From Nannocystis sp. SCPEA4 (GTDB lineage: Bacteria; Myxococcota_A; Polyangia; Nannocystales; Nannocystaceae): a stretch of 64,000 nucleotides of DNA. Positions within the stretch are counted from its first letter, which is position 1; each line of letters opens with the position of its first letter. Both the position numbers and the translations under genes were made by a program. Under the pieces are notes generated by a model. The model was not told the origin of the DNA. It worked only from the letters and a program-made list of their open reading frames with translations, and searched no databases. The DNA is taken from contig NZ_JAPNJX010000021.1 of assembly GCF_026626685.1 (NCBI RefSeq), forward strand, positions 105,329 to 169,328, in the 5' to 3' direction. This document shows, piece after piece, positions 1 to 64,000 of this stretch.

Positions 1-306
1 ACGCTGCTGCCGGCGTGGGTGGCGGCGCTGCTGCTGCCGCTGATCGCCGCGGCGGAGGAGGTCGTGTGGCGCGGGGCGGTCGCGTTCGCGGTGGCCTCGC
101 GCGTGGGCCCGTGGTGGGGAGCAGGCGCGTCGGCGGCCGCGTTCGCGCTGGCCCACGTCAGCCTCGGCGTACCGGCGCTGGTGGTCGCGGCCGCCGGCGC
201 CGGGTTCTTCTGGGCCTGGCTCGGCCTCAAGACCCGCAGCCTGTTCGCGGTGCTGGTCTGCCACGTGCTGTGGGACGCGTGCGTGGCGGTGCTGCGGCTG
301 TACTGA
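1..306 (+). CDS. CPBP-family intramembrane metalloprotease (CAAX protease/Abi-like), C-terminal fragment; 5' end outside window
   Basis: Frame is open to the window edge (listed ORF 19..306). The translation carries the three CPBP motifs in order: EEVVWRG (EExxxR), FALAH (FxxxH) and HVLWD (HxxxD), within hydrophobic segments. Confidence 0.55.
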   Translation, partial: TLLPAWVAALLLPLIAAAEEVVWRGAVAFAVASRVGPWWGAGASAAAFALAHVSLGVPALVVAAAGAGFFWAWLGLKTRSLFAVLVCHVLWDACVAVLRLY

Positions 307-402
307 GCGCCTGGACGCTCGCGCGTCGCCGCGCCCGGATCGCGTGAGACCCGGGCGCTACAGTGTGCGCCGCGCCGGCTCGCGTGCAGGTATGCATGAG
401 CC

Positions 403-855
403 ATGCACTCCGCCGCGCTCCACGCCTACGCCGTCGCCGTCGCCGCCCTCTTTTTCAAACATTTCATGACCACCGCGATCCAGGGGCGCGAGCGGCTGCG
501 GACCCGCAGCTTCGCCTACCCCGAGGATGCCGCGCAGTGGCGGGGCGAGCACCACGACGGCCCGCCCTCGCCGCTGTGGGATCGCGCGGCCCGGCTGCTG
601 CGCAACGACGGCGAGAACCACGCGCTGTTCTTCGCCCTCGGCGGGGCCTACGTCGCCCTCGGCTGCCCCGACCGCCTCGGGGTGGCTTACTTCGCCGTCT
701 ACGCGGTGGCCCGCTGGGCCCACGCCGTCTTCTTGCTGTGGCCGCGCCAGCCGCACCGCAACCGGGCCTACGTCGTCTCGCTCGCGGTGCTCCTCGCGCT
801 CGCGGTGCACGTCACGATCGCCGGCCTCGGCGCGTGCGCGCTGCGGCTCGCCTGA
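403..855 (+). CDS. MAPEG-family membrane protein (microsomal GST-like)
   Basis: 150 aa with about four hydrophobic helices and the MAPEG-like signature R..NDGENH. Confidence 0.55.
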   Translation: MHSAALHAYAVAVAALFFKHFMTTAIQGRERLRTRSFAYPEDAAQWRGEHHDGPPSPLWDRAARLLRNDGENHALFFALGGAYVALGCPDRLGVAYFAVYAVARWAHAVFLLWPRQPHRNRAYVVSLAVLLALAVHVTIAGLGACALRLA

Positions 856-889
856 CGCGGACATGTCCTTTCAGACAGGCCGTGCGACG

Positions 890-1633
890 CTAGCGGCCCG
901 AGAGGAAGCCGAGGCGCTGGAACAGCGGCTCGGGGGTGTGGCGGACGACGAAGAGGATCGGGCGCCAGTACCACGGGACGAACGCGACGGCCCGGCGGCG
1001 GGCGATCGCGCGGTCGATGTCGCGGGCGACCCGCTGCGGCGTGGCGAACAGGGCGTTCTTGGCGTGCGTCGCGGTCATCGGCGTGTCGACCGGGCCGAGC
1101 TTGAGGGTGGTGACGGTGACGCCGGCCGGCCAGAGCCGACTGCGCAGGCCCTGCAGGTACACGTGGAGCGCGCCCTTGGCGGCCCCGTAGGTATAGTTGC
1201 GCGGGCGGCCGCGCTCGCCGGCGACCGAGGTGATGACGGCGATCGTGCCGCTGCGCTGGCGCTCGAGCGCGTCGGCCAGCGGGATCAGCAGCGCCAGCAC
1301 CGAGACGAAGTTGGCCTGGACGATCCGCGCGGCCTCGGCGACGTCGTGCTCGCTCCGCTGCTGGTCGCCGAGGTCGCCGTGGGCCACGAACACGAGGTCG
1401 ACGCGGCCGTCGAGCGCCGCGATGCCCTCGCGCGCGAGCGCCTCGGCGCGGGCGAGGTCGGTGAATTCGCCGCTGGCCGTGGTGACCTCGGCGCCGCGGC
1501 AGCGGGCGGCCACCGCCGCGAGCTTGTCGGGGTCGCGGCCGACCAGGTGGAGCCGATCGCCGCGGGCGGCCCAGCGCACACACACCTCGGCGGCGATCGC
1601 GGAGGTGGCCCCGAAGACGATGACGTGACGCAT
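890..1633 (-). CDS. SDR-family oxidoreductase
   Basis: Start taken at the internal Met MRHVIVFGATSAIA (Rossmann TGxxxGxG-like). YGAAK catalytic motif present. About 248 aa, typical SDR length. Convergent with the upstream gene. Confidence 0.8.
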   Translation of the reverse strand: MRHVIVFGATSAIAAEVCVRWAARGDRLHLVGRDPDKLAAVAARCRGAEVTTASGEFTDLARAEALAREGIAALDGRVDLVFVAHGDLGDQQRSEHDVAEAARIVQANFVSVLALLIPLADALERQRSGTIAVITSVAGERGRPRNYTYGAAKGALHVYLQGLRSRLWPAGVTVTTLKLGPVDTPMTATHAKNALFATPQRVARDIDRAIARRRAVAFVPWYWRPILFVVRHTPEPLFQRLGFLSGR

Positions 1634-1708
1634 GGCGGCGAAGGTAGCGCGGCCGGCGGCGGCGCGCCAGCAGGGCCTCGGTCGTCCGCTCGCAACGCCG
1701 GCGAGATG

Positions 1709-1790
1709 GACCTCAGGACATGCCCATGACGACATGCCTGATACGACATGCTCGATGAGACATTGCCGTTCGGACATGCCCAGGAGAGGC
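1709..1790. repeat. Five-unit tandem array of a 14-bp GACATG-containing repeat in the SDR promoter region
   Basis: GACATGCCCATGAC / GACATGCCTGATAC / GACATGCTCGATGA / GACATTGCCGTTCG / GACATGCCCAGG. GACATG starts at about 1718, 1731, 1745, 1759 and 1773. Confidence 0.8.
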
Positions 1791-1886
1791 GTACCGCGGG
1801 CGGAGCCCCGAGGGCCCGCCAGACTCCGAGATGCGCCGCGCGACATGTCCTTTCAGGCATCTTCGTCCGGCATTCACGTGCGCGCC

Positions 1887-4772
1887 TCAATTCTGCGGCG
1901 CCACGGCGTCGGTGCCCTCCACGTGCGCGGCGCGCCAGGCGACGGCCTCGGCGAGGTCGATCGAGCCGGCGAGGCCCAGGGCCGTGAAGGTGGCGACCGC
2001 CTGGTCGAGGAGGACGCGGGCGCGCGGGCGGTCGCGGTCGGACAGCCACAGCGCGCGGGCCAGGCCGTACTCGGCGCGGCCGCGCAGGAGCGCGTGGACG
2101 TCGGTGCCGGCGCGGATCGCCAGGGCCCGCTCGAACGCCGGGATCGCGGTGGCGAGGTCGCCGGCACGGATGCCCCACTCGCCGAGGCCGAGCAGCGAGC
2201 GCGCGACCTCGGCGTGGCTCTCGCCGAGCACGCGGCGGCGGATCGCCAGCGAGCGGTCGATGACCTCGCGCGCACGGTCGAGCTGGCCGGCGCCGAGGTA
2301 CGACTCGCCGAGGTTGTCGAGCTGGGAGCACAGCTCGATGTGGTCGGGGCCGAGGCGGCGCTCGAGCGAGCGCACCACCGCCTCGAACGCGGCGACGGCG
2401 TCGACCGGGCGGCCGCTGCGGGCCAGCGCGGCGGCGATGTTGCCCTGGAACACGACCACCAGCGGATCGTCCTCGCCGTGGGCGCGGAGGATGATGTCGA
2501 GGCCGCGGCGCCAGGTCGCCAGAGCGGCGTCGAAGTCGGTGAGGACGAAGTAGAGGCTGCCCTCGTAGCGCAGGGCGGCGGCGACCTCGGGGTGGTCGGG
2601 GCCGTAGAGCCGCTCGAGGCGGGTGCGGCTGTCCGGAAGGACAGCTTGCGAGCGGGCGAACTCCTGGCGGGCCCACAGCGCGGTGCCGAACCACTGCCGC
2701 GCGCGCGCGGTGTCGGGGTTGTCGGCGCCGTGGAGGGCGTCGTAGGCGGCGACGCTGCGCTCGATGGCGACCTCGGACTCGGCGTAGCGCCCGAGCGACC
2801 ACAGCAGCTTGCTGCGGGCGAAGTCGAGGAAAGCGGCGGCGATGTCGTCGGGCGCGCGACTCTGGGCGGCGGTGGCGATCTGCAGCCAGACCTCGGCGTG
2901 GTCGAGGCGGCCGAGGCTGTTGAGGGCCTCGACCAGGGCGGCCGCGGCGTCGCGAGCGACCGCGTCCTCGTGGCTCGCGGTGGCGATGGTGAAGGCCGAC
3001 ATCAGGCTGACCTGGGCCTCGCCGTCGCGGTGCACCAGCGCGAGCAGGCGCCCGCGCGCGAGCAGGGCCTCGGCGACCACCGGGCTGTAGGCGGCGGCCT
3101 CGGCGGCGGCGACGGCCGCCTCGGCGGCGAGCAGGCCGGCCTCGTAGCGGCCGGTGTGCTCGAGCGCGGCGACGTTGGCGAGCTGGCGGCGCACGGCGTC
3201 GACGGCGAGCGCGGTGTTGGGATCGTCGGGCGGCGGCAGCTCGGCCTGCAGGACCGGGAGGTCGGCGCAGCGCTCGACCGGCGGCAGCGCGGTGACGGCG
3301 TCGACCGCCCGCTCGACCACGCCGGCGTCGGCGGCGACCAGCAGGTCGGTGACCGCCTTGACCTCATGGACATGTCTTGAAAGACAGGCCATGCGGCGGT
3401 CGAGCAAGCGCTCCGACTGCTCGCCGCGCGCGTGGGCCTCGCAGGCCTCGCGGTGCATGGTCGCGATCGCGTCGGCGCGAGCGTCGAGGCGCGCGGCCAC
3501 CTGCGTCCACGCCTCGTCGGCGAAGTCGACGTCGGCGGCCTCGAAGGCGTCGGCGGCGGCGTCGCGGCGGGCCGGGTCCCACACGCCGATCAGCCGGGCC
3601 TCGCCGCCGCCGCAGCGATCGGGCTCGTGCAGGCTGTAGGCGGCCGCGGCGAGGCCGACCACGACGGCGAGGCCGAGACCGACCACGGCGTGGCGGGCTC
3701 GCACCTGCGGGCCGGCGAGGTCGGCCAGCAGCGCGTCCATGCTCGGGTAGCGCGCGTCGGGGGCGCGCGCGAGGCCGCGCGACAGCGCCCGGTACAGCCG
3801 CGGCGGCACGCGCGGGCCGACCTGACCGCGCTCGGGCAGGTCGGCGACCAGGACCTGGTCGCGCAGCTCGTCGACGGTCTCGCCGGCGAACGGCCGCACG
3901 CCCCACAGCGCCTCCCACAGCGCGACGCAGAAGCTGAACTGATCGGTGCGGGCGTCGACCTGTCCTCCGAGCCATTGCTCCGGGGCCATGTACGCCGGCG
4001 TGCCGGCGACGAAGGCGGTGCGCTCGATGGCCGCGCCGCCGAGCTCGCCGTCGTCGGACCGCTCGGCCTGCTCGGCGAGGGCGGCCAGGCCGAAGTCGAC
4101 CACGCGGACGCGGCCCTCGAGGTCGACGAGGACGTTGCCGGGCTTGAAGTCGCGGTGGGTGAGGCCGACGCGGTGGGCCGCGGCCAGGCCGCGACCGGCC
4201 TCGGCGAACACGGTGAGGATGTCCTGCGGGCTGCGCTCGCGGTCGTCGAGCCAGGCCGACAGCGTGACGCCGCGGACGAACTCCATGGCGATGAACAGCT
4301 CGTCGCCGATCGTGCCGGCCTCGTAGACCTGGACCACGTTGGGGTGCGACAGGCGGGCCAGCGCCTGCGCCTCGCGCAGCAATCGCGCCTGCAGGCGCTC
4401 GTCGTTGCGGTGGTGCGAGCGCACGAGCTTGATCGCCACGCGCCGCTCGAGCACCTCGTCGTAGCCGGACAGCACGACGCCCATGCCGCCCTCCCCGAGC
4501 TCGCTGAGGATCGCGTAGCGGCCGATCCGGCGCGACTGACGGATCGCCAGCGAGTCGTCGAGCGCAGCCGCGGCGCCGCGCACACTGATGCCCGAGGTCT
4601 GCTGGGCCGTGACGCTGTCCTTGCGGTCAGGCGGGGCCAGAGCCGTCTCTTCGATCGCGCTCGGGCGGGCCCGGGCGGTCACGTCGAGCGCCGGGGAGCG
4701 CCCGTCGGTGGTCGCGAGCAGGTCCACACCGGAGGGCCCGGTGCGCATGTCGTCGGGCGAGGGGGCACCCAC
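1887..4772 (-). CDS. Ser/Thr protein kinase with C-terminal TPR repeats
   Basis: 961-aa ORF. Hanks kinase motifs: GEGGMGVV glycine loop, [22 protein letters not shown] long TPR-like region follows a TM segment. GTG start at 4772; an alternative ATG lies at 4748. Confidence 0.85.
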
Positions 4773-4963
4773 CGCTGAGCACGGTACACGACCTCCGTCT
4801 CGCCCGGCGAGCGCGACCTCGCGCGCGAGCGCCCTCGCCCCTGCCCGCCGGCCCGCCTGGCGGCCCCTTCAGCTGTCCTTTCGGACATGTCGTGACGCAG
4901 ACAGGCGACCGCCCGGGCAGGTCGCCAGATCTGCCCGGGCGGTCTTCGTGGTGGGTGAGGATC

Positions 4964-6817
4964 TTACTCGCAGGCCTTGGTCTTGCCGACCTTGAGCTGG
5001 CAGATCGCGTCGGCGTAGGCGGCCGTGAACACATCGCGGCGGACGCCGGTCTGGCTCTTGCCGAGGTCGTCGAGGTCGGGGCTGAGCTGGCCGAGCTTCT
5101 CGCGGAGCGTCGACTCGGTGGTCCACAGCTCGGCGGCGGCGCGGCGGATCTCGACGTCCTCGTCGAAGGCGTTGAACACCGTGACGATCGGCTCCTTGTT
5201 GCCGCCGAGCGGCACGCCGGCGGCCTTGACGGCGAGGTTGAAGCGGTCGGCGTCGAGCTGCAGGAGGATGTTGTAGTCGTCGCGCTGCGGGTAGAGGGCG
5301 CGGATGGCGTCGAGCTCGACGTCGTCGAAGTCGCCCTCGCCGAGGTTCTGGTCGACCTCCCAGCGCAGGTCGTCTTCCTTGTTGATCATGCCGACGTTGT
5401 GGCAGCCCATGCACGACTTGCCGTTGCGGACCACGCCGTCGGGCGCGTTCTTGTCCTGCACGATCTGGATCGGCGCGTCGTCGATGCGGCGGCCGTCGTT
5501 GGCGACGATCATGTAGCCCTGGAGGCCGTTCGGCAGGCTGTAGATGATCTCGCTGCCGGCCTCGACGAAGTTGAACGGGTCGACGAAGACGTTGGCCTCG
5601 CCGGCGTTGCTGATGAAGTCGTAGCTGATCCAGTAGACGCGGTTGCTGGCGTTGGGGAAGTCGTGGCGCTCGATCACGCGGTGGTTCTCGGACACGCCCG
5701 ACTCGTGGAACGCGGCGCGCGCGACCCGGTTCGGGTTGGTGTCGATCTCCTCCTGGATGTTGAAATCGACGTCGATGCCGAAGCTGGCCTCGAGCTCCTG
5801 GCGGGTCAGCGGGATCCGCAGGACGTCGTGGTAGAGCGGCGGCTGGGCGGCGACCTCGACGAACGCGTCGGCCTGCAGCAGGAAGAACTTCGTGCCCGTG
5901 GCCTGCTTCACGTCCTCGGCGCTGTCGCCGATGAACTCGATCGCGTACGGGTCCTTGGCGGCGATCAGCTCCCAGGTGTCCTTGAACTGCTCGGTGAACG
6001 TGCCGGTCTCGGGGTCGAGCACCCGGCCCGGGGCGTCCCAGTCGTAGTCGCGGATGTCGATGCGGAAGATCAGCTGGTCCGCGTCGATCGGCACCGGCGC
6101 CACGACCTTGATCTCGTTCGACAGGCTGTTGGCCAGCTTCGACAGCGCGTGGCGGTAGATGTCGATCTCCTCCTTACACCAGCCGTAGTTGTAGAGGTGG
6201 ACCAGGCTGAAGTAGCGGATGAAGGGCCGCGCGTCGGCCGAGATCTCCTGGGTGTTCAGGAGGTCGTTGCGGATCAGGTCGATGACCTGCGTGCGCGTCA
6301 TCCACGGGTTGTCGGCGCAGCCGGTGACGCCGGCGCACTCGCCGATCCACTGCTCGACCGCGCGGATGTCGTCCTCGCTCGGACGCTGCGTCTCGCTCTC
6401 GGGCGGCATCGGGGCCATCTCGGCGCTCATGCGGCGGTAGATCGCCGAGTTGTTGGGCTCGCCGGGGACGACCTTGCCGTTCGAGATCAGCGCGTCGAGG
6501 TTGGTGATGTAATTGATGCTGCCGAGCGCGGCGCTGTCGGGCCCGTGACACTTCGAGCAGTTGACGTCGAGGATGTCGAGCGTCTTGGCCGACAGCTCGC
6601 CACAGTTGGCGTCGCCCGGCTGCTCGCTGCCGGTGGCGCCGCCGTCGGTGGTGCCGACGCTGTCGCTGCCCGGGCCGGTCCCTTCGGTGCTCTCGGTCTC
6701 GCCGCCGCCGCCGCTGTCACCGGGGAGGACGACGGTCTTGCAGGCGCCGCCGGCCAGCAGGGCCAGCGCAGCGGCAGTGACGAGCGGGATCGGGGAGTAG
6801 GATGAACGTTGAGACAT
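4964..6817 (-). CDS. Lipoprotein with PSCyt-like c-type cytochrome motifs (two CxxCH)
   Basis: Signal peptide with lipobox LLAGGAC. CSKCHG followed by a PSCyt1-like signature (...VVPGEPNNSAIYRRM...MPP) and a second CMGCHNVG motif. 617 aa. ATG at 6817. Confidence 0.7.
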   Translation of the reverse strand: MSQRSSYSPIPLVTAAALALLAGGACKTVVLPGDSGGGGETESTEGTGPGSDSVGTTDGGATGSEQPGDANCGELSAKTLDILDVNCSKCHGPDSAALGSINYITNLDALISNGKVVPGEPNNSAIYRRMSAEMAPMPPESETQRPSEDDIRAVEQWIGECAGVTGCADNPWMTRTQVIDLIRNDLLNTQEISADARPFIRYFSLVHLYNYGWCKEEIDIYRHALSKLANSLSNEIKVVAPVPIDADQLIFRIDIRDYDWDAPGRVLDPETGTFTEQFKDTWELIAAKDPYAIEFIGDSAEDVKQATGTKFFLLQADAFVEVAAQPPLYHDVLRIPLTRQELEASFGIDVDFNIQEEIDTNPNRVARAAFHESGVSENHRVIERHDFPNASNRVYWISYDFISNAGEANVFVDPFNFVEAGSEIIYSLPNGLQGYMIVANDGRRIDDAPIQIVQDKNAPDGVVRNGKSCMGCHNVGMINKEDDLRWEVDQNLGEGDFDDVELDAIRALYPQRDDYNILLQLDADRFNLAVKAAGVPLGGNKEPIVTVFNAFDEDVEIRRAAAELWTTESTLREKLGQLSPDLDDLGKSQTGVRRDVFTAAYADAICQLKVGKTKACE

Positions 6818-6908
6818 GGTCGAAGGTGCTCCTGGAAGAGATGGCCCGTAGGACAGGTGGGGATCGCGGGGCCCGGGCCGGGGCGACGATCGCGGCCCTC
6901 GGGCCAGG

Positions 6909-7904
6909 TCAGAAGCGTGCAGACAGGGACAGGCCCCCGTACGTCGGGGCGAAGGTCGGGGCGACGGAGACGCGCGACAGCTGCTCCATTTTCGCCTTCT
7001 TGAAGTCGGTCGCGCCGAGGGCGACCAGGGTGACGCCGAGCGCGACCCCGAGGACCCCCGCGACCGCGCCGGCGGCGGTCATGGTGTCGCCCTGCTTCTT
7101 CTGCGCCTCGAGCGGGGCGATGTAGTCGGGGTTGCCGTTGGCCTTGGGCAGCTCGCGGTCGGCGGAACGGCTGAGGTAGATGCCGCCGGCCATGACGCCG
7201 AGGCCCGCGAGGCCGCCGGCGAGGAAGATCGAGCCGGCGATCAGCTCGCCGCGGGCGTTGCGGCGCACCGGGTTGGTGCGGCGCACAAGGTCGGGCAAGG
7301 CGCCGTCGGCCGCGGCGCGCAGCTCGGTGCTCCACGCGTGCATCGTCTCGACGTCGTCGGGGCTGACGCGGATGCCGTCGAGGGCGCCGCCGCTGCTGGC
7401 CGCCAGCAGGGCGTCGGCGCGGTCGATGTGGCGCAGGCTGGCCTCCCACTCGGCCTTGGCCTGGTCGGCGCTGCGCTTGCGCGCGAGCTTCTGCCGCGCG
7501 TCGGCGGCCGCGAGGTGCAGCACCGGGTCGCGCAGGGCCTCGGCTCCGCCGGCGAGCAGGCCGACGGCACCCTCGAGGTTACCGGCGTCGGACAGCTTCT
7601 GCGCCTGGTCCTGCAGCGGCGCGCGCTCGGCCTCGGCCTTCTCGACCTGGGCACTGATCACGGCCTCGCGCGGCTGCGCCTTGGGAGCGGCCTTCTTCTT
7701 GCCGCTCTTCTTCTTGGTGTTGCTCGGCTCGGGCGAGTCGTCGAGGACGATGTCGTCGTCGGCGGCCGGCTTGGCCGAATCGGTCTTCCATTCAGTCGAG
7801 GACTCCCCCGGCTGCGCGGCCCATGCGGGGGCCGGAACAGCCAGGGACAATGCGATCCCCACCACCAGGAGCGAACGGCGCCCCTGCGATCGTACTGTCG
7901 ACAT
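6909..7904 (-). CDS. Secreted/membrane-anchored hypothetical protein
   Basis: In-frame Met MSTVRSQGRRSLLVVGIALSLAVPAPAWA gives a signal peptide. Lys/Ala-rich charged region, predicted C-terminal TM helices. The listed 432-aa ORF includes upstream non-coding read-through. Confidence 0.45.
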   Translation of the reverse strand: MSTVRSQGRRSLLVVGIALSLAVPAPAWAAQPGESSTEWKTDSAKPAADDDIVLDDSPEPSNTKKKSGKKKAAPKAQPREAVISAQVEKAEAERAPLQDQAQKLSDAGNLEGAVGLLAGGAEALRDPVLHLAAADARQKLARKRSADQAKAEWEASLRHIDRADALLAASSGGALDGIRVSPDDVETMHAWSTELRAAADGALPDLVRRTNPVRRNARGELIAGSIFLAGGLAGLGVMAGGIYLSRSADRELPKANGNPDYIAPLEAQKKQGDTMTAAGAVAGVLGVALGVTLVALGATDFKKAKMEQLSRVSVAPTFAPTYGGLSLSARF

Positions 7905-8313
7905 GCGCTCTCCTTGAAGGCCGCGGGCACCCGCCCGGCGGCGACGAATGCTGTCCGACAGGCCGGCCTTGCATGCACATGCAAGGCTGGCGACGGCCGT
8001 GTCGGACCGCGAGAAATAGGATTGGCCATCCTGGCCTAAAAGACAGCCTCCCTGGCAGAGCACCCTCCGTGGCGCATGGGCGGGAACACCGCGGCGAACC
8101 GTGGAACCCCGACCCGCATCTCGAGTAACGGGGCTCGCCCGATCGATCACTACGGTTCGCCGAAAATTCGCGAATCCCGTGTCACGAGGGTATGGCGGCC
8201 TGTTCACGACCGGGGAGCGGGGCTGCGCCGGTCGGTCGCGAGCGCTGGGGGCAGGCGCCCGCGCCGCGATCGAGTGTGCACATTCACCGTTCCGCGACGG
8301 CGCATTCGATCAT

Positions 8314-11300
8314 TTAGTAATTCGCATTACCAAACGATCGTTCGCACGCGGCGGCCCGCGCGTCGGCGGTCTCCTGCGATTCGCCCAGGTGGCGCCGGCG
8401 CTCGGCGGGCTGCAGGCAGGCCTGCGTGGCCGCGACGAGGCGCGCGTGCAGATCGGCGTTCAGGCGCGGCCAGACGACGACGCGGCCGTCGGCGCCGGCC
8501 GATGCCAGGCGGTCGCCGCGCGCGTCGAAGGCGAGCGCGTGCACGCCGGCGCCGTGACCCGTGAGCACCTCGGGGCCGTCGTCGCCCTGCAGCGACCAGA
8601 AGTGGAGCTCGCCGTCGGCCGCACCGGCGGCGATCCACGCGCCCTGCGGATCCCAGGCGACGCTGTCGAGCGGCGCGCCGGCGCGACCGACCTCGCTGCG
8701 CACCCCGGTGGCCGCGGCGATCCGCACCAGCGCCCTGCCCTCGCCCGCGACCGCGAGCGCGTCGCCGGCGGGGCTCCAGGCCAGCGCGCGCAGCGGCTGG
8801 CCCAGCTCGATGAACACGGTCTGCTCCACGCGCACCAGCACGAAGCCGGTCGCGGTCACGGCCGCCAGGCGCTCGTCGACCGGCGACCACGCCAGCGCGG
8901 TGATCGGCCCGCGACCCTGGGCGGCGCGTGTCGGATCGGGCATGTTCTCCGAGACATGTCCTGGAGGCCAGATAAAAAAGCTGCCGTCGCTGCCGCCGGC
9001 GGCCAGGCGGCCCGTGCGAGGGTCCCACGCGAGCGCGGGCACGGACCGGCGATCGACCGTGGCGCGCCGGGTCGCGCCCTCGCCGACGGGCAGCCAGGTG
9101 ATCGCGCCGGAATCGTCGGTGATCGCCAGCTCCTGGCCGTCGGGGCGCCAGGCCAGCGCGAGCGCGGTGCCGGCGTGGTCGCGGCGGCGCACCGGCCCGC
9201 CGTCGACCGGCAGCAGCCACACGCTGCGGGCCCCGGCCGCCGCCAGCCTGGTGCCGTCGGGGCTCCACGCGACCGCGTGCACGGCCGCGCCGACGTCGTG
9301 CTCGCGCAGGGCCGCCGGCGTGAGCCGCCAGACCCGCGCGCTGCCGTCGTCGCTGCCGCTGACCAGGCGGACGCCGGTCGGCGCGAACGCCAGCGCCCGC
9401 ACCGGGCCGGTGTGGCCGCGCAGCACGTACGGCCGCGCCGCGCCGCCGAGCCGCCACACCCGCGCGCTGCCGTCGTCGCTGCCGCTGGCCAGCCAACCTG
9501 TCCCGAAGGCCAGGCTCGTGACGCCGCCGTCGCCGACCACCGCGAACACCCGGCGCGCGCGGCCGTCGACGCGCCAGACGTCGACGCCGCCGTCGTCGCG
9601 GCCGATCGCCAGTTGGCGGCCGGAGCGGTCCCACGCGAGCGCGCTGACGGCCGCGCCGCGGTTGCCGATCGCCAGCGCGCGGCCGTCGGCCACCAGCCAC
9701 ACCTCGCCGCGCGGCCCGGCTGCCGCGACCTGGGCCCCGTCCGGGCTCCAGGCGACGGCGGCGAGCGGGCCGCTGACGCCGCGCAGGGCGACGACCCGCC
9801 CGCCCGCCTCGAGCGAGACCTGCCCGCGCGCGTCGGTCCGCAGCTGCTCGCCGGCGGGACCGCGCCGCGGGTCGAATGCGGGCGCGCGGGCGGACGTGCT
9901 CGCCGGGCCGCCGGTGGTGGCGAACCGGCGCAGCCCGCCGGCGGCGTCGATCGTCTCGATCGCGTGGCTGTCCCAAGGGACAGGCGTGGCGCCGCCCGGG
10001 CCCGGGCTGTCCGAAGGGACAGGTGCACCTTGGCCCTGCGCTGACTTGTCCGAAGGGACAGCCTTGTCAGCGTCGGCGGTCGCGCCGCCGTCCGGACCCT
10101 GCCTGTCCCCGGGGACAGCTCCGCCCGCTGCCTCGACCCAGCGCACCGTCAGCACCGGCCCCTCGTGGCCGCGCAGGATCGCCGCGCTGATCGGCTCGGC
10201 CAGCACCCGCTGCGCCAGCGCCCCGGGGTCGTCGAGCTCGCGCAGCAGCAGCGCCGCGGTCGTCGGGTCGCGCGGCAGCAGCGAGAACGCGGCGTCGCGG
10301 ACTCGCAGCGCCTGCGCGTGGCGTTCGGCGGCGGCGCGCTCGGCCGCGAGCTCGTCGGCGGCGAACGGGACGACCTCGCCCACGCTCGTCGGCGGCGCCT
10401 CGCCCGAAGTGACCGGGCCTGCCTCGGGCTGGGCCAGGCTCACCCCGAGCGCGACCAGCCCGGCCGCGGCCGCGGCCGCTCCGCCGGCGATCAGGACCGT
10501 CCGCGCGCGTCCCGCTCCGGGCTCGCGGGCGAACCGCCGCGGCGGCTGGAGAGCAGCCAGCAGGTCGTCCATCGTCGGCCAGCGGGCGTCGGGCTTTTCG
10601 GACAGGCCGCGGGCGATCGCGCGGCGGATGCGCGGAGGCACGCGACTTTCGCGCGGAATGGGTGCGATCTCGACCTGCCCGAAGCGCGGAACCGAGCCGA
10701 ACGGGCGCAGTCCGAACAGCCCCTCGAACAGCGCCACGCAAAAGCTGAACTGATCGGAGCGCGGCTCGGCGGCGCCGTAACGCTGCTGCTCGGGCGCCAT
10801 GTAGGCGGGCGTGCCGAGGATGCTGCCGGTGCGCGTGAGCGGCTCGAGCTCGTCGTCGAGGCTCTCGCCGGCATCGAGGGCGCACGTGAGGCCGAAGTCG
10901 AGGACGCGGGCGCGGCCGCGGTTGTCGACGAGCACGTTCTCGGGCTTGAAGTCGCGGTGGAGCAGGCCCGCGTGGTGAGCCGCAGCCAGCGCCCGCCCGG
11001 CCTGCAGGTACACCATGAGCACCGCGTGCCACGGCCGCGGGCGCTCGCGCAGCCAGGCCTCGAGGGTCACGCCCTCGATCAATTCCATGGCGATGTAGAC
11101 CTGGTCGCCCCACGCGCCGACCTCGTAGATCCGCGCCACGTGCTCGTGCTCGAGGCGGGCCATCGCTCGGGCCTCGCGCAGCAGACGGGCGCGACCCTGC
11201 TCGTCGCCCTGGAGGTGCGGGTGCACCAACTTGATCGCCACGCGGCGGCCGAGTTGGGCGTCGACGGCCGCATACACGACGCCCATGGCCCCCGCCCCGA

Positions 11301-11469
11301 GCCGCCGCTCGACGCGAAAACGACCGATGGTGGTCGGCGCCGCGGGCTCGCCGAACAGTCGGCCCATGACGCGTGCGTGGAGACGATGGACGTCGACGTC
11401 GGCCCACGTGCCCGCACCTGCGCCACGGGCGGACGGTGTGTCGGGCGGCGTGTGGGGCGGCGTCGACAT
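8314..11469 (-). CDS. Ser/Thr protein kinase fused to a WD40 beta-propeller domain
   Basis: Kinase motifs: GAGAMGVVY, AIK, HRDFKPENVL, DFGL, APE. Many WD40-like units (GHTGPVRALAFAPTG, GSDDGSARVWRL). Start chosen at Met MSTPPHTPP (11469) to avoid overlapping the divergent sigma gene. Confidence 0.85.
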   Translation of the reverse strand: MSTPPHTPPDTPSARGAGAGTWADVDVHRLHARVMGRLFGEPAAPTTIGRFRVERRLGAGAMGVVYAAVDAQLGRRVAIKLVHPHLQGDEQGRARLLREARAMARLEHEHVARIYEVGAWGDQVYIAMELIEGVTLEAWLRERPRPWHAVLMVYLQAGRALAAAHHAGLLHRDFKPENVLVDNRGRARVLDFGLTCALDAGESLDDELEPLTRTGSILGTPAYMAPEQQRYGAAEPRSDQFSFCVALFEGLFGLRPFGSVPRFGQVEIAPIPRESRVPPRIRRAIARGLSEKPDARWPTMDDLLAALQPPRRFAREPGAGRARTVLIAGGAAAAAAGLVALGVSLAQPEAGPVTSGEAPPTSVGEVVPFAADELAAERAAAERHAQALRVRDAAFSLLPRDPTTAALLLRELDDPGALAQRVLAEPISAAILRGHEGPVLTVRWVEAAGGAVPGDRQGPDGGATADADKAVPSDKSAQGQGAPVPSDSPGPGGATPVPWDSHAIETIDAAGGLRRFATTGGPASTSARAPAFDPRRGPAGEQLRTDARGQVSLEAGGRVVALRGVSGPLAAVAWSPDGAQVAAAGPRGEVWLVADGRALAIGNRGAAVSALAWDRSGRQLAIGRDDGGVDVWRVDGRARRVFAVVGDGGVTSLAFGTGWLASGSDDGSARVWRLGGAARPYVLRGHTGPVRALAFAPTGVRLVSGSDDGSARVWRLTPAALREHDVGAAVHAVAWSPDGTRLAAAGARSVWLLPVDGGPVRRRDHAGTALALAWRPDGQELAITDDSGAITWLPVGEGATRRATVDRRSVPALAWDPRTGRLAAGGSDGSFFIWPPGHVSENMPDPTRAAQGRGPITALAWSPVDERLAAVTATGFVLVRVEQTVFIELGQPLRALAWSPAGDALAVAGEGRALVRIAAATGVRSEVGRAGAPLDSVAWDPQGAWIAAGAADGELHFWSLQGDDGPEVLTGHGAGVHALAFDARGDRLASAGADGRVVVWPRLNADLHARLVAATQACLQPAERRRHLGESQETADARAAACERSFGNANY
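9961..10120. repeat. Intragenic hairpin-type repeats (CTGTCC-N4-GGACAG) inside the WD40 kinase linker
   Basis: GTCCCAAGGGACAGG, GCTGTCCGAAGGGACAGG, TTGTCCGAAGGGACAGC and CTGTCCCCGGGGACAGC encode the repeated linker peptide ...VPSDKSAQGQGAPVPSDSPGPGGATPVPWDS... Confidence 0.65.
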
Positions 11470-11542
11470 CGTCGGATCGCGCTGAAGATAACAGGCGACG
11501 CGGCCCCGCGGGCGCCGCGATCGATGTAAGATCGAGGACGCC
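11470..11542. promoter_or_regulatory. Divergent intergenic region between the WD40 kinase and the ECF sigma factor (putative bidirectional promoter)
   Basis: 73-bp spacer between divergently oriented start codons. No motif confidently assigned. Confidence 0.3.
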
Positions 11543-12202
11543 ATGGACCCCGATTGGGAACTGCTCTCGGCCTGGCGTCGCGGCGATCGCGGCGCAGGAG
11601 AGCGGCTGGTGAAGCGACACTTCGGCGCCATCGCCCGCTTCTTCCGCAACAAGGTCTCGAGCGAGCACGACGCGGCCGACCTCGTCAGTCAGACCTTCCT
11701 CGAGTGCACCAAGGCGAAGGACGGCTTCCGCGGCGAGACCAGCTTCAAGCGGTTCGTCTTCGCCATCGCGCTCAACGTGCTGCGGCTCTACATCCGCACC
11801 AAGCACAAGCGCCAGGGCGAGGCGCTCGACTTCGGGGCGCTGTGCGCCAAGGACCTGTCGCCGTCGTCGATGAGCTCGATCGTGATGCGCCGGCGCGAGG
11901 CCCAATTGCTGGTGCTGGCGCTGCGAGAGATCCCGCTCGACCAGCAAATCGTGCTCGAGCTCAACATCTTCGAGGGCCTGTCGGGGCGCGAGATCAGCGA
12001 GCTGCTGAGCGTCCCCGAGGGCACCGTGCGCGGCCGGCTGCGCCTCGGCAAAGAGCAGCTGCGGGCCCGCCTCGCCGAGTTGGCCCGTTCGCCGGCCGAG
12101 CTTCAGGCCACGCTCACCGACCTCGAAGGCTGGGCCGCCAGCATCCGCCGCGCCCTCGACCGCGACGACGGCGACGCCGGCCCGGCCGCGACCGGTTCGT
12201 GA
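11543..12202 (+). CDS. RNA polymerase sigma-70 factor, ECF subfamily
   Basis: 219 aa. Region-2-like DLVSQTFLEC...FKRFVFAIALN and region-4 HTH LSGREISELLSVPEGTVRGRL. Confidence 0.85.
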   Translation: MDPDWELLSAWRRGDRGAGERLVKRHFGAIARFFRNKVSSEHDAADLVSQTFLECTKAKDGFRGETSFKRFVFAIALNVLRLYIRTKHKRQGEALDFGALCAKDLSPSSMSSIVMRRREAQLLVLALREIPLDQQIVLELNIFEGLSGREISELLSVPEGTVRGRLRLGKEQLRARLAELARSPAELQATLTDLEGWAASIRRALDRDDGDAGPAATGS

Positions 12203-12250
12203 GCGCGCGCGGCGGCGGCGGGTCGCGGCGGGCGTCGCCCCGCCTCCCGC

Positions 12251-12274
12251 GACAATAGCGGCGCGCTATAGTCG
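12251..12274. promoter_or_regulatory. Near-perfect 23-bp palindrome (perfect 15-bp core ATAGCGGCGCGCTAT), candidate operator
   Basis: GACAATAGCGGCGCGCTATAGTC lies about 25 bp upstream of the WG-repeat gene ATG. Confidence 0.35.
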
Positions 12275-12295
12275 GGCCCCCCGAGGTCCCCCCGA

Positions 12296-13783
12296 ATGAA
12301 CGCCACCGGCACCCTCAGCCGTGCGACCCAGATCGTCTATCGCGTCGGCTCCCGCCACTCGAGCGAGGTCGACACGCTGACGCTCGACCCCGACGGGCGC
12401 GCGACGTGGAGCTCGCAAGGTCGGCAGTGCGAGGTGCAGCTGCCGCCCGAGGTCTACGGCGACATCCTCGGCCGCCTGGCGCAGTACGGCTTCAAGGCGG
12501 CGACCGGCCTGCACGGCGACGCGATGGCCGACTACCAGCACGAGATCGAGGTGCTCGAGGGCCCGAAGAAGAAGTCTCGCTGCACCCTGCGCCTCGGCCA
12601 CGAGTTCGGCACCTACCTTGGCGACGCGCCGACCGGCATGAAGGAGGTCGTGGCCCTGCTCGACCGCGTCGCCAGCCGCGTCGAGTCGGGCGCCGACCTG
12701 TCCGAATCGCCAGACGCGCTGATGGGCGCGCTGCTGCGCAACATCGACTTCCCCTACGTCAACCCGCACGGCGAGCCCGGCACTTTCCAACTGATCGACC
12801 CGCGCGGCGCCGTGCTCGCGGCCTCGGCCCTGCGGTTCGCCCTGCCGCACGCGAGCGGCCTGCTGCCGTTCCGCGACGGCGACCGCTTCGGCTTCGTCCG
12901 CGCCACCGGCGAGGTCGTCATCGCCCCGGCCTACGCGCTCACGCTCGGCTTCAGCGAGGGCCTCGCGGCGGTGCGGCTCGAGGGCGGCTGGGGCTTCATC
13001 GACGTCCACGGCACGCTCGTCATCCCCGCCGTCTACGCCGCCGCCGCCAGCTTCTCCGACGGCCTCGCGTGCGTGCAGCTCGGCGACCAGACCGGCTACT
13101 GCGATCGCAACGGTACGTTCGTGCCGGCCCCGCCGCAGGCCTCGCAGCTCGGCCGCTTCACCGCCGGCCGGGCCCCGTTCCGCGCGCTGTCGCGGATCGG
13201 CGTGCCCGCGTGGGGCTACATCGACCGCACCGGCCAGGTCGTCGTCCCCGCCGGCTTCGACTACGCCGGCGAGTTCTGCGAGGGCCTCGCCTGCGTCCAG
13301 CAGGACGACCTGTTCGGCTTCATCGACGTCACCGGCGCGTGGGCCATCGAGCCGCGCTTCACCGACGCCGGCGACTTCCACGACGGCCTCGCCGCCGTCG
13401 GCGACAGCGGCCAGTACGGCTACTGCGACACCAGCGGCACCGCCGCGGTCGACTTCCGCTTCCTCCGCGCCGGCAACTTCGCCGAGGGCCTGGCCCCGGT
13501 CGGCGTCGGCGCCAAGACCGGCTTCATCGACCGCGAGGGCCGCATCGTCATCGAGCCGCGCTTCGACCTGGCCCAGAGCTTCAGCGAGGGCCTCGCCGCC
13601 GTCCGCATCGACCACAAGTGGGGCTACATCGACCGCGCCGGCCGCGTCGTCATCGAGCCGATCTACGAGGGCGCCGGCCCGTTCGGCGACGGCGTCGCCT
13701 GCGTGCGCAAGTTCGCCGACCCGCGCCCGGTGATCCATACCGGGTCGAAGAAGGTCATCATCAACATGGGCAAAAAGACATGA
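12296..13783 (+). CDS. WG-repeat-containing protein
   Basis: 495 aa with at least 9 tandem units of the WG/KWG-type repeat (WGFID..G..VI.P.Y..A..FSEGLA.V). Confidence 0.75.
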   Translation: MNATGTLSRATQIVYRVGSRHSSEVDTLTLDPDGRATWSSQGRQCEVQLPPEVYGDILGRLAQYGFKAATGLHGDAMADYQHEIEVLEGPKKKSRCTLRLGHEFGTYLGDAPTGMKEVVALLDRVASRVESGADLSESPDALMGALLRNIDFPYVNPHGEPGTFQLIDPRGAVLAASALRFALPHASGLLPFRDGDRFGFVRATGEVVIAPAYALTLGFSEGLAAVRLEGGWGFIDVHGTLVIPAVYAAAASFSDGLACVQLGDQTGYCDRNGTFVPAPPQASQLGRFTAGRAPFRALSRIGVPAWGYIDRTGQVVVPAGFDYAGEFCEGLACVQQDDLFGFIDVTGAWAIEPRFTDAGDFHDGLAAVGDSGQYGYCDTSGTAAVDFRFLRAGNFAEGLAPVGVGAKTGFIDREGRIVIEPRFDLAQSFSEGLAAVRIDHKWGYIDRAGRVVIEPIYEGAGPFGDGVACVRKFADPRPVIHTGSKKVIINMGKKT

Positions 13784-14889
13784 CCGAAGCGCCAGATCCG
13801 CTGGCGCGCCTCGGCTGGGACGAACACGCGGCGAGCGCCTGGGCGGCCCACCGCGGCGACGGCAACCTGCCCGGCCGCGTCGCCGCCGAGCACCGCGGCG
13901 GCTACATCGTCCTCGCCGCCGCCGGCGAGCTGCGCGGCGAGCTGGCCGGCAAGCTGCGCAAGGCCGCCGCGAAGGACGCGATGCTCAAGCCCGCCGTCGG
14001 CGACTGGGTCGCGCTCGACGTCCACGCCGCCGCCGGCACCGCGACGATCCACGCCGTGCTGCCGCGCAAGACGGTCCTGACCCGCCGCGCCGCCGGCCGC
14101 GCCGCCGCCCCGCAGATCGTCGCCGCCGACGTCGACGCCGTCTTCATCGTCCACCCGCTCGACCAGCCGCCCAACCTGCGCCGGCTCGAGCGCTACCTGG
14201 CCATCACCCTGGCCAGCGGCGCCGCCCCGGTGCTGGCGCTGACCAAGGCCGACCTGGTCGAAAGCGCAGAACCTGTCCTTTCGGCCATCCGCCCGCTGCT
14301 CGACAAGGTCGCCGGCGGCCGCCCCGTCCCGGTGCACGTGCTGTCGAGCGTCAGCGGCCAGGGCCTCGACGAGCTCGACGCCTACGTCGCCCGCCCGCAG
14401 ACCACCGCGCTGATCGGCGCGTCGGGCGTCGGCAAGAGCACGCTCATCAACCGCTGGCTCGGCGAGGAGCGGCTCAGCACCGGCGGCCTGCGCGACGACG
14501 GCAAGGGCCGCCACACGACGACCCACCGCGAGCTGCTGGTGCTGCCGCGCGGCGGCCTCGTCATCGATACACCCGGCATGCGCGAGCTCGGGCTGTGGAA
14601 CGCCGACGAGAGCGTGCCCGAGGCGTTCGCCGACATCGCCGCGGTCGCCGAGGGCTGCCGCTTCCGCGACTGCACCCACGCGCACGAGCCGGGCTGCGCG
14701 GTCCAGGCGGCCGCGGCGTCCGGGGTGATCGAGCCGGAGCGCCTCGACAGCTACCGCAAGCTGGTCGCCGAGCTCGCGTCGCTGACCCGCGACCGCGAGA
14801 CCGCGGCCCGCAACCGCGCGCGCCGTGCCGACCACCGGTCGCTGCGAGCCTATTACAAAGATCCGCGCACCCGCGGGCAGCGCGACTGA
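13780..14889 (+). CDS. rsgA: Ribosome small-subunit-dependent GTPase A
   Basis: 369 aa. OB-fold N-terminus, circularly permuted GTPase motifs (LTKADL, ALIGASGVGKSTL, DTPG) and the C-terminal zinc motif CRFRDCTHAHEPGCAV. ATG overlaps the upstream stop (ATGA). Confidence 0.85.
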   Translation: MTEAPDPLARLGWDEHAASAWAAHRGDGNLPGRVAAEHRGGYIVLAAAGELRGELAGKLRKAAAKDAMLKPAVGDWVALDVHAAAGTATIHAVLPRKTVLTRRAAGRAAAPQIVAADVDAVFIVHPLDQPPNLRRLERYLAITLASGAAPVLALTKADLVESAEPVLSAIRPLLDKVAGGRPVPVHVLSSVSGQGLDELDAYVARPQTTALIGASGVGKSTLINRWLGEERLSTGGLRDDGKGRHTTTHRELLVLPRGGLVIDTPGMRELGLWNADESVPEAFADIAAVAEGCRFRDCTHAHEPGCAVQAAAASGVIEPERLDSYRKLVAELASLTRDRETAARNRARRADHRSLRAYYKDPRTRGQRD

Positions 14890-14895
14890 CATCGT

Positions 14896-14967
14896 GCAAG
14901 CGCGGAGCCTCGTGTGCTCGCAGGCGCGGAGCCTCGTGCACTCGCAGACGCGGGGCCTGTGGCGATT
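14896..14967. repeat. Tandem 24-nt direct repeat x3 immediately downstream of rsgA
   Basis: GCGCGGAGCCTCGTGTGCTCGCAG / GCGCGGAGCCTCGTGCACTCGCAG / ACGCGGGGCCTGTGGCGATTG. Confidence 0.6.
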
Positions 14968-15260
14968 GTCGAGCGGGCGGCCGAGGGGCGGCGCGGCAGG
15001 TCCCTCGCGACGCGGGTCCTCCCGGACCAGGTGCTCGTCGGCGATGACAGGTGGCGCGCGTCCGCCGATCGGCCCGCCGCCTGCGCGCCAGGTCCAGGTC
15101 CTCCCGCTGCGTCCCACCACGCCGCCCCTCGTCCGCCCTGAGGAGATCGTCGCGGGCCCCGCTCGTCGCCGACGAGTCGTACCGCCGGCCCAGGGCCAGC
15201 TGCATGGATAGACATGTCGTAGAGGACATGATCTCTGGACTATGTTTCAAAGAACATGTC

Positions 15261-15680
15261 TCAAAATTGGATCTGCAACCCTCCGGGTGCCAGCCGGATC
15301 CGTGCGCTCGGGCGCAGCCGCTCGTGACGCCGCAGCCTGGCGCCGAAGATCCCGGTCGGGATCGCCAGCAGCGCCGCGGTCGGCAGCATCACGATCGCCG
15401 TCCAGGCCTCTCCGAACCCGTCGTTGTCGCAGTCGAGGCAGCCGGTGGCTCGCGGCCAGAACAGCCAGGCGAGCATGCTCGCGCCGGTGACGAAGGTCGC
15501 CGCCATGAACCCTCCCGAGAGTCCCGTCACGATCTGCAAGCTGCGCCGCTTGGCCCGCCAGGCCTGAAGCTCTCCGGCCGGCGTGACGACCCCGGGCGCT
15601 GGCGCCTGTGCCTGCGCGAGTCTCGGTGGCGAGGCGCACGCGAGCGCGAGAGCCCAGGTCACGCTCGCGGCCTTCGGCAT
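15261..15680 (-). CDS. Small membrane/secreted hypothetical protein
   Basis: In-frame Met MPKAASVTWALALACASP gives a signal-like N-terminus and hydrophobic helices downstream. Weak call. Confidence 0.3.
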   Translation of the reverse strand: MPKAASVTWALALACASPPRLAQAQAPAPGVVTPAGELQAWRAKRRSLQIVTGLSGGFMAATFVTGASMLAWLFWPRATGCLDCDNDGFGEAWTAIVMLPTAALLAIPTGIFGARLRRHERLRPSARIRLAPGGLQIQF

Positions 15681-15934
15681 CGATCTCGGAGTCGCCGGTG
15701 CAGCCGCGAAAATTGCGGAGCGCGAAAAAACACCACGCCGGCCCCGGAAGCCGCGGCCCCATGGACTCCAGGTCGGCGGTCGGCGACCGCACCGACCCCT
15801 CGCCGCCCGCTCGGGCCGCGACACCCGCGCCGCTTTACAGCCGTCGGCATCGGCGTTGAACTGGGAGCCATCAGCCAGGCGGCGGCGACCGCGGAAATGC
15901 CGGGCCTGCCCGCCGTGTTGTCCCGAGACCGTCC

Positions 15935-16942
15935 ATGTGCCTGCGTCCCTCGCCCTTGCCTCGCCTCGCCCGCGCTCGCGTGGCCTGGGCGATCGCGCTG
16001 GGCCTCGCGGTCGCGCCCGACGCTGCAGCCGCACCGGCGCCGCGCCCCGTGCCGGCAGCGAACAAAGCCACCGCAGCCGCCGCGGCCGCGGTGCGTCCTT
16101 CGGTCGACCTCGAGCCTGACGGCGGTGGTCGGCTGAAGCACCGCGGCCACGGCTTCACCGCGATCATCTACCCCGACGGTTCGGTCGAGTTCCGCGATCA
16201 CGGCGGCACCGCGGACATCAATTTCTTCGGCCTCGATCTGTGGCGCCAGCGCTTCCGCGAGCCCGAGCCCGAGCGTCATGCGCCGATCTGGATGGGCGTC
16301 ATCCACGATCGCCTGTGGCCGGTGCGCGGCTTCGGCCCGGCGCCGGTCCTCGCCGGTATCGGCGGCCGCTTCGGCGGGCTCGCCGACGGCCGCCGCAAGG
16401 ACCGCCACAAGAGCGCCAAGCAGGCCTTCCTGCTGGCCACCGAGCAGCTGCGGTTCCGCCTCGCCAACGCCTGGTACAAGCAGCGCCTCCACAGCGAGCT
16501 CGCCGACCTCGGCGGCCAGCTGCTCGAGGTGTGGCGCGACACCAAGTTGCCGCTGGCCGAGCGCAAGCGCCGGATCTTCGAGCGCTGGGAGGAGTGCGAG
16601 GACGCCACCACCACCCGTCGCACCGAGATCGACGCCATGCGCCTCGAGGTCGCCCGCACCGCTCGCGCCAAGATCGAGGCCTTCGTCCGCCAGGTCGCCC
16701 CGTACGGCTCGCCGCAGGCCTACACCGAGGCCGAGCTCGACCGCTTCAACGCCCGCCGCGCCGGCAAGACCCGCTTCCGCCCCTACGACGCCCCCATTGC
16801 GATCGAGGACGTGACCGCCGAGTCCGAGCTCGGCACCTCCACCGAGAAGCCGCTCGAGCCGCCGCCGCAGGAGCCCGCGACGCCGTCGATGGCCACGCCG
16901 CTCGGCCCCGCTCCCGGCCCCGTCTTCTCGCCCGCACCATGA
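15935..16942 (+). CDS. Secreted hypothetical protein
   Basis: ATG start, signal peptide (WAIALGLAVAPDAAAAPA), non-repetitive coding-like composition. 335 aa. Confidence 0.5.
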   Translation: MCLRPSPLPRLARARVAWAIALGLAVAPDAAAAPAPRPVPAANKATAAAAAAVRPSVDLEPDGGGRLKHRGHGFTAIIYPDGSVEFRDHGGTADINFFGLDLWRQRFREPEPERHAPIWMGVIHDRLWPVRGFGPAPVLAGIGGRFGGLADGRRKDRHKSAKQAFLLATEQLRFRLANAWYKQRLHSELADLGGQLLEVWRDTKLPLAERKRRIFERWEECEDATTTRRTEIDAMRLEVARTARAKIEAFVRQVAPYGSPQAYTEAELDRFNARRAGKTRFRPYDAPIAIEDVTAESELGTSTEKPLEPPPQEPATPSMATPLGPAPGPVFSPAP

Positions 16943-16950
16943 CCCTTGAG

Positions 16951-17100
16951 ACATGTCTCATCGGCCATGTCACGGAGAGCATGTCGTGGCGGACATTTTC
17001 TCGGAGACATGTCCAGATGCTCATCCCGGATCGGGCATGTCTCGGAGAGCATGTCGGATCAGACATTTCCGTGACGACCTATCCGAATGCGCATTCTTCG
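16951..17100. repeat. Intergenic array of GACATGTC-family short repeats (period about 12-14 bp)
   Basis: GAGACATGTCTCATCGGC / CATGTCACGGAGAG / CATGTCGTGGCG / GACATTTTCTCGGAGACATGTCC ... GGGCATGTCTCGGAGAGCATGTCGGATCAGACATTTCC. Confidence 0.7.
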
Positions 17101-17470
17101 CGCGCACCGCCCGTCGGCCAGCCTCCGGACGCACGCGACCATCTTCTCCCCGCGCACCTACCCCCCTCCGCACATCACCTTTCGCTCGCACGCACGGATC
17201 CCCTCTGTCCTTCCGGACATCACCTCCCCTCGCTCCCGCCATGTCCCTCCAGACATGTCCTTCGCGCCACGCGCAGCGCCCGCCGCGGCCTGTTACGGCC
17301 GAGCCCGCCCGCCGCAGTCCGCGCGGTCGGCACGGACGCCGGCGCGGACTTGCGTATGCGCGCGCGACGGCCCGCGCGACCGCGCGTGAGGCAGCTGCGT
17401 GCTATCCCGAGCGCGCGAGGGAATGGGCAGCCGGCCCAAGCCGTTGTCGCGATTTCCTCGTCCCGTCGTC

Positions 17471-18070
17471 ATGAGCGCCCGCATCGACCTCCTCGTCACC
17501 CTCGGCCTCGGCCTCCTCGCCTGCACCGCGCCCGCGGCGACGCCCCCGCCCGCGCCCGCCCCGGCGAAGGCCGAGCCGGCGGCGACGCCGACGCCGCCCC
17601 CGCCGCCGCCCGCCGCCGAGGACGCCACGCTGGCCGATCGCCTGGCCGAGGCCAACACCCCGCCCGAGCTGCTCGAGCGGGGTGCCGCCGCCAAGATCTG
17701 GGGCGACCACGCCATCGATCGCGGCATCAACCCCTTCTACCTGCGCGGCGATTTCGACGGCGACGCCGCGCCCGACTACCTCGTCAGCGTCGTGCCCAAG
17801 CTCGGCGGTGGCGCGCTGCCGCGGCTCGTGGTCCTGCGGGGCGGCGGTCGCCCGGCGGTCTGGCTCGACGACGATCCCAAGGCCGGCCTCACCCTGCCCG
17901 CGCGCGACGCCTGGTACGTCCACGACCGCGGCACCTCGGTCCCCGCCGGCCCCGGCGGCAAGGCCCCGGCGCTCAAGGGCGACGGCATCGTCATGATGAA
18001 GCTCGAGTCCTCGAGCGCCCTCGTCTACTGGGACGGCTCCCGCTTCCGCAGCCACTGGCTGTCGGACTAA
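17471..18070 (+). CDS. Lipoprotein, hypothetical
   Basis: Met MSARIDLLVTLGLGLLAC (lipobox). Pro/Ala-rich linker then a globular region. 199 aa. Confidence 0.55.
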   Translation: MSARIDLLVTLGLGLLACTAPAATPPPAPAPAKAEPAATPTPPPPPPAAEDATLADRLAEANTPPELLERGAAAKIWGDHAIDRGINPFYLRGDFDGDAAPDYLVSVVPKLGGGALPRLVVLRGGGRPAVWLDDDPKAGLTLPARDAWYVHDRGTSVPAGPGGKAPALKGDGIVMMKLESSSALVYWDGSRFRSHWLSD

Positions 18071-18141
18071 TACAGCCGCTGAAGTTCTCCACCTGGATTC
18101 ACCGGGTGACACTTTGTGGCCCGCGCGGTGTTGGATCCGCG

Positions 18142-18684
18142 ATGCCCCACCGAGCCATCTTCTCCATGCTCTCGCTCCTCGTCGCCTGCGGGTCCCAGGA
18201 CAGCGACAGCACGACCACCAACGCCGAGGAGCCGAGCGTCGCCGAACTCGCGGCCTGCGACGAGCACGACCTCGAGCTGATCCCCTTCATGGGCCCCGCC
18301 TTCGACGACAACGGCGCCCTCCTCGCCCCCCTGCCCGTGCCGCACATCGTCGCCACCACTGCGGGCTGGCACACTCCCGAAAACCGGGACGCCGTCGTCA
18401 GTCACAACGCCCCGCCGATGATGGATGTCTTCACCCACGACGGCCTTCTCGGGGCCAGCTTCGCCTACTCCGAGGCTTGCAGCAGCGCGCGGACCGTGAC
18501 GCTCTGGCGCGACGATGCCGCGCGAAAGAAGTTCGTGTTCGGCGAGGTCCATAGCGCCGCGATCAAGAACGGCCTGAAGTACACCAGCGGGTGGGAGACC
18601 ACCCACTGGACCGAGTCCACCGCCACCGAGCCCCCGAGCTGGGACGCCGTCAGGGTCCGACTCGCCAACGTCCGCCGCGAGTGA
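18142..18684 (+). CDS. Lipoprotein, hypothetical
   Basis: MPHRAIFSMLSLLVACGS lipobox. 180 aa. In frame with the end of the spurious 814-aa ORF. Confidence 0.55.
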   Translation: MPHRAIFSMLSLLVACGSQDSDSTTTNAEEPSVAELAACDEHDLELIPFMGPAFDDNGALLAPLPVPHIVATTAGWHTPENRDAVVSHNAPPMMDVFTHDGLLGASFAYSEACSSARTVTLWRDDAARKKFVFGEVHSAAIKNGLKYTSGWETTHWTESTATEPPSWDAVRVRLANVRRE

Positions 18685-18785
18685 GGCGTGCCTCGACGGC
18701 GAGGCCCGGCGATGAGGCCGTGATCACGCATGCATGACGAGAACACCGTCGAGCCGAACGAGCCCGGCTCGCGCTCCGGGATCGC

Positions 18786-19196
18786 CTACTTCGTCTCGCC
18801 TTCCTGCGCGAAGTCGAGGCTCGCGGAGTTGATGCAGTAACGCAGACGTGTCGGCTGCGGACCATCGGGGAACACGTGCCCCAGGTGTCCGCCGCAGCGG
18901 CGACACAGGACCTCGATCCTGCGCATCCCGTGGCTGGTGTCGACGCGCTCCTCGATCGCCGAGCGATCGACCGCGTCGAAGAAGCTCGGCCAGCCGCAGC
19001 CGGAGTCGAACTTCGTCCCCGCGTCGAACAGCAGCGCCCCGCAGCCGGCACACAGGTAGCGGCCGGGTGCCTTCTGATCCCAGTACGCGCCGGTGAAGGC
19101 CCGCTCGGTCCCGGCCTGTCGCAGCACGCGGTACTGCTCCGGGCTCAGCGTCGCTCGCCACTCGGCGTCCGTCTTCGTCACCTCTCGTTCGGCCAT
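18786..19196 (-). CDS. msrB: Peptide-methionine (R)-S-oxide reductase MsrB
   Basis: 136 aa. Both CxxC zinc pairs ([17 protein letters not shown]) and the catalytic RYCINSASL motif. Confidence 0.9.
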
Positions 19197-19326
19197 GCGC
19201 GCACCATAGCGCTTTCGGAGCCGCGAGCCGCTCTCGGGCGTTCGCCCACGCGAGGTTCGTCGCCCCCGCCGATTCCGCGTTGCAAGCCCTCGGGCCGGCC
19301 TCTACCGTGGCTTCCGAGGAGGCGAC

Positions 19327-21105
19327 GTGGTGTCACGATCACTACCGACAACCCTGGCCGCGCTGGTCCTGGCCGCGCCGATCATCGGCTGCGGCGGCGG
19401 CGGCGGCGGGAACGACGATGCCGGCGCGACCGCGGGCGACACCGATGGGTCCGGCGCGACCGAGGGCACCGCGGGCACCGCGGGCACCACTCCGACCGAG
19501 GGTAGCGGCACCGACACCAGCGCCGATCCGACCGAGGGTCCCGCCCCGGTCTCGTGCGACGACGGCCCGCAGCCGGGGCCGATGCCGCGGCTCGTGCGGC
19601 TCACGCACCAGCAGTACGACCTCACCGTCGCCGACCTGTTCAAGAAGAGCTTCGACCCCAGGCCCTCGGCCGAGTTCCTCGCCGATCCTGCCGTCGCCGG
19701 CTTCGACAACAACGCCGTGCAGATGGTCGTCAAGGATCGACTCGGCCGCGACTATCGCCGCGCCGCCGAGCGCCTCGCCGGCGAGGCTGTCGCGCCCGAC
19801 GTCCTCGCCGGGCTCTTGCCGTGTCAGCCCGAGGGCGACGGCTCGCAGTGCGCCGCCCAGTTCGTCGCCGAGTTCGGCCGCCGCGCCTTCCGGCGCCCGC
19901 TCACCGCCGCCGAGCAGACCACCTACGCCGGCCTCTTCACCCAGGGCCAGGGCCTCTATCCCGAGGGCACCCCGTTCGAGCAGGGCATCCGCTTCATCAT
20001 CGAGGCCATGCTGCAGTCGGGTCACTTCCTCTACCGCGTCGAGCTCAGCGACGCCCCGGGCGGCGAGGTCATCGCGCTGAGCGGCTACGAGGTCGCCTCG
20101 CGCCTGTCCTACCTGTTGTGGGGCAGCATGCCCGACGACACCCTGCTCGCCGCCGCCGAGGCCGGCGAGCTCGACACCCCCGCCGGCCTCGAGGCCCAGG
20201 CGCGGCGCCTGCTCGACAGTCCCAAGGCCGAGGCGCCGGTGGCCGACTTCCACCGCCAGTGGCTCGAGCTCGACAAGGTCGACAACCTGCAGAAGAACAG
20301 CGACCTCTACCCCGAGTGGAGCGGCGCCCTCGCCGACGCCATGCGCGAGGAGACGCAGCAGTTCGTGCGCCACGTCGTGTTCGAGCTCGAGGGCGACTAC
20401 GCCGCGCTGCTCACCGCGCCCGTCACCTTCGTCAACGCCGAGCTCGCGGCGCTCTACGGCGTGCAGGGCCAGTTCGGCGCCGAGTTCACCGAGGCCGCCC
20501 TCGACCCGCAGAAGCGCGCCGGCCTGCTCACCCAGCCGAGCTTCCTCGCCACTCACGCCTACCAGAGCTCGTCCTCGCCGATCTTCCGCGGCGCCTTCGT
20601 GCAGAAGCAGATCCTCTGCACGCCGCCGCCGCCGCCGCCCGGCGGCATCGATCCCAACCTGCCGCCGCCGGGCGACGACATCGTCACCACCCGCGATCAG
20701 GTCGAGGCCCACACCCAGCTCGACCCGTACTGCGCCGGCTGCCACAAGAGCATCATCAACCCGCCCGGCTTCGCCTTCGAGCACTAACACGCGCTCGGCA
20801 AGTGGCGCGACCTCGACAACGGCGCCCCCGTCGACGCCAGCGGCGAGCTCGTGTCCGGCAGCTGGGTGTTCTCGTTCACCGACGCCGTCGACATGGTCAA
20901 TCAGATCGCCGAGTCGGAGAACGGCACCCGCTGCTACCTCACCAACTGGTTCCGCTACGGCTACGGCCGCGACGTCGCGCCCATCGATCGCTGCACGATC
21001 GACGCCCTCGACGCCGAGCTGGCCGCCTCGGGCTACAACATCAAGGAGCTGCTGGTGTCCCTCACGCTGACCCGTACCTTCCGCTTCCGCGCGGTGGAGG
21101 AGTGA
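19327..21105 (+). pseudogene. DUF1592/DUF1588-family (PSD1-like) lipoprotein gene interrupted by a single in-frame TAA at 20785..20787
   Basis: Lipobox LAAPIIGCGGG. DUF1587/DUF1595/DUF1592/DUF1588/DUF1585-like blocks in canonical order (LSYLLWGSMPDD, CAGCHK, FRYGYGR). The same reading frame continues through ...PGFAFEH*HALGKWRDLDNG, where the stop replaces an aromatic residue in the conserved F.FEN(F/Y)D.(I/V)GRWR block. Confidence 0.7.
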
Positions 21106-22523
21106 TGACCATGAGACGGCGGAACTTCCTGCGAGGCGCGTGCGGAGTCGCGGTCGCGCTGCCCTTCCTCGAGTCGCTGAACTGGCGCCGCTTCATCAAG
21201 ACGGCCCGCGCCGCCGAACCCGGCGGCAAGCGTCTCGTCGTGTTCTTCATGTGCAACGGCGTCAACATGGAGACCTTCTTCCCGGCCGCGCCCGGCCCGC
21301 TGTCGGCGGCCTCGCTGATGGGCACCGGCCTCGAGCCGGTGGCCGACTACGCCGGCAAGCTGCTGATCCCTCGCGGCATGCACATGGTGCCCAAGGGCTG
21401 GGGCCAGGACGCCGACACCCCGGGTGACGACCACGCCAAGGGCATGGGCCACAAGCTCACCGCCGAGGCGCTGCACCCCGACACCCTCTACTCGCGGGGG
21501 ATCTCGATCGACCAGTTCGCCGCCCAGAAGCTCAACAAGGACGGCGCCCCGGCGATGACCCTCTCGGTCGGCTGGCGTCACACCAACTGGCTCGGCCACA
21601 TCTCGTACGCCGGCGCCAACACCCCGGTCACGCCCGAGGGCAACCCGTGGCTGACCTACCAGGACCTCATGGGCCTGGGCGGCCTCGACGAGGCCGTGAA
21701 GATGCAGATCGCCGCGCGCCGCCAGAGCGTGCTCGACCTCGTCGAGGAGGAGTTCAAGGCGCTCAAGGCCAAGAACCTCAGCCAGGCCGACGTCACCAAG
21801 CTCGAGATGCACGCCGACTCGATCCGCGACCTCGAGGTCGACATGGTCGGCAACGGCCTCATCGAGTGCGCCCTCGACCCCGCGCGCGCGGGCGAGATCG
21901 AGGCCATCGACCCCAACAGCGTGCTCGAGGACTGGCAGTTCAAGACGATCGGCCAGATGCAGCTCGACATCCTCGCCATGGCGATCGCCTGCGGAGCCAC
22001 CAGCGCCGGCTCGATCCAGTTCGCCTCCGGCTCGGGCGGCCCGATCTACAAGTGGGACGGGATGAACCACGAGTACAACCACCACAAGCTGTCGCACGGC
22101 AACACCAAGGACGACGACTCGGGCGAGGAGGTGGCGGGCTACCTCGACATGATCGCCCAGATCGATCGCTGGCACGCGGAGCAGTTCAAGCACCTGCTCG
22201 ACCGCCTCTCGGGTTACAGCGAGGGCGACGGCACGGTGCTCGATAACTCGGCGGTGGTGTGGTTCAACGAGCTGTCCGACGGCAAGGCCCACTCGTACCT
22301 CGACCTCCCGATCGTCATCGCGGGCGGCGCGGGCGGGTACCTCAAGCAGGGGCACTACATCGACCTCATCAACGGGCAGGACCCCTGGGTCCAGTCGCAC
22401 CCGCACAACCGGCTGCTCATCACGCTGCTCAACGCGGTCGGCTGCACCGACAACGGCGGGCCGATCACGCAGTTCGGGCGGGCTGGACTCGAGCCGGGCG
22501 AGTACGCCGAGCTCCTGGCCTGA
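21105..22523 (+). CDS. DUF1552 domain-containing protein (Tat-signal; usual partner of the DUF1592 family)
   Basis: MTMRRRNFLRGACGVAVALPF twin-arginine signal. 472 aa. Start overlaps the upstream stop (TGATG). Confidence 0.8.
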   Translation: MTMRRRNFLRGACGVAVALPFLESLNWRRFIKTARAAEPGGKRLVVFFMCNGVNMETFFPAAPGPLSAASLMGTGLEPVADYAGKLLIPRGMHMVPKGWGQDADTPGDDHAKGMGHKLTAEALHPDTLYSRGISIDQFAAQKLNKDGAPAMTLSVGWRHTNWLGHISYAGANTPVTPEGNPWLTYQDLMGLGGLDEAVKMQIAARRQSVLDLVEEEFKALKAKNLSQADVTKLEMHADSIRDLEVDMVGNGLIECALDPARAGEIEAIDPNSVLEDWQFKTIGQMQLDILAMAIACGATSAGSIQFASGSGGPIYKWDGMNHEYNHHKLSHGNTKDDDSGEEVAGYLDMIAQIDRWHAEQFKHLLDRLSGYSEGDGTVLDNSAVVWFNELSDGKAHSYLDLPIVIAGGAGGYLKQGHYIDLINGQDPWVQSHPHNRLLITLLNAVGCTDNGGPITQFGRAGLEPGEYAELLA

Positions 22524-22579
22524 TTTCGCTTCGGTGTTGACGCGGGCCACGTCCGGCGAAAGCTGGGCGCGGCCCGCCT

Positions 22580-22822
22580 CGCGAATTGCCGACTGCGCCT
22601 CGCGTGGGGTCCGGGGAAGGGTCGGCCGCGAGTTCAGCGTGCCGATGCCCCCTCCTGCGTCGGGGTCATCTTGCCCTCGTATTCGCGGCCGACCCTTCCC
22701 CGGACCCCTGGCACGGCTGCAGCCGTGAGAGGCCGACACGCCGTCCTCGACTCCGATGGAGGATGTCCTTTGGAGCAGCTTGCCAGCGCCTGGTCGACGG
22801 CCAGGGCTGGCCGCCGACCAGA
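22580..22822. repeat. Copy A of a roughly 235-bp dispersed element carrying an internal 21-bp inverted repeat
   Basis: About 85-90% identical to the reverse complement of 28912..29148. Internal stem GGGGTCCGGGGAAGGGTCGGC ... GCCGACCCTTCCCCGGACCCC separated by about 60 nt. Confidence 0.75.
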
Positions 22823-23056
22823 CGCTTTCTCAGGTCATTACGGCGTGTCATCTCCCACGGCGTGCGCTTGCCGTGCGCCGCACAGCGCCTTCCCAAGACG
22901 TGGTGAGAGACAGGCGTCGATCTTGCTGACGAGGGCCGGCGCATGCGGTGACATGACTTAGAGACATGTCTTTTTAAACAGTCCATGACCATTCACGGGT
23001 TCGCGCTGGCGCGCAGGCGTGTGCTCGCGCATGCTCGCGTCCGGAGACCCGGACCC

Positions 23057-23479
23057 ATGCCACACAGTTATCACGGCAGCTGTCACTGCGGCACGATCCG
23101 CTTCGAGGCCGACATCGATCTGGCCGCCGGCATTCGCAAGTGCAACTGCAGCTTCTGCTGGAAGCTCGGCTATCGCAAGGCGCTCGTCCCGTACGACGCC
23201 GTGCGCACGACCGCAGGCGCCGAGGCGATGAAGGACTACCAGCCGACCCCCCTGCACTGGCCCCCCGGCGACATCAACCACTACTTCTGCGGCTCGTGCG
23301 GCGCGCACGTGTTCTCGCGCGGCTACCTCGAGAAGGAGATGGGCGGCCACTTCTGGGCCGTCAACGTCGCCTGCCTCGACGACGTCACCGAAGAGGAGCT
23401 CGCGGCGGCCCCGGTCATCTACGAGGACGGCAAGCGCGACCGCCAGGACCAGCCGCCCGCCATCACCGCCTACTTGTGA
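23057..23479 (+). CDS. GFA-family protein (glutathione-dependent formaldehyde-activating enzyme/CENP-V-like)
   Basis: MPHSYHGSCHCGTIRFE ... CNCSFC ... FCGSCGAH Cys pattern. 140 aa. Confidence 0.75.
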   Translation: MPHSYHGSCHCGTIRFEADIDLAAGIRKCNCSFCWKLGYRKALVPYDAVRTTAGAEAMKDYQPTPLHWPPGDINHYFCGSCGAHVFSRGYLEKEMGGHFWAVNVACLDDVTEEELAAAPVIYEDGKRDRQDQPPAITAYL

Positions 23480-23577
23480 GCCGCAGACGGTCGTCGAGCG
23501 ACCTGCCCGATCAAACATGTCACTCCCACTGGCGCGGCCGAAGTATCATCGCGCCAGCGAGACCAGCGACCGCTCGC

Positions 23578-25311
23578 TCAACCCGACCGCGCCCACGCCA
23601 CGAACGCCTCGAGCGCCGCCAGCGGAGCCTCGTCCGCGATCACGCGGGCCAGCGCCGCCAGCAGCTCCGGCTCCGCGTGGCCATCCAGGCGGGCCCGGGC
23701 CACGTTCGCGGCCAGCTCCCAGCCGGGAGAGCGCACCCCCCCGGCCAGCATCTCGCGCAGCTGCGCCAGCGCATCGGGCACGACCTCGGGCGCGTGCGCG
23801 TGCGCGTAGAAGCACAGCTCGCAGCGCAGCGGCGACCCGGCCTCCGACAGCTCGAGCGCCCGCGCCAGCAGCTCGCGCCCCTCCGCGCCGCGTCCCTCCG
23901 CGAACAGCAACCGGGCGAAGTTGCCGAGCAGGTTGGCGTCCTCCGGATCGGCCGCCAGCGCGCGGCGGTACAGCGCCTCGGCGCCGGCGACGTCGGCGAA
24001 CGCCGCCGCGCGGAAGTTGGCGTAGTTGCCGAGATGGTGCGCGTCGTCCGGCGCGGCCGCGATCGTCGCCTGGTAGCAGGCGTCGGCGCGCGCCCGATCG
24101 CCGCGGATCAGCGCCAGGAAGTTGGCGAAGTTGCCGAGGTGATCGGCGTCGTCCGGTGCGGCCGCCAGCGCCTGCTCGTAGTACGCCTCGGCGAGGTCGT
24201 GCTCGCCGCACACGTCGCTCAGGAACGCCGCGAAGTTGCCGAGCATGTCTGCATGGTCCGGCGCGTCGGCCAGGAACTTCTCATAATAACCGCGAGCCAG
24301 CGGGTTGCCGGCCGAATGTAGCGCCGTGGCGAAGCTCGCCAGCCGCGGCGAGTCGACCGGCAGCGCCTCCGCGAGCAACGCGAACAACGGGTCGCTCGCG
24401 GCGGCCGGCGCCATGTGTTCGCGCAACCGCGGGAACAACCCCCCCAGCGACGCCCCTGTCGGCTCGACCACGATCGCCACCCGCAGCAGCGCCAGCGCGC
24501 GCCCCCACGCCTGCGCCTCGATCGCCGCCTCGACGCCGCGGAGGAGCGCCCGCGCCTCGAACCCCGCGTCGACCAGCAGCTCGCGCGCCAGCGCCACGTG
24601 GGCCGCGTGCACCGGCCCGCGCTCGCTCGCCTGTTCGTGAAGCGCCAGCCGCGGGTGCTGCGGGATCGGCCCCGACAGCGCGAGTACCTCGTCCGCGAAC
24701 GCCACGCGCGCCGCCTCCTCGCGCACCGCCGTCAGCTCGTCCTCGCCGAGCGGCAGCGGGCCGTACACCACCCGCGCCGGCAACTCCGCCACACGACAGC
24801 GGCGCAGCAGCTCGGCCGTGCCCGCCACCTGCTGTTGATTGAGCGCCGTCAACACCACCACGCGATCGGCGAGCGCCCGCACCACCCGCTCCGTCGCCCG
24901 CGACAGCCCCGCCGGGCCGTCGACCAGCACCACGTCGGCGATCTCGGCGGCGTCGAGGCGGCGCCGCAGTTCGCCCAGCACCGCCGCGCGCTCGCCCTGC
25001 GGCCACGCGTCCAGACGATCCCAGTACGCCGCATCGAGCCGGCCCGCCCGCAGCACCCGCAGCGTCCCCGCGATCGGCACGCAGCACCCTGCCATCGCCG
25101 CGGCTTCCGGCACCCCCGCCGTCATCAGCTCCACGAGCCCGTCGCCGTCGCCGCCGGCCAGCCGCGACAGCCCCGGCGACTCGAGATCGGCGTCGACGAG
25201 CAACACCCGCAGCCCACGCGCCGCCAGCACGCGCCCGACGCCCAGCACCGCCAGCGTCCTGCCCACGCCGCCGTGAGCCGACCAGAACGTGATGAACGGC
25301 GCCGCCTGCAT
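23578..25311 (-). CDS. ParA/MinD-like P-loop ATPase domain (deviant Walker A lacking both lysines) fused to TPR repeats
   Basis: N-terminus FITFWSAHGGVGRT...VLLVDADL resembles KGGVGKT...D-D of ParA/MinD with K replaced by H and R. C-terminal half is TPR-like (AEAYYEQALAAAPDDADHLGNFANFL repeats). Confidence 0.6.
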   Translation of the reverse strand: MQAAPFITFWSAHGGVGRTLAVLGVGRVLAARGLRVLLVDADLESPGLSRLAGGDGDGLVELMTAGVPEAAAMAGCCVPIAGTLRVLRAGRLDAAYWDRLDAWPQGERAAVLGELRRRLDAAEIADVVLVDGPAGLSRATERVVRALADRVVVLTALNQQQVAGTAELLRRCRVAELPARVVYGPLPLGEDELTAVREEAARVAFADEVLALSGPIPQHPRLALHEQASERGPVHAAHVALARELLVDAGFEARALLRGVEAAIEAQAWGRALALLRVAIVVEPTGASLGGLFPRLREHMAPAAASDPLFALLAEALPVDSPRLASFATALHSAGNPLARGYYEKFLADAPDHADMLGNFAAFLSDVCGEHDLAEAYYEQALAAAPDDADHLGNFANFLALIRGDRARADACYQATIAAAPDDAHHLGNYANFRAAAFADVAGAEALYRRALAADPEDANLLGNFARLLFAEGRGAEGRELLARALELSEAGSPLRCELCFYAHAHAPEVVPDALAQLREMLAGGVRSPGWELAANVARARLDGHAEPELLAALARVIADEAPLAALEAFVAWARSG

Positions 25312-25440
25312 GCCTGCGACCTCTTCTACCCGCGTGCGCCCCGCGCCGCACGCCGCCCCTGTCCCCATACGGCGTGCGGTTTCACCCGTCGCGCCCCGCA
25401 GGCCCGCCTGCCCGCGACGAGTCCCACCGTCTCCGAGTGC

Positions 25441-25625
25441 ATGTCCATTCGGACATGAATCTATTCACATGTCCATTTAGACATGTCTTGTCAATTTCGA
25501 CGAGTCCATTCCTACGGACATTGTCTATGACTCCATGAACATATGTCCATTCAGGCACATTTCTGCGCCCCTCGACGGGCCGGGCCGCGCTGCGAAAGCC
25601 TGTCCGTAACGACATGTCCTACGAA
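25441..25625. repeat. AT-rich island made of tandem GACATGTCC-family repeats, upstream of the ParA-TPR gene
   Basis: CATGTCCATTCGGACATGAATCTATTCACATGTCCATTTAGACATGTCTTG...GACGAGTCCATTCCTACGGACATTGTCTATGAC...ATATGTCCATTCAGG...CGACATGTCCTACG. Local GC is far below the window average. Confidence 0.7.
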
Positions 25626-28063
25626 TCACCCGTCGGTGCACGCCCTCGCCGATCCTCGCGCGCCCACCTCGCCAGCGCCGCCAGCAGCCCCAGCGCTGCC
25701 AGCGGCCACAAGGGCGCCAGCGGATCGCGACGCGTACGCCGTTCGGCCCACGTCGCGGCCCGCTCCGGCGCCCACGCGAAGCGCAGCGATCCGGGCGGCG
25801 CCGGCGGCAGCCCGTGGCGTGCGCGCACCTCGGGGGCCAGCTGGGCGAACGGCTCCTCCGCGCAGTTCACCTGCGCCAGAACCCGCGTCTCGACGTGCGC
25901 CGCGAAGTGCTCCTGGCGATCGCTGCCGGGCGGAGGCAGCGGCGCGCGCAGCCCCTCGAGCCGCGCCTCGCGGGCCGGCTCGCCCGCGTGCTCGAGCGCC
26001 CAGCGGCGGCACAGGTAGCGCACGTGCCACAGCGACATGCGCTCGCGCTGCCCGAGCAGGTTGTCGCCGATCTTGCGCCAGCGATCGTGCCACGGATGCG
26101 GCAGCGGCAGATCGTCCGCGCGCTGCGGCCCCTCGTCGTAGCGGTGGCGGACCCCGGCCGCGTCGACCACCGTCGTCCGCACCAGCATCTGATCGCGCGG
26201 TGGATTGGGCGCGAACATCGACCACACCTGGCTGGTGTAGCTGAGCTCGATCCACGGCCCGACCAGCGCTCGCACCGGCCCACGCCACGGCAGGCTCGAC
26301 CACGCCGGCAGCTGCCACACCAGCAGCGCGACCACGTGGTACGCCACGAGCCCCCCGGCCGCCAGGCGCCCCGCCGGCCCGTGCGCCCACGGCTCGACCA
26401 GCGCCGTCGTCTCGCTGCGACGGCGCCGCGCGGCTCGCCAGCCGACGATCGTCAGACCTGTCCCTGCGGCCAGCCAGGCCGCGTGCCACGCCCGCGGCCC
26501 GGCGCCCGCGGCCAGCGCCACCAGTCCGCCCGCCAGCACCACCCCGCCCGCGGCCGCGATCGCCCACCCCGGCAGCGCCGCCGCGTCGCGGTGCAGGTGC
26601 GGCAGCGACGGGTCCTCCGCCGCGATGGCTGTCTCTCGGCCCAGGTGCTCGGGGACAGGTACGCGCACACGCGCCAGCCCGCGCAGCGCTCGCTGCAACA
26701 TCGCAATCGCCCACGGACCCGCCCCGCACACCAGATAGGCCGCCAGCGTCGCCGGCGCGAACGCCCCCACGGCCAGCAGCGCGTGGTTGGCGAGGTGGAA
26801 CAGCGCCCCGAACCCCAGCCACCAACGCGGCGCCAGAGGTCCTGCGGCCAGGCGCCGCCCCACCGCCGCCGCCCGGGGCCCCGCGATCGCCACCGCCGCG
26901 GCGATCGCCGCCAGCACCGCCAGCGTCGCCGCGCGCTCGAAGCCGCCGGGATCACCTGACTTTTCCACCAGGTCCTGAGGGACAGCCGCGGCCAGCCCCG
27001 CCGCCACCGCGATCCCGGCCCAGCACAGCCGCGCCCCCGCGCTCGCGGCCCCCTGCAGCGCCGGCGCTCCGCTGCGCGCCACGGCCCGCAGCGCCAGCCC
27101 GACCAGCACCAGCGGGAACAGCCGCTCCCACCACTCCACGCCCCAGCTGGCCAGGCGCAGCGGCCACGGCCCGACCGCAGCGATCACCGCGGACATGTCC
27201 CAACGGACATATGTGTCGCGCGACAGCACCAGCAGCAGCGCGTCGCCCGAGCGCCACGTCGGGCCCGACTTCGCCCAGCCGTTGACCGCGTAGCACAGCG
27301 CCAACTGGCCCGCGATCAGCGCCTGCGGCCACGCGGGGATCCGGCGGTAGATCGCCGCCAGCCCCCGCGGCGCCGCCGGCGACGGTGCCAGGCCCGCCCC
27401 GGCGCCTGGTCCCGAGGACATGCTCAAAAAGCCACGTCGTCGCAGGGCCCGGCAGCGCCGCCAGTTGTCGACGCTGAACGCCGCCCCGCAGCGCGACCAC
27501 ATCAGCAGGAACAGGAACGCGCAGAACACCTGCTCCCCGCCCCAGTGGGCGTCGCCGCGGCGCAGCAGCCCGGCGTACAGCAGCCAGCAGAGGATCGTGC
27601 TGACGCGGGTGCGCCAGCCCAGGGTCAGGCCGAGCGCCGCGACCACCAGCCCCGCGAAATGCAGCCGCACCGCCGTCGGGCTGTCCCCGAAGTACAGCGG
27701 CGACCAGCGCCCGCTGATCACGAACTCGAGCAGCGCCGCCAGGTCGCGCGGGCCCGCGGGCTCGCGCACGCCGTCGCCGAAGCCGATCGTCGCCCCGCGC
27801 CCCATGAGCTCCGGCACCACGGCGCGCGGCAGCAGGCCCTCGTCGGAGAATAGATAGTCGAGCAGCGGCGCGATCTCGACCGTTGTCGCCAGCAGACAAC
27901 AACCGAACGCGATCCGGAACAGCGCCAGCGGTCTCGGGTCGACCGCACGCAGCAGCACCCGCCGCAGCGCCTCACGGTGCAGCGCCACCAGCCCGACAAG
28001 GCTCGCCGACAACAGGACGAGCGCCAGCGCGAGCGCGAAAGACACCGCGCGAGTGTATCCCAC
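25619..28063 (-). CDS. HTTM-domain (vitamin K-dependent gamma-carboxylase-like) polytopic membrane protein
   Basis: 814 aa with many TM helices. N-terminal LALFRIAFGCCLL...IAPLLDYLFSDEG resembles the HTTM domain start. GTG start. Confidence 0.55.
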   Translation of the reverse strand: MGYTRAVSFALALALVLLSASLVGLVALHREALRRVLLRAVDPRPLALFRIAFGCCLLATTVEIAPLLDYLFSDEGLLPRAVVPELMGRGATIGFGDGVREPAGPRDLAALLEFVISGRWSPLYFGDSPTAVRLHFAGLVVAALGLTLGWRTRVSTILCWLLYAGLLRRGDAHWGGEQVFCAFLFLLMWSRCGAAFSVDNWRRCRALRRRGFLSMSSGPGAGAGLAPSPAAPRGLAAIYRRIPAWPQALIAGQLALCYAVNGWAKSGPTWRSGDALLLVLSRDTYVRWDMSAVIAAVGPWPLRLASWGVEWWERLFPLVLVGLALRAVARSGAPALQGAASAGARLCWAGIAVAAGLAAAVPQDLVEKSGDPGGFERAATLAVLAAIAAAVAIAGPRAAAVGRRLAAGPLAPRWWLGFGALFHLANHALLAVGAFAPATLAAYLVCGAGPWAIAMLQRALRGLARVRVPVPEHLGRETAIAAEDPSLPHLHRDAAALPGWAIAAAGGVVLAGGLVALAAGAGPRAWHAAWLAAGTGLTIVGWRAARRRRSETTALVEPWAHGPAGRLAAGGLVAYHVVALLVWQLPAWSSLPWRGPVRALVGPWIELSYTSQVWSMFAPNPPRDQMLVRTTVVDAAGVRHRYDEGPQRADDLPLPHPWHDRWRKIGDNLLGQRERMSLWHVRYLCRRWALEHAGEPAREARLEGLRAPLPPPGSDRQEHFAAHVETRVLAQVNCAEEPFAQLAPEVRARHGLPPAPPGSLRFAWAPERAATWAERRTRRDPLAPLWPLAALGLLAALARWAREDRRGRAPTGDS

Positions 28064-28135
28064 CGCACGGCGGGTCCGCCCGCGGACCGGCTGTTTTTCT
28101 GGTCACCGCCGGGCCGCGTCTGCTATGGTCCGCCC

Positions 28136-39283: not shown

Positions 39284-40744
39284 TCACGCCGGCGTGAACA
39301 CGAACGGATACGTCACCGCCGTCGAGCCTGCCCCCTCGGCCCGCGGGAACTTCCACCGCCGCACCGCCTGGGCGACGCAGGCCGACAGCGCCTGATCGCG
39401 GACATCGCTGTCGATCGCCGCGGCACTGGTCACCTGGCCCCCGCCGCCGATCACGAACTGCACGCTCACCCTGCCCTTCGCCTCCGGATCGCGGGCCAGT
39501 GTCTGATTGTAGCAGTGGCGGACCTCGGCCAGGTGCGCGCGGACGATCCGGCGAATGATGTCGCGGTCGAGGGCGCCCTGGGCCTCGCCGCTGCCCGGTC
39601 GCACTGTCGGCACCCGTGTGCCACGGCCGCCGAACGCCACGCCCGACCGCGACTGCCACGAGTTCGCCTCGACCCCACACCCGCAGCCCTTGCCGATCAG
39701 GCCGACCACGTCGAGGCCGGCCCCCTCGCCCGACAGCGGTCCGCCGCGCCCGGTGCCGACCAGTCCGAGGCCGCCGAGGCCGATCTCGCCGACCTGCGAG
39801 CCGCCTGCTCCGCCCCACACGTCGGCGTCGCCGTCGGCCCCGGCGTACGCCTCGCCCGCCCCGACGAACCCGCTCGCCTGCATCAGCCCGAGCACCCCGG
39901 CGCTGCGGGCCGCCTGCGCCGGATCGTGCCCGCGGCCCAGCGCCGGCACCGTGCTCGCCGGACCACGCGCCAGCCCGCCGAGCCGCGGCTGACGCACCGC
40001 CCGACCCGCCGACACACCTGTCTCTCCGGACATCCCGCCTACATCCGTGTCGTCGCCCGGGCTCGCCGCCTGCTCGCGCGCCGGCAGGGTCGCGCGCACC
40101 ACCCGACCGACGTAACGCTCGTCGTCCGGCCCCAGATCGACCTGTCGTATCGACAATGCCTCTTGAGACATGTGCAAAAGTACAGCCTCGAAACCGATCA
40201 ACCCGAGCCCCGCGGTCGCGATCGAGCGCAGCGGCAGATCGAGGCCGCCGCGCGCGATCGTCGTCGTCTCCGGCTGGACCGCGCGGATCTCCAGCGTCAC
40301 GGGTCCATGCGTCAGCGTGCAGCCGCTCGTGGGCACCCGCCGACAGCCGGCGGTGGTGAACATCCACGGACCGGTCGCGCCGGCGACGAAGCGCGGCGTC
40401 GCGGCGCGCGGCAGGCCGGGCAGCCGCTGCGACGGGCGTTCGCGCAGGCGCGACAGTCCGACCACCAGCGGCACCAGACCGAGCAGCGCCAGCGCCCCGC
40501 CGAGGCCCCCGGTGCCGAGCCCGGGCGCGGGCGGTCGCACCTCGCCGCGCAGCTGCGCGGCCGCCACCGCGGCGGCGTAACCGGACCAGTCCTGACGCAC
40601 CTCGCTGGCGAACAGCCCGAGCCCCCCGGCAAACACCAGCGCGCCGAGGCCCAGCGCCAGCGCACCGCGGCGACGCGGCGCAGGCCGCAGGTGGACCACG
40701 TCCAGCGTCGTGCGGCCGTACGTGGTGACGACTTCGATCCACAT
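39284..40744 (-). CDS. AgmX/PglI C-terminal-domain protein (TonB-C-like; myxobacterial gliding-associated family)
   Basis: N-terminal TM helix, Gly-rich middle, C-terminus LDRDIIRRIVRAHLAEVRHCYN...GRVSVQFVIGGGGQV...CVAQAVRRWKFP matches the AgmX/PglI C-terminal domain. Confidence 0.6.
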   Translation of the reverse strand: MWIEVVTTYGRTTLDVVHLRPAPRRRGALALGLGALVFAGGLGLFASEVRQDWSGYAAAVAAAQLRGEVRPPAPGLGTGGLGGALALLGLVPLVVGLSRLRERPSQRLPGLPRAATPRFVAGATGPWMFTTAGCRRVPTSGCTLTHGPVTLEIRAVQPETTTIARGGLDLPLRSIATAGLGLIGFEAVLLHMSQEALSIRQVDLGPDDERYVGRVVRATLPAREQAASPGDDTDVGGMSGETGVSAGRAVRQPRLGGLARGPASTVPALGRGHDPAQAARSAGVLGLMQASGFVGAGEAYAGADGDADVWGGAGGSQVGEIGLGGLGLVGTGRGGPLSGEGAGLDVVGLIGKGCGCGVEANSWQSRSGVAFGGRGTRVPTVRPGSGEAQGALDRDIIRRIVRAHLAEVRHCYNQTLARDPEAKGRVSVQFVIGGGGQVTSAAAIDSDVRDQALSACVAQAVRRWKFPRAEGAGSTAVTYPFVFTPA

Positions 40745-40820
40745 CGCCGGGCTCTACGCGCCGGTCGGGCCGCCTGTTCCCGCCCGGCCGTATTCTCAGA
40801 TGTCCATCCGGACATGTCCT

Positions 40821-42362
40821 TCAGGACCCATCATCCACGATCTTCAGCGGACCGAGGCCGAGCGGCTCGACCTGGGCGCGGATCGTCGCCGGATCGCCGA
40901 CCAGCACGATCTGCAGCGCGGCCGGCTCGAACCACCTCGTCAGCGCGCGCTCGATGTCGTCGTCGCGCACCGCCCCGAGCCGGCGCAGCTCGGCCGCCAG
41001 AGCGTCGTCGGGCCGGCCCGACACGTGCAGCTGCGCCACCGCGGCGGCGACGTCGGCCACGCGCTGGTGGCTCAGCATGCGCTCGATCTGAAACGCGCGG
41101 CCGAGCAGCCGCAGCACATCGCCGGTCAGGAAGCGGCCCTGCACCGTCTTCAGCTGCGAGATCATCGTCCGCAGCGACGCGCCCGTGGCCGCCGCGTCGA
41201 CCTGGGTCTCGATCGCCAGCAGGCCGCCGCCTCGCGCCGGCGTGTGCGTCACCGACACTCCGTACGTATCGCCGCGATCGCGGCGCAGCACCTCGCGCAG
41301 CGCCGAGCCGACCACCGCCGCGGCCAGCTCGAGCGCGAGGTCGTCGGCGCCCTCGACCGCGCGGCCGACGGCGATGGCCGTCTGCGCCAGCCCGGGCCGC
41401 GGCACCACCAGCACCTCGCGCCGGGCCTGCGCCGGCGCGGCCGGAGACATCGATTCCGCCGCGGCGACGCCCCACCCGCCGAGGCCGGCGACGGCCCGCT
41501 CGAGCTCGGCCCGCGGCAGATCGCCGACGATCACCAGCGTCGGTTGGCCCTCGCGCAGCAATTGGGCATGCAACATTCGGACATGTTCGATCGACCAGCT
41601 CGCCGTCGGGCGCGCCTCGCCGAGCGCGTCGAGGTTCGGCGCGACGCGGCGCACCAGCGCGTGCAGCCCACGCCGCGCCGGATCGCCGTCGCGGCGCTGG
41701 ATCGCCGCCAGTCGCTCGTCTCGCAGCACCTCGACGTCGGCCGGCGTGAATTCCGGCCGGCGCACCGCCGCCGCGATCGTCGCCAGCGCGGGCGCCCACG
41801 CGGCCGCGTCGACCTCGGCCAGCAGCAGCGCCCCGTCGCCGAGCCACGTGGCAGTGAGCGCCCCGCCGTACTCGCCGAGCGCGTCCTCGACCGCGCGATC
41901 GGGTCCGCGGGCCACCAGCTCGAGGGTGAAGCTCGCCAGCGAAAGACCTACCGCACCAGATGTCCGCAAGGCCAGCCCGATCGCCACCGTCGGGCCCGCG
42001 CGGCGCACGTGCAGCAGCCCCGCCCCGATCCGCTCGACCCGCGGCGCGACCACCGGCGGCGCCTCCGTGGGCAGCTCCGGCGGCGTGTAGCGCCACGACT
42101 GATTGCTGGCGCACGCGACGATAAAAGCCATCGCTGCGAGCCACGCGAGGACACCTGCGATCTTGGCCCTCGCCGCCGTCAGTACGACGCGACGCGCCCG
42201 CTGCCGCGGCCCTGCGTCGCTGTCGGCGCTCTCGCCGGAGCCCCACGACGCCGCTCGGACCGGCGCGGGGCTCGCCGGCTGAAGTTCAGCGCCGACTGTC
42301 CCGAAGGACACACCAAGGTCGACGGGCGCATCGTCGATCATGATCGGCCGCCTCCCGCTCAT
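40821..42362 (-). CDS. M16-family peptidase, non-catalytic (HxxEH-less) subunit
   Basis: 513 aa with insulinase-like fold signatures and no HxxEH. Start ATG overlaps the upstream stop (ATGA). Confidence 0.7.
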   Translation of the reverse strand: MSGRRPIMIDDAPVDLGVSFGTVGAELQPASPAPVRAASWGSGESADSDAGPRQRARRVVLTAARAKIAGVLAWLAAMAFIVACASNQSWRYTPPELPTEAPPVVAPRVERIGAGLLHVRRAGPTVAIGLALRTSGAVGLSLASFTLELVARGPDRAVEDALGEYGGALTATWLGDGALLLAEVDAAAWAPALATIAAAVRRPEFTPADVEVLRDERLAAIQRRDGDPARRGLHALVRRVAPNLDALGEARPTASWSIEHVRMLHAQLLREGQPTLVIVGDLPRAELERAVAGLGGWGVAAAESMSPAAPAQARREVLVVPRPGLAQTAIAVGRAVEGADDLALELAAAVVGSALREVLRRDRGDTYGVSVTHTPARGGGLLAIETQVDAAATGASLRTMISQLKTVQGRFLTGDVLRLLGRAFQIERMLSHQRVADVAAAVAQLHVSGRPDDALAAELRRLGAVRDDDIERALTRWFEPAALQIVLVGDPATIRAQVEPLGLGPLKIVDDGS

Positions 42363-43651
42363 CGCTCCCCCTCCGCCAGCACCGTCACGCGCGCCTCGGG
42401 TCGCAGCACCTCGCGCACCAGGCGGGCGACCGCCTCCGGCGTCACTGCCGACCATTCATCGCGGTCGGTCGATCCCCCGAGCGGCTTGCCGGCCGCCGCC
42501 TCGCTCGCCAGCAGATCGGCGCGGTCCTGCAGCTCCTGGCTCGCGCTGCGGTGCGCTCGCGCGATCCGCAGGCGAGCGCGTCGCAGGGCCGCCTCGTCGA
42601 GCGCCCCCGCGGCCACGCGGGCCAGCACGCGATCGACCTCCGCGACGAGCCCCTCCGGCGTCGCGCCCACGCGACCGATCACCCGCACGAAGAAGATCGA
42701 CTGGTTCGGCAGGCTGCGCTGCGTCGCCGAGAATTCGGCGACCTGCTGCGGCGCCTCGGCGCGGGCCAGGCGGACGAAGCCGCCGCGCTCGAGCGCCTCG
42801 GCGAGCACGTCCGCGGCCGCGTCGCCGTCGCCGTCGAGCGCGGGCGACGGCCAGGCCATGAGCACCGCAGGGGCTGCGCCGATCGGCTGCTCCGCGGCCA
42901 CGCGCCGCTCCTGCGTCGGCCTCACGATCGGCACCGTGCGCGCGGCCGGCCGCGGCGTGCCCGGCAACCCGCCGAATTGGCGCTCGATCCACGTCGTCGT
43001 CTCGGCCGGCAGGTCGCCGACCAGCACCAGCGTCGCGTTGCCCGGCTGCACCCAGCGGCCGAGGAACGCGTCGACGTCGGCGATCGTCGCGGCAGCGAGA
43101 TCGTCGGCGCTGCCGATCACCGCCCCGTGATACGGGTGGCCCGCCGGGAACAACGCCGACAACGCCTGGATCTCGAGCCGCGCGAACGGGTCCTGCTCGG
43201 CCCGTTCGCGCCGCTCGTTGATCACGATCCGGCGCACCGCGTCGAGCGTGGCCGCTCCGTGCTGGCTGCGCACGAAGCCCAGGCGATCGGCCTCGATCCA
43301 CAGCACGTGCTCGGTCGCCTGCGCCGGCGCCGTGTAGTAATACTCGGTCGCATAGAACCCGGTCTCCGCGTTGTTTGCGTGGGCCGACAGCAGGTACTCG
43401 AGCATCTCACGCTGCTCGCGGGGCACGTGGGTCGACCCTTCGTGGGCCATGTGTTCGACCACGTGGGCCAGCCCGCTGCGCCCGCGCGGATCGTCGACGC
43501 TGCCGGCGTGGATCCGCAGGCGCACCGCGACCAGCGGGGCCCGGCGATCGTGGCGGAGGATCACCTCGAGCCCGTTGTCGAGGTGGTAGTGCGCGTCCTG
43601 GCCCGGCGTCACGGTCGGCGCGGCGAGCAGCGCGAGCAAGGCGGCGATCAT
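42359..43651 (-). CDS. M16-family zinc peptidase (pitrilysin/insulinase-like), catalytic subunit
   Basis: HVVEHMAHEGS inverted zincin motif, signal-like N-terminus. 430 aa. Confidence 0.8.
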   Translation of the reverse strand: MIAALLALLAAPTVTPGQDAHYHLDNGLEVILRHDRRAPLVAVRLRIHAGSVDDPRGRSGLAHVVEHMAHEGSTHVPREQREMLEYLLSAHANNAETGFYATEYYYTAPAQATEHVLWIEADRLGFVRSQHGAATLDAVRRIVINERRERAEQDPFARLEIQALSALFPAGHPYHGAVIGSADDLAAATIADVDAFLGRWVQPGNATLVLVGDLPAETTTWIERQFGGLPGTPRPAARTVPIVRPTQERRVAAEQPIGAAPAVLMAWPSPALDGDGDAAADVLAEALERGGFVRLARAEAPQQVAEFSATQRSLPNQSIFFVRVIGRVGATPEGLVAEVDRVLARVAAGALDEAALRRARLRIARAHRSASQELQDRADLLASEAAAGKPLGGSTDRDEWSAVTPEAVARLVREVLRPEARVTVLAEGER

Positions 43652-43740
43652 CGCCTACAACCTATCGGAGGCCGCCGCGTCGGACCGCGGCCCGCGATCG
43701 GAACTCCCTGCCCGTCCGCAGCCGCGGGTCGCGTCGCCGC

Positions 43741-44811
43741 TCACATCGGCCGCGGGCGGCAGACCAGCAGCGTGTGGCTGACCCCGAGGTCGTCGTACTC
43801 GCGCTCGACCTCGAGACCGGCCGCGTGCAGGCACGCGAGGAACGTCGTCGAGCGGTACATCTGGCTGGTGCCGTTGGCGACCGCGGTGAAGTAGAGCGAC
43901 GTCATCTGCAGGCAGAAGCTGGCGGCGGCGAAGCGCTGGCGGTCCCAGAACGCCTCGAGGATGTAGATCCTGCAATTGGGCCCGGTGGCCGCGACGCAGC
44001 GGCGCAGGATCGACACGATCTCGGCCTCGGAGAAGCAGTCGAGGAACTGGCTCATCCAGATCGCGTCGAATTCGGCCGGGATCGCCGTGCGCTCGTCGAG
44101 CAGGTCGGCCTCGAGGAAGCGGGCCCGCGCCAGCAGCCCCGCCTCGCGCAGGTTCTGCTCCGCGTTGCGCAGCTGGCCCGGCAGGTCCATCAGCGTCACC
44201 TCGACGTCCGGGTCGTGCTTCATGCAGGCGATCGCCCACTTGCCGGTGTTGCCGCCGATGTCGAGCAGGCGCCGCGGCTTGCCGGCGAACACCAGCGGCA
44301 GCGCCGCCCCGAATGCGCCGTCCGAATAATAGTGGTCGAAGCCGAACCACGACTTTCGCACCGACTCCGGCAATTGCGCGAGCCCCTCGTACACCGTGGC
44401 CCACTCGCCGAACACCTTGAGCCCCTCGGGCTTGCCCGAGGCCACCGCCGCGTCGAGGGCCGCGATCCCGTGGTAGTTCACGTCGCGCGTGAAGTCGAAG
44501 TTGGCGCGCGTCATCGCGTCGTGTTGCACGTACACGCCGGTCTTGGTGATGCGATAGCGACCCTCGACCTCGGCGACCAGCCCGATCCCGAGCCCCGCCT
44601 CGAGCACCACCCGCGTGCCGTAGATCGGCAGCCCGGCCGTGGCCGCCACCTCCTCGAGCGTCAGCCCGTCCTTGCTCTGCTCGATGGCGAGGAGGATCCC
44701 GCGGTCGCGCAGCACGCGGGCCGCCTGGAACACGAACGGAGCGAACGCGATCCACTGCGCGCGCTCCAGCGCTTCGAGCGCGCTGATGGGCTTGGGGGCT
44801 TGAGCGGTCAT
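43741..44811 (-). CDS. Class I SAM-dependent O-methyltransferase (natural-product OMT-like)
   Basis: Dimerisation-domain-like N-terminus, LLDIGGNTGKWA SAM motif I. 356 aa from Met MTAQAPKPI. Confidence 0.75.
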   Translation of the reverse strand: MTAQAPKPISALEALERAQWIAFAPFVFQAARVLRDRGILLAIEQSKDGLTLEEVAATAGLPIYGTRVVLEAGLGIGLVAEVEGRYRITKTGVYVQHDAMTRANFDFTRDVNYHGIAALDAAVASGKPEGLKVFGEWATVYEGLAQLPESVRKSWFGFDHYYSDGAFGAALPLVFAGKPRRLLDIGGNTGKWAIACMKHDPDVEVTLMDLPGQLRNAEQNLREAGLLARARFLEADLLDERTAIPAEFDAIWMSQFLDCFSEAEIVSILRRCVAATGPNCRIYILEAFWDRQRFAAASFCLQMTSLYFTAVANGTSQMYRSTTFLACLHAAGLEVEREYDDLGVSHTLLVCRPRPM

Positions 44812-45120
44812 GCCGGAGGCCCGACTTTCGCTCACCGTGGCCCCGCCGACGAGTGGCACAGCCCCTACTCGGCAGAGAGCGTTTTCGCGCATCGCCGGGA
44901 GCAACTACCGCGGCTGCGGCCCCCCAGCACGCGCCGGCGCGCCCGTCCCCGCCCACCACGGGCGGGCCGGCCGCCCCGCCTCGCCCTGCTGAGGACGGGC
45001 GATCTCCTCTCGTGCCGACCACGGTCGCCAAGTTCCTGTGTCTGCAGGCCGCCGCGCACGCTCTCGCGTGCTCCCGACATTCTCGGTCGACGCGGCCATG
45101 CTCGCGGCGCCCGCATTGAA

Positions 45121-45175
45121 CAATATGCCCATAAGGACATGTCGATAACGCCATGTCCTCATGGACTCTCGTGGC
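45121..45175. repeat. Intergenic 14-bp-period GACATGTC-family array
   Basis: CAATATGCCCATAAG / GACATGTCGATAAC / GCCATGTCCTCATG / GACTCTCG. Confidence 0.65.
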
Positions 45176-45217
45176 ATTCTCGCCGGCGGCTCGCGCGCGC
45201 GAGCCGCCGGCCATTCG

Positions 45218-46438
45218 TCACACCGGCGGCGCGCAGTCGCGGGCGATCTGCGCCACCGCCTCGGCCCGCGGCAGCACCTGCTGCTGTTCGCGGATCCGCA
45301 GCGCCAGCGCCTCGCCGGCGGCCTCGCGGGCGCCGATCACCGCGAACATCGGCACCCCGTTCGCGTGGGCCTCGGCGACCCGGCGGGCCAGCGTCTCGCG
45401 GCGGTCGTCGAGCTCGACGCGCACCCCGGCCGCCCGCAATTCGGCGACTGCCGCCGCGGCCGCCTCGTTCTGCCCCGGGGCCACCGGCGCCACCACCACC
45501 TGCACGGGAGCCAGCCAGGCCGGCAGCGCCCCTGCGTGGTGCTCGAGCACGATCGCCAGGAAGCGCTCGACGCTGCCGTAGATCGCGCGGTGCAGCATCG
45601 CCGGGCGCCGGCGCTGGCCGGCCTCGTCGATGTAATGCAGGTCGAACCGCGAGGGCAGGTTGAAGTCGAGCTGGATCGTCCCGCACTGCCACGAGCGGCC
45701 GAGGCGGTCGCGCAGCGAGAACTCGAGCTTGGGCCCGTAGAACGCGCCCTCGCCCGGCTGCACCGCGCAATCGAGGCCGGCGTCGCGGGCCGCCGCGGCG
45801 AGCAGCGCCTCGGCGCGATCCCACGTCGCGTCGTCGCCGACTCGCTCGGGCGGGCGCGTCGACAGGCCCACCGCGAAATCGACGAAGCCGAACGCCGCGT
45901 AGAACTGGCGGGCGCCGCGGCAAAATCGCACGATCTCGGGCCCGATCTGGTCCTCGGCGCAGAACACGTGGCCGTCGTCCTGCGTGAACTGTCGCAGGCG
46001 GAACAGCCCGTGCAGCGTCCCGCTCGGCTCGTCGCGGTGGCACAGGCCGAACTCGCACACCCGCAGCGGCAGGTCGCGGTACGACAGCGCGCTGCGCTGG
46101 GCGATCTGGATGTGACCGGGGCACGAGACCGGCTTCAGCGCCGCGCCGCAGCCCTCGTCGGCGACTGCGAACATTCCGTGGCGGAAGTGCTCCCAGTGGC
46201 CGCTCTTCTCCCAGATCGGCTGTCTCAACAATTGCGGCGTGCGCACCTCGTGGTAGCCGTCGGCGGCGGCGCGGCGGCGGGCCGCGTCCTCGAGCGCGCG
46301 GACGAGGAGCAGGCCTTTCGGGTGCCAGAACACCATCGCCGGGGCCTCTTCCTGCAGGTGGAACAGGCCGAGGCGCGGCCCGAGGGCGCGGTGGTCGTGG
46401 GCGTCGAGGACGGAATGGGGGCTGATGTCGTGACTCAT
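45218..46438 (-). CDS. Threonyl-tRNA synthetase paralog consisting only of the catalytic core plus anticodon-binding domain
   Basis: 406 aa. Begins at the equivalent of the ThrRS catalytic-domain start (DHRALGPRLGLFHLQEEAPAMVFWHPKG). Zinc ligands conserved (PVSCPGH, EFGLCHRDE, MLHRAIYGS). Class II motifs present. The N-terminal TGS and editing domains are absent. Confidence 0.8.
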   Translation of the reverse strand: MSHDISPHSVLDAHDHRALGPRLGLFHLQEEAPAMVFWHPKGLLLVRALEDAARRRAAADGYHEVRTPQLLRQPIWEKSGHWEHFRHGMFAVADEGCGAALKPVSCPGHIQIAQRSALSYRDLPLRVCEFGLCHRDEPSGTLHGLFRLRQFTQDDGHVFCAEDQIGPEIVRFCRGARQFYAAFGFVDFAVGLSTRPPERVGDDATWDRAEALLAAAARDAGLDCAVQPGEGAFYGPKLEFSLRDRLGRSWQCGTIQLDFNLPSRFDLHYIDEAGQRRRPAMLHRAIYGSVERFLAIVLEHHAGALPAWLAPVQVVVAPVAPGQNEAAAAAVAELRAAGVRVELDDRRETLARRVAEAHANGVPMFAVIGAREAAGEALALRIREQQQVLPRAEAVAQIARDCAPPV

Positions 46439-46905
46439 GGCGGCGGACTCCTGGGGGCAAAGGGCCGACCGGACGGAGCGACGCCACCGAGACGCGCGAA
46501 ACCCCGCCGGCTCGGGCGGGGTTTCGCAGGGCGTGGACGACTCTCTCAGCGCACGCGCACGCGACCGACCCCACCCGGATGGGTGGTAGTGGTGGTCGCG
46601 GTGGTGGCGCGCCGGAGCATCGAATTCGGGGATACACGCCACCCTTCGATCGGTCAAGGCGAATGCCCGTGCGGAAGCTCGTATACGCCGGTGTGGGCAT
46701 TCGCCGAGCGCCAATCCAATCACCCCGGTCAGGCGAGGTCTGCCGTGATTGTGACGTCGGCCGCTCGCTCCGCCGCGGCCGCGGCGGTCATCACTCACAT
46801 GTCTCTTCAGACAGGCGAAGCCTTCACCGCCCGCGCGGGCGATCGCGCGCCCGTACTCGGGGACGCCCGCTTCCGGCCGTGGCCGCGCTGTCGTATCACT
46901 GCGCC

Positions 46906-48243
46906 ATGCCCACATCAGGCTCCGGGCCGGCGAATCGGCGCGCGCTCGTGATCGGCGGCGGGATCGCCGGCCTCCTCGCCGCTCGCGTGCTCACGCGTCA
47001 CTACGAGCGCGTCACCGTCCTCGACCGCGACCTCTTGCCGGGCGGACCGGAGCCGCGCGCCGGCGCCCCGCAGAGCCACCACGTCCACGTCCTGCTGACG
47101 CGCGGCTGGCAGATCCTGAGCGAGCAGTTCCCCGGCCTCGGCGACGCGCTCGCGGCCGCGGGGGCGCACGAGTACGACTGGCTGGCCGACGTCGAGTGGC
47201 ACACCCCGTTCGGCGTCATGCCGCGCGGGCCCTCGACGCTGCGCTCGCGCGCCTGCACCCGCGGCTTGCTCGAGTGGAACGTGCGCGCGCGCCTCGTCGC
47301 CGACGATCGCGTGCGCGTGCACGCGGGTTACGAGGTGACCGGTCTGCAGAACGCGGGCGAGCGGATCGTCGGCGTGCAGGTCCACCGCCGCGCCGGCGCG
47401 CCCGAGCTCGCGGTCGACGACCTGCGCGCCGACCTGGTCGTCGACGCCAGCGGCCGCGCCTCCAAGGCCCCGACCTGGCTGGCCGCGCTCGGCTACCCCG
47501 AGCCCGCCGAGACCGTCATCGACGCCCAGCTCGGCTACGCCACCCGCCTCTACGAGCTGCGCGCGCGGCCCGACTGGAAGGTCCTCTACATCATGGGCAA
47601 GCCGGGCCAGAACCCGCGCGGCGGGGTCGTGTACGCGGTCGAGGGCGGGCGTCACATCGTCACGCTGGTCGGCTACGGCGGCGCCTTCCCGCCGACCGAC
47701 GAGGCCGGCTTCCTCGAGTTCGCGGGCGGCCTGCGGACCCCCGCGCTGCGCGACGTGCTGGCCGGCGCCACCCCGTGCAGCAGCATCCACGGCTATCGCC
47801 GGACCGAGAACCGCCTGCGCCACTACGAGCGCCTGCGCCGCTGGCCGCACGGCTTCGTCGTGCTCGGCGACGCCGCCTGCGCCCTCAACCCCGTCTACGG
47901 CCAGGGCATGAGCGTCGCCGCCGTCGCCTCGACTCACCTCGACGCCGAGCTGCGCGCGCGCCCCGGCCAACCGCCCGGCCTACGCTTTCAGAAGCGCCTC
48001 GCCGCCGGCAACCAGGCCGCCTTCATGACCGCCGTCGGCGACGACCTGCGCTGGCCCGGGACCACCGGCAAACCGTCACCTGGCCTCAAGGTCATGCACC
48101 GACTGGTCGACCGGATCTTCAGCGCCGCCACCCACTCGCCCGACGTCCAGCTGCGCATGATGCAGGTGCTGCACCTGCTGCGCCCGAGCAGCGCCCTGTT
48201 CCACCCCAGCGTGCTGCGCCGCGCCCTGCTCGGCTCGCGTTGA
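46906..48243 (+). CDS. FAD-dependent oxidoreductase/monooxygenase
   Basis: RALVIGGGIAGLLAARVL dinucleotide-binding motif, internal GD/DG-type motifs. 445 aa from Met MPTSGSG. Confidence 0.75.
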   Translation: MPTSGSGPANRRALVIGGGIAGLLAARVLTRHYERVTVLDRDLLPGGPEPRAGAPQSHHVHVLLTRGWQILSEQFPGLGDALAAAGAHEYDWLADVEWHTPFGVMPRGPSTLRSRACTRGLLEWNVRARLVADDRVRVHAGYEVTGLQNAGERIVGVQVHRRAGAPELAVDDLRADLVVDASGRASKAPTWLAALGYPEPAETVIDAQLGYATRLYELRARPDWKVLYIMGKPGQNPRGGVVYAVEGGRHIVTLVGYGGAFPPTDEAGFLEFAGGLRTPALRDVLAGATPCSSIHGYRRTENRLRHYERLRRWPHGFVVLGDAACALNPVYGQGMSVAAVASTHLDAELRARPGQPPGLRFQKRLAAGNQAAFMTAVGDDLRWPGTTGKPSPGLKVMHRLVDRIFSAATHSPDVQLRMMQVLHLLRPSSALFHPSVLRRALLGSR

Positions 48244-48278
48244 GGATAGAAGGCGCGGAGCCCGGAGGACGGACGGCG

Positions 48279-48767
48279 TCACCGCTGCGCCGGTCCGGCC
48301 GCGAGCATCGGCGACAGCTCGAGCAGCAGCACCGGCCACAGCTGCAGGACGCCGGCGATCAGCGCGGCCGCGGCGTAGGTCTGCCACGCGCGCACGCCGG
48401 CCCGCCAGGCGTCGCGGAACGTGAGCGCCGCGAGCGGCAGGAAGAACACCATCGCGCTGATGCAGCCGGGGTTGGGGTGCCCGCCGGTCAGCGACGGCAG
48501 CAGGTGGAACAGCAGCGCGTTTATCACCATCAGCGCCGGGAACACCAGGGCGCAGGCCGGCATCCGCCAGCCGATCATCGCCGTCGTCACGCCGATGACG
48601 ATCACCACCGCGTTGGTGACATAAAAGGTCGACCAGCCGGGGAACATCATGCCGACCGACTGCGCCCAATCGAGCCAACCGAAGGCCAGCTCTTCCATGA
48701 TGTGCAGGCCGTACGCAGGGACGCACAGCCAGAGCATGCTCGAGAAGGGGTCGCGTTCCGTCGTCAT
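48279..48767 (-). CDS. HXXEE-domain membrane protein
   Basis: LHIMEELAFGW motif in the first TM, about 5 TM helices. 162 aa. Confidence 0.5.
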   Translation of the reverse strand: MTTERDPFSSMLWLCVPAYGLHIMEELAFGWLDWAQSVGMMFPGWSTFYVTNAVVIVIGVTTAMIGWRMPACALVFPALMVINALLFHLLPSLTGGHPNPGCISAMVFFLPLAALTFRDAWRAGVRAWQTYAAAALIAGVLQLWPVLLLELSPMLAAGPAQR

Positions 48768-48999
48768 GCCCCGAACATGCCGGACCGCACGGCGCCCCGC
48801 TTGACCGGCGGCGCCAGCCGTCGAACCGAACGCGCCAGTCAGTGCCGCGACCGGGTCCTTTCGAGCAGGCCTCGCCAGTTCTCCGCCACCCTGGCCGCGT
48901 TGCTCGTCGCTCACATATTGGCCCGACATGCTCCTCCTCGCGCTTGCCAGCCTGTCGCAGCCCGGCGCGAGGACGACTCGAAAGGACCCGGTCGCGGCG

Positions 49000-49998
49000 C
49001 TAGCCGCGGTACTCCGACGGGCTCGCGCCCGTCCAGCGGCGGAAGGCCCGGCTGAACGCGCTCAGATCGGAGAAGCCGAGCATGAACGCGATGTCGGTCA
49101 CCGTCGCGTCGGGCCGCCCGAGCTGGGCCAGCGCCGCCTCTCGCCGGACCTCGTCGACCACGTCCCGGAGGCTCGTGCCCGCCTGTCGCAGCCGCCGCTG
49201 CATCGTCCGCTCCGAGGTCCCCAGCGCGCGCGCCACCGACCTCGCCAGCGTGTCGCCCTCGCCGAGCAGCGCCTGCACCTGCGCCCGCAGCTCGGCGACG
49301 AACGCCGCCTCGCCCCCCCGGCCGCGCAACTCGTGCTCGAGCTGCGGCAGCAGCGTGCGGGCCAGCCCCGCGTCGACGCCCTGCACCGGCAGCCCCAGCA
49401 CCTCGGGCGGGAACACCAGCGCATCCTCGTCCGCGCCGAAGCGCAGCGGCGCCGCGAACGACCGCTCGAGCGGGGCCGCGTCGCTCGACGCCGGATCGCG
49501 CAGCCGCACCTCCGTCAGCAGCTCGCGTCGACCGGTCGCGCGGCGCAGCTTGATCGTCCACACCGCCAGCAAGAACTGCGACAGGTGCCGCGAGCGCGGC
49601 AGCTCGCCGCGGAACCGGTGGCCGAGCACCGCCAGCTCGCCGCGCAGCTCGAAGCGCGCGTCGTTGGCCTCGTGGTACAGCGCCTGATAGCGCAGAAACT
49701 GGCGCATCATCGTCGCTACGTCGGCGGTATGGGCCAGCGCCAGGTCGACGATGTCGAACGGCGCCGCGCCGACCAGCTCCGCCGCGAACACTCCGAAGGC
49801 CGGCTCCCCGCTCGCGCTCGCCATCGCCTCCCACACGGCGATGGCCGTCGAGTGCGGCACCCGGGCCGTCGCGTCGCCGATCGTCGACGGCGAGACCCGC
49901 ACACGCTGCGCGAGCTCGGCGAGCGGCCGCCCCGTCCGGGCCGCGGCCGCGAGCAGCGGGACCCGCACCGACTGGATGCACACCCTCGGCTCGGCCAT
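49000..49998 (-). CDS. AraC-family transcriptional regulator
   Basis: C-terminal dual HTH (TVTDIAFMLGFSDLSAFSRAFRRWTGASPSEYR). 332 aa from MAEPRVCIQ. Confidence 0.8.
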   Translation of the reverse strand: MAEPRVCIQSVRVPLLAAAARTGRPLAELAQRVRVSPSTIGDATARVPHSTAIAVWEAMASASGEPAFGVFAAELVGAAPFDIVDLALAHTADVATMMRQFLRYQALYHEANDARFELRGELAVLGHRFRGELPRSRHLSQFLLAVWTIKLRRATGRRELLTEVRLRDPASSDAAPLERSFAAPLRFGADEDALVFPPEVLGLPVQGVDAGLARTLLPQLEHELRGRGGEAAFVAELRAQVQALLGEGDTLARSVARALGTSERTMQRRLRQAGTSLRDVVDEVRREAALAQLGRPDATVTDIAFMLGFSDLSAFSRAFRRWTGASPSEYRG

Positions 49999-50012
49999 TT
50001 CCGGCGAGGATA

Positions 50013-51071
50013 TCACGGCCGCACGTCGACGAGCCACGCCCAGCCGAGCGCACCGGGTCGCGTCGTGAGCGTCAGAATCACCGGGTCTTTCGGCAATGTC
50101 CCGACGACCCTGTCCATCGGGACATGCAGCCGAGTCGGCGACTGCCCGAGCACCAGCCCCTCGACCTCGATGACCACCCGGGTCTCCCCGCGGTCGACCA
50201 CCCGCACCGGCAGACGGAGCGCCTCCTCCGGTCCGGCGTCGAGGGCCGCGTTGGCGTACAGCGCCAGCTTCATCCCGGCGAACGGCGTCGTCAGCAGGAA
50301 CGCCGCCGCGCAGATCGACAGCCAGCGCAGCGAGTCGGGCGCGCCGCGCAGGACCAGCGCCAGCCCGCCGCACACGATCATCCACAGCAGCCCGCCGATC
50401 CCGATCCCCGCGAACACCGGCTGCCAGGCCAGCACCTGCGGCGGGCGCAGCACCACTGCCAGCGCGAGCATGACCAGCCACGCGAACGCGATGGCGAAGA
50501 TGTGGCCGACCGGGCGCCGGCGCACCAGCTCGGCGCGGGTCGGCATGTCCTTCGGGACAGCCATCGCCGCCGCCAGCGCCCGCAGCGACGCCAGCAGCTC
50601 GGTCGCGGCCGCGGGCGCCTCGAGCTGGGCCGCCGTCAGCTTCGCCGTCACCCGGCCCTCGCCGAGCTGGACCTCGCCGGCCGGCCCGCACACCAGCGCC
50701 TGCGCGGCCGAGCGGGCCGCCGGGGCCGCCAGCACCTGGGCCACGAGCGCGTCCGGGGCCTCTGACTCGACGTAGACCGCCGCGTCGAACGCCGCGTCGC
50801 CGAGCTGCAGCTCGCGGTTGATCCCGAGCGCCTTGCCGCCGCGGTCGATCGCGTCCTCGGCCCGCAGCACGATCCGCGGCGTCTCGGCCGCGTCGGCCCG
50901 CGCGACCACGAACACCGCGCCGACGCAGGCGCCCTCCAGCAACTCGGGATACACATGTACTTCGGGACCTGTCCCGAAGCGCAGCACGAACGGTGCCAGC
51001 TCGCTGCGCCCGCCCGCCTCGACCGCCATCCTCTCGCCGCCGAGGGCCTCCGCCAGCCGCGCGAACTCCAT
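50013..51071 (-). CDS. Membrane protein, hypothetical
   Basis: Met MEFARLAE. Central cluster of 4 TM helices. Carries three in-frame GACATGTC-family motif copies. Confidence 0.45.
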   Translation of the reverse strand: MEFARLAEALGGERMAVEAGGRSELAPFVLRFGTGPEVHVYPELLEGACVGAVFVVARADAAETPRIVLRAEDAIDRGGKALGINRELQLGDAAFDAAVYVESEAPDALVAQVLAAPAARSAAQALVCGPAGEVQLGEGRVTAKLTAAQLEAPAAATELLASLRALAAAMAVPKDMPTRAELVRRRPVGHIFAIAFAWLVMLALAVVLRPPQVLAWQPVFAGIGIGGLLWMIVCGGLALVLRGAPDSLRWLSICAAAFLLTTPFAGMKLALYANAALDAGPEEALRLPVRVVDRGETRVVIEVEGLVLGQSPTRLHVPMDRVVGTLPKDPVILTLTTRPGALGWAWLVDVRP

Positions 51072-51158
51072 GCCGCCAGTGTCGCCCGCGCCCGCCCGGC
51101 CGACAAGCCCGCCCCCGCGGCCGGCAACACCCACTCAGGTGTTATTTCTGCGCGGCGC

Positions 51159-52457
51159 TCACAGCCGCGTCTCGACCTCGACCACCTCGGGCGGCGTCGG
51201 CGTCTGCAGGAACTCGAGCGCCGAGGCGTTGCCGCGCAGGTGGTGGTCGAAGAACGCGACCGCGTAGGCCGCCACGATCGCCCGCGCCTGCACCGGCTCG
51301 AGGTAGACGAACTCGCTGCCGTCGGACTGGCGCACACCCGGCCCGCAGCCGGGGTCGAACTCCTCGCGCAGGCCGCAGATATCGGTCGGACCCCAGTGGC
51401 CGGTGTCCTGCATGCGCACCAGGTAGGCCGGCGTCGCCGCGGCCTTGAAGTTCGACTCGATGAGGTTGTTGCCGATCTTCTGGATGCTGTTGTCCTCGGT
51501 CGCCAGCACGAACAGCTCCGGCTCGACGATGTTCGCCAGCTTGGTGCCATAGAAGATCGGGTTCTCGACCGGCGCCGCGATCGGCATCGCGGCGAGGATC
51601 CGCTCGTCCTCCTGCGCCAGGCGACCCGCCGTGGCGGCGCCGAAGCTGTGGCCCATCGCGCCGATGCGGGTCGCGTCGATCGAGCCGCGGATGGCCTCGG
51701 GGACAGCCGAGTTGCCGGCGTCGAGCACCGCGTCGAGCACCGCCATCTGGTCGGCCACCCGGACCTGCAGGAAGTCCTCGCTGATGATGTTGGCCGGACC
51801 CGGCTCGAACAGCGTGTTGCCGGCGTGGTCGGGCGCGACGACCACGAAGCCGTGGCTGGCGAGGTGCTCGGCGATCGAGAACATCGAGTAGCGGGCGCAG
51901 TTGTGGCAGTGCGAGAACATCACCAGCGGGTACGGCCCGGTGCCCGCCGACGCGGCGTCGCGCGCCGAGCGGGTCTGCAGCCGCACCCCGACCTCGCCCT
52001 GCTCCGACAGGTTGGCCAGCAGTTCGACCATCGCCTCGCGATGTTCGCCCTCGGGCACGAACATCTCGATCGGGTGGCCCTGCTCGGCCGCGGCCTCGGC
52101 CGACGCGTCCGCCGGGTACCACGCTTCGACCAGCAGCGTGCGGTCACCGGCGACCACCGAGAACGTCGCGTTGCCGACCGGCGCCGCCCCCGGCGCGTCG
52201 TAGTCCTGCTCGGCGCCCATGCCCGTCTCCGTCCCCGTCGGCTCGAGGCTGTCGGCGCTCGTGATGCCGCCCGACGGGTCGCCGCTGGTCGTCGGCGCCG
52301 CCCCGGTGCTTTCGGGCGGCGGCTCGTCGGGAGGCGTCGTCGTCCCGCTCTCGGTCGTGCCGGTGCCAGGCCCCCCGACGCTCAAGGTCGCGTCGGAGTC
52401 GGCGGCGGCGGTGCTGCAGGCGGCGAGGAGGAGACTAAGCGAGGCGAAGCGGCGCAT
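51159..52457 (-). CDS. Lipoprotein alpha/beta hydrolase (PAF-acetylhydrolase/dienelactone-hydrolase-like)
   Basis: Lipobox SLLLAACS, Thr/Pro/Gly-rich linker, nucleophile elbow GHSFGA. 432 aa. Confidence 0.7.
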   Translation of the reverse strand: MRRFASLSLLLAACSTAAADSDATLSVGGPGTGTTESGTTTPPDEPPPESTGAAPTTSGDPSGGITSADSLEPTGTETGMGAEQDYDAPGAAPVGNATFSVVAGDRTLLVEAWYPADASAEAAAEQGHPIEMFVPEGEHREAMVELLANLSEQGEVGVRLQTRSARDAASAGTGPYPLVMFSHCHNCARYSMFSIAEHLASHGFVVVAPDHAGNTLFEPGPANIISEDFLQVRVADQMAVLDAVLDAGNSAVPEAIRGSIDATRIGAMGHSFGAATAGRLAQEDERILAAMPIAAPVENPIFYGTKLANIVEPELFVLATEDNSIQKIGNNLIESNFKAAATPAYLVRMQDTGHWGPTDICGLREEFDPGCGPGVRQSDGSEFVYLEPVQARAIVAAYAVAFFDHHLRGNASALEFLQTPTPPEVVEVETRL

Positions 52458-52466
52458 GCCGCCGTT

Positions 52467-53348
52467 TTACCCGACCTCGCGGCGCGCGGTGAGGCCCTCG
52501 CAGAAGCGCTCGACCGCCGCGCCGATCGCTGCGTGGTGCTCGAACAGGCTGGTGTGCGTCCCGTCCTCCAGCCGAAGCAGGCGGCTGCCCGGGATCGCGC
52601 GGTGCAGCGGCAGGCCGACCCGGGGCGCCGGCGCGAACACGTCGCGGTCGCCGGCCACGATCAGCGTCGGCGCCGCGATCGTCGGCAGCAGGTCGGCGGC
52701 GTCGTGGCTCTGGGCCGCCAGCGCCATCGCCGCGAGCGTGCCCGGATCGAGCTCGCGCACGAAGTGCTCGATGTACAGCTTCACGTCGGCCGGCGTGGCC
52801 GCGGGTCCGATGAGCCCCAGCAACTGTCCCAGGCGACGACTCCCCGGCAGCCCGACCAAGCCGCGGGCCCCGCGGAACGCCAGGCGGAACCCGGACACCG
52901 GCAAGCGAGCGATGAGCCCGTGCAGGATCGGCCCGACCGGCCCGAGCGCCGTGTCGAACACGCGGCCGGCGGGGCCGAGCAGCAGCACCAGCCCGCGCAC
53001 CCGCGACGGCGCCGCGCGATAGACCTCGAGCGCGACCTGGCAGCCCATCGAGAAGCCGACCACCGCCGCGTCGGTCAGGCCCTCGGCGTGGAGGATCTGC
53101 AGCGCGTCGCCGGCCAGCGCCGGGATCTCGACGCCCTCGCGCGTGCGCGCCGGCTCGCTGCGGCCGTGCCCCTTGAGGTCCCACGTGATCACCGTGAAGC
53201 GCCGGGCCCAGCGCGGCGCCAGGTGGGTCCAGAAGAACCGCGACGTCGTGATGCCGTTGCACAGCAACAGCGCCGGCCCCTCGCCCTCGCGGCGGTAGAA
53301 CACGCGGGTGCCGTCGGCGGCGACGATCGTGCGTTCGCGGGCGGACAT
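52467..53348 (-). CDS. Alpha/beta-fold hydrolase
   Basis: GFSMGC nucleophile elbow, HGxxRS-type oxyanion region (LKGHGRSE). 293 aa. Confidence 0.75.
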   Translation of the reverse strand: MSARERTIVAADGTRVFYRREGEGPALLLCNGITTSRFFWTHLAPRWARRFTVITWDLKGHGRSEPARTREGVEIPALAGDALQILHAEGLTDAAVVGFSMGCQVALEVYRAAPSRVRGLVLLLGPAGRVFDTALGPVGPILHGLIARLPVSGFRLAFRGARGLVGLPGSRRLGQLLGLIGPAATPADVKLYIEHFVRELDPGTLAAMALAAQSHDAADLLPTIAAPTLIVAGDRDVFAPAPRVGLPLHRAIPGSRLLRLEDGTHTSLFEHHAAIGAAVERFCEGLTARREVG

Positions 53349-53482
53349 GGGCACCGCCGAGGATGCCACGATCGCGCGAAAAGGGAACCCGCCGGCCGCG
53401 ACAGAGGGGGAAGGCCGGGCCGGCGGGTCGAGTGGATGTCTTTTCGGTCATGTGCGAACAAACACACGACCACGCGCCGCGA

Positions 53483-54532
53483 TCACCAGCGGATCGTCAC
53501 CAGTCCGTCGCCCGCGCGCACCCCGGGCAGCCCGCTGCTGTCGGGCTCGTCGCCGAGGTACGACGAGCCGCCGCCCCCGCCCGCCGCATAGGCCGAGCCG
53601 CCGCCGAACCAGCCGCCGCCCCCGCCTGCCACGTGGTACAGGCCGACCCCGCCGCCGCTGCCGAACAGGCCCGGCTCGCCCGGCTCGGAGCCCACGGTTC
53701 CGCCGTCGCTCTGCGTGCCGCCGCCTGCCGCCTGCCACTCGGGCAACAGCGCCACGCCGGCGCCGCCGATGAACACACCGCCCGGACCGCCCTCGCCGTG
53801 ATCGGGGCAGCCGCACTGTCCGCCGCCGCCGCCCGCCGCCACCACGATCCGATCCTCGAGCTCCGTCCCGCCGCGGCGCACGTCGCTGGCTCCGCCGCCG
53901 CCGCCCGCGAACTCGCCCCCGACGCCGCCGCCGTTGTAACCAGCCGCGCCCTCGAGCCCGCCGCGTCCGCCGACCACGATCTGCAGCGCCTCACCCGGCT
54001 CGACCTCGAGCTCGGTGCGCACGTAAGCACCGCGGCCGCCGTCGTCCTGCTCCGGTCCATCGCAGCAGCGCGAGCCGCCGCCCTGGGCGCCCCACGCCTC
54101 GATGGTGATCCGCGACACGCAGTCGGGCACCACGAACGTCTGCAGCGCGCCGGTGAACGCGAACTCGCGGGCGCGGCCGTCGGGCGTCACGCGCGTGCGC
54201 TCGACACACTGACCGTCGCAGCGGATCTGGCCGCGCTCGCACGGCGCCTCGCAGTAACCCGCCGCGCACGTGCCGGCGCAGACGCGGCCGCAGCCGCCGC
54301 AGTGGCGCGCGTCGAGCGTGATGTCGACGCACTCCAAACCGCACAGGTCGAGCGCGGCCGCCTCGCACGCGCGCACCAACGCCTTGTCTGCATCGGCGGC
54401 GTCGTCCGCCTCGGCGACCGCGAGCGCGCCCGGCACCGGTCGCGGGGGCTGCGTGTCCGAGACCTCGTCGCAGCCGCCGGCGGTGATCATCAACACCACC
54501 GACAACGTGCACCACCGGTCCTTGCGTCCCAT
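53483..54532 (-). CDS. Glycine-rich lipoprotein (Gly_rich-domain family), paralog 1
   Basis: Lipobox LMITAGGC. Cys-rich module, FAFTGALQTFVVPDCVSRITIEAWGAQGGGS block, then a long poly-Gly tail ending TIRW. Confidence 0.65.
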   Translation of the reverse strand: MGRKDRWCTLSVVLMITAGGCDEVSDTQPPRPVPGALAVAEADDAADADKALVRACEAAALDLCGLECVDITLDARHCGGCGRVCAGTCAAGYCEAPCERGQIRCDGQCVERTRVTPDGRAREFAFTGALQTFVVPDCVSRITIEAWGAQGGGSRCCDGPEQDDGGRGAYVRTELEVEPGEALQIVVGGRGGLEGAAGYNGGGVGGEFAGGGGGASDVRRGGTELEDRIVVAAGGGGGQCGCPDHGEGGPGGVFIGGAGVALLPEWQAAGGGTQSDGGTVGSEPGEPGLFGSGGGVGLYHVAGGGGGWFGGGSAYAAGGGGGSSYLGDEPDSSGLPGVRAGDGLVTIRW

Positions 54533-54839
54533 CTGCCTGGTTCCCCCTGCGACCTGTAGGGATGATGCGCAGCAGGCAGGCACGCAAACCCCGTTGTGTC
54601 CCGCATCACCAGCGCCGCGCCGCTCTCCATGAAGATGTCCCTTCACACATGTCCGAAAGACATCCTCGCAAGCCGACACACCTCGCCGCCGCACGACGTT
54701 CACCACCGCTTCGGCCCGCCGCCACGCGCCGCACGTCGTCGCGGTCCACCACGCAGCTGCACCTCGCCGGTTCACGGCACCGACCTCGAGTCCAACCTTC
54801 GCCTCGCGCCTCGCAGCCATGCGCTCCCATCTCGGCGCA

Positions 54840-55180
54840 CTCCCCGGTGGACCTGGATGACGCCGCGCTCACTGGCAGATCTGCACCACCCCGACGACGT
54901 CCCCATCTCCATCCGCGCCTCGCTGCCGTCCGCTCGGATCTCGGCACACGCACCTGTGCACCTGGATCACGCCGCTCTCACTGGCAGATCTGCACCACCT
55001 CGACGACGTCACGTCGCGCTCACTGGCAGATCTGCACCGCCCCGACGACGTCGCCTGTCTCCATCCGCGTCTCGCGGCCGCGCCTCGCTCGGCGCTCATC
55101 CGCGGCTCCGCACCCACACCATCCGCGCGCCTCGCTCTCGAGCTCCGCCTCGCCATCGTCCGCTCGCGGTTCGGCGCGCT
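54840..55180. repeat. Complex direct repeats in the spacer between the glycine-rich paralogs
   Basis: GCGCTCACTGGCAGATCTGCACC(A/G)CC(C/T)CGACGACGTC x3 (about 54865, 54971, 55015), plus repeated GGA(C)CTGGAT(G/C)ACGCCGC and CCATCTCCATCCGCG blocks. Confidence 0.7.
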
Positions 55181-56028
55181 CACCAGCTGATCACCACCAC
55201 ACCATGGCCGTCGCGCGCCCCGATCTCGAGCTCCGCCTCGCTGCCGGCCGGGCCCACGTACGACGAACCGCCGCCTCCGCCCGCGCCGAAGGCCCCGCCA
55301 CCGCCGTACCAGCCGCCGCCGCCTCCGGCCACGTGATAGCCGGCCGCTCCGCCGCCGAGCCCGAACACGCCGGCCTGACCTGGCGCCGCTCCGCCCGTGC
55401 CACCCGCGTGCGGCTGTCCACCGCCGCCTGCGCGCCAGTTCACGTCGCCGACCACCCCGTCCTCCCCGACCAGCCCGCCGCCGTGTCCGCCCGCTCCGTG
55501 ATCCGGATAGCCGCACACGCCGCCGCCGCCGCCGCCGACCACCAGCGCGCGATCGACCAGGCTCGCGCCGTTCAGGCGCACGTCCGACGCTCCGCCGCCG
55601 CCACCGCCCCACCTCCCGCCGCTGCCGCCGCCGTTCCAGCCGGGCGCGCCGTCGAGGCCTCCGCGGCCGCCGACGTGCACCAGCACCACGTCGCCGGGGC
55701 TGACCGAAAGGTCAGCTCGCAATCGGCCTCCGTGTCCGCCGTCCTCCTGCACGTCGGGCAGGCCGTGCTCTTCGTCGATGCCGCAGCGGCTCGGCCCGCC
55801 CTGCGCGCCCCACAGCTCGACGGTCAGCGTCGTCACGCACTCCGGCACCACGAACGCCTGCGGCGTGCCCGTGAAGCTGAACCACCGCGCGCCTGGCTCC
55901 ACACACTCCGAAGTTCGCTCCGGGGCCATCCCGTCGATGCCCTCGTACTCGGCCGCGTGGCAGCCGAGCAGCACCGCCAGCGCCGCCGCGGCGCGATCGT
56001 GTCGGATGTGAGAGCCCGCCCGCTGCAT
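55180..56028 (-). CDS. Glycine-rich lipoprotein (Gly_rich-domain family), paralog 2
   Basis: Lipobox AVLLGCHA. WFSFTGTPQAFVVPECVTTLTVELWGAQGGPS block and poly-Gly tail ending VVISW. Clearly paralogous to 53483..54532. Confidence 0.65.
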   Translation of the reverse strand: MQRAGSHIRHDRAAAALAVLLGCHAAEYEGIDGMAPERTSECVEPGARWFSFTGTPQAFVVPECVTTLTVELWGAQGGPSRCGIDEEHGLPDVQEDGGHGGRLRADLSVSPGDVVLVHVGGRGGLDGAPGWNGGGSGGRWGGGGGGASDVRLNGASLVDRALVVGGGGGGVCGYPDHGAGGHGGGLVGEDGVVGDVNWRAGGGGQPHAGGTGGAAPGQAGVFGLGGGAAGYHVAGGGGGWYGGGGAFGAGGGGGSSYVGPAGSEAELEIGARDGHGVVVISW

Positions 56029-56199
56029 CGTACCCCCTCCTCCAGGGATGCGCGGCGTCGTCCGCGGTGCAACCTCCCCCGTGCTGCCCGTCACGTCGGT
56101 CGGTCGCTGGCGACAAACCCTCCAGCGCCGAAGCGCGCCCGCACGCGGGGCGGCGCGACGCCCGGCTTTCACCCTGCCCCTTGGAACATTCCCTCGAGC

Positions 56200-56566
56200 A
56201 CATGCCCATGAAGACATGCCTATTACAACATGTCCATTGAGACATTCTACTTGACCTCGGCCCCGGCCACCTGCGCCCCCGCCTCCCCCTGTCTCCCGCG
56301 GCGCGGCGGCCGAACGCCACGCCACGACCTGTCCCTTGCGACATTCCACCTCGCCCAGCTCCGCCCCCTGCCAGGCCCGCGCCCCACCGACATCTCGCCA
56401 CGCCACGACGACATGTCCCTTTCGACATGTTTCCTCGCGCATGACTCACCGGCCCGATGCCGGCCCGCGCCTACCCCCAACAGGTCGCCGCGCCCTTCAA
56501 ACGCCCCGACGACCTGTCCTTTTCAACATGCCCCATCGAGCATGACTCACCGGCCCGACGCCGGCC
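56200..56566. repeat. GACATG 14-bp-period array plus a 56-nt direct repeat x2 upstream of glycine-rich paralog 2
   Basis: ACATGCCCATGAA / GACATGCCTATTAC / AACATGTCCATTGA / GACATTCTACTTGA. Also GAC(A/C)TGTCC(C)TTT(C/T)(G/A)ACATG...GCATGACTCACCGGCCCGA(T/C)GCCGGCC at about 56411 and 56511. Confidence 0.7.
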
Positions 56567-56569
56567 GCC

Positions 56570-59452
56570 TCACCCGATCTCGCCGCGGCGCGCCCGGCCG
56601 AACGCCACGCGGCGCAGCAGCAGGTCGAGGATCAACAGCGGCAGCGCCAGCGCCCACAGCACCTCGGGCCAGACCGGGCGCTGGCGCGTCCCTTGCGGCG
56701 CGCCGGGGCTCGTCACCACCGCGTCGATCGGCCCCGCGTGCGTGCCTTCGGGCGCCAGCGCCGCCAGCCAGGCCGGGTCGGCGCCGAGCTGGTCGGGCGC
56801 CAGCTCGGCCGGGTACGGCACGCTCGCCTGGCCGGTCGCCTCGGCCACCAGTCGCGGCGGCGTCTGGCCGTCGTCGAACATCTGCGCCTTGATCAGCCGC
56901 TGGCCCGCGCGCACCCCGATCACCGTCGCCTCGTAGCGGCCCGGCGCCGTCAGCTGCGTCGTCAGCTTGGTCGTATGTCCTTCGGAACCGGGAGGAAGGG
57001 ACGGGTCGATCACCTGCAGTTCGCCGCGCAGGTCGCTGACGAAGCCGGTGCTGGCGTCGAGGTCGACCACCGCGCGGAAGCTGCCCTCGTCGGCGCCGGG
57101 CGTGATCCGCAGCGACGCCCCGCCGAGCGACGCGGCGCCCTGGCGCATCACGTCGCGGGCCACCTGCGACCAGAACTTGGGGAAGCCCTCCCAGGCGATC
57201 CAGCGGTGGGCCCAGCGCGGCTTGGCGTCGGACGCGAACGCGACCGTGCGGCCGAGCCCGCGGCGGCCGCGGACCAGCAGCGGATCGCCGACGTGCGTGC
57301 GCAGCAGCAATTCCGCCAGCGGCTTGGTCTTCAGCGGGATCACCCCGCCGAGCCCCGGCGCGCGGTCGAAGTCGATCCCGCGCAGCACCTGGGCGCTCTT
57401 GGCCACCCGCGCGAACAGGTCGCGCTCGACCACCGCGTTGCGGGTCACCTCGCGCGTCTCGCGGGAGAAGATCCGCGGCACATCGGTGCCGTCCTGGCTG
57501 AAGTAGTAGCGGCCGCGCCCGCGCTCGGCGACGCGGGCGAGGAAGTCCTTGCCCGCGCCCGCGCCGACGCCGACGGCCGACACCGTAATGTCGGCGTCGC
57601 GCATGTCGGTGATGAGCGCCGACACCCCGGTCTCCGGCGACTGCCCGTCGGACAGCAGGATCACGTGCTTGACCAGCGCCTTGCTGCCCGCGAGCTGCAT
57701 GTACGCCTCGCGCAGGGCCGGCAGCGCATTCGTCCCGCCGCCGGCGCTGAGCCGGCGGATGTCGCCGGCGATCCGGATGCGGTTGGCGGCCGGCTGCAGG
57801 CGCACCAGCGTGACCGGCCGCGAGTCGAACGCGATCACCCCGATCTCGTCGCCCGGGTCGAGCGTCGAGGCCGTCGAGCGAGCTGCCTCTTTGACCAGGT
57901 CGAGGCGATCCTCGCTCGACATCGACCCGCTCTTGTCGATCACCAGCACCAGCGCCAGCGTCGGCTGCTCGCGCTGGCGCTCGCCCTCGAAGCGGACCGG
58001 CAGCACGTCCTCGATCACGCTGCCGCCCCAGCCGCCGACCCCGAACGCGCTCTCGCCCCCGATCATCACGAAGCCGCCGCCGTCCTGGACCCACTTCGCG
58101 ATCGCCTGCTGCTGCGCCCCCGACACGTGGCGCGACGGCACGTCCGACAAAATCACGAGGTCGTACGGCTGAAGCCCCTCGGCCGCGCCCGGGATCGCCG
58201 ACGCCGCCTCCGCGTCGACCTGCAGGTGGTCGGCCCGCAGCGCCCGCGCCAGCGCGCCCGACGGATCGCCCTCGCCGACCAGGAGCACGCGCGGTCGTCC
58301 GCGGACCTCGCCGACGGCCGCCGCGCGGTCGTTGTCGAGGCTGCGGTTGTCGGCCGCCGCCAGCTCGGCCGCGTCGAGTCGGGCCGCGATCACGATCGGC
58401 CCCGGCGCGTTGGCGCGGACCGGCACCTTGATCTGCTGCGGCCCGCCGCGCAGCGCCACCTCGACGCTCGGCGACAGCGCGTTCGGCTGCCCGTCCTTGT
58501 CGACGAACAGCTTGAGCGTGCGCGGCTCGGAGGCCCACACGTCGATCGCCGCGTCGAACGTCTGCCCGACCCGCAGCTCGCCCGGCAGGTGCACCCCCGC
58601 GACCAGCACGTCGCCGCGGGCCGCCGGCGCGGCCGTGCGGGTGTGCAGCGTGATCCCGCGCCGGCGCAGGCCCTCGGCCGCCGCGATCAGGTCGGTGCGC
58701 TCGGCCACGCTGGCGGCACCGTCGCTGACCAGCACCACCCGGCCCTCGGTGTCGGGGTCGAGCAGCGCCTCGGCCAGCCGCAGCGCCCCGGCGTGATCGC
58801 TGGCCAGTCCGCCATCTGGCTCTCGGGACAGCTGCACTTCAGCTGTCCCTTCGGACAGGGGCAGCGCCGCCGCCCGGCTCGCGTAGGTCACGAGGCGCAG
58901 GCGCGTGAGGTCGTCGCGGTCGCCGGTCTCGGCGCGGACCAGGCGCACGACCTCGCGCGCGACCCCCGTGAACGCGGCCAGCTGACCGTCGTCGACGCTG
59001 GCCGACACGTCGACGGCCACCACCACCGTCTTGCCGCGCCGCGGCGCCTGCAGGCTCGGGGCGGCCAGCGCCAGCGCCAGCGCCAGCAGCAGCAGCACGC
59101 GCGCGCCGAGCTGCAGCGCCACCTGCCAGGCCGGCAGGTCGACCAGCGAGCGGCGCGCGACCGCGACGAGGAACGGCAGCAGCGCCACCGGCATGAGCCA
59201 CAGCACGCTCGGGCGCGCCAGCACCAGCGTGCGGTCGCCGGCCTCCGACAGCCTGGCCGCCAGCCACTCGGGCAGGGTGAACAAAAGGACAGGAACGTCG
59301 GGACCGAAGCGATGCAGCGCCGCCGCGGCGCCGAGGCCGAGGGCCAGCCACAGCAGAGCCCAGGGGCGAGCTCCGAAGGGTGCAGCGCGGGTCAAGGGCG
59401 CACCGGGGCGCGCGGGCCGGGGGAAGATCGCATCGGCGAGGTCCGCAACCAT
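56570..59452 (-). CDS. VWA-domain protein with N-terminal TM segment (BatA/BatB-like)
   Basis: Met MVADLADAIFP, two N-terminal TM helices, two VWA-like MIDAS regions (VVVAVDVSASV; LVLVIDKSGSMSSEDRL). 961 aa. Confidence 0.7.
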   Translation of the reverse strand: MVADLADAIFPRPARPGAPLTRAAPFGARPWALLWLALGLGAAAALHRFGPDVPVLLFTLPEWLAARLSEAGDRTLVLARPSVLWLMPVALLPFLVAVARRSLVDLPAWQVALQLGARVLLLLALALALAAPSLQAPRRGKTVVVAVDVSASVDDGQLAAFTGVAREVVRLVRAETGDRDDLTRLRLVTYASRAAALPLSEGTAEVQLSREPDGGLASDHAGALRLAEALLDPDTEGRVVLVSDGAASVAERTDLIAAAEGLRRRGITLHTRTAAPAARGDVLVAGVHLPGELRVGQTFDAAIDVWASEPRTLKLFVDKDGQPNALSPSVEVALRGGPQQIKVPVRANAPGPIVIAARLDAAELAAADNRSLDNDRAAAVGEVRGRPRVLLVGEGDPSGALARALRADHLQVDAEAASAIPGAAEGLQPYDLVILSDVPSRHVSGAQQQAIAKWVQDGGGFVMIGGESAFGVGGWGGSVIEDVLPVRFEGERQREQPTLALVLVIDKSGSMSSEDRLDLVKEAARSTASTLDPGDEIGVIAFDSRPVTLVRLQPAANRIRIAGDIRRLSAGGGTNALPALREAYMQLAGSKALVKHVILLSDGQSPETGVSALITDMRDADITVSAVGVGAGAGKDFLARVAERGRGRYYFSQDGTDVPRIFSRETREVTRNAVVERDLFARVAKSAQVLRGIDFDRAPGLGGVIPLKTKPLAELLLRTHVGDPLLVRGRRGLGRTVAFASDAKPRWAHRWIAWEGFPKFWSQVARDVMRQGAASLGGASLRITPGADEGSFRAVVDLDASTGFVSDLRGELQVIDPSLPPGSEGHTTKLTTQLTAPGRYEATVIGVRAGQRLIKAQMFDDGQTPPRLVAEATGQASVPYPAELAPDQLGADPAWLAALAPEGTHAGPIDAVVTSPGAPQGTRQRPVWPEVLWALALPLLILDLLLRRVAFGRARRGEIG

Positions 59453-59557
59453 AGCGCCCCGGGCCGCCCGGCAAAAGCCGGCCCGCTGCGAGACGGCGTT
59501 CCCGGCGCGTCCGGGTTGCGCGGAAGCGGCAGGGCGGTTAGGGTGCCCGCCACCGAA

Positions 59558-60124
59558 GGAAGCGCTGTGAAGCCGATCGAGATCTGTCAACACCTGGGCC
59601 AAGGCCACATCGACGCGTACTACGACAAGCTCTCGGGCAAAGAGGTCCGCGAGGTGCTCAAGGCCGGCGGCTGCAGCGCCAACGTCCCCTCCACCGCGTA
59701 CACCCAGGCCGCCCGCCGTCGCGCCTGGCGCACGCGCTTCGACGCCGAACTGGGCCGCGGCAACGACAACCTCGCGCTCGCGCTCCTGCTCGAGTGGCTG
59801 ATGCGCCACAACCGCCAGATGCTGATCGACTACCTCGATTTCCTCGGCGTCAAGCACACCATGGGCGAGACCGACGAGGACTTCTGTGTCACCAACACGC
59901 CCGAGAAGCTGCGCGAGGGCGTCGCCGAGCTGCTCAAGAAGTACCCGCCCGCGCACGTGGCCAGCTACCTGCTGCTGGTCGGCCACCTGCAGGACACCCC
60001 GGTGTTCGACCAGACCCCCGAGGTCCTCAAGGCGCTCGGGGTCGAGGACGGCCCCGCCGCCGAGTACATCGAGAAGCACAAGCAGACCTACAAGCCGCGC
60101 ATGCGCCAGCAGGCCGCCTCCTGA
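59558..60124 (+). CDS. Hypothetical protein
   Basis: GTG-start 188-aa ORF with coding-like composition. It is the in-frame C-terminal part of an otherwise antisense 1143-aa ORF. Confidence 0.45.
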   Translation, partial: GSAVKPIEICQHLGQGHIDAYYDKLSGKEVREVLKAGGCSANVPSTAYTQAARRRAWRTRFDAELGRGNDNLALALLLEWLMRHNRQMLIDYLDFLGVKHTMGETDEDFCVTNTPEKLREGVAELLKKYPPAHVASYLLLVGHLQDTPVFDQTPEVLKALGVEDGPAAEYIEKHKQTYKPRMRQQAAS

Positions 60125-60131
60125 GGTCCGC

Positions 60132-60443
60132 GTGGATCGCCTGGCGATGCTCCGACAGTTCGTGGCCCAAAAGCCAGGTGAGGCGTTCCCGCGCTACGGC
60201 CTGGCGATGGAGCTCAAACGGCGCGGGCAGCTCGCCGAGGCGATCGTCGAATTCCGCGAGCTCATCGCCCGCAGCCCCGAGTACGTGCCTGCCTACCTGA
60301 TGGCCGGCAACACCCTGGTCGAGGCGGGCGACCGCGACGGCGCCCTGCAGGTGCTCCACCAGGGCGAGCAGGCCGCGCGCGCGGCCGGTGACGCGCACGC
60401 GCTCGGCGAGCTCGAATCCGCCCGCGCCGCGCTGGAAGGTTGA
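60132..60443 (+). CDS. Small TPR-like repeat protein
   Basis: About 100 aa with two TPR-like helix pairs (AEAIVEFRELIARSPEYVPAYLMAGNTLVEAGDRDGALQVL). GTG at 60132 or ATG at 60147. Confidence 0.45.
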   Translation: MDRLAMLRQFVAQKPGEAFPRYGLAMELKRRGQLAEAIVEFRELIARSPEYVPAYLMAGNTLVEAGDRDGALQVLHQGEQAARAAGDAHALGELESARAALEG

Positions 60444-61360
60444 TCGCCACGCCCGGCCCCGCTCACGCCGCCGCGATCGACCTCGTGTTCGCCAGCCCGC
60501 GGCGCCTGCCCAAGCCGGCGAACCTGCGCGGCCGCGTGGTCGTGCTCGACGTCGCCTTCGCGGCCGAGGGCATCGGCAGCGGCTTCGAAAAGATCACCGG
60601 CAAGTTCCTCACCGGCCTCGGCGCTCGCCTGGCCCGGTGGGTCGACCACCACGATCACGAGCGCCACGCCCAGTTCCGCGGCGATCGGCGGTTCGTCCTC
60701 CACACCAAGGCCGAGCACGGCGCCTGCCCCGAGATCATCACGCCCGAGATGGTCCAAGAGACAGGTCCGGTCGACACCATCGTCGCCCACTTCGACCTCG
60801 ACGGCCTCTACTCGGCCGCCAAGTGGCTGCTCGGCGGCGTCGAGCCCTACCCCGGCGCCGACGCCGACGCCCGCGCCGTCGACACCCGGATCGGCGAGCC
60901 CGGCCCGATCGGCGCGCTCGTCGACCGGGCCCTGCGCGCCCACTACGAGGACACCGTCCTCCTGATCAAGATCGTCCGCTGGCTGGTCGCCGGCATGCCG
61001 CGCGGCCCCGAGCAGGAGGCGATCGCCGCCGCCGCGGCCGACTTCGACGCCATGGCGGCCGAGGCCGCGGCGCTGGCCCGCGCCTACGTCGTCGAGGACG
61101 ACGTCGCCCTCGTGCGCGTCCCCGCCAACCAGCGCCCGTTCGACAAGACCGAGCTGCTGCTGCTCGGCCAGGAGCGCGCCCGCGTGGCCGTGGTCGTCGA
61201 CGGCCAGACCGTCAACATCGCCGCCGGCTTCGACAGCGGCCTCGATTTCGTGGCCCTGCTCGGCCTCGGCGGCGGGATGCCGACCCGCGTCAGCGTCCCG
61301 GCCTCGCGCCTCGCCGACACCCTCGACAAGATCCACGGCGCCCTGCGCGAGCGCGGTTGA
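60440..61360 (+). CDS. Hypothetical protein
   Basis: 306-aa ORF with TTG start overlapping the upstream stop. The true start is uncertain. Confidence 0.4.
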   Translation: MIATPGPAHAAAIDLVFASPRRLPKPANLRGRVVVLDVAFAAEGIGSGFEKITGKFLTGLGARLARWVDHHDHERHAQFRGDRRFVLHTKAEHGACPEIITPEMVQETGPVDTIVAHFDLDGLYSAAKWLLGGVEPYPGADADARAVDTRIGEPGPIGALVDRALRAHYEDTVLLIKIVRWLVAGMPRGPEQEAIAAAAADFDAMAAEAAALARAYVVEDDVALVRVPANQRPFDKTELLLLGQERARVAVVVDGQTVNIAAGFDSGLDFVALLGLGGGMPTRVSVPASRLADTLDKIHGALRERG

Positions 61361-61576
61361 CCTGTCCTTCGGGACACTGTCTCTACGGACATATCCCGAG
61401 AGACATCTCTGTCTCCAGGCCGACCGCCCCGCGCCGACGGGCGCACACGCGCCGCGGGCACGCGATCGCGCGCGATCGATAGCTCACTGGGTGTTGCAGG
61501 TCGGACAGGCAAATAGGACTCTACCGGCCGCAGTCCGAGTGCCCACCCCCCGGGCCGGACCCAGGAGAACCGCAAC

Positions 61577-61936
61577 ATGTCGCACCGTATTCGTCTCGCT
61601 CTGTTCGCCGCGCTGACCGCCGTGGCCGTCCCCGCCATCTCCTACGCCGACTCGGCCGGGACCGTCGGCAACGTCGAAGCCGTCACCCTCCACGAGCCCG
61701 GCAGCGACAACTACGGCATGTTCAACGGCTCCGTCACGATCAAGGAGAAGACGGGCCAGAAGCGCGACTACAAGTGGGGCGGCTCGCTGTGCCCCGGCCG
61801 TGAGATGAGCGCCAACTCGATCAACCTGCTGTTCCAGGCCCTCCAGGCCCGCAAGGCGATCGAGGTCACCCCCAACTACAAGACCGGCAACGGCAACGAG
61901 CGCTGCCTGACCGGCTTCAAGATCGCCAACCGCTGA
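61577..61936 (+). CDS. Small secreted protein
   Basis: RBS CAGGAGAAC 7 nt before the ATG. Signal peptide ALFAALTAVAVPAISYA. 119 aa, two Cys. Lower GC than surroundings. Confidence 0.6.
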   Translation: MSHRIRLALFAALTAVAVPAISYADSAGTVGNVEAVTLHEPGSDNYGMFNGSVTIKEKTGQKRDYKWGGSLCPGREMSANSINLLFQALQARKAIEVTPNYKTGNGNERCLTGFKIANR

Positions 61937-61939
61937 TCG

Positions 61940-62182
61940 TCAGGCGCCGCGGGCCGCCTGCACCAGCGCCCACAGCCCGGCCTCGGCCGGCCGTTCGTCG
62001 TTGATCATCACCGCGACGAACGCCGGCTCGGCCGGCAGATAGGCCACGATCGCCCGGAAGCCCGGCGCGCCGCCGCTGTGACCGACCATCAGCCCCGGCC
62101 CGCCCGCTGCCTCGTAGAGCATCATCCCCCGCCCGTAGCGCAGCGCCGGGTCGTCGAAAATCGGCGCCATGTCGCGCAGCAT
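61940..62182 (-). pseudogene. Remnant C-terminal fragment (about 80 aa) of a class-C-beta-lactamase-fold serine hydrolase
   Basis: ...GLMVGHSGGAPGFRAIVAYLPAEPAFVAVMINDERP matches the C-terminal GH(S/T)GG.PGF...V.(V/L).N block of this fold. No upstream SxxK-bearing N-terminal domain in any frame. Confidence 0.4.
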
Positions 62183-62193
62183 CGCCGCCAGGA

Positions 62194-62838
62194 TCACAGC
62201 GGTTGCCACTGCAGCGTCTCGACCGCGATCTGGTAGCCGAACCACCCGTTGTCGAGGCGCAGACGCGCCGGCAAGGCCCCGTCCTTCATCCCGCCCTCGT
62301 AGGTGATGACGATCGCGCCGGCCGGCTTGCCGTCCTTGCGCTCGAAGCGGCGCTCGAGCAGCGCCCCGCCCTGCCACACCTCGGTCACCCGCTCGTCGCC
62401 GACCTCGCCCGTGTGCGTCCCGTCGGGCAGCGGCGCTCCCGGCAGTCCGAGGAACTGCACGCGGTGGACGTCGAGCAGCATGAAGCGCGGCGGGAACGGC
62501 AGCTTGCCCTCCGGCGCGAACACCTCGATCTTCACCTCGGCGCCCTGCTGCTTGGCCACGAACGCCTTGGTCGCGAACGGCGTCAGCCCGACCAGCGTCA
62601 GCGCGTCGCCCTGCTTCTGCAGCACCACCTCGCCGCCTATCTCGCGCCCGCGGGCCGTGCCGTGCAGGCGCTGGCGGGCCATGAAGTCGGGCCCGGCCAG
62701 CGTCGTCGCCAGCGCCCCCGGGTAGTCGGCCTCGCGCAGCTCCCGCGGCGGCGCCGATTCGGCCTGCTGCCCTTTGGAGCATGCCCCCAGGAGCATGGCC
62801 CCGAAGACATGCCCGATCGACCATGCCCGAAGGTTCAT
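62194..62838 (-). CDS. Lipoprotein (possibly LolA-like partner of the upstream exporter)
   Basis: Lipobox AMLLGACS. 214 aa. ATG overlaps the upstream exporter stop codon (ATGA). Confidence 0.5.
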   Translation of the reverse strand: MNLRAWSIGHVFGAMLLGACSKGQQAESAPPRELREADYPGALATTLAGPDFMARQRLHGTARGREIGGEVVLQKQGDALTLVGLTPFATKAFVAKQQGAEVKIEVFAPEGKLPFPPRFMLLDVHRVQFLGLPGAPLPDGTHTGEVGDERVTEVWQGGALLERRFERKDGKPAGAIVITYEGGMKDGALPARLRLDNGWFGYQIAVETLQWQPL

Positions 62839-64000
62839 CCGTGGTCCTTCCCCTCGCCCGCGCCCGCCAGCACCAGGGCGGCCGGCGCCAGCACCAGGCT
62901 GAGCAGCACCCCGAGCCCGACGGTGACGCCGATCGCCTGCAGCGCCGGGCTGGCCGACATCGCCAGCAGCCCGAACGCCAGCACCGTGGTCAGACAGGCC
63001 AGCAGCACGCTCAGCACCGTCGCGTCGAAGCCCCGCGGGTCATGGCGGCTCTCGGCCAGGAACACCCCGTAGTCGACGCCCATGCACAGCACCAGCAGCA
63101 GCGCGACCGCGTGGAGGATCCCGATCGTCACCCCGCTCAGGGCGATCAGCGCCAGCGCCGTCGCGGCCGCCAGCACCGCCGGGGCGAACGCCGCCAGCGC
63201 CAGCTTGAGCCGGCGGTAGCGCAGCCACACCGTCGTGAGCATCGCCAGCAGGCCGAACACCACCAGCTCGAGCGTGCGCGCGCGGTAGCGGCCGAACGCC
63301 GCCTGCATCATGCCCTGCTGGTCGAAGTAGCGCACGTCGGGCAGATCGGCCAGGCGGGCCTGCAGCGCCGCCACATCGCTGACCCCGCGCAGCAGCGTCA
63401 CCAGCGCGATCTCGCCGCCCTCGATGTCGGCGCGGAACGTCCGCGCCGCCTCGGCCAGCGGCGTCGCGGCCAGGTCGGCCGGCCGCATCGGGTCTGGCCC
63501 ATGGGACATGTCCGAAAAGAACTTGGCGAACGAGCCGGCGCGGAAGCCCTCGGCCACGAACGCCGCGTCGAGGCGGGCCGGCAGGCTCGGGTCGGCCAGC
63601 GCCGCCGCGTTGTCGCGCTGCAGCCGCTCCGACCACACCAGCGCGTGCAGGCTGCGGAACGCCTCGACCTCGCCGGCCGCCTGGGCCGCGCGCAGGCGGA
63701 CCGCGACCGCGTCGTTGCCGGCCAGCGCCGCCTCCTCGTCGGCCCCGAACGCGACCACGAAGCGCCCGCCGTCCATCCGCGACACCCGCGCCCGCACCCG
63801 CTCGTCCTCCTCCAGCATCTCCGGGTCGAGCGCCGTCAACCGGCGCACGTCGTCGGAGAACTCGATGCGCGGCAGCCCGACCACGCACAGCCCGAGCGCC
63901 GCCGCCGGCAGCACCGCCACCGCCGAGCGCCGCCGTCGCATCGCCGCGACCATCCGCGCCAGCCCGGCCGCCGCCCGGCGCTGGACCCAGCCTGGCTTCG
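62835..64000 (-). CDS. MMPL/RND-type predicted exporter (COG4258-like); 5' end outside window
   Basis: Frame stays open to the window edge. C-terminal half shows soluble loop, then five or six TM helices. Translationally coupled to the lipoprotein gene. Confidence 0.55.
   Translation of the reverse strand, partial: KPGWVQRRAAAGLARMVAAMRRRRSAVAVLPAAALGLCVVGLPRIEFSDDVRRLTALDPEMLEEDERVRARVSRMDGGRFVVAFGADEEAALAGNDAVAVRLRAAQAAGEVEAFRSLHALVWSERLQRDNAAALADPSLPARLDAAFVAEGFRAGSFAKFFSDMSHGPDPMRPADLAATPLAEAARTFRADIEGGEIALVTLLRGVSDVAALQARLADLPDVRYFDQQGMMQAAFGRYRARTLELVVFGLLAMLTTVWLRYRRLKLALAAFAPAVLAAATALALIALSGVTIGILHAVALLLVLCMGVDYGVFLAESRHDPRGFDATVLSVLLACLTTVLAFGLLAMSASPALQAIGVTVGLGVLLSLVLAPAALVLAGAGEGKDHG

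What the first reader, a model, noticed from the sequence alone, without database searches (positions are those of the whole stretch)
851..63530. Pervasive family of short GACATGTC-centred palindromic repeats in intergenic arrays and in-frame inside genes
The 8-10-bp palindrome GACATGTC (often GGACATGTCC, frequently followed by TTTCAGACAGG or TTCGGGACAG) recurs dozens of times in this window. The only expectation I computed is for the 6-mer core GACATG: roughly 16 occurrences at about 70% GC, against well over 60 observed. Almost every intergenic region carries it at least once, e.g. 851-880, 1709-1865, 4874-4905, 15201-15265, 16951-17250, 22941-22990, 23511-23530, 25441-25625, 35001-35060, 37661-37705, 40801-40835, 45121-45175, 46791-46815, 48891-48960, 53431-53465, 54631-54675, 56200-56560 and 61361-61430. 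Local AT content is well above the window average wherever copies cluster. The motif is also found inside coding sequences (see separate findings). A genome-wide, motif-defined repeat of this kind has no counterpart among the features annotated above. By analogy, candidates include a binding-site array for an abundant DNA-binding protein or nucleoid factor, a DNA-uptake-sequence-like signal, a REP/RPE-like selfish micro-element, or a methylation or restriction-associated motif (CATG core).
Basis: seen in the sequence. Interest (0 to 1): 0.85.

Follow-up and report, generated by a model that had tools for sequence, protein, structure and literature searches.

The report
Nannocystis short palindromic repeat family
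The window, from a Nannocystis myxobacterium, holds an apparently undescribed family of 14-base palindromic repeats that sit mostly just after genes, stack into exactly phased arrays, and have also spread in-frame into protein linkers; it behaves like the REP elements of other bacteria and is not a new kind of system.

Summary
GACATGTC occurs 18 times against 0.8 expected, and GACATG 82 against 23. The basic unit is a 14-bp palindrome, TGTCC-N4-GGACA, with 32 exact copies against 0.7 expected. Units are 7 times denser between genes than inside them. They lie 0-60 nt after stop codons (17 of 48 genes) and are rare between divergent genes. They are AT-rich, and their orientation relative to the neighbouring gene looks random. 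All six Nannocystis genomes sampled carry the family. A syntenic Nannocystis-like MAG has almost none, and the loci sampled from Paraliomyxa, Sorangium, Myxococcus, Byssovorax and Kofleriaceae have none above chance. Copy number at orthologous sites ranges from 0 to 10 units. Blocks of 14, 30, 39 and 70 bp come and go between relatives, and two distant arrays share spacer sequence. Coding copies lie in linkers or loops, mostly read as Val-x-x-Asp. One kinase linker has grown from no modules to about 12. My best reading is a genus-specific REP-like proliferating palindromic element, a new variant of a known kind. It lacks the GTAG/CGTC tag, and no transposase could be looked for. Its function and its binding protein are unknown.

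The parts
860..877 (.). GACATGTC junction plus the unit TGTCCTTTCAGACA, in the 34-bp gap between the convergent stop codons at 855 and 890.
   Evidence: The unit lies in a 30-bp segment that the close relative N. pusilla L081 lacks.
1717..1880 (.). Five-unit array of period 14 (1717-1790) and a further 2-3 units (1842-1880). They lie just after the stop of the STK-TPR gene (1887) and more than 80 nt upstream of the SDR gene start (1633).
   Evidence: (family D2). Orthologous spacers hold 0 (N. bainbridge) to 4 units.
2630..2643 (-). Unit inside the STK-TPR gene, read as A-V-L-P-D-S. It is conserved in all 5 species.
3359..3386 (-). Two units inside the STK-TPR linker ([11 protein letters not shown]). 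In the window the perfect unit uses the AT-ending codons TCA AGA (rare by GC3, my inference), where N. exedens and N. bainbridge have TCG CGC.
4874..4905 (.). Two units downstream of a conserved GC-rich terminator-like hairpin that follows the cytochrome gene stop (4964). The unit is present in 5 Nannocystis genomes and absent from the syntenic spacer of MAG L085.
8929..8970 (-). Three phased units inside a WD40 loop of the kinase gene (WPPGHVSENMPDP). The array is present in all 5 species.
9969..10117 (-). Four units (CTGTCC-N4-GGACAG) at 39-, 39- and 57-bp spacing in the kinase-WD40 linker, each read as V-P-x-D.
   Evidence: The linker is absent from the distant homologs P0008 and P0009 and holds about 3 to 12 modules in other Nannocystis. 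A 39-bp module is present in the window and absent from L081.
15211..15265 (.). Four-unit array directly after the stop of a small ORF, at the edge of a roughly 780-bp window-specific insertion.
16938..17269 (.). Nine-unit array starting at the stop of the gene ending at 16942. It includes a duplicated 70-bp (5-unit) block at 16960-17094. A second cluster lies at 17206-17269.
   Evidence: (family D12). Orthologous spacers hold 2-10 units.
22950..22980 (.). Two to three units upstream of the GFA-family gene.
25440..25618 (.). Array at 25440-25557 (41% GC) and a unit at 25601-25618 that abuts the stop of the gene ending at 25619.
27192..27209 (-). GACATGTC junction plus a unit inside the HTTM-domain gene, read as Y-V-R-W-D-M.
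28784..28965 (.). Two one-mismatch units (28784-28811) and one exact unit (28952-28965) in an intergenic region.
35016..35057 (.). Three phased units starting 6 nt after the stop at 35009.
37672..37699 (.). Two units 49 nt after the histidine-kinase stop (37622).
40801..40828 (.). Two units (period 14) overlapping the stop of the gene ending at 40821.
42297..42310 (.). Exact unit 48 nt downstream of the stop of the M16 peptidase gene (42359). It lies in the uncertain 5' region of the next gene.
45126..45167 (.). Three phased units after a GC-rich hairpin downstream of the ProRS stop (45218).
   Evidence: N. exedens has a different 3-unit array here, and N. punicea has roughly 85-bp tandem repeats that each carry a unit.
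46798..46813 (.). Single unit TGTCTCTTCAGACA in the divergent ProRS/oxidoreductase spacer.
   Evidence: The same spacer has 2 copies in N. punicea and 4-5 in N. exedens.
50111..50124 (-). Exact unit inside the gene 50013-51071, read as V-P-M-D.
50544..50559 (-). Exact unit inside the same gene, read as V-P-K-D.
   Evidence: It is conserved in N. exedens and N. punicea.
53437..53450 (.). One-mismatch unit 32 nt after the stop at 53483.
54636..54660 (.). One to two units in an intergenic region.
56201..56528 (.). Array at 56201-56244, 82% identical over 50 nt to the array at 1715-1764. Units at 56330, 56414 and 56515 lie within a 101-bp tandem repeat whose unit is a GC hairpin plus repeat units, downstream of the stop at 56570.
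   Evidence: families D2, D11.
58844..58857 (-). Exact unit inside the VWA-domain gene, in the S-x-x-T frame.
61363..61405 (.). Three abutting units starting 2 nt after the stop at 61360.
62780..62835 (.). Four CATG-centred units at a 14-bp period, at the boundary between the genes 62194-62796 and 62835-63920.
63495..63512 (-). GACATGTC junction with one-mismatch units, inside a gene.

Best explanation
This is a genus-specific family of REP-like miniature palindromic repeats.

Shown: the unit is the 14-bp palindrome TGTCC-N4-GGACA. It often extends to the 20-mer RCMTGTCC-N4-GGACAKGY, and its centre is T-rich on one strand. Units occur singly or abut head to tail, which gives arrays with an exact 14-bp phase whose junctions read GGACATGTCC. 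Copies accumulate just past stop codons, sometimes just past GC-rich terminator-like hairpins, between co-directional and convergent genes. They also occur in-frame in disordered linkers and loops of proteins.

Inferred: copies survive in those places because they do little harm there. Copy number grows and shrinks in register through slippage or unequal exchange between units; blocks of 14, 39 and 70 bp are seen. Multi-unit blocks are occasionally copied to new loci. The strict conservation of the half-site sequence, without base-pair covariation, implies recognition of the sequence itself by a protein. That protein could be a mobilising enzyme (a RAYT-like or other nuclease or transposase) or a host DNA-binding protein.

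Any host function is undetermined. Possibilities are effects on 3'-end RNA or on DNA topology, as proposed for REPs.
For: Unit and geometry: exact enrichment and exact spacing; unit logos.

Placement: 5.1 units/kb between genes against 0.70/kb in genes, and 17 of 48 genes with a unit within 60 nt after the stop against 4 near starts. Density is 6.0/kb in co-directional spacers, 5.1/kb in convergent spacers and 0.8/kb in divergent spacers. This is the placement reported for REPs (PMC3733652).

Lineage restriction: every Nannocystis locus has 10-32 exact units, and the outgroups have 0-1.

Turnover at orthologous sites: 2-10 and 0-4 units per spacer; a 30-bp presence/absence between convergent stops, a 39-bp coding module and a 14-bp indel; a 70-bp block duplication; a ProRS leader with 1, 2 and 4-5 copies.

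Dispersal: arrays 54 kb apart are 82% identical over 50 nt, spacers included.

Intragenic spread: the kinase linker has 0 modules in distant homologs and 3 to about 12 in Nannocystis. 8 of 11 exact coding copies lie in the orientation-symmetric V-x-x-D frame.

Sequence recognition rather than structure: no excess of complementary pairs in the window. Hairpins are only slightly more stable than random 30-mers, -10.0 against -7.9 kcal/mol.
Against: No transposase or nuclease partner was identified, and none could be searched for genome-wide.

Indel boundaries are ragged. No target-site duplication or defined element ends were seen, so true transposition is not demonstrated. Local duplication plus recombination could account for much of the pattern.

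The unit lacks the unpaired GTAG/CGTC tag of classified REPs and is shorter, 14-20 bp against 20-40.

Some single units are conserved across five genomes while their flanks diverge. That could mean a host function rather than selfish persistence.

Only about 220 kb of Nannocystis DNA was examined, much of it orthologous.
Confidence: 0.58

Rival explanations
1. The units are operator-like binding sites for an abundant Nannocystis DNA-binding protein, such as a nucleoid-associated, insulator or topology factor. A dimer would bind each TGTCC-N4-GGACA unit or each GGACATGTCC junction and polymerise every 14 bp downstream of transcription units. The repeats would then be maintained by selection for that binding and not by selfish spread.
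For: Half-site sequence is strictly conserved without covariation. Spacing is exact. By recall, the 14-bp geometry with 4-5-bp arms matches classical helix-turn-helix dimer operators such as the phage 434 operator ACAA-N6-TTGT. Some single units are conserved in five genomes within diverged spacers. Units are placed at gene 3' ends, where REPs are reported to bind gyrase and IHF (PMC2817692 abstract).
Against: Array size and position change rapidly between close relatives, and one species lacks an entire array. Copies sit inside coding sequences with expansion in linkers. No candidate protein was found. REPs also bind host proteins, so this is partly a sub-case of the best explanation.
Confidence: 0.2
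2. The units act in RNA. Transcribed at the ends of mRNAs, they would form hairpins (UGUCC-N4-GGACA, up to 8-10 bp in arrays) that stabilise 3' ends, terminate transcription, or bind an RNA-binding protein.
For: Units lie 0-60 nt after stop codons. The motif is palindromic, so it reads the same in RNA from either strand. Some copies have C(UUCG)G-type loops and 7-8-bp stems with free energies down to -17 kcal/mol. REPs are proposed to act this way.
Against: Mean stability is only modestly better than random 30-mers of this GC-rich genome. There is no base-pair covariation. There are no T-runs and only one terminator-like match inside an array. Several units lie beyond a GC-rich terminator-like hairpin. 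No Rfam family matched. Orientation of the T-rich centre relative to transcription is about even: my own tallies are 14 to 10 for all exact units and 9 to 7 for stop-proximal units.
Confidence: 0.12
3. GACATGTC is a highly iterated palindrome of the cyanobacterial HIP1 type (HIP1 properties are from my recall). It would be generated or maintained by a CATG-specific DNA methyltransferase and biased repair, or be a restriction-related motif.
For: It is the most over-represented 8-mer palindrome. It has a CATG core, which is the best-kept part of arrays, although those arrays were selected by CATG. One junction arose by a point change, GACCTGTC to GACATGTC, in the window lineage.
Against: The primary unit is TGTCC-N4-GGACA, and many units have no CATG. 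The strong intergenic and post-stop bias and the phased arrays are not HIP1 features as I recall them. Total CATG is only mildly raised, 212 against 155.
Confidence: 0.05
4. The motif is a DNA uptake sequence that marks self DNA for natural transformation.
For: The motif is abundant and genus-specific. By recall, Neisseria uptake sequences often sit as inverted pairs after genes.
Against: It forms tandem arrays with an exact 14-bp phase and rapid local copy-number change, and it is strongly depleted in coding DNA relative to intergenic DNA. I know of no evidence of competence in Nannocystis.
Confidence: 0.03

Closest known systems
REP / BIME elements, including the GTAG- and CGTC-tagged palindromic repeats of Di Nocera et al. 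2013 (PMC3733652)
   Same: Both are short palindromic units in high copy and lineage-specific. Both lie mostly between co-directional and convergent genes close to the 3' end of the upstream ORF, occur as singletons, dimers or clusters, and have occasional in-frame intragenic copies. No dedicated transposase is known for the CGTC superfamily, and the CGTC tag is sometimes TGTC.
   Different: The unit here is 14-20 bp, not 20-40. TGTC/GACA is part of the paired arms and not an unpaired tag, and there is no CCA tail. Stems are 5-8 bp, not 8-9. Units abut directly in a fixed 14-bp phase and create a second palindrome (GGACATGTCC). REP clusters instead are spaced in alternating orientation.
REPIN-RAYT systems (Bertels and Rainey 2011, PMC3116915)
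   Same: Both are non-coding palindromic repeats that multiply within a lineage and differ in number between relatives.
   Different: No RAYT gene flanked by units was found or could be searched for. No REP-doublet structure with a defined spacer was seen.
Rickettsia palindromic elements (RPE); comparison partly from recall,
   Same: Palindromic repeats are inserted in-frame into protein-coding genes and translated as extra peptide segments.
   Different: RPEs are about 100-150 bp, apart from the short RPE-4 and RPE-6 that are classed as CGTC REPs. Here 14-bp units or 39-bp modules are read as V-P-x-D and expand tandemly in linkers.
Neisseria dRS3 / NIME arrays (plus recall)
   Same: A short unit defined by terminal inverted repeats (ATTCCC-N8-GGGAAT) is present in hundreds of copies and organised in large intergenic clusters.
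   Different: dRS3 units alternate with 50-150-bp repeat segments. The Nannocystis units abut with no intervening segment.
HIP1 (GCGATCGC) of cyanobacteria; from recall
   Same: Both are hyper-abundant 8-bp palindromes characteristic of a lineage.
   Different: HIP1 is spread through coding and non-coding DNA without phased arrays or a position after stop codons. Here the 8-mer is a by-product of abutting 14-mers.

Membership tests
REP (repetitive extragenic palindrome), broad sense | Short (20-40 bp) imperfect palindrome able to form a stem-loop. | tested here: inconclusive
   The unit is a 14-bp palindrome, extended to about 20 bp in the logo. Stems are 4-9 bp. That is shorter than the usual range.
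REP (repetitive extragenic palindrome), broad sense | High copy number, dispersed, predominantly extragenic. | tested here: met
   32 exact and 87 near-exact units in 64 kb. Density is 5.1/kb between genes against 0.70/kb in genes. Densities are similar in six other Nannocystis loci. The whole-genome count was not obtainable.
REP (repetitive extragenic palindrome), broad sense | Located between unidirectional or convergent ORFs, close to the 3' end of the upstream ORF. | tested here: met
   17 of 48 genes have a unit within 60 nt after the stop. Divergent spacers have 0.8/kb against 5-6/kb elsewhere. The criterion is from PMC3733652.
GTAG- or CGTC-tagged REP superfamilies | Unpaired GTAG or CGTC (sometimes TGTC) tetranucleotide at one end, with an 8-9-bp stem, a 4-5-nt loop and a CCA-type tail. 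| tested here: not met
   TGTC pairs with GACA inside the palindrome. The flanks show only a symmetric R-C-M / K-G-Y preference. There is no one-sided tag or tail (definition).
REPIN-RAYT system | A single-copy Y1 (HUH) RAYT gene flanked by the repeats. | not testable with these tools
   The Pfam/NCBIfam scans of window ORFs and the precomputed Pfam lists of the fetched loci showed no transposase.
MITE (miniature inverted-repeat transposable element) | Defined ends with terminal inverted repeats and a target-site duplication at filled sites compared with empty sites. | tested here: not met
   Indels that carry units have ragged, variable boundaries (14, 30, 39, 52, 60, 70 bp) without a clear duplication.
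RPE-like intragenic palindromic elements | In-frame insertion in ORFs that is absent from homologs and translated. | tested here: met
   The kinase-WD40 linker modules are absent from P0008 and P0009 and vary in number among Nannocystis. There is a frame bias of 8 of 11. Translation itself was not tested.
HIP1-type iterated palindrome | An octamer palindrome enriched throughout coding and non-coding DNA, independent of neighbouring copies (as I recall the definition). | tested here: not met
   There is a strong intergenic bias, and the octamer arises at junctions of phased units.
DNA uptake sequence | Preferential uptake of motif-bearing DNA by a competence system. | not testable with these tools
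   No experimental or genomic test was available. Array structure argues against it.

The most novel reading that the evidence does not exclude
The exactly phased arrays are not just debris of a REP-like element. They would form a platform on which a Nannocystis-specific protein, possibly a domesticated nuclease or transposase, polymerises every 14 bp (three dimers per four helical turns) immediately downstream of transcription units. That would insulate genes or manage supercoiling. Alternatively, the unit is a micro-element that inserts next to its own end (GACA|TGTC), a self-seeding mode of array growth not described for REPs. The same element would also supply V-P-x-D linker modules to signalling kinases.
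Probability: 0.12. Interest if true: 0.75.

Novelty: new variant of a known kind. Interest (0 to 1): 0.45.

Why it matters
REP-like repeats are best known from Gamma- and Alphaproteobacteria. In the literature I could search, none has been described for Nannocystis or other myxobacteria.

This family has an unusually small unit and a strict 14-bp phase, and close relatives differ clearly in copy number. Those properties make it a workable case for studying how such repeats multiply without an obvious transposase. The same question is open for CGTC-type REPs.

The repeats are also a practical nuisance and a practical tool. They create spurious ATG-started ORFs. They mark gene 3' ends. They explain length variation in kinase linkers. 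They could serve as strain-typing loci for Nannocystis, a genus mined for natural products.

Tried and rejected
- Promoter or transcription-factor arrays upstream of genes: rejected. Units hug the upstream gene's stop, are scarce in divergent spacers, and gave no sigma-70-like matches.
- MrpC/CRP-type site TGTC-N8-GACA (motif recalled from memory): only 2 copies at k=8 against 32 at k=6.
- CsrA-type GGA loop motifs (recalled): the GGA lies in the stem and is not conserved in arrays.
- p53 half-site: GGACATGTCC equals the p53 consensus, and the top-ranked literature hits for the 8-mer (25 of 754 listed) are p53 papers or incidental primer and viral sequences, none bacterial. I treated this as coincidence.
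- Known RNA families and tRNAs: none in the window.
- Base-pair covariation: absent in the window. A small excess appears in pooled loci, but orthologous copies are not independent.
- Orientation of the T-rich centre: I found no bias relative to the + strand or to transcription. These are my own tallies.
- Target-site duplications: not found.
- Viral contigs: 5 sporadic matches to two phased octamers among the 2.9 million contigs of the collection, and none shows the family.
- Exact-protein look-ups failed for a window radical-SAM protein and for Plesiocystis P0051.
- Hypothetical proteins next to the largest arrays have no Pfam or NCBIfam match, so no candidate binding protein emerged.
- I ran no further search on a RAYT sequence recalled from memory. 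Only the top 120 hits are listed, and any Nannocystis hit would not have been visible.

Full report
**Source and gene content.** The window is 73% GC. It encodes typical myxobacterial proteins: Ser/Thr kinases fused to TPR or WD40 repeats, planctomycete-type cytochrome and PSD-domain proteins, a vault-like protein, and an ECF sigma factor. Its prolyl-tRNA synthetase is 88-89% identical to those of Nannocystis exedens DSM 71 and N. punicea FL3. Its kinase-WD40 protein is 93% identical to a N. pusilla protein. The source is therefore a Nannocystis close to N. pusilla.

**Checking the observation.** GACATGTC occurs 18 times against 0.77 expected from dinucleotide-preserving shuffles. GACATG occurs 82 times over both strands against 23 expected. 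GACATGTC is the most over-represented 8-mer. The listed coordinates hold the motif, apart from two weak single half-sites. The arrays are 41-64% GC. 'Almost every intergenic region' is too strong: 22 of 39 regions of 30 bp or more hold a unit, or 26 if lone GACATG is counted.

**What the repeat is.**
- Distances between CATG cores peak sharply at 14, 28, 42, 56 and 70 bp.
- TGTC-N6-GACA occurs 32 times exactly against 0.71 expected, and 87 times against 17 with one mismatch. The swapped control GACA-N6-TGTC occurs once.
- The spacing is specific. Among k = 0-32, TGTC-Nk-GACA gives 32 at k=6 and 8 at k=20, and 3 or fewer elsewhere. GACA-N0-TGTC gives 18. Direct GACA-N10-GACA gives 25.
- The unit is therefore the 14-bp palindrome TGTCC-N4-GGACA.
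- The oriented logo is RCM-TGTCC-YTYS-GGACA-KGY. In arrays the logo is GGRCATGYCC followed by four A/T-rich bases.
- Isolated units usually read CTGTCC-N4-GGACAG and contain no CATG.

**Structure or sequence.**
- In the window, complementary pairs at the positions flanking the core are no more frequent than the base frequencies predict: 16 against 14.4, and 18 against 17.3.
- Thirty-mers centred on units fold at -10.0 kcal/mol on average, against -7.9 for random 30-mers from the window.
- I read this as conservation of the half-site sequence, not of base pairing.
- The centre is T-rich on one strand. By my tallies, that strand is not tied to the + strand (14 to 11) or to the direction of the neighbouring gene (about 14 to 10 overall, and 9 to 7 for stop-proximal units).

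**Position relative to genes.** I built a gene map from codon statistics and corrected it with the annotation of a syntenic N. pusilla contig.
- Units occur at 5.1/kb between genes and 0.70/kb within genes.
- Seventeen of 48 genes have a unit within 60 nt downstream of the stop, several of them at -8 to +12 nt. Only 4 have one within 60 nt of the approximate start.
- Co-directional spacers hold 6.0 units/kb, convergent 5.1/kb and divergent 0.8/kb.
- In several places the order is stop codon, GC-rich hairpin, then units.
- No sigma-70-like promoter match was found. Only one terminator-like match overlaps an array.

**Taxonomic range.** Seven Nannocystis sequences from six genomes (the window, two N. 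pusilla strains, N. exedens, N. punicea and N. bainbridge) each hold 10-32 exact units and 8-23 CATG pairs spaced 14 bp apart. A syntenic contig from a more distant Nannocystis-like MAG has one exact unit and no array. Loci from Paraliomyxa, Sorangium, Byssovorax, Myxococcus, Citreicoccus and Kofleriaceae have 0-1 exact units.

**Turnover at orthologous sites**.
- The spacer after the gene ending at 16942 holds 2 to 10 units, arranged differently in each of the five genomes.
- The spacer after the STK-TPR gene holds 0 to 4 units. In N. bainbridge it is only 60 bp with no unit.
- Against the close relative L081 (92-97% identical), the window has a 30-bp segment with one and a half units between two convergent stop codons that lie 4 nt apart in the relative. 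It also has an extra 39-bp module in a coding linker, a 14-bp indel inside an array, and a duplicated 70-bp block of five units.
- The ProRS leader holds 1, 2 and 4-5 copies in three species.
- Some single units are kept in all five genomes while their flanks diverge.
- Two arrays 54 kb apart (1715-1764 and 56197-56246) are 82% identical over 50 nt, spacers included. This points to copying of multi-unit blocks between loci.
- Indel boundaries are ragged, and no target-site duplication was seen.

**Coding copies.**
- Four units lie in the kinase-WD40 linker and are read as V-P-x-D. The reading frame T|GTC|CNN|NNG|GAC|A is mirror-symmetric, so either orientation encodes the same pattern.
- That linker is absent from two distant homologs. 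It holds 3 to about 12 such modules in Nannocystis species.
- A three-unit array sits in a WD40 loop in all five species.
- Eight of 11 exact coding units use the V-x-x-D frame. Part of this bias may be due to codon usage.
- In the STK-TPR gene, a perfect unit in the window uses the codons TCA AGA where two other species have TCG CGC. Either the unit is decaying in those species or it is being sharpened in the window. The direction cannot be told from these data.

**Interpretation.** Placement after stops, scarcity in divergent spacers, restriction to one genus, copy-number flux, clusters and in-frame intragenic copies are the properties reported for REP elements (PMC3733652). That paper notes that CGTC-type REPs have no known transposase and that their tag is sometimes TGTC. 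The Nannocystis unit differs from them. It is shorter, its TGTC is paired and not an unpaired tag, it has no tail, and units abut in a fixed phase. I therefore class it as a REP-like family and a new variant of that kind, not as a member of the tagged superfamilies.
- Growth in register by slippage or unequal exchange is shown by the 14-, 39- and 70-bp events.
- Spread between loci is inferred from the shared spacers.
- The agent that recognises the half-sites is unknown.

**Rivals.** A host-protein binding platform is compatible with the data and may coexist with a selfish origin. An RNA-level role at 3' ends is possible but weakly supported. HIP1-like, methylation-linked and DNA-uptake readings fit poorly.

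**Prior description.** Searches for the 8-mer, for Nannocystis repeats, for RAYT/REP in Myxococcus-group bacteria and for palindromic repeats in myxobacteria found no description of this family. Rfam gave no match.

Noticed in passing
window 7908-8313: This roughly 400-bp non-coding region between the kinase-WD40 gene and the next gene is about 80% identical across five Nannocystis genomes, far more than other spacers. It contains a hairpin whose stem changes in a compensatory way (CCTTGCATGT-GCATGCAAGG, CCTTGTATGTCCCATACAAGG, CCTTGTGTGTCTCACCCAAGG). It may be a small RNA or a leader. There is no Rfam match.
   Followed up: partly
window about 46590-46670 (upstream of ProRS, minus strand): A sequence block (..ACGAGCTTCCGCACG.. 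flanked by the complementary GAATGCCC/GGGCATTC) is shared with the ProRS leaders of N. exedens and N. punicea, inside an otherwise unalignable spacer. It may be a regulatory leader of the synthetase gene.
   Followed up: no
window 20785-20787: There is an in-frame TAA in the PSD/PSCyt-domain gene (19327-21105) where N. pusilla L081 has TAC GAC. The window reads TAA CAC. The gene is intact (587-592 aa) in the four other genomes. This is either a pseudogene or a sequence error in the window.
   Followed up: partly
window about 15000-15800 and 18077-18775: These are two window-specific insertions relative to N. pusilla L081 and the other three genomes. One carries a small putative membrane-protein ORF followed by a repeat array. 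The other carries a 180-aa ORF (18142-18684) with no family match.
   Followed up: partly
window 39284-40744 and 48279-50013: A TonB_C-domain gene is missing from the syntenic loci of both N. exedens and N. punicea. A pair of genes (an HXXEE-domain protein and a hypothetical) is missing from the N. exedens locus; at the corresponding position N. punicea carries sequence matching a different part of the window (29188-30421). These are lineage-specific gene gains or losses next to repeat-bearing spacers.
   Followed up: no
window 53483-54820 and 55180-56442: These are two paralogous genes with an ALK/LTK glycine-rich domain (PF12810), a domain best known from animal receptor kinases. The spacer between them (54805-55055) holds 109-bp and 42-bp tandem repeats unrelated to the palindromic family.
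   Followed up: no
L002 12300-12650 (N. punicea, downstream of ProRS): There are four tandem repeats of about 85 bp, each carrying one unit (GGCTGTCCTTCGGGACATCTG). They lie where the window has a simple three-unit array, so units can be embedded in longer higher-order repeats.
   Followed up: partly
window 30695-33244: This gene encodes a protein with major-vault-protein shoulder and repeat domains (PF11978, PF17795), next to a radical-SAM gene. It is a eukaryote-like vault homolog.
   Followed up: no

Follow-up and report, generated by a model that had tools for sequence, protein, structure and literature searches.

Abutting 14-bp palindromes on a strict lattice at the ends of transcription units in Nannocystis

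In a stretch of 64,000 nucleotides from Nannocystis sp. SCPEA4 (contig NZ_JAPNJX010000021.1, hereafter the window), the hexamer GACATG recurs at short and regular intervals in front of an SDR gene. This locus raises the question of what exactly is repeated, why the repeats keep so regular a distance, and whether they serve the gene that they precede. A preliminary description took GACATG as the conserved element, gave its period as 13-14 bp, and likened the arrangement to iterons or to a protein oligomerisation track.

The hexamer is present in 82 copies in the window, against 23.2 +/- 4.5 in shuffled sequences, and 0 of 100 shuffles reached 82. Exact same-strand pairs up to 60 bp apart are found at 14 (10 pairs), 28 (7), 42 (5) and 56 bp (4), with one pair at 13 bp (22950/22963) and none at any other distance; the repeats are periodic, as described, but the period is exactly 14 bp apart from that single case. 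Opposite-strand pairs occur only at spacings of 2+14n and 12+14n, which places the centres of a palindromic core, GACA-TGTC, on a strict 14-bp lattice. When the core is relaxed to at least 6 of 8 matches, 40 pairs in the window lie 14 bp apart and each spacing that is not a multiple of 14 holds 0-4 pairs, while Markov-simulated sequence gives a mean of 0.9 relaxed-core pairs and a maximum of 4. Both spacing and enrichment in the window thus bear out a 14-bp lattice in which the core is conserved and the rest free, and do so more strongly than had been claimed.

GACATG itself is half of a palindrome. The combination TGTC-N6-GACA is observed 32 times in the window against 0.9 expected, other spacer lengths between TGTC and GACA being represented 0-3 times each except for N20 (8), an echo of the lattice; at the Nannocystis loci the spacer is N6 in 123 cases, N5 in one and N7 in two. 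The converse combination, GACA-N0-TGTC, occurs 18 times in the window against 0.7 expected, giving abutting symmetric boxes, as in tandem operators of the RHH type. The true repeat unit is a 14-bp palindrome, TGTCC-N4-GGACA, usually with CA and TG flanks, and GACATGTC is the junction between two abutting units. Since the units stand head to tail with zero spacing (junction GGACA-TGTCC), the period of an array is the length of its unit. About 190 units from Nannocystis loci contain dozens of different central N4 sequences and essentially no indels, and centres that are saturated with substitutions yet keep their length point to a rigid half-site geometry.

By node number, the arrays comprise 29 with three nodes, 15 with four, 10 with five and 6 with six. 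Adjacent spacers are slightly alike (similarity 2.42 vs 1.96), indicating that tandem duplication occurs, and super-repeats of 70 bp and 100 bp are found among the arrays. The oriented profiles of 143 arrays are mirror-symmetric, without strand polarity, which refutes the polarity suggested by a CATTG end node in two orthologous gaps. The arrays had rightly been set apart from CRISPR: the units are 14-bp palindromes with 4-6 free bases, arrays with at least three lattice positions number about 20 in 64 kb, and no cas domains are encoded in the approximately 40 ORFs scanned. The likeness to iterons does not hold, as the units are palindromes, the loci are dispersed at roughly one per 1.5 kb, and no rep gene lies nearby among the ORFs scanned. 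The elements of the window referred to below are listed here by position.

1703-1780: the array of the preliminary description, with six lattice positions (GAGATGGA, GACATGCC, GACATGCC, GACATGCT, GACATTGC, GACATGCC) and GACATG at 1717, 1731, 1745 and 1773, in the 253-bp gap from the stop of a Ser/Thr kinase gene (1887, - strand) to the start of the SDR gene (about 1633, - strand).
1828-1863: a node that matches GACATGTC perfectly (1842-1849), flanked by degenerate neighbours, 38 nt past the kinase gene stop.
858-883: a node and a full unit GGACATGTCCTTTCAGACAGGCC, filling the 34-bp convergent gap between the MAPEG gene 403-855 (+) and the SDR gene 890-1633 (-).
4870-4891: a unit and a node, 73 nt past the stop of gene 4964-6817 (-).
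9969-10117: four stand-alone TGTCC-N4-GGACA units, spaced by 39, 39 and 57 bp, in the linker of a kinase-WD40 ORF, where they translate as VPWD, VPSD, VPSD and VPGD.
15211-15260: a four-position array in the convergent gap 14890-15260.
16922-17083: the longest array, with 12 lattice positions, beginning at the stop codon (16940-16942) of gene 16091-16942 (+) and including a 70-bp (5-unit) tandem super-repeat; more units follow at 17206-17259.
25438-25506: an array of 4-6 positions in the gap beyond the stop of gene 25619-28063 (-), with a node at 25611-25618 directly against that stop codon.
35016-35061: three units, starting 7 nt past the stop of a GDH-like gene (35009); the entire array is a perfect palindrome with 19-bp arms.
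37672-37699: a node GACATGTC (37682) flanked by half-units, 50-60 nt past the stop of a histidine kinase gene (37622).
40797-40832: two to three nodes directly after the stop of an M16_C peptidase gene (40821, - strand).
45122-45157: a three-position array about 60 nt past the stop of a ThrRS-paralogue gene (45218, - strand).
46796-46817: a node and a unit in the divergent gap 46439-46947.
56185-56248, 56326-56347, 56410-56445 and 56511-56546: arrays in the 541-bp gap past the stop of a VWA gene (56570, - strand), three of them lying in tandem repeat copies 84 and 101 bp apart.
61359-61409: units at 61363, 61378 and 61392, from 3 nt past the stop of gene 60440-61360 (+).
62778-62827: a four-position array with the variants GCATGCC, GCATGGC, ACATGCC and CCATGCC, closely following the stop of gene 62835-63998 (-).

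The GACATG positions first given for 1703-1780 are right to within 1 nt, except that 1759 reads GACATT. Of the other arrays previously named, four are present as reported, at 15211-15260, 35026-35061, 45122-45157 and 56185-56248. The one reported near 16951-17100 also exists, but it is not loose, as it had been called, and the one near 61361-61430 is real and partly irregular, with one 15-bp step. The arrays at 25438-25487, 62778-62827, 56410-56445, 56511-56546 and 40797-40832 are additional to those.

The placement of the elements relative to genes bears directly on whether they serve the SDR gene. Of 141 3' flanks, 71 carry an element within 100 nt after the stop codon; among 129 5' flanks the number is 13, and among coding windows the share is 5%. 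The first lattice point peaks 0-17 nt past the stop. Each kb of convergent gap holds 5.7-6.0 elements, and the figure falls to 1.7-2.2 for tandem gaps, 0.6-1.15 for divergent gaps and 0.11-0.18 for coding sequence. Elements of tandem gaps lie at a median of 50 bp beyond the upstream stop and 178 bp short of the following start, and six of the seven divergent (promoter-only) gaps in the window are empty, 46439-46947 being the exception; relatives carry 2-5 spaced copies in that gap. As the adh_short domain of the SDR product begins at residue 74 of a long ORF, the true start of this gene lies near 1633. The array at 1703-1780, described as upstream of the SDR gene, belongs after the stop of the kinase gene, and the arrays are short interspersed palindromic repeats at transcription-unit ends, not SDR promoter elements.

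It is therefore highly improbable that the arrays form an iteron- or operator-like track through which the adjacent SDR gene, or particular classes of gene, are controlled from upstream. Such a track would fit the position of the 1703-1780 array, 70-150 bp upstream of the SDR start, and of some arrays that adjoin Shine-Dalgarno regions, such as 56185-56248 and 62778-62827. Against it stand the scarcity of elements in 5' flanks and divergent gaps, their closeness to the upstream stop, the palindromic rather than directly repeated units, and the lack of a common function of the downstream genes among the approximately 40 ORFs scanned. A fixed distance of the arrays to start codons, which had been proposed as a check, does not exist. 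Other signals at the 5' side were also rejected. Many matches fall at the ATG of listed ORF starts, as a start-codon or leaderless-mRNA signal might, but GC3-based gene calls show most of these ORFs to be spurious, and the genuine cases are ordinary Met-Ser starts, e.g. 61577 with a normal Shine-Dalgarno sequence. CsrA-type GGA repeats in 5' leaders do not account for many units that lack GGA or for their mixed orientation, and a sigma-70 promoter fails because promoter-like sites were not found and 5' flanks are depleted in elements.

Nannocystis has a genome of 12-13 Mb with 72% G+C. In a scan of the genomes of 185,579 species, the arrays are essentially confined to Nannocystis and Nannocystaceae; the motif is specific to the genus and has a density of about 1 per kb. 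Nine matches in viral contigs all look like chance and have no lattice content. In orthologous arrays of six Nannocystis species the spacers have diverged but the cores remain in register, and six genomes share an invariant ACATGTCC in the HK-to-OmpA gap, at the element 37672-37699. Nodes at the position of 35016-35061 are conserved in N. punicea, N. exedens and RBIL2, and an equivalent of the 40797-40832 element was found in all compared species; the 45122-45157 array is not conserved in L121, and the number of units shifts fast between relatives. The ThrRS of the window was not on record in an exact look-up for strain-level variants, and searches for known RNA families and tRNAs found none. 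A full-text literature search turned up no account of such repeats in Nannocystis or other myxobacteria, and the lattice is apparently a repeat family not previously described.

Our tentatively favoured reading is that the arrays are duplex-DNA sites for a putative dimeric protein, one dimer per 14 bp, which mark the ends of transcription units. It is favoured because the spacing is strict, base identity is conserved without covariation, and the units have dyad symmetry; these features lead us to infer that whatever recognises the motif is a protein working on double-stranded DNA, and the boundary role is likewise an inference. Each dyad would be recognised as duplex DNA by a putative two-fold symmetric, sequence-specific protein, and abutting dyads would carry dimers side by side. 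As 14 bp correspond to 480 degrees, successive dimers would be displaced by a 120-degree step, with three dimers per four helical turns. The earlier proposal of an oligomerisation track is close to this reading, with one dimer per 14-bp dyad in place of one protomer per 14 bp. The outcome would be a protein-coated stretch of 30-170 bp, extending from a stop codon to the next promoter or filling a convergent gap, and such a stretch could be a symmetric, orientation-independent boundary; it might block read-through transcription, form a topological barrier or gyrase-type site, or anchor the nucleoid. Neighbouring 18-bp sites share CATG, so their simultaneous occupancy would need unusual packing. 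Some transcription-unit ends have no element, as in three of the six convergent gaps of the window and the three convergent gaps of N. radixulma L130, which speaks against the boundary reading, and the stand-alone units in coding linkers are difficult to reconcile with a boundary and rather resemble traces left by drive. It is distinctly unlikely that a dedicated putative DNA-binding protein polymerises on the lattices and that these serve as general orientation-independent transcription-unit boundaries, roadblock terminators or topological insulators.

It speaks against a protein as the reader that the 3' regions containing the elements are transcribed and that arrays of several nodes fold readily as RNA. 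A rather improbable rival is that mRNA 3' ends carry REP-like hairpins of RNA (or of single strands). CAUGUCC-N4-GGACAUG would form a 5-7-bp stem with a tetraloop, and two adjacent nodes a 10-bp stem; such hairpins might end transcription with no need of a U-tract, or fix and stabilise 3' ends by stopping 3'-5' exonucleases, and would work bidirectionally between convergent genes. The position of the arrays right after stop codons and their highest density between convergent genes agree with this, as do the folding z scores of several multi-node arrays, which run from -2.8 to -7.3 (-7.3 at 35005-35070, -5.2 at 45110-45170, -5.1 at 16935-17080). The 1703-1780 array folds far better on the transcribed strand (-47 vs -31 kcal/mol), and on the sense strand of tandem gaps G-U-type mismatches slightly outnumber those of A-C type (67 vs 48, p = 0.09). 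Canonical hairpin and U-tract terminators are not above chance at 1-20 kb of the window (8 vs 4.2 +/- 2.4), making some other 3'-end device plausible, but the same genome does use the canonical form in the Thr attenuator, and canonical terminators are present away from the arrays, e.g. at 46497-46524. The arms also lack compensatory changes: arm pair 3/12 is T-A 283 times, T-G 61, C-A 49 and C-G 21, the last at the chance level of 17-19 given by N5 and N7 controls, so that the compensatory class is absent while single-sided variants are common, and deviations at all five arm pairs are mostly one-sided. The loop is exactly 4 nt long, a constraint not required for hairpin stability, and the spacers between units are generally not complementary (match score 2.10 vs 1.95 in controls); long hairpins that include the spacers are formed by two arrays, 35016-35061 and 45122-45160, and were rejected as a general description. 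RNAalifold applied to the six orthologous HK-to-OmpA gaps found no conserved hairpin through the invariant 8-mer, and no U-tract follows the arrays, the 10 nt downstream having T at 0.21 and A at 0.20 with no run. Sense and antisense folding energies split 50:43 (p = 0.07), and in the window their difference tracks the absolute strand, not gene direction; with neither the energies nor the mismatch counts significant, an RNA strand asymmetry was discarded.

Molecular drive without organismal function, which we consider improbable, would explain the repeats as a selfish mini-element mobilised in trans, e.g. by a RAYT-type transposase or as TG...CA-ended 14-mers inserted at CA^TG with the target regenerated on both sides, or as a motif that resembles uptake sequences and is propagated through biased uptake and recombination. 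Copies would then pile up where they are tolerated, in 3' gaps, convergent gaps and protein linkers, and tolerance alone predicts the gradient from convergent through tandem and divergent gaps to coding sequence. Stand-alone units in coding linkers are about 20-30 times above chance, lie mid-gene, and use only two reading frames, giving xVxxDx and LSxxTx; coding copies of the Haemophilus USS are likewise found in linkers and limited frames. The fast change in unit number, the evident tandem duplication with its super-repeats, the restriction of the motif to one genus, and CA/TG flanks that fit insertion at CATG point the same way. However, the high diversity of the N4 centres means that the units are not recent copies of a master element, and cores are kept at orthologous positions in six species while neighbouring bases diverge, which implies either purifying selection or continuing drive. 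Arrays also start 0-17 nt past stop codons far more often than a model of merely harmless places needs. Among the approximately 40 window ORFs scanned, a partial coverage, no transposase gene was seen and there was no Y1_Tnp match.

Several known systems share features with these repeats. Like REPs and BIMEs, they are high-copy (hundreds to thousands per genome), lineage-specific short palindromes that lie in 3' untranslated or intercistronic regions, are excluded from promoters, cluster in alternating orientation at fixed short distances, and vary in copy number between relatives. BIMEs bind gyrase, IHF and Pol I, and REPs stabilise upstream mRNA. The Nannocystis unit differs in its length of 14 bp instead of 20-40 bp, in abutting on a strict lattice, in having a free centre and arms in which no stem is maintained by covariation, and in that no conserved 5' tetranucleotide was noted beside it. 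The cooperative tandem operators of ribbon-helix-helix (RHH) proteins are also built from varying numbers of short palindromic boxes that abut, and dimers bind them side by side, one to a box: the repressor MetJ binds two to five 8-bp metboxes (AGACGTCT), omega binds 7-bp heptads, and ParR and ParG bind iteron tracks. The metbox AGAC-GTCT resembles GGACA-TGTCC in outline, but the Nannocystis period is 14 bp and not 7-11 bp, and its sites are found genome-wide at gene 3' ends and not at a few promoters or a centromere.

FNR-type boxes, TTGAT-N4-ATCAA, have a 5-N4-5 layout. The motif string ATGT-N8-ACAT occurs in PMC4517056, on the PadR-like regulator LftR. With (C/A)TGTCC-N4-GGACA(G/T), the Nannocystis unit has the length and symmetry of both types of HTH-dimer operator, and it also shows two-fold symmetry, fixed half-site spacing and half-sites that decay independently. 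Its avoidance of 5' flanks is not that of promoter regulon sites, and HTH operators, with a few to hundreds of promoter-proximal copies, do not occur as abutting arrays behind about half of all genes. The DNA uptake sequences of Neisseria (DUS) and Pasteurellaceae (USS) are comparable in density (about 1 per kb), genus specificity and conserved base identity; inverted pairs of them are frequent at gene 3' ends, and their coding copies occupy tolerated frames in weakly constrained regions. They are, however, asymmetric 9-12-mers without strict-period arrays, whereas the Nannocystis motif is palindromic and arrayed. Intrinsic terminators, including bidirectional ones, share the position after stop codons and between convergent genes and the dyad symmetry. 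In spite of the hairpin potential of multi-node arrays, this identity was rejected because the arrays have no U-tract and a mirror-symmetric profile, and they differ further in a stem sequence that is conserved, not free, and a strict loop length. LexA boxes (CTGT-N8-ACAG) are ruled out by copy number and placement, and MrpC/CRP boxes (TGTC-N8-GACA) because the Nannocystis spacing is 2 bp too short.

Should the protein-lattice reading hold, bacterial gene ends would be marked on DNA by arrays of a sequence-specific protein, a solution to termination or insulation unlike RNA hairpins or Rho, and the 10-bp invariant node would be a handle for isolating the factor. If the repeats are instead REP-like or generated by drive, they would still be an unusually clean case, with a strict lattice, free spacers and a presence at about half of gene 3' ends, and useful for understanding how short repeats colonise and persist in very large myxobacterial genomes. 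Such a family could also serve as a taxonomic marker for Nannocystis in metagenomes, and it helps annotation, as arrays get mis-called as ORFs, e.g. L121 8041-8754.

Within the window GACATG occurs 82 times, against 23.2 +/- 4.5 expected from dinucleotide-preserving shuffles, and the spacings between exact hexamers are almost all multiples of 14. On the same strand they are 14 (n=10), 28 (n=7), 42 (n=5), 56 (n=4) and 13 (n=1); from GACATG to a following CATGTC only 2, 16, 30, 44 and 58 are seen, plus 15 (n=1), and from CATGTC to a following GACATG only 12, 26, 40 and 54. With such spacings on both strands, all matches fall on one lattice with palindromic centres, GACA/TGTC. When the core is relaxed to at least 6 of 8 matches, 40 pairs lie 14 bp apart, against 0-4 at other, non-multiple spacings and a mean of 0.9 (maximum 4) in Markov-simulated sequence, which bears out the 14-bp period given in the preliminary description. 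Sites 14 bp from an exact match look motif-like even though they were not selected for the motif. The further arrays of that description are all present, and the one it called loose, at 16922-17083, is in fact the longest, with 12 lattice positions. It was also right to set CRISPR aside, which is ruled out by size and architecture, and cas domains were not found among the scanned ORFs.

TGTC-N6-GACA is observed 32 times (0.9 expected) and GACA-N0-TGTC 18 times (0.7 expected), and TGTC and GACA at other spacer lengths are found 0-3 times each, except for N20, whose 8 occurrences are an echo of the lattice. Many TGTCC-N4-GGACA units are solitary, with no adjoining half-site, and, together with the spacer excess, this identifies the basic element as a palindrome of 14 bp, in most cases with CA and TG on its flanks. 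Arrays are units joined with zero spacing and GGACATGTCC is their junction, so that the "fixed non-helical period" reported earlier is simply the length of the unit. The central four bases vary freely: among about 190 units there are dozens of different centres. Neighbouring spacers are slightly alike (2.42 vs 1.96 matches of 6), hence some tandem duplication, and they show no complementarity to each other (2.10 vs 1.95). Some arrays have longer similarity in common, as 70-bp five-unit modules and 100-bp repeats. The 12-position array (16946-17085) consists of a 70-bp, five-unit module duplicated in tandem, similarity extends beyond the cores in the five-unit arrays at 1692-1753, 56174-56235 and 62767-62828, and at 56316-56566 a non-coding repeat of about 100 bp is present three times in tandem, every copy containing 2-3 lattice units and a small GC hairpin (CCGGCCCGATGCCGG). 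A separate family of direct repeats, roughly 45-100 nt long, occupies 54805-55055, with copies at 54805, 54914 and 55011.

Placement relative to genes was assessed in two data sets. The first comprises the window, the related locus L121 and 34 Nannocystis loci, with our own GC3-based gene calls; the second comprises six 21-kb loci with external gene calls and is unbiased for the motif, since it was anchored on ThrRS.

Exact units per kb by location (first data set; second data set)
Convergent gaps: 5.7; 6.0
Tandem gaps: 1.7; 2.2
Divergent gaps: 0.61; 1.15
Coding sequence: 0.18; 0.11
Markov chance: 0.006 (first data set)

In the tandem gaps of the first data set, elements lie at a median of 50 bp from the stop upstream of them and 178 bp from the start that follows. 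In the second, an element lies within 100 nt 3' of the stop codon in 71 of 141 genes (64 of the 114 with a gap of more than 60 nt), but 5' flanks have one in only 13 of 129 cases and coding windows in 5%. Positions of the first lattice point peak at 0-17 nt 3' of the stop, and the stop codon often overlaps the first node's flank (the junction core between abutting units is here called a node). Six of the seven divergent gaps in the window have no element.

These statistics contradict the proposal that the arrays are iterons or upstream operators, which is thus very improbable indeed. The array at 1709-1790, described as lying upstream of the SDR gene, is present as GACATGCCCATGAC GACATGCCTGATAC GACATGCTCGATGA GACATTGCCGTTCG GACATGCC, and its hexamer starts are confirmed to within 1 nt, with GACATG at 1717, 1731, 1745 and 1773 and GACATT at 1759. 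It lies inside a 253-bp gap 3' of the kinase gene stop (1887), and an extra perfect node stands 38 nt 3' of this stop. The SDR gene's true start lies near 1633, as judged from the adh_short domain, whose first residue is number 74 in the long ORF. This array is a member of the 3'-end class and not an SDR-specific operator.

Coding copies, about 20-30 times over chance, are solitary TGTCC-N4-GGACA units (9969-10117, 2630, 3373, 42297 and 58844), which lie for the most part in the linkers of multidomain proteins, are read in two frames only, xVxxDx and LSxxTx, and use the rare Pro codon CCT; those at 9969-10117 encode VPWD, VPSD, VPSD and VPGD. A 237-aa "gene" in the public assembly (L121, 8041-8754) consists of spaced repeat copies and has no Pfam match, and the family is probably a cause of spurious ORF calls in Nannocystis annotations.

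Many arrays are also found in L121 (about 86-89% nucleotide identity, syntenic with 38.7-56.1 kb of the window) and in a second relative, L122 (about 92%), and the number of units, and even their presence, differs between relatives. The array at 45122-45157 is missing from L121, a six-unit array there takes the place of a 25-bp gap in the window, and in the divergent gap upstream of ThrRS, where L121 has four or five copies, the window has one. In orthologous arrays (L121 vs L122; RBIL2 vs N. bainbridge) the spacers diverge and the cores stay in register. In almost every Nannocystis genome compared, node arrays occur in the same four gaps:

GDH to HK (histidine kinase)
HK to OmpA
M16_C converging on OmpA
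VWA to ALK_GRD

Six genomes have an invariant ACATGTCC in the HK-to-OmpA gap, amid variable sequence. The M16_C-OmpA gap of L124-L129 (e.g. L129 16122-16305) has an A+T-rich stretch of about 20 nt (tcaatgaaagtttcataaa), conspicuous in a 72% G+C genome, between two node pairs, and a separate GC-rich hairpin adjoins the OmpA stop, which suggests composite 3'-end regions. A 1.8-kb two-gene segment of the window (48244-50013), without counterpart in L121 and L122, stands in place of their array-bearing convergent gap, and, of the loci compared, the window and N. radixulma alone have the TonB_C gene (39284-40744).

The conservation of base identity, the rigid distance between half-sites and the dyad symmetry point to a dimeric DNA-binding protein, and the reading that we tentatively favour is that the units are duplex-DNA sites for such a protein and delimit transcription units. 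One dimer would bind each 14-bp dyad, and dimers on abutted dyads would lie side by side, each turned by 120 degrees from the one before, so that three of them would span four helical turns. Coated with protein, the tract that separates a stop codon from the promoter after it, or that fills a convergent gap, would form a symmetric transcription-unit boundary; it might stop read-through as a roadblock, serve as a topological barrier or gyrase-type site, or anchor the nucleoid. Anatomy, placement, conservation and constraints are observed; the protein and what the boundary does are inferred. Abutting boxes are known from cooperative arrays of the MetJ, omega and ParR types, of which those described here are reminiscent. 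The 5-N4-5 geometry of the unit (equivalent to ATGT-N8-ACAT) is that of helix-turn-helix dimer operators, and the string ATGT-N8-ACAT appears in a paper on the PadR-like regulator LftR (PMC4517056).

That the arrays act instead as REP-like RNA hairpins has some, rather modest, chance of being correct. It would suit their placement in transcribed 3' regions, the good folding of multi-node arrays as RNA (z -2.8 to -7.3 for several, two forming long hairpins with spacers included), a weak sense-strand excess of G-U over A-C mismatches in tandem gaps (67 vs 48, p = 0.09), and the fact that 1-20 kb of the window has no more canonical terminators than chance predicts. Covariation, however, is missing: arm pair 3/12 is T-A in 283 cases, T-G in 61, C-A in 49 and C-G in 21 (chance level 17-19 for C-G), and no compensatory class appears. 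One-sided deviations dominate. The central spacer is exactly N4, N3 and N5 between 5-bp arms being at chance despite substitution-saturated centres. The arrays have no polarity, with mirror-symmetric oriented profiles, folding energies split 50:43 between sense and antisense (p = 0.07), no U-tract follows the arrays 3', and RNAalifold gives no conserved hairpin through the invariant 8-mer of the HK-to-OmpA gap. It also counts against this reading that a canonical hairpin with U-tract is used elsewhere in the genome, in a putative Thr attenuator. Drive without function, by a selfish mini-element or uptake-sequence-like motif, is unlikely; a density gradient shaped by tolerance, fast changes in copy number, the frame restriction of the protein-linker copies (9969-10117) and CA/TG flanks compatible with insertion at CATG agree with it, but the centres are diverse and nodes are retained across species. 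The closest known kind is REP/BIME, and the family belongs to the interspersed extragenic palindromes, set apart from REP/BIME by its 14-bp unit, zero-spacing lattice, free centres and lack of stem covariation; that it is a categorically different thing, protein-lattice gene-end boundaries, seems quite improbable. A full-text literature search found no description of such repeats for Nannocystis or other myxobacteria.

The attenuator comprises a Thr-rich leader peptide (MLRRATTATTTTTHPGGVGRVRVR, then a stop) at 46546-46620 (-), upstream of a ThrRS paralogue (45218-46438), followed by the hairpin and U-tract at 46497-46524 (-). The block 46497-46620 is highly conserved in L121 and L122, has no Rfam match, and looks like a classical Thr attenuator controlling this short (406-aa) paralogue, which shares 93% identity with a cluster holding Nannocystis punicea and 90% with the N. 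exedens/pusilla/bainbridge/radixulma cluster.

A scan for GACATG-N8-GACATG-N8-GACATG in one genome per species (185,579 species) returned at least 120 loci. Among the matches listed, about 45 of 120 belong to a few Nannocystis species or a Nannocystaceae MAG, and unit density is 0.48 per kb in Nannocystis/Nannocystaceae loci vs 0.02 per kb elsewhere, so that the latter are chance matches; nine viral-contig matches also look like chance. The window has 73% G+C and typically myxobacterial proteins, such as Ser/Thr kinases with TPR or WD40 domains, an ECF sigma factor and a major-vault-protein-like gene (30695-33244, -), a bacterial homologue with MVP shoulder, Vault_3 and Band_7 domains. The genes at 22985-28500 are flanked by the two arms of an inverted repeat (22576-22839 and 28890-29152), each about 265 nt long, 82-88% complementary and 6 kb apart; ORFs within the arms have no Pfam match, and an 80-84% similar copy is present in N. 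pusilla (L038 633-924).

Follow-up and report, generated by a model that had tools for sequence, protein, structure and literature searches.

The window analysed here is a 64,000-nucleotide stretch of the genome of Nannocystis sp. SCPEA4 (contig NZ_JAPNJX010000021.1, positions 105,329 to 169,328). It carries a short palindromic motif, which is found in the spacers between genes and also inside genes, among them those for two kinases, an HTTM protein, a predicted amino-acid dehydrogenase, a TonB_C protein, an M16 subunit, a membrane protein, a VWA protein and an exporter (Table 1).

The motif has a 14-nt unit that can be read in two ways, either as the 10-bp palindrome GGACATGTCC followed by a 4-nt spacer, or as a hairpin TGTCC-N4-GGACA with a 5-bp stem. 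The core palindrome GACATGTC occurs 18 times, against 0.77 expected from shuffles of the window, an over-representation of about 23-fold. The 10-bp palindrome is found 4 times (0.04 expected) and the hairpin 16 times (0.01 expected). Spacings from one CATG to another show sharp peaks at 14, 28 and 42 nt (23, 13 and 8 pairs). CDS interiors carry motif matches at about one-seventh of the density found elsewhere, and the copies within genes are a minority population of a mainly intergenic motif family.

The motif is dense in the window and in the core species N. exedens, N. punicea and N. pusilla, and is sparse or absent in the deeper MAGs labelled 'Nannocystis sp.' and in Sorangium, Byssovorax, Myxococcus and Kofleriaceae. 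The comparison covered about 155 kb of Nannocystis DNA in total, at loci that are not all independent because some are orthologous to each other. The window motif belongs to a family of short iterated palindromes that is specific to the core Nannocystis lineage. No Rfam 15 family reached its gathering score anywhere in the window, and a literature search found no description of the palindrome. The host genus has genomes of 11–13 Mb, without canonical terminators.

Table 1 Copies of the palindromic motif described in the text, with PWM scores where given
Position	Strand	Motif	Location	Peptide in gene frame	PWM
860..889	.	two-unit element GACATGTCCTTTCAGACAGGCCGTGCGACG, 30 bp	begins 5 nt past stop at 855		
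1714..1866	-	intergenic array, sense-strand units GGCAUGUC	between TPR-kinase stop (1887) and adh_short start (~1633)		
3366..3391	-	two-unit copy GGACATGTCT-TGAA-AGACAGGCC	kinase-TPR linker of gene 1887..4772	C-L-S-R-H-V-H-E	17.9
8936..8963	-	two units in 14-nt register, GGGCATGTTC / GAGACATGTCC	WD40 blade loop of gene 8314..11469	G-H-V-S-E-N-M	
9969..10118	-	four CTGTCC-N4-GGACAG hairpins, 39-57 nt apart	WD40-kinase linker	(A/P)-V-P-x-D-x, all in one frame	
16947..17072	+	representative intergenic array, ~10 units, exact 14-bp period	from 5 nt past stop codon at 16942		
25435..25618	-	arrays filling spacer; TAG stop overlaps first unit	spacer begins at HTTM stop codon		
27189..27216	-	GGACATGTCC + second unit (also TGTCC-CAAC-GGACA)	HTTM gene 25619..28063	Y-V-R-W-D-M-S	
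27414..27427	-	single unit GAGGACATGCTCAA	HTTM gene 25619..28063	L-S-M-S-S	13.8
34604..34645	+	weak two-unit match	Leu/Phe-dehydrogenase-like gene 33921..35009		8.4 and 11.9
40136..40177	-	units 28 nt apart	TonB_C ('AgmX-like') gene 39284..40744	L-H-M-S-Q	11.1 and 15.3
41577..41590	-	single strong unit TCGGACATGTTCGA	M16 subunit 40821..42140	E-H-V-R	18.1
50090..50131	-	three units in register, including exact hairpin TGTCC-ATCG-GGACA	gene 50013..51071	H-V-P-M-D-R-V-V-G-T-L-P-K	
50539..50560	-	exact hairpin TGTCC-TTCG-GGACA	gene 50013..51071	A-V-P-K-D-M-P	
50949..50976	-	ACACATGTAC + palindrome GGGACCTGTCCC	gene 50013..51071	F-G-T-G-P-E-V-H-V	12.0; second unit 8.1
58831..58870	-	hairpin variant TGTCC-CTTC-GGACA, flanks GGGACAGCTG.../...CAGCTGTCCC	VWA gene 56570..60079	L-S-E-G-T	
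63502..63515	-	GGGACATGTCCG	RND/SSD-type exporter 62835..63953	S-D-M-S-H-G	18.4

Arrays downstream of stop codons

The motif lies mainly in spacers immediately past stop codons, both co-directional and convergent. Here the units lie head to tail, up to about ten of them with an exact 14-bp period. On PGAP gene calls the arrays begin 25–130 nt past stop codons; in the window they begin mostly within about 60 nt of a stop, and several overlap the stop. Six divergent spacers in the PGAP gene calls hold a single motif match, placed on a start codon. One divergent spacer has a copy (46797) and its N. exedens counterpart has several, which counts against the RNA-level role proposed below.

The spacer arrays fold far better than shuffled sequences, and the sense strand folds better than the antisense. 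The array at 16947 is predicted to form a long RNA hairpin of -68.2 kcal/mol on the sense strand (z -5.1), against -60.8 on the antisense; for the array at 1714 the values are -37.9 (z -4.2) and -21.3 (z -0.3). The base pair flanking CATG is G..T rather than A..C on the sense strand by 15:4 in the window and 14:5 at four other loci. This G·U-type bias, 29:9 when pooled, tracks gene direction on both strands, and the background sense-strand skew is 1.05 and 1.04. It is absent from coding copies (15 vs 15, and 0 G·U vs 1 A·C). An origin of the spacer asymmetry in transcription-associated A>G mutation is conceivable.

On the grounds of position, folding and wobble asymmetry, we infer that the arrays function in RNA, as long hairpins at 3' ends or between cistrons. 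Canonical hairpin-plus-U terminators are lacking from this genome, and the likely role of the arrays would be in 3'-end formation or in protecting the mRNA upstream. The conserved array sequence implies a sequence-specific factor, which would read the arrays. No intrinsic (Rho-independent) terminators were found at gene ends, a consensus scan of the window giving 8 sites against 4.2 expected. The arrays carry no T run, and are not the G+C-rich hairpin plus U tract of an intrinsic terminator.

It is the sequence that is strictly conserved, rather than the pairing with compensatory change, and this would fit a protein-binding site on DNA equally well, as would the perfect palindrome and the fixed 14-bp register. 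The motif might then resemble the cyanobacterial HIP1, as the site of a dimeric DNA-binding or nucleoid protein, or of a methyltransferase or repair system with CATG or ACATGT in its target, kept by selection or biased repair in genes and spacers alike. The 5-bp half-sites of TGTCC-N4-GGACA and the abutting 14-bp units do resemble operator arrays, the degree of over-representation is appropriate, and the lack of wobble asymmetry in coding copies points the same way. A CATG/ACATGT core is a typical methyltransferase target. This DNA-level explanation is possible, but we lean against it, since the RNA- and gene-level signals are foreign to a HIP1-type motif: the sense-strand G..T excess follows the direction of transcription, the difference in folding between sense and antisense is large, and there are tandem 14-bp arrays. 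The strong preference for post-stop positions and near absence from divergent promoter spacers are likewise unlike HIP1 (PMC5861425).

The arrays turn over quickly, with fast gain and loss of units between species, and an orthologous spacer may hold an array in one species and none in another. Among related spacer repeats the periods are 85 and 101 nt, neither of them a multiple of 3. The element at 860 shows presence/absence polymorphism, with one clean 30-bp gap in N. pusilla (locus L081), where the alignment block as a whole shows about 92% identity. Such behaviour might be expected of a selfish element of the RPE or Correia type envisaged in the first-pass annotation, or of a MITE: a mobile palindrome that inserts in frame and is tolerated in surface loops. 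However, neither terminal repeats nor a target-site duplication are visible at the 860 indel, no transposase was found among the scanned subset of window ORFs, and the 14-nt unit is far below the size of any known transposable element.

Copies within genes

The first-pass annotation listed twelve single copies of the motif, each embedded in frame in a gene. Motif-like sequence is present at all twelve positions, and all twelve peptides translate exactly as given in the frame of the host gene. The matches are strong at most sites (3369, 8953, 27192, 27414, 40164, 41577 and 63505, together with the exact hairpins at 50112, 50547 and 58845), moderate at 50949 and weak at 34601. The description as single copies needs amending, in that several are really two or three units in 14-nt register (3366/3380, 8936/8950, 27189/27203, 40136/40164, 50090/50104/50118 and 50949/50963). 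It was also proposed that the motif reads as D-M-S or (G)H-V according to strand. In fact the reading frame decides, because the motif is a palindrome.

The simplest explanation of such copies would be chance or ordinary coding constraint, with matches produced by the amino acids and codons that a genome of 73% G+C tends to use. This was examined with 300 synonymous-codon shuffles, in which every protein sequence was kept and gene starts were corrected. Within CDSs there are 4 copies of GACATGTC against 0.87 expected, 9 of TGTCC-N4-GGACA against 0.24, and 4 pairs of matches 14 nt apart against 0.05, so that the register is kept inside genes. There are 14 matches with a PWM score of at least 12 against 4.3 expected, PWM counts being biased slightly upward because the PWM was trained on this same window; the exact-word counts are free of that bias. 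None of the 300 shuffles reaches any of the observed values, which confirms the in-gene excess and rules out chance for the motif family as a whole.

The codons lead to the same view. The A of ATG falls at codon positions 1, 2 and 3 in 17, 8 and 6 of the 31 coding matches in the window. Common codons suffice for the D-M-S frame, but 14 of the 31 matches are in frames requiring rare codons, and 28% of third codon positions in coding motifs are A or T compared to 8.9% elsewhere, a threefold enrichment. Ordinary coding constraint therefore does not explain the copies, and we regard it as extremely improbable as a general account. Chance is possible for individual weak sites: 13 of the 30 in-CDS matches with a PWM score of at least 10 are expected from shuffles, and the weak sites (34601 and several matches scoring 8–10) vary between species, within shuffle expectation.

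There are nine perfect coding hairpins and only 12 variants with one mismatch, a ratio that speaks for constraint on the nucleotide sequence. Nearly all coding hairpins share one frame, nnT GTC CNN NNG GAC, encoding V-P-x-D, which is the sole hairpin frame that avoids A/T-ending codons after the first codon. The only in-CDS hairpin in another frame is that of the VWA gene.

The in-gene copies belong to the same family as the spacer motif, and most are not RPE-like insertions. At most sites compared with homologues, the motif occupies pre-existing codons with length unchanged, and is made by rare A/T-ending codons or by amino-acid replacements. At seven listed sites (34601 in the dehydrogenase, 41577 in the M16 subunit, 27192 and 27411 in the HTTM gene, 63505 in the exporter, and 50091 and 50531 in the membrane protein) homologues of 60% identity or below have the same length, and these sites thus lack the insertion by a multiple of 3 expected of a Rickettsia palindromic element (RPE), the likeness first suggested. 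Nor does the size agree, the unit being 14 nt and the discrete element at 860–889 being 30 bp, where roughly 100–150 bp would be expected. Within the genus, no indel was found at in-CDS PWM matches between 33.8 and 58.5 kb relative to N. exedens or N. punicea (of 17 matches, 14 could be aligned to both species and 3 to N. exedens alone), or at 3369, 2631 and 8953 relative to N. pusilla or N. exedens.

Individual sites illustrate how the motif is accommodated. In the HTTM protein the alignment at 27192 is gapless, with RWDMS in place of the RLDWH conserved in other Nannocystaceae (TGG CAC to ATG TCC; N. bainbridge has DLS), within one of the few stretches where the protein diverges specifically in this clade. 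At 27414, also gapless, LSMSS replaces LSEPG or LSAPG of other Nannocystaceae. The exporter site is gapless against 18 distant homologues, D-M-S aligning with D-L-D or E-L-E. In the M16 subunit E-H-V-R is written with the rare codons GAA CAT GTC CGA, identical at loci L001 and L002; no gap falls within the IEHVR segment, of which HVR is retained by orthologues that are about 50% identical. The dehydrogenase aligns without gaps to solved Leu/Phe dehydrogenases (PDB 7vid and 1bxg), and this weak match may be due to chance. N. exedens and N. punicea both lack the whole TonB_C gene at the syntenic position.

The copies at 50091, 50531 and 41577 are maintained as nucleotide sequence despite deep divergence. 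The two membrane protein sites are gapless and keep the DNA hairpin in orthologues at 60% protein identity, the first with its rare codons GCT, ACA and TTG and the second as gcTGTCCcgNaGGACAtgcc, conserved in L001, L002, L087 and L088 including a rare GCT codon. Other coding copies decay by synonymous change. The copy at 3366, in which 6 of 8 codons end in A or T, is found at unchanged length in N. pusilla and N. exedens, but in the latter TCA>TCG and AGA>CGC erode the motif while leaving the peptide as it is. Among close species synonymous-site conservation of coding motifs is only weakly elevated (G/C third positions conserved 0.92 in motifs vs 0.80 outside, p = 0.03). Presence in ORFs by codon choice, with conservation between species, matches reports for HIP1 (PMC5861425); strong sites are the same in three species, although some sites decay.

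The proposal of in-frame insertion is supported at two of the listed sites. GHVSENM at 8953 coincides with a 5-aa insertion relative to orthologue P0009 and more distant orthologues, with point changes only in L081 and L082. GTGP at 50941, encoded by GGGACAGGTCCC, adds 2 aa relative to L087 and L088, which have no motif there; the CATG unit at this site differs among the three Nannocystis species.

The WD40-kinase linker

A third insertion, which the first-pass annotation had not listed, lies in the linker of the WD40 kinase. The insert (9970–10105) is found only in Nannocystis, being absent from orthologues P0008, P0009 and P0011 onward, and is expanded in N. exedens. There are 3 exact hairpins in L081, 4 in the window and 8 in L082, representing three species, and the N. 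pusilla linker has one 39-nt unit missing. The linker is a hypervariable, copy-number-variable in-frame repeat built from the hairpin, with in-frame periods of 21, 39 and 105 nt. Lineage-specific peptide inserts that vary in copy number do arise in this kinase. Where the element lies in a loop or a disordered linker it seeds expansion in frame, with replication slippage as the presumed mechanism.

The linker, together with the two short insertions and the gain and loss in spacers, is what a selfish element would lead one to expect. However, tandem change with these periods is more typical of slippage than of transposition, and the seven coding sites without length change and the lack of indels within the genus argue in the same direction. 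We therefore consider a selfish element unlikely.

Relation to known repeats and possible function

The closest analogues of the Nannocystis palindrome are REP elements and HIP1. Like the REP, BIME and REPIN sequences of Enterobacteria and Pseudomonas, it consists of short, imperfect, species-specific palindromes in many copies, concentrated extragenically, mostly 3' of genes, in post-stop and operon spacers, predicted to form RNA hairpins on the transcript and turning over fast between relatives. REPs stabilise upstream mRNA and attenuate transcription. Unlike REPs of about 35 nt, the Nannocystis unit is a 10-bp palindrome or 14-nt hairpin, and its units run head to tail at an exact 14-bp period rather than as the inverted pairs of REPIN/BIME. 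There is no GTAG-type 5' tetranucleotide, no RAYT-type (IS200/IS605-like Y1 transposase) domain among the scanned subset of window proteins, and a substantial non-random population inside ORFs.

HIP1 (GCGATCGC) is a similar perfect palindrome of 8–10 bp, lineage-specific and more than tenfold over-represented (PMC5861425, PMC4390886), as is the perfect 8-bp palindrome GACATGTC. It is reported to be hyper-abundant, with a mean above one motif per gene in some cyanobacteria, and to be conserved within and between ORFs, and no support was found for an RNA role (PMC5861425). Like the Nannocystis motif it enters ORFs by choice of codons, and its conservation between genomes exceeds the neutral expectation. 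A link to methyltransferases with GATC and CGATCG as targets has been reported (PMC4390886). The Nannocystis motif differs in being about 7-fold denser outside CDS interiors, and in forming post-stop 14-bp tandem arrays with a transcription-oriented wobble bias.

Other comparisons are more partial. RPEs are also palindromic repeats in frame inside protein-coding genes, and the copies in the WD40 kinase and at 50941 similarly add lineage-specific loop or linker residues. RPEs are, however, 100–150 bp and as far as is known always insertions relative to orthologues, whereas most coding copies compared here show no length change. In-frame minisatellites and MIRU-type VNTRs resemble the WD40-kinase linker, whose tandem repeats are multiples of 3 and vary in copy number between species and close relatives, but the linker repeats are seeded on a genome-wide palindromic word and not on a locus-specific one.

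A DNA uptake sequence, a word that biases natural transformation towards DNA of the same species, was also considered. The DUS of Neisseria and USS of Haemophilus are likewise over-represented short words that are found in ORFs and also past genes, where inverted pairs of them lie in terminators, and the Nannocystis motif shares their many copies, in-frame coding copies and hairpin-forming copies past stop codons, as well as being lineage-specific. But the known uptake sequences are non-palindromic 9–12-nt words without phased tandem arrays, and the Nannocystis word is a perfect palindrome in arrays. To our knowledge competence has not been documented in Nannocystis, and we think this explanation very unlikely.

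The best explanation overall, in which we have roughly even confidence, is a lineage-specific iterated palindrome whose post-stop arrays act on RNA and whose in-gene copies are mostly written into codons. More tentatively, and with rather less expectation of being right, we suggest that the motif is recognised by a putative sequence-specific factor, as a mark of mRNA 3' ends and of certain internal positions across the Nannocystis transcriptome, or else of the chromosome, under selection strong enough to write it into conserved coding segments. If this were true, the cost of the mark would be rare codons and even replacements (DWH to DMS in the HTTM protein, and GAA CAT GTC CGA in the M16 subunit); coding sequence would carry a second, genus-specific layer of information, and the motif would be the counterpart of HIP1 in a GC-rich genome, with an RNA-level read-out.

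There are practical consequences. The ATG of the motif misleads gene callers, several long ORFs in the window 'starting' inside a copy. For strain typing, the WD40-kinase linker offers a VNTR that is ready for use, and the conserved rare codons at 50091, 50531 and 41577 are defined sites where synonymous recoding could reveal function. REP, HIP1 and other short iterated palindromes count among the most poorly understood elements of bacterial genomes, and the Nannocystis family unites traits that are usually separate, namely REP-like arrays at mRNA 3' ends, HIP1-like copies in ORFs and minisatellite-like in-frame expansion. A factor that reads the motif, if found, would reveal how 3' ends are formed or the chromosome is marked in these myxobacteria.

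The repeat unit and its distribution

The in-gene sites picked out by the first-pass annotation share a palindromic core, GACATGTC. When word counts in the window were compared with dinucleotide shuffles, this core was found 18 times against 0.77 expected, GGACATGTCC four times against 0.04, and the hairpin TGTCC-N4-GGACA 16 times against 0.01. The distances from one CATG to another peak sharply at 14, 28 and 42 nt, and in the intergenic spacers as many as about 10 units follow one another head to tail at exactly 14 bp. A 10-bp palindrome with a 4-nt spacer and a 5-bp stem with a 4-nt loop are two descriptions of one 14-nt unit. The symmetric position weight matrix (PWM) reads (G/A)GACATGTC(C/T), with A/T enriched 6-8 nt from the centre, which bears out the AT-rich flanks originally noted; the G+C content of the 64-kb window is 73%. 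A sixth stem pair of the hairpin, inspected by eye, gave no consistent covariation (8 Watson-Crick pairs, 1 wobble and 7 mismatches). A second common core variant, GGACCTGTCC, has CCTG for CATG and is found in spacers and in genes (28793-28802, 50965-50974). Rfam gave no match for the family, and no relevant description of a Nannocystis palindrome or of GACATGTC was found in the paper collection searched. The family differs from uptake sequences in that its word is palindromic.

The window, N. exedens, N. punicea and N. pusilla are rich in the exact words and in the 14-nt periodicity, which are sparse or absent in the deeper 'Nannocystis sp.' MAGs, Sorangium, Byssovorax, Myxococcus and Kofleriaceae. 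A class II aaRS encoded in the window shares 88-89% identity with its counterparts in N. exedens DSM 71 and N. punicea FL3, with which the locus is syntenic at about 85% nucleotide identity. N. pusilla is 92-97% identical to window positions 1-22.5 kb, and the HTTM protein matches one annotated in Nannocystis sp. SCPEA4 at 100% identity. No identical-protein records were found for the window M16 protein and P0140.

Three gene-sized blocks of the window have no counterpart at the matching syntenic position in the relatives examined, which were N. pusilla and N. exedens for the signal-peptide block and N. exedens and N. punicea for the other two (see table). At the place of the HXXEE block, N. 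punicea has a paralogue of window 29188-30421. A RAYT or other transposase in the signal-peptide block, of about 800 bp, was rejected, the ORF being a small signal-peptide protein. Integron attC-like cassette boundaries were also rejected: the block edges do not match arrays, and an integrase is absent.

Window-specific blocks and ORFs started spuriously at the motif
Feature	Position	Strand	Class
Small signal-peptide protein, followed by an array after its stop codon	15007-15800		Window-specific block
TonB_C ('AgmX-like') gene	39260-40845		Window-specific block
HXXEE protein and unknown ORF	48243-50013		Window-specific block
Spurious ORF	358..864	-	Motif-started
Spurious ORF	890..1846	-	Motif-started
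Spurious ORF	15659..16954	-	Motif-started
Spurious ORF	40312..40815	-	Motif-started

Copies within genes

All 12 peptides listed for the in-gene sites translate as given, and Pfam shows the host genes to be genuine. Gene starts were corrected from homology and from the PGAP annotation of N. pusilla and N. exedens, and the CDS interiors were compared with 300 synonymous-codon shuffles that preserved every protein. The interiors contain four copies of GACATGTC (0.87 expected), nine of TGTCC-N4-GGACA (0.24), 14 PWM matches of at least 12 (4.3) and four pairs in 14-nt register (0.05). These values were reached by none of the 300 shuffles, and therefore the coding copies are real at the DNA level. 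Ordinary coding constraint, the alternative under which orthologues would keep the same peptides without the DNA motif, is not the explanation of the coding copies, since the counts exceed those of all synonymous shuffles. The coding copies are a minority population, the motif being about 7 times denser outside CDS interiors. Many of the copies first described as single are mini-arrays of two or three units. The match at 34601 in the amino-acid dehydrogenase is weak (PWM 8.4, 11.9) and may be of chance origin; that at 50949 is moderate (12.0).

Whether the motif is read as D-M-S or G-H-V had been attributed to strand, and is instead set by the reading frame. The codon-position distribution, proposed as a genome-wide check, was obtained for the window matches: the ATG is at codon position 1, 2 and 3 in 17, 8 and 6 cases respectively. 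In nine of the ten coding hairpins the frame is nnT GTC CNN NNG GAC (V-P-x-D), which, first codon aside, is the only one compatible with a GC3 of about 95%. A/T makes up 28% of third codon positions in motifs, compared with 8.9% outside. Synonymous-site conservation among close species gives a weak signal: G/C third positions are conserved at 0.92 in motifs and 0.80 outside (p = 0.03), and A/T third positions at 0.67 and 0.58, which is not significant. There are nine perfect coding hairpins to 12 with one mismatch, where chance would give roughly thirty times more variants.

The first-pass annotation likened the copies to in-frame insertions, which would give lineage-specific peptide inserts. 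On alignment with homologues, most of the listed sites are unchanged in length. The dehydrogenase site is gapless against solved Leu/Phe dehydrogenases, as is the exporter site (63505) against 18 distant homologues; a PDB search with the exporter gave no match. Sites 50091 and 50531 of the membrane protein are both gapless, and their hairpin DNA is kept in orthologues at 60% identity, down to the rare codons GCT, ACA and TTG. The M16 site (41577) is gapless and encodes I-E-H-V-R with the rare codons GAA CAT GTC CGA; orthologues of about 50% identity keep the peptide, and three species share the same DNA sequence here. In the HTTM protein, 27411 has LSMSS for LSEPG with no gap, and 27192, also without a gap, has RWDMS in place of RLDWH, conserved in nine other Nannocystaceae. 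The latter site falls where the protein has one of its few patches of clade-specific divergence, and N. bainbridge (P0145) has there D-L-S for D-M-S, from the GACCTGTCC variant, with GGACCTGTCC in place of the CATG form. Within the genus, no indel was seen at the in-CDS matches of 33.8-58.5 kb against N. exedens or N. punicea (14 of 17 aligned in both species, the other three in N. exedens only), or at 2631, 3369 and 8953 against N. pusilla or N. exedens. The peptide at 3369 is identical in N. exedens, where two rare codons have gone back to common ones; this copy is decaying.

Two listed sites are longer. Relative to the orthologue P0009 and to more distant ones, the WD40 kinase has an insertion of 5 aa that coincides with site 8953, and 50941 (G-T-G-P, from GGGACAGGTCCC) is two residues longer than in the motif-free orthologues L087 and L088. 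The clearest case of length change is a site not listed earlier, the WD40-kinase linker at 9970-10105, which has four CTGTCC-N4-GGACAG hairpins, all read as (A/P)-V-P-x-D-x. The linker insert is absent in orthologues outside core Nannocystis, and its length varies widely among Nannocystis species, with three exact hairpins in N. pusilla, four in the window and eight in N. exedens. One 39-nt unit was lost between the window and N. pusilla, and the N. exedens linker repeats in tandem and in frame with periods of 21, 39 and 105 nt. Lineage-specific peptide inserts exist, but they are exceptional; the original interpretation is therefore partly supported, and coding constraint is also inadequate.

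In its coding habitat the family most resembles HIP1, a hyper-abundant palindrome that is conserved within ORFs and has no settled function (PMC5861425), and which has been linked to a methyltransferase (PMC4390886). In disordered linkers it is similar to an in-frame minisatellite. It has neither the size nor the obligatory insertion that define RPE.

Other repeats were also seen. Coding tandem repeats of 102 nt at 13457-13660 (WG_beta_rep gene) and of 105 nt at 23914-24273 (gene 23578..25368) resemble ordinary protein repeats and are unrelated to the motif. A 109-bp direct repeat at 54805-55052, present in 1.9 copies with 86% matches and containing a 42-bp repeat of its own, is also unrelated to the palindrome family; it lies in and around what seems to be the spacer separating genes 53483..54600 and 55180..56100.

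Arrays in intergenic spacers

According to PGAP gene calls, arrays in co-directional and convergent spacers start 25-130 nt past stop codons. Most arrays in the window begin no more than about 60 nt from a stop codon and several overlap it (e.g. 860, 15261, 16947, 25615, 40821, 61363). The divergent spacers of the window hold one motif copy; six divergent spacers in PGAP calls hold a single match, on a start codon. A promoter element or transcription-factor regulon was rejected on the grounds that divergent spacers are nearly motif-free and arrays adjoin stop codons; no sigma-70-like promoter consensus was found in window 1-20000.

In orthologous spacers the number and sequence of array units vary greatly among species, some arrays being present in one and absent in another. 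The two-unit, 30-bp element at 860-889 is cleanly missing in N. pusilla. Longer spacer tandem repeats with one hairpin copy per unit are found at window 56400-56609 and in two loci of Nannocystis relatives, L002 (12300-12560) and L001 (10083-10760). Their periods are 101 and 85 nt, neither a multiple of three, and about 100 nt by eye in L001. The L001 and L002 repeats enlarge spacers whose window counterparts are short, among them the one between the divergent ProRS and FAD-oxidoreductase genes.

RNA folding of the arrays gives long hairpins that far exceed those of shuffled sequences, and the sense strand is the more stable of the two: -37.9 kcal/mol (z -4.2) against -21.3 (z -0.3) for antisense at 1705-1790, and -23.2 against -11.7 at 56180-56255. 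The sense strand folds better because the pair that flanks CATG is asymmetric in a wobble-type manner: on that strand it is G..T rather than A..C by 15:4 in the window and by 14:5 across four further loci, and the asymmetry tracks gene direction for plus- and minus-strand genes alike. The background sense-strand skew of spacers is 1.05 and 1.04. Coding copies have no wobble asymmetry, and the RNA argument therefore concerns the spacer arrays alone. An intrinsic terminator requires a U tract, which the arrays lack; canonical hairpin-plus-U terminators were not found at gene ends, window 1-20000 showing no excess and the few matches lying elsewhere. In this habitat the closest likeness is to REP elements, without the inverted pairs that define REPINs. 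The arrays may thus act in a REP-like manner, as 3'-end or intercistronic RNA structures.

Motif ATGs and gene calling

Many long ORFs begin at a motif ATG. The ATG/CAT at the palindrome centre gives spurious ORF starts on both strands (860-867, 1842-1849, 16950-16957, 23515-23520, 40811-40818). A start-codon or leaderless-mRNA signal was rejected, as the true starts lie elsewhere according to homology and to the PGAP annotation of N. pusilla and N. exedens. Neither CsrA-type GGA sites nor a Shine-Dalgarno reading of GGAGACATG fits, the spacing to the ATG being wrong and the GGA lying within stems. The WG_beta_rep gene and an RsgA-like GTPase gene are joined by an ATGA stop/start overlap at 13780-13783; the PWM match there (15.5) was rejected as a motif copy and is ordinary translational coupling. 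Gene callers are easily misled by the motif.

Follow-up and report, generated by a model that had tools for sequence, protein, structure and literature searches.

The gene pair and its reading frames

The window, the whole stretch of DNA that was analysed (64 kb of the soil myxobacterium Nannocystis sp. SCPEA4), contains a DUF1592-family gene followed by a DUF1552 gene (Table 1). The frame of the first gene begins at GTG 19327/19330 and is interrupted by an in-frame TAA at codon 487. The Pfam models of the DUF1592/PSCyt3-PSD family (PF07626, PF07637, PF07631, PF07627, and PF07624) were run on the conceptual read-through translation, and five domains were found in order across the TAA: PSD3 (residues 91-155, 55 bits), PSD5 (175-239, 72 bits), PSD4 (251-379, 156 bits), PSCyt3 (397-495, 96 bits), and PSD2 (516-585, 61 bits). 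Each score was above the Pfam gathering cut-off, and the TAA lies within PSCyt3. An earlier, sequence-only reading of the locus described a PSD1-like gene with every domain in order. The order was borne out; however, the label is loose because Pfam detected no PSD1 domain.

The same five domains in the same order characterize the PSCyt3/PSD "planctomycete-specific cytochrome c" family (DUF1587-DUF1595-DUF1592-DUF1588-DUF1585), in which a CxxCH motif is invariant. This motif is present in the window gene as well; C469, C472, and H473 were invariant in a 50-sequence alignment, and the His was found in 120 of 120 homologues. Unlike the members of this family, the window gene has a TAA at the Tyr/Phe of the FE(H/N)(Y/F)D motif, and the Asp of the motif is replaced.

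An uninterrupted frame for the complete DUF1592-family protein is absent, and the annotated product has 485 aa, whereas the orthologues have 588-592 aa; WP_272009016.1 is an intact orthologue. The 5' fragment encodes a lipoprotein signal, a disordered linker, PSD3, PSD5, PSD4, and most of PSCyt3, with G+C fractions of 0.72, 0.51, and 0.95 at the three codon positions. As had been proposed, the frame runs on past the TAA through the DUF1585 block, with 105 sense codons up to a TGA at 21103-21105. An open frame of 105 codons has a chance probability of approximately 0.21 in DNA of 73% G+C and is not significant alone. We take the 3' frame as real coding sequence because of its match to PSD2 (E 1e-16), its colinearity with intact orthologues, and its third-position G+C of 0.96.

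In the NCBI annotation of the source assembly, the disrupted gene appears as two ordinary CDSs of 485 and 84 aa without a pseudogene mark, a public split that the sequence-only reading had also missed. The shorter CDS (MCY1062592.1) starts from a GTG and occupies 20851..21105. The truncated product (MCY1062591.1) and the DUF1552 product (MCY1062593.1) were both assigned to Nannocystis sp. SCPEA4 by exact identity with public records.

The minus strand and the other plus-strand frame also contain long ORFs. These were dismissed as shadow ORFs, in which G+C peaks at codon position 1 and not 3. Three same-frame adjoining ORF pairs were considered as further broken genes in the window and were rejected as separate genes. 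No second DUF1592/DUF1552 pair was found within the 64-kb window. N. punicea and N. pusilla have at least one paralogue with approximately 75% identity. The divergent upstream neighbour, msrB, also occurs on the metagenome contig L026.

Table 1. Features of the DUF1592-family/DUF1552 locus (positions within the window)
Feature	Position	Strand	Remarks
msrB (SelR domain), divergent upstream neighbour	18786..19196	-	Pfam match; context only
5' fragment of the DUF1592-family gene	19330..20787	+	485 codons and premature TAA; MCY1062591.1
Lipobox cysteine (...APIIGC), predicted lipid-anchor site	19390..19392	+	From sequence; Cys invariant in a 50-sequence alignment (C21, P0001 numbering)
CAGCH, CxxCH motif in PSCyt3, putative covalent haem-c site	20731..20745	+	14 codons 5' of the TAA
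Premature in-frame TAA replacing Tyr487	20785..20787	+	TAC in every relative compared
CAC (His) replacing near-invariant Asp488	20788..20790	+	GAC in all seven related DNA sequences
3' fragment of the same gene	20788..21105	+	105 codons and TGA; end of PSCyt3 and entire PSD2/DUF1585
Two further window-unique doublets	20848..20861	+	GC>CT at 20848-49 (Ala508Leu); GC>AG at 20860-61 (Ala512Ser)
GGAGGAG, putative Shine-Dalgarno sequence of the DUF1552 gene	21096..21102	+	Inside the end of the DUF1592 frame; role suggested by 8-nt spacing to ATG 21111
Intact DUF1552 (HXXSHH) gene	21111..22523	+	MCY1062593.1; Pfam PF07586, E 7e-59
HHKLSH, His/Ser cluster behind the Pfam name of DUF1552	22080..22097	+	H324, H325, S328, and H329 invariant in 56 sequences

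The DUF1552 partner

The downstream gene had been read as an intact partner with a Tat signal, and our results agree. Its product scored 200 bits against a cut-off of 30 with the Pfam HXXSHH model. The N-terminus (MRRRNFLRGACGVAVALPFL) has a twin-arginine motif (RRxFL; MRRRNFL here) followed by a hydrophobic stretch, and Tat export is predicted; the Pfam TAT_signal model matched 23 of the 56 family members. The stop of the DUF1592 frame had been described as overlapping the ATG of this gene. The first ATG, at 21105, does overlap the upstream TGA by one base; however, the start annotated by NCBI is the ATG located 8 nt after GGAGGAG.

The AlphaFold2 model of the DUF1552 protein (pLDDT 85) resembled the alkaline-phosphatase superfamily (type I sulfatases, LtaS/LtaP, and phosphonate monoester hydrolases) in Foldseek searches. 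The matches were to choline sulfatase, LtaP, 3lxq, and carrageenan sulfatases, with E values of approximately 1e-4 and probabilities of 0.9-1.0. TM-scores were only 0.28-0.45 and identities 8-12%; DUF1552 may have an alkaline-phosphatase/sulfatase-like fold. In contrast to the members of this superfamily, the invariant residues of DUF1552 form a His-rich set and not the sulfatase CxPxR signature, and no match to Pfam models or PDB chains of the superfamily was obtained at the sequence level. Sequence-level searches against solved structures and NCBIfam gave no links for either the DUF1592-family or the DUF1552 protein. For the DUF1592 partner, in which CxxCH is invariant, no structural relative has been solved.

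Among 25 related loci of Myxococcota, Acidobacteriota, Planctomycetota, and Verrucomicrobiota, 21 have DUF1552 as the next gene downstream. The adjacency of DUF1592 and DUF1552 has already been noted in the literature, in which the function is stated to be wholly unknown (PMC5615132), and the sequence-only reading had said the same for any organism. We tentatively speculate that the intact pair may form an extracytoplasmic two-protein unit. One member would be an all-alpha protein that is anchored by a lipid and has a single CxxCH haem site; the other would be a His-rich metalloenzyme, exported by Tat, whose core is alkaline-phosphatase/sulfatase-like.

The lesion and its surroundings

The in-frame TAA in the conserved motif of the DUF1592-family gene was confirmed, as was the loss of a conserved aromatic residue: a comparison of homologues revealed Tyr in 69 and Phe in 51 of 120 sequences at the stop column, and Asp in 118 of 120 at the next. 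The lesion had been regarded as a single TAA. However, the adjacent change from Asp to His was overlooked. Since the codon after the TAA is also changed (CAC for GAC), the lesion is a tandem CG>AC doublet, TACGAC>TAACAC, which puts a stop in place of Tyr487, replaces Asp488 with His, and leaves identical codons around the stop (CAC-TAA-CAC). TACGAC was present in six other Nannocystis species, with almost identical flanks, and in the near-identical contig L026. The stop was found only in the window among eight related sequences, and among columns with at least 90% conservation, the window alone deviated at codons 487-488 and nowhere else. We also observed that the entire Nannocystis clade has Phe for a near-invariant His in SPIHRG.

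The changes at 20787-88 and 20848-61 form a 75-nt mutation cluster of three window-unique doublets, with a synonymous G>C at 20856 between the second and third. The cluster sits in 590 nt otherwise identical to N. radixulma, with identical flanks at 20627-20786 and 20862-21215. Gene conversion from a paralogue was rejected as the source of the clustered changes because the paralogues are approximately 60% identical, the tract otherwise equals N. radixulma, and the TAA would be absent from a functional donor. The TAA doublet was also not attributed to a quasi-palindrome or a template switch; a search of the 400 nt on each side revealed no templating repeat of at least 8 nt.

The cluster may instead reflect a local consensus error. 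The SCPEA4 assembly (ASM2662668v1) consists of 22 contigs generated from PacBio CLR data only with HGAP (PMC10435759). If an error occurred, the true sequence would be TACGAC, the gene would be ordinary and intact, and the three doublets would represent insertion/deletion pairs that were placed wrongly where support was poor. The six window-unique bases in this coding sequence all belong to tandem doublets within 75 nt, between flanks of 160 and 350 nt that equal N. radixulma, and three doublets packed in this manner could equally represent a patch of bad consensus. Each may be rewritten as a +1/-1 indel pair, which adds little because approximately 5/9 of random doublets may be rewritten likewise. 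Moreover, scans of the metagenome collection gave no match to the TAA allele or the adjacent unique haplotype, and the allele was found in no independent sequence.

However, residual CLR errors are mainly unpaired indels, and a comparison with N. radixulma revealed none in coding DNA over approximately 20 kb; coding indels were absent across 13 genes. Three exactly length-neutral errors without a frameshift would also be odd. Furthermore, the sister lineage was equally rich in doublets: at otherwise invariant sites over 15.7 kb, the lineages of the window and of N. radixulma had two each. A further doublet cluster of the window gene, TGGAGC at 20318-21, was also present in contig L026, an independent sequence that matches the window at 98-100% identity along most of the locus. 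Based on the lack of coding indels, the similar number of doublets in the sister lineage, and the cluster confirmed by L026, we consider an assembly error to be less likely than a recent nonsense mutation, although it is the main rival reading.

A probable recent nonsense mutation and its alternatives

In comparisons with five distant species, the dN/dS of the 3' fragment (0.22-0.38) was the same as that of the upstream part (0.26-0.36). These values indicate that the 3' fragment has been under long-term purifying selection and was coding until recently. Since it shows this selection and retains its coding signature, the nonsense event is recent, and it took place after the lineage had separated from N. 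radixulma NCELM. Window-derived changes in the gene had a non-synonymous to synonymous ratio of 5:2 versus 16:41 in other genes (Fisher test, p=0.03; p=0.16 when the stop event is removed), which is weak evidence for relaxed selection. The residues produced by the remaining changes also occur in other family members, and some of them are common to the intact allele of L026. Gene-wide relaxed selection was considered and downgraded; W331/S332, G245, and T272 are natural alleles on the intact gene of that contig.

The frame is open and homologous as far as its natural stop, and the stop is flanked by identical CAC codons. The TAA might be bypassed to yield a full-length functional protein of approximately 62 kDa, either because a near-cognate tRNA reads UAA or because ribosomes hop from the first CAC to the second. 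The CAC-stop-CAC type of arrangement permits low-level hopping in E. coli, and T4 gene 60 and stop-hopping in E. coli are known examples of programmed stop-codon read-through or translational hopping, which the present locus resembles in its in-frame stop, continuing homologous frame, and flanking CAC codons. In contrast to those systems, the stop here is UAA, relatives do not share it, a stimulatory element was not detected, and the product would be damaged at a near-invariant position. The stop was absent from all seven related DNA sequences, which argues against selection for bypass. In the window, at least five other high-confidence genes also end in TAA, and stop-codon reassignment was rejected for this reason. 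A bypass product would carry His for Asp488, or would lack Tyr-Asp, in a near-invariant motif. No tRNA genes, and hence no suppressor tRNA, were present in the 64-kb window, no Rfam element was matched, and the 100 nt downstream did not fold better than shuffled sequences (z = +0.54). Read-through, one of the options that had been put forward, is therefore unsupported, and we regard functional bypass as very improbable. It is more improbable still that CAC-UAA-CAC acts as an accidental recoding site, at which hopping or read-through would be frequent enough to supply a full-length lipoprotein that lacks or alters Tyr-Asp and keeps partial function.

NCBI lists both pieces as proteins, and a functional split gene may be envisioned in which the cell makes both the 485-aa and the 84-aa product and the two reassemble. 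However, the 84-aa ORF has a GTG start without a clear Shine-Dalgarno sequence and no signal peptide, whereas the N-terminal piece is, judging from its sequence, an exported lipoprotein; without a signal peptide, the shorter product would be unable to rejoin it. Residues 488-508 are in neither piece. In addition, an exact sequence look-up placed the 84-aa protein in a singleton cluster without a stand-alone counterpart, and the split was found in no relative. We consider a working split gene to be about as improbable as bypass, and functional read-through, hopping, and a split gene all to be highly unlikely.

We conclude, with a probability of roughly 0.6 and from the assembled sequence, that the TAA is a real, recent, strain-specific nonsense mutation that gave rise to a young pseudogene. 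Among the three options originally proposed, this one is best supported by the unique stop and the purifying selection, and a biological rather than technical change is the best reading. One tandem two-base substitution would have struck the most conserved PSCyt3 motif of the DUF1592-family lipoprotein gene in the SCPEA4 lineage. Translation would stop at the TAA, leaving a 485-aa product (approximately 51 kDa) without the last PSCyt3 residues and the whole of PSD2. In the predicted model of an intact orthologue (pLDDT 87, pTM 0.85), residues 487-592 are well ordered, and the lost part belongs to the modelled fold. The 485-aa product is most likely non-functional because approximately 18% of a single compact predicted fold would be missing. 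The DUF1552 partner would remain intact with its own ribosome-binding site; however, its expression may be lowered by polarity through the loss of upstream translation.

The locus resembles young bacterial pseudogenes with a single nonsense mutation, in which a lineage-specific stop occurs in an otherwise conserved gene, the downstream frame, codon bias, and neighbouring gene are intact, and automatic annotation yields two shorter CDSs. In contrast to these, the SCPEA4 lesion is a doublet that also alters the next residue and lies within a 75-nt cluster of three doublets, and decay is not yet measurable.

The present finding says nothing about recoding or about the genetic code; the event is ordinary, and its main value is practical. 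The records MCY1062591.1/WP_267689082.1 and MCY1062592.1/WP_267689083.1 both derive from a single disrupted gene and need to be merged and flagged; the 5' piece is presumably also represented by the 401-aa WP_276599780.1. Left unmerged, the records make gene numbers too high and give rise to a false "DUF1585 protein" family with a single member. A real mutation would make SCPEA4 a natural knock-out of the cytochrome-like partner in which DUF1552 is intact. Together with its very close wild-type relative N. radixulma NCELM, this strain would then provide a pairing with which to probe the function of a widespread gene pair.

Reading frame and public records of the interrupted gene

The window reads …TTC GAG CAC TAA CAC GCG CTC GGC AAG TGG… at 20773-20802. 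As the sequence-only reading had proposed, a TAA interrupts the DUF1592-family gene at this location, in the frame opened by GTG 19327/19330. The frame remains open to TGA 21103-21105, for 105 sense codons. The chance of a 105-codon open frame is ~0.21 in DNA of this base composition; their homology and third-position G+C content of 0.96 identify these codons as the old coding frame. The mirror-image G+C pattern of the long ORFs in the other forward frame and on the opposite strand marks them as shadow ORFs. The 592-residue translation through the stop contained PSD3, PSD5, PSD4, PSCyt3, and PSD2 in order, all above the Pfam gathering scores, with the TAA (codon 487) close to the end of PSCyt3. 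The Pfam search found no PSD1 domain in this translation, which makes the earlier label "PSD1-like" a loose one. The downstream gene is intact, as described previously, and encodes a DUF1552/HXXSHH protein with an RRRNFL twin-arginine N-terminus.

Features of the window discussed in the text
Feature	Coordinates	Strand	Remark
DUF1592-family lipoprotein gene	19330-21105	+	interrupted
5' piece	19330-20787	+	
TAA	20785-20787	+	codon 487
3' piece	20788-21105	+	
DUF1552 gene	21111-22523	+	intact partner
Doublet 1	20787-20788		CG>AC; window-unique against seven related sequences
Doublet 2	20848-20849		GC>CT; window-unique against seven related sequences
Doublet 3	20860-20861		GC>AG; window-unique against seven related sequences
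1112-aa Ser/Thr kinase fused to WD40 propellers	8314-11652	-	
ECF sigma factor and WG-repeat protein	11543-13783		close to the 1112-aa kinase gene
814-aa protein with HTTM (vitamin-K-dependent carboxylase-like) domain	25619-28063	-	
869-aa protein	30695-33304	-	vault-related matches

The best protein matches were from Nannocystis. MCY1062591.1 matches the 485-aa truncated product exactly, as does MCY1062593.1 the 470-aa DUF1552 product (start ATG 21111); both are from Nannocystis sp. SCPEA4. The intervening accession MCY1062592.1, an 84-aa "DUF1585 domain-containing protein", is exactly the ORF from GTG 20851 to 21105 and sits alone in its protein cluster. Since these products are identical, the public annotation already contains the stop, presented as two ordinary CDSs, and one broken gene is mis-annotated. 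RefSeq also lists a 401-aa form of the 5' piece that begins further in (WP_276599780.1); the pieces are represented by three CDS models (485, 401, and 84 aa). Several RefSeq orthologues were re-called with late starts (431-508 aa), which removed the lipoprotein signal. The SCPEA4 genome was assembled from PacBio Sequel reads with HGAP into 22 contigs, and, according to its authors, SCPEA4 strongly resembles N. radixulma NCELM (PMC10435759).

Origin of the stop

The stop column was occupied by Tyr in 69 and Phe in 51 of 120 homologues, in agreement with the aromatic residue expected earlier. The next column was Asp in 118 of the 120, and is His in the window. Orthologous DNA from N. exedens, N. 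pusilla (two strains), N. bainbridge, N. radixulma, and N. punicea has TAC GAC at this site, within a ~90-nt block that is otherwise nearly invariant. Since every orthologue has TAC GAC, the lesion is a tandem CG>AC substitution that generated Tyr487stop and Asp488His together. Codons 487 and 488 were the only window-specific departures in the whole protein from columns conserved at ≥90%; the others (M133, G232, G266, S298, and F420) were common to other Nannocystis orthologues. Codon 420 (20584-20586) is Phe in the SPI(H)RG motif across the whole Nannocystis orthologue group (including the protein sequences P0001 and P0002) and His in 113 of 120 homologues; the whole clade has lost this near-invariant His, which lies ~50 residues ahead of CxxCH.

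Against five more distant species, dN/dS was the same in the 3' fragment (0.22-0.38) and 5' part (0.26-0.36); therefore, the 3' fragment was under purifying selection for nearly all its history. Differences from N. radixulma downstream of the stop were 1 synonymous and 4 non-synonymous, which are tiny counts. Relaxed selection retained weak statistical support (p=0.03 with the stop event, p=0.16 without). A 3.9-kb metagenome contig, L026 (JGI 3300062803, Ga0604680_0033344), matched the window at 98-100% identity across 18800-20600 and 21650-22500. It retains TAC GAC, yet has G245, T272, and the TGGAGC (Trp331-Ser332) cluster of the window; therefore, these changes are neither decay nor error but alleles that occur naturally in an intact gene. 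A first polarised count had suggested that radical, multi-base, window-derived changes were in excess in this gene; L026 undercut this, and the residues concerned are also common elsewhere in the family. Over ~20600-21650 (~1 kb, the DUF1592 3' end and DUF1552 5' end), L026 was 89-95% identical to the window and resembled N. pusilla DNA. This contig appears from its sequence to be a recombination mosaic, and the N. pusilla-like tract indicates recombination in this population.

Relative to seven related sequences, 14 bases in 18800-22523 were unique to the window. All six in the DUF1592 coding sequence were tandem doublets packed in 75 nt, inside a stretch of ~590 nt that otherwise matches N. 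radixulma completely; clustering of this kind has a roughly estimated chance of ~0.01. The five in the DUF1552 gene were all single changes, 4 of which were synonymous. Three more (19213, 19241, and 19253) lay in a ~40-nt segment of the 130-nt msrB-DUF1592 intergenic region, the divergent promoter region 5' of the broken gene. The cluster points to one event, either biological (an error-prone repair patch or template switching) or technical (a poor consensus patch). One doublet makes a perfect 8-nt palindrome at 20844-20851 (CGAGGCCG>CGAGCTCG); another makes the perfect palindrome CAGCTG at 20858-20863 (GCGCCT>GCAGCTG) and lengthens an 8-nt inverted match with 20711-20720 to 10 nt. Palindromes from two of the three doublets would fit template-switch mutagenesis.

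Residual errors of this sequencing technology are usually indels. No frameshifting indel was found in coding DNA over ~20 kb relative to N. radixulma, tandem doublets at otherwise invariant sites were equally numerous in two sister lineages (two in each over 15.7 kb), and L026 independently confirmed one of the window's two. For these reasons, we favor a real mutation (probability of approximately 0.6). An assembly error, in which the stop region would be a patch of poor consensus, is less likely; in its favor, the assembly is CLR-only, and neither the TAA allele nor the neighboring unique haplotype was found in metagenome contigs.

Possible bypass of the stop or a possible split gene

Read-through, another option of the sequence-only reading, was not supported. 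Within the window, at least five further well-supported genes end in TAA, which, thus, is not reassigned. The window contained no tRNA or Rfam match, and the 100 nt 3' of the stop folded no better than shuffled sequence (z = +0.54). The stop was absent from every relative; therefore, nothing suggests selection for bypass, and a read-through product would still have Asp488His. The doublet creates CAC-TAA-CAC, and matched codons around a stop allow low-level ribosome hopping in E. coli. A hop from CAC to CAC, yielding a product without Tyr-Asp, has a low probability. A working split gene formed by the 5' and 84-aa pieces is also unlikely: the 5' piece is a lipoprotein whose lipobox Cys is invariant in the family, whereas the 84-aa piece has no signal peptide, residues 488-508 are in neither piece, and no stand-alone counterpart of the 84-aa protein was found.

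The gene pair and its surroundings

In 21 of 25 related loci from four phyla, the DUF1592-family gene is followed directly by a DUF1552 gene; the window contains only one such pair. The only relevant papers found record this adjacency and state that no function is known (PMC5615132), consistent with the earlier statement that the function is unknown in any organism. The DUF1552 structure model (pLDDT 85) matched sulfatases, LtaP, and other alkaline-phosphatase-superfamily structures at E ~1e-4; however, TM-scores were low (0.28-0.45), and no sequence-level support for this link was found. Invariant DUF1552 residues are rich in His. We tentatively suggest that the pair might comprise a lipid-anchored haem protein and a Tat-exported metalloenzyme with an alkaline-phosphatase-like core, acting together in the cell envelope.

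The flanking genes (msrB, a GFA-family protein, a ParA/TPR protein, and an HTTM protein) gave no functional clue. N. radixulma has ~1.2 kb extra relative to 14892-15171, seen as many alignment gaps, and small intergenic indels at 15725 and 17293. The 869-aa protein matches the Major Vault Protein shoulder domain (E 2e-30), a Vault_3 repeat, and SPFH/Band 7, and looks like a bacterial MVP-like protein.

The most likely meaning of the stop is ordinary: it would be a strain-specific nonsense mutation of recent date, affecting one copy of a widespread gene family, with a consensus error less likely. Its value is modest, as an annotation correction, and it may provide a natural knock-out for a pair of genes whose function is unknown.

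What the first reader, a model, noticed from the sequence alone, without database searches (positions are those of the whole stretch)
25430..25625. 190-bp AT-rich island of about 8 motif copies in the promoter region of the ParA-TPR gene
This region is strikingly AT-rich for this genome and consists almost entirely of CATGTCCATT / GGACATG / AGACATGTC units in both orientations. It sits between the stop of the HTTM gene and the start of the ParA-like ATPase-TPR gene. It is the densest array in the window, so it is a good place to test function as a regulatory platform or a nucleoid-protein site, or to test hotspot behaviour.
Basis: seen in the sequence. Interest (0 to 1): 0.55.

Follow-up and report, generated by a model that had tools for sequence, protein, structure and literature searches.

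The report
Genome-wide palindromic repeat cluster, Nannocystis
The AT-rich island is real, but it is one large cluster of a short palindromic repeat (GGACATGTCC every 14 bases) that is scattered across this Nannocystis genome just after gene ends, so it resembles the "REP" repeats of other bacteria rather than a control region for the neighbouring ParA-like gene.

Summary
Window 25430-25625 is the lowest-GC 196-nt stretch of the window (0.505 against 0.731 +/- 0.044). It carries 9-10 copies of a (R)GACATGTC(Y) palindrome. It lies between the HTTM gene stop (25619) and the ParA/CbiA-TPR gene start (25368), both on the minus strand.

The island is not gene-specific. The two-unit pattern GACATGTC-N6-GACATGTC (up to 3 mismatches) occurs 37 times in the window against 0.17 expected, with spacing of 14, 28 or 42 nt. 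Across about 0.7 Mb of Nannocystis-like DNA, clusters lie mostly just after stop codons. Counts are 28 convergent, 16 tandem and 3 divergent intergenic clusters; a method free of gene calling gives 65 convergent against 2 divergent. About a third of classifiable clusters lie inside genes.

The family is lineage-restricted. It is dense in Nannocystis, sparse in relatives with 78% ThrRS identity, and absent from the Sorangium, Myxococcus and Cognatilysobacter loci.

Two adjacent units form a 10-bp-stem, 4-nt-loop hairpin. The signals for RNA-level selection are weak. The island evolves fast (72% identity to N. radixulma against 95-97% in flanking genes).

Best reading: a REP/BIME-like cluster of stem-loop units at the HTTM 3' end. 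Sites for a dsDNA-binding protein remain a serious rival. I rate it a new variant of a known kind, of moderate interest.

The parts
25619..28063 (-). HTTM-domain gene (814-aa ORF). Its TAG stop (25621-25619) overlaps the first unit of the island by one base.
   Evidence: Pfam PF05090, E 1.2e-10; GC3 0.91; sequence
23578..25368 (-). ParA/CbiA-like P-loop ATPase fused to TPR repeats (596 aa), the gene downstream of the island. No ParB-like partner: the next gene is a convergent GFA-family gene at 22985-23479(+).
   Evidence: Pfam CbiA, AAA_31, ParA, TPR_17/19; 94% identical to N. radixulma and 68% to N. bainbridge orthologues
25369..25618 (.). Intergenic region of 250 bp. The ParA-proximal 60 nt are GC-rich and the rest is the island.
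25437..25488 (.). Four units in exact 14-nt phase (25437-46, 25451-60, 25465-74, 25479-88). Units 1+2 and units 3+4 each form a 7-8 bp stem with a 4-nt loop.
   Evidence: RNA fold -10.4/-9.6 and -7.8/-9.6 kcal/mol
25498..25564 (.). Four further, more degenerate and irregularly spaced units (25498-507, 25516-25, 25539-48, 25555-64). This is the segment that differs most from N. radixulma (18-nt indel).
25596..25619 (.). Stop-proximal unit pair (AGCCTGTCCG / CGACATGTCC) abutting the HTTM stop codon. Conserved in N. radixulma.
   Evidence: weak hairpin of -6.5 kcal/mol
25520..25549 (-). Only sigma-70-like consensus match in the island (TGGACA, 18 nt, GACAAT). Both hexamers lie inside motif units. 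Not conserved in N. radixulma. A weak candidate promoter for ParA-TPR.
16936..17083 (.). Sister array of 10 units in strict 14-nt phase, starting 7 nt after the stop of 15935-16942(+). N. radixulma has one extra unit.
   Evidence: (RNA fold z -4.45)
856..889 (.). Family member filling a 34-bp convergent intergenic region (GGACATGTCCTTTCAGACAGG).
1717..1863 (.). Family array (14-nt period; found by Tandem Repeats Finder) between 890-1846(-) and the stop of 1887-4772(-).
35016..35057 (.). Family member forming an 18-pair hairpin between the stop at 35009 and the next gene. The CATG cores are conserved in three Nannocystis species while the spacers vary.
   Evidence: -34 kcal/mol
40797..40832 (.). 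Family array ending 2 nt from the stop of 40821-42455(-).
45122..45157 (.). Family array about 60 nt downstream of the ThrRS gene stop (45218).
56199..56532 (.). Several family arrays downstream of the stop of 56570-60079(-), within a 101-bp tandem duplication.
27192..27213 (.). Family pair inside the HTTM coding sequence. N. bainbridge has the same length there but no motif, so the pair arose or was lost by substitutions, not by insertion.
3369..3390 (.). Family pair inside the kinase-TPR coding sequence.
8939..8960 (.). Family pair inside the kinase-WD40 coding sequence.

Best explanation
The island is a large, fast-evolving cluster of a Nannocystis-wide family of short palindromic units. 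It is comparable to a BIME cluster of REP elements.

Unit structure: the unit is (R)GACATGTC(Y) followed by about 4 variable bases, giving a 14-nt period. Every unit is self-complementary, so any two neighbouring units form a stem-loop in a single strand (10-bp stem and 4-nt loop for the consensus).

Shown: the family sits where transcripts end, a few to about 30 nt after stop codons and between convergent genes. It avoids divergent promoter regions.

Inferred: the island is transcribed from the HTTM gene. Its stem-loops act at the RNA level as 3'-end or intercistronic structures that stop exonucleases and/or read-through and may interfere with ribosomes at the stop codon. That would separate HTTM expression from ParA-TPR expression.

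Not inferred: that the island is an operator array for ParA-TPR.

Unknown: how the units spread and are kept. Candidates are a transposase, a binding protein, or slippage plus selection.
For: - Family and periodicity: two-unit pattern 37 times against 0.17 expected. The position profile shows a 14-nt period. Unit spacing is almost only 14, 28 or 42 nt.
- Placement by gene calling: clusters in 0.7 Mb of high-GC loci are 28 convergent, 16 tandem and 3 divergent. The background is 59, 163 and 37 intergenic regions (5.9, 21.2 and 6.7 kb). The binomial p for convergent against divergent is 5e-7.
- Placement relative to stops: in tandem intergenic regions most clusters lie under 30 nt from the upstream stop (10 of 13 by my reading of the table).
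- Placement without gene calling: codon-phase contexts give 74 same-strand, 65 convergent and 2 divergent.
- Window genes: 14 of 37 have a unit within 70 nt after the stop, against 4 within 75 nt before the start. The two divergent intergenic regions have none.
- Independent database gene calls in L130 and L124 show the same placement.
- Structure: the consensus pair folds at -17.4 kcal/mol. The island folds at z -3.2 and -3.4, and the sister array at z -4.45.
- Pairing beyond the consensus: outer positions z about 3; compensatory double changes 46 against 34.6 +/- 5.1.
- Sense-strand G.U mismatches exceed A.C, 38 against 21, p = 0.036.
- Classical hairpin-plus-T-tract terminators are near chance level in the window.
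- Orthologous intergenic regions of N. bainbridge keep arrays although the sequence cannot be aligned.
- These properties match published surveys of REPs, which report location between unidirectional and convergent ORFs and downstream of coding regions, some copies inside genes, overlap with stop codons, and G-T pairs in stems (PMC3733652).
Against: - No T-tract follows the hairpins, so they are not classical intrinsic terminators.
- The island's own hairpins are modest (-8 to -10 kcal/mol). The stop-proximal one is weak (-6.5 kcal/mol).
- The RNA-level signals are statistically weak (p about 0.02-0.04).
- Self-palindromic arms, strict 14-nt spacing, and conserved cores with free spacer sequence are not needed for a hairpin. 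They suit recognition of double-stranded DNA by a dimer.
- In the window, spacers are essentially all different (2 identical pairs against 1.1 expected). That argues against recent copy-and-paste of a whole element.
- 22 of the 59 clusters that could be classified are truly inside coding sequences (81 more were unclear and 15 at contig edges). Some are conserved between orthologues, which a terminator role does not explain.
- No REP-associated transposase was found in the 0.97 Mb held.
- No expression data exist.
Confidence: 0.45

Rival explanations
1. The units are binding sites on double-stranded DNA for an abundant sequence-specific homodimer. This could be a nucleoid-associated protein, a transcription roadblock, or a topoisomerase- or SMC-related factor. 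Arrays such as the island would be loaded cooperatively every 14 or 28 bp. On this reading the 3'-end bias reflects either a role at converging transcription or simple exclusion from promoters.
For: - Each unit is itself an 8-10 bp palindrome.
- ATGTC-N6-GACAT has the one-turn half-site geometry typical of helix-turn-helix dimers (sequence; general knowledge).
- Spacing is strictly 14, 28 or 42 nt with no 15-20 nt classes.
- Cores are conserved while spacers vary freely in sequence but not in length.
- In-CDS pairs are conserved across orthologues.
- Arrays persist at the same intergenic regions across species despite sequence turnover.
Against: - There are excess compensatory changes and a G.U over A.C bias on the sense strand, although both are weak.
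- Neighbouring sites 14 bp apart would share bases, so they could not all be occupied at once.
- No candidate protein recurred next to sites in 120 metagenome loci.
- The one myxobacterial nucleoid protein with a published motif, CdbA, binds a GC-rich direct repeat separated by 4 bp, not this palindrome (PMC7156744).
Confidence: 0.27
2. The motif is a 'driven' genome signature with little local function. It would resemble the DNA uptake sequences of Neisseria and Haemophilus or the highly iterated palindrome HIP1 of cyanobacteria. It would accumulate by substitution wherever it is tolerated: convergent intergenic regions first, then 3' ends, then coding sequence, and promoters last. The island would simply be a permissive spot.
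For: - The motif is lineage-restricted, with density falling as ThrRS identity falls.
- Roughly a third of classified clusters lie in coding sequence, in all three frames.
- The HTTM in-CDS pair differs from N. bainbridge by substitutions only, with no indel.
- Spacers are unrelated to each other.
- The motif is almost absent from viral contigs.
- The comparison with uptake sequences and HIP1 rests on my own knowledge.
Against: - Strictly phased arrays of up to 10 units are not a feature of uptake sequences or HIP1.
- Arrays are kept at the same intergenic regions in two species.
- Competence or a matching methyltransferase in Nannocystis is unknown.
- The intergenic excess is about 5-fold, larger than expected for HIP1-type motifs.
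Confidence: 0.13
3. The island would be a gene-specific promoter or operator platform controlling the ParA-TPR gene, or a centromere-like site for that ParA-like ATPase.
For: - The island lies 70-190 nt upstream of the ParA-TPR start.
- It contains the only sigma-70-like match in 20-40 kb.
- N. bainbridge also has units in this intergenic region.
Against: - The same units occur at about 20 unrelated loci in the window, and family-wide they avoid divergent promoter regions.
- The putative -10 segment is replaced in N. radixulma.
- The island is 72% identical where the genes are 95-97% identical.
- There is no ParB-like gene. The ATPase is a CbiA/MinD-type P-loop fused to TPR repeats.
- The motif is unlike the parS consensus (own knowledge).
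Confidence: 0.06

Closest known systems
REP / BIME elements (repetitive extragenic palindromes; REPIN-RAYT systems of Enterobacteria, Pseudomonas and others)
   Same: - Short palindromic repeats in high copy. A two-unit hairpin is 24 nt, within the 20-40 bp REP range.
- Clustered in composite arrays.
- Located between unidirectional and convergent genes and downstream of coding regions, and rare between divergent genes.
- Sometimes overlap stop codons or lie inside genes.
- G-T pairs occur in stems.
- Lineage-specific, with unit number differing between strains.
(REP properties from PMC3733652)
   Different: - No GTAG or CGTC tag next to the palindrome (profiles).
- The arm itself is a perfect palindrome, so direct and inverted copies are equivalent and arrays run in strict 14-nt phase.
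- Only the 8-10 bp core is conserved and spacers are unrelated.
- A sizeable fraction lies in coding sequence.
- No RAYT transposase was identified (inconclusive).
DNA uptake sequences (Neisseria DUS, Pasteurellaceae USS)
   Same: - A short, lineage-specific word at roughly one per kb.
- Present in coding sequence in all frames.
- Intergenic copies often paired into stem-loops just downstream of genes.
- Arise by point substitution.
(own knowledge for DUS/USS; for this motif)
   Different: - The unit here is itself palindromic.
- Phased arrays of up to 10 units exist.
- No evidence of competence or of an uptake receptor in Nannocystis.
HIP1, the highly iterated palindrome GCGATCGC of cyanobacteria
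   Same: - An 8-bp palindrome enriched tens of times over chance. Here GACATGTC occurs 18 times against 0.37 expected.
- Lineage-specific, also found in coding sequence, and spread by substitution (own knowledge for HIP1).
   Different: - Strong intergenic and 3'-end bias.
- A fixed 14-nt pairing rule and tandem arrays.
Intrinsic (Rho-independent) terminators
   Same: A stem-loop with a 4-nt loop placed a few to 30 nt after stop codons, acting in both directions between convergent genes.
   Different: - No T-tract.
- The stems are AT-richer than the genome.
- The stem sequence is conserved genome-wide.
- Copies exist inside genes.
Operator or iteron arrays of ribbon-helix-helix or helix-turn-helix repressors (MetJ metboxes, omega heptads, plasmid centromeres)
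   Same: Tandem short palindromic or direct units at fixed spacing that could load a protein cooperatively (own knowledge).
   Different: Those arrays lie in promoters or centromeres of one or a few operons. This motif is genome-wide, avoids divergent promoters and sits at gene ends.

Membership tests
REP / BIME (REPIN-RAYT) | Short (20-40 bp) imperfect palindrome present in many copies per genome | tested here: met
   The two-unit hairpin is 24 nt. There are 37 two-unit matches per 64 kb against 0.17 expected. Density in N. radixulma, N. bainbridge and a 90%-ThrRS relative is 0.74-0.83 per kb.
REP / BIME (REPIN-RAYT) | Extragenic, preferentially downstream of genes; between tandem and convergent genes, not divergent ones | tested here: met
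   Clusters are 28 convergent, 16 tandem and 3 divergent. The gene-call-free method gives 65 convergent against 2 divergent. However, 22 of 59 classified clusters are inside coding sequence.
REP / BIME (REPIN-RAYT) | Conserved GTAG (or CGTC) tetranucleotide at one end of the palindrome | tested here: not met
   The flank profile shows only a weak G/R before GACATGTC and no GTAG or CGTC. The GTAG next to the HTTM-stop unit is an isolated case.
REP / BIME (REPIN-RAYT) | A cognate RAYT (IS200/IS605-type Y1 transposase) in the genome, usually flanked by the repeats | tested here: inconclusive
The whole genome could not be searched.
REP / BIME (REPIN-RAYT) | Copies related by descent (shared full-length sequence including the loop) | tested here: not met
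   In the window and in N. bainbridge the spacers are all different: 2 identical pairs against 1.1 expected. Only the core is shared. An excess of identical spacers in metagenome relatives may come from redundant contigs.
Intrinsic terminator | GC-rich hairpin followed by a run of T on the transcribed strand | tested here: not met
   No terminator-like site in 25200-25800. There is no T enrichment after unit pairs. Window-wide terminator matches are near chance.
Partition centromere (parS or iterons of a ParA system) | Repeats specific to the partition locus, with a ParB or centromere-binding gene next to parA | tested here: not met
   The motif is genome-wide. The neighbour gene is a CbiA-type ATPase fused to TPR repeats with no ParB gene nearby.
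Gene-specific operator or promoter array | Sites confined to promoter regions of a regulon and conserved with the regulated gene | tested here: not met
   Units avoid divergent intergenic regions. The island is 72% identical where the flanking genes are 95-97% identical.
DNA uptake sequence | Preferential uptake of motif-bearing DNA by a competent cell, with a receptor protein | not testable with these tools
   Only the distribution resembles DUS/USS.
Known RNA families (Rfam 15) | Match to a curated covariance model | tested here: not met
   No match at gathering score in the whole window. No match at E <= 1 in 25300-25700.
CdbA-type nucleoid protein sites (M. xanthus) | GC-rich direct repeat separated by 4 bp | tested here: not met
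   The published description (PMC7156744) does not fit an AT-richer palindrome at 14-nt period.

The most novel reading that the evidence does not exclude
Nannocystis and its nearest relatives may carry a previously undescribed genome-wide system. Thousands of strictly phased GGACATGTCC units would be maintained by a dedicated sequence-specific factor that is not a RAYT. Candidates are a protein that marks or terminates converging transcription units on double-stranded DNA, or a DNA-uptake or methylation-linked drive. In that case the 14-nt-phase arrays, including in-gene copies conserved across orthologues, would be a new kind of chromosome punctuation rather than a REP variant.
Probability: 0.2. 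Interest if true: 0.75.

Novelty: new variant of a known kind. Interest (0 to 1): 0.45.

Why it matters
Myxobacterial genomes are very large and GC-rich, and classical terminators are scarce here. How their transcription units are delimited is poorly known.

A lineage-specific palindrome found a few bases after stop codons at about a third of the genes in this window would be a handle on 3'-end formation, mRNA stability or chromosome organisation in this group. It would also serve as a strain-typing marker, because unit numbers differ between close relatives.

Its architecture is a self-palindromic unit at a strict 14-nt period with free spacers and conserved in-gene copies. I did not find this architecture in the REP literature I read. 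I found no paper describing the motif in four full-text searches.

For the specific finding, the practical message is negative. The island should not be treated as a dedicated regulator of the ParA-TPR gene without experiments.

Tried and rejected
- Rfam: no match in the whole window at gathering score or in the island at E <= 1.
- Classical terminators and sigma-70 promoters: terminator matches are at chance level. One weak promoter match exists and is not conserved.
- Literature: searches for the motif, for Nannocystis repeats and for myxobacterial REPs found nothing relevant. The CdbA motif differs.
- Recurrent neighbouring gene at sites in 120 metagenome loci, as a candidate autoregulated binding protein: only large paralogous families and orthologous loci recurred.
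- RAYT search by tblastn with a remembered E. coli sequence: no hit in 0.97 Mb, inconclusive.
- Viral contigs: only 2 exact matches, so this is not a phage feature.
- Special RNA tetraloops (UUCG, GNRA) or strand-biased loop composition in the sense orientation: none. UUCG loops occur in some loci.
- Shared spacers as a sign of copy-and-paste: none in Nannocystis.
- Exact look-up of the ParA-TPR protein in public assemblies: not on record.
- A literature check of the claim, from my memory, that E. coli REPs close to stop codons stall ribosomes: the one paper retrieved did not contain the passage in the text held. That parallel therefore rests on my own knowledge only.

Full report
**1. Observation**

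The stretch 25430-25625 reads as described. Four units sit in exact 14-nt phase at 25437-25488: GTGCATGTCC, GGACATGAAT, TCACATGTCC and AGACATGTCT. Four more degenerate units lie at 25498-25564, and a pair at 25596-25619 abuts a stop codon.

The region has 9 ten-mers within 3 mismatches of GGACATGTCC and a GC content of 0.505. That is the lowest of all 196-nt windows (mean 0.731, sd 0.044). Another array, 16945-17140, is equally dense.

The words are far above chance:
- CATGTCC: 36 against 6.2 expected.
- ATGTCCATT with up to 1 mismatch: 15 against 1.9.
- GACATGTC exact: 18 against 0.37; with up to 1 mismatch: 63 against 12.5.

**2. Context**

Codon-position GC content shows both flanking genes are on the minus strand. 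Pfam identifies 25619-28063(-) as an HTTM-domain protein and 23578-25368(-) as a CbiA/ParA-type P-loop ATPase fused to TPR repeats. The HTTM TAG stop overlaps the last unit by one base.

The window comes from a Nannocystis. The ParA-TPR protein is 94% identical to N. radixulma (L001) and 68% identical to N. bainbridge (L002).

**3. The motif is a genome-wide periodic family**

Anchoring on GACATG shows the same word 14 nt upstream and 14 nt downstream. The two-unit pattern GACATGTC-N6-GACATGTC (up to 3 mismatches) occurs 37 times in the window against 0.17 expected.

Distances between units are almost only 14, 28 or 42 nt. There are none at 15-17, 19 or 20 nt and one at 18 nt, in the window and in 600 units from other loci.

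Tandem Repeats Finder recovers 14-nt arrays at 1717-1768, 40800-40827 and 56200-56245. At 16936-17083, ten units run in strict phase.

**4. Where the family sits**

About 100 of them have 69-77% GC, although the pattern itself is 50% GC.

With the window and L002 this gave about 0.7 Mb of sequence. Results:
- Clusters classified by GC3-based gene calls: 28 convergent, 16 tandem and 3 divergent. Available intergenic regions were 59, 163 and 37 (5.9, 21.2 and 6.7 kb). The binomial p for convergent against divergent by length is 5e-7.
- In tandem intergenic regions most clusters are under 30 nt from the upstream stop. I read 10 of 13 from the table.
- In convergent regions the nearer stop is typically about 10 nt away, again read from the table.
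- A classification that needs no ORF calling (codon-phase GC on each side) gave 74 same-strand, 65 convergent and 2 divergent contexts.
- In the window, 14 of 37 genes have a unit within 70 nt after the stop, and 4 have one within 75 nt before the start. The two divergent regions (19197-19326 and 60080-60439) have none.
- Database gene calls for L124 and L130 show the same picture.

A real minority of clusters is inside coding sequence: 22 of the 59 clusters that could be classified, while 81 more were unclear and 15 lay at contig edges. These occur in all three frames, reading GHVxxDMS, DMSxxTC(P/L) or TCPxGHV. Cores are conserved and spacers changed between orthologues.

**5. Distribution among organisms**

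I used a short-form ThrRS in the window to fetch relatives. Two-unit density per kb:

| Source | ThrRS identity | Two-unit hits per kb |
|---|---|---|
| Window, L001, L002, L130 | Nannocystis level (L130 90%) | 0.58-0.83 |
| L124 | 78% | 0.14 |
| L131 | 76% | 0.05 |
| L125, L132 | 72%, 71% | 0 |
| Sorangium cellulosum (L126) | 64% | 0 |
| Myxococcus xanthus (L127) | 61% | 0 |
| Cognatilysobacter (L003, 69% GC control) | not applicable | 0 |

Only two exact matches exist in the viral collection.

**6. Evolution**

Against N. radixulma the island is 72% identical with 29 gap columns, including an 18-nt indel. The flanking coding sequences are 95-97% identical with no gaps. The 16936-17083 array differs by one whole unit.

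At 35016-35057 the CATG cores are conserved in three species while the spacers vary. In N. bainbridge the orthologous intergenic regions cannot be aligned, but those with arrays in the window also have arrays there and those without have none.

The in-gene pair at 27192 corresponds to an equal-length, motif-free sequence in N. bainbridge. It therefore differs by substitutions, not insertion.

Spacers in Nannocystis are AT-rich (0.60) and essentially all different from each other.

**7. Structure**

Each unit is self-complementary, so two neighbouring units make a perfect hairpin. The consensus pair folds at -17.4 kcal/mol. The island pairs fold at -8 to -10, the stop-proximal pair at -6.5, and 35010-35062 at -34 kcal/mol.

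The island folds better than shuffled sequence on both strands (z -3.2 and -3.4). The sister array gives z -4.45.

Evidence that pairing itself is selected is present but weak:
- Extra complementarity at non-consensus outer positions, z about 3.
- Compensatory double deviations 46 against 34.6 +/- 5.1, with 8 of 500 shuffles reaching the observed value.
- G.U 38 against A.C 21 on the sense strand, p = 0.036.

No T-tract follows the pairs. Classical terminators are near chance in the window. There is no Rfam match.

**8. Interpretation**

These properties match those reported for REP families. The REP survey describes 20-40 bp palindromes in high copy, mostly between unidirectional and convergent ORFs and downstream of genes. 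It also reports some copies inside genes, ends that can supply the stop codon, and G-T pairs suggesting RNA function (PMC3733652).

I therefore read the island as a BIME-like cluster of REP-like units at the 3' end of the HTTM gene. Its most likely action is as transcribed stem-loops. This step is inferred: no expression data exist.

Several features do not fit classical REPs:
- There is no GTAG or CGTC tag.
- The arms are self-palindromic.
- The 14-nt phase is strict.
- The spacers are unrelated.
- In-gene copies are conserved.
- No RAYT transposase was found (inconclusive).

The same features favour recognition of double-stranded DNA by a dimeric protein, which I keep as the main rival (0.27). 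A driven signature like uptake sequences or HIP1 is a third possibility (0.13).

The motif is everywhere and avoids divergent promoters. The single sigma-70-like match (25549-25520, minus strand) lies in the non-conserved middle. There is no ParB gene.

**9. Novelty and score**

Four full-text searches found no description of this motif. I rate it a new variant of a known kind (REP-like), of moderate interest (0.45).

I give probability 0.2 that it is a distinct system with its own factor. That reading would deserve about 0.75.

Noticed in passing
window 30695-33244 (-): An 849-aa ORF with Pfam MVP_shoulder (E 2e-30), Vault_3 and Band_7 hits: a bacterial gene resembling the major vault protein.
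   Followed up: no
window 45218-46915 (-): A short-form threonyl-tRNA synthetase. All homologues are about 400 aa, so the 565-aa ORF is over-extended at its 5' end.
   Followed up: partly
window 13784-15934, 20788-22984, 54821-56569: Long stretches with only fragmented high-GC3 ORFs in changing frames. These may be pseudogenes or frameshifted genes, or genes my simple caller missed.
   Followed up: no
window 3369-3390, 8939-8960, 27192-27213, 63504-63513: Motif pairs or units lying inside coding sequences (kinase-TPR, kinase-WD40 and HTTM genes, and the 62835-63953 gene). The HTTM one is absent from N. bainbridge without any indel.
   Followed up: partly
window 16936-17083: Ten units in strict 14-nt phase starting 7 nt after a stop codon. 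The whole array can fold into one long hairpin (z -4.45). N. radixulma has one additional unit.
   Followed up: yes
window 56400-56609: A 101-bp tandem duplication (2.1 copies, 75% match) that carries motif units.
   Followed up: no
L031 1621-1756 (= L044 3442-3577): Four tandem hairpins GGGACATGTCC-TTCG-GGACATGCCC, each with a cUUCGg-type loop, starting shortly after an ORF that ends at 1613.
   Followed up: no
L008, L014, L015, L065-L067, L069, L107, L111 compared with the window and L002: Spacers between units are GC-rich (AT 0.29) in the metagenome relatives from Ga0075163-type samples. They are AT-rich (0.56-0.60) in Nannocystis. Spacer composition is therefore lineage-specific.
   Followed up: partly
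L006/L118 and L080/L096/L108: In-gene motif pairs are conserved at the same position in orthologous proteins from different metagenome contigs, with cores kept and the spacer changed. Examples: GHVPADMS against GHVPLDMS, and DMSRETCL against DMSQQTCL.
   Followed up: partly
window 4964-6817 (-) and 19327-20787 (+): Proteins with 'planctomycete-type' PSCyt and PSD domains (DUF1587/1592/1595/1588). The 19327 ORF seems to continue in another frame, which suggests a possible frameshift.
   Followed up: no
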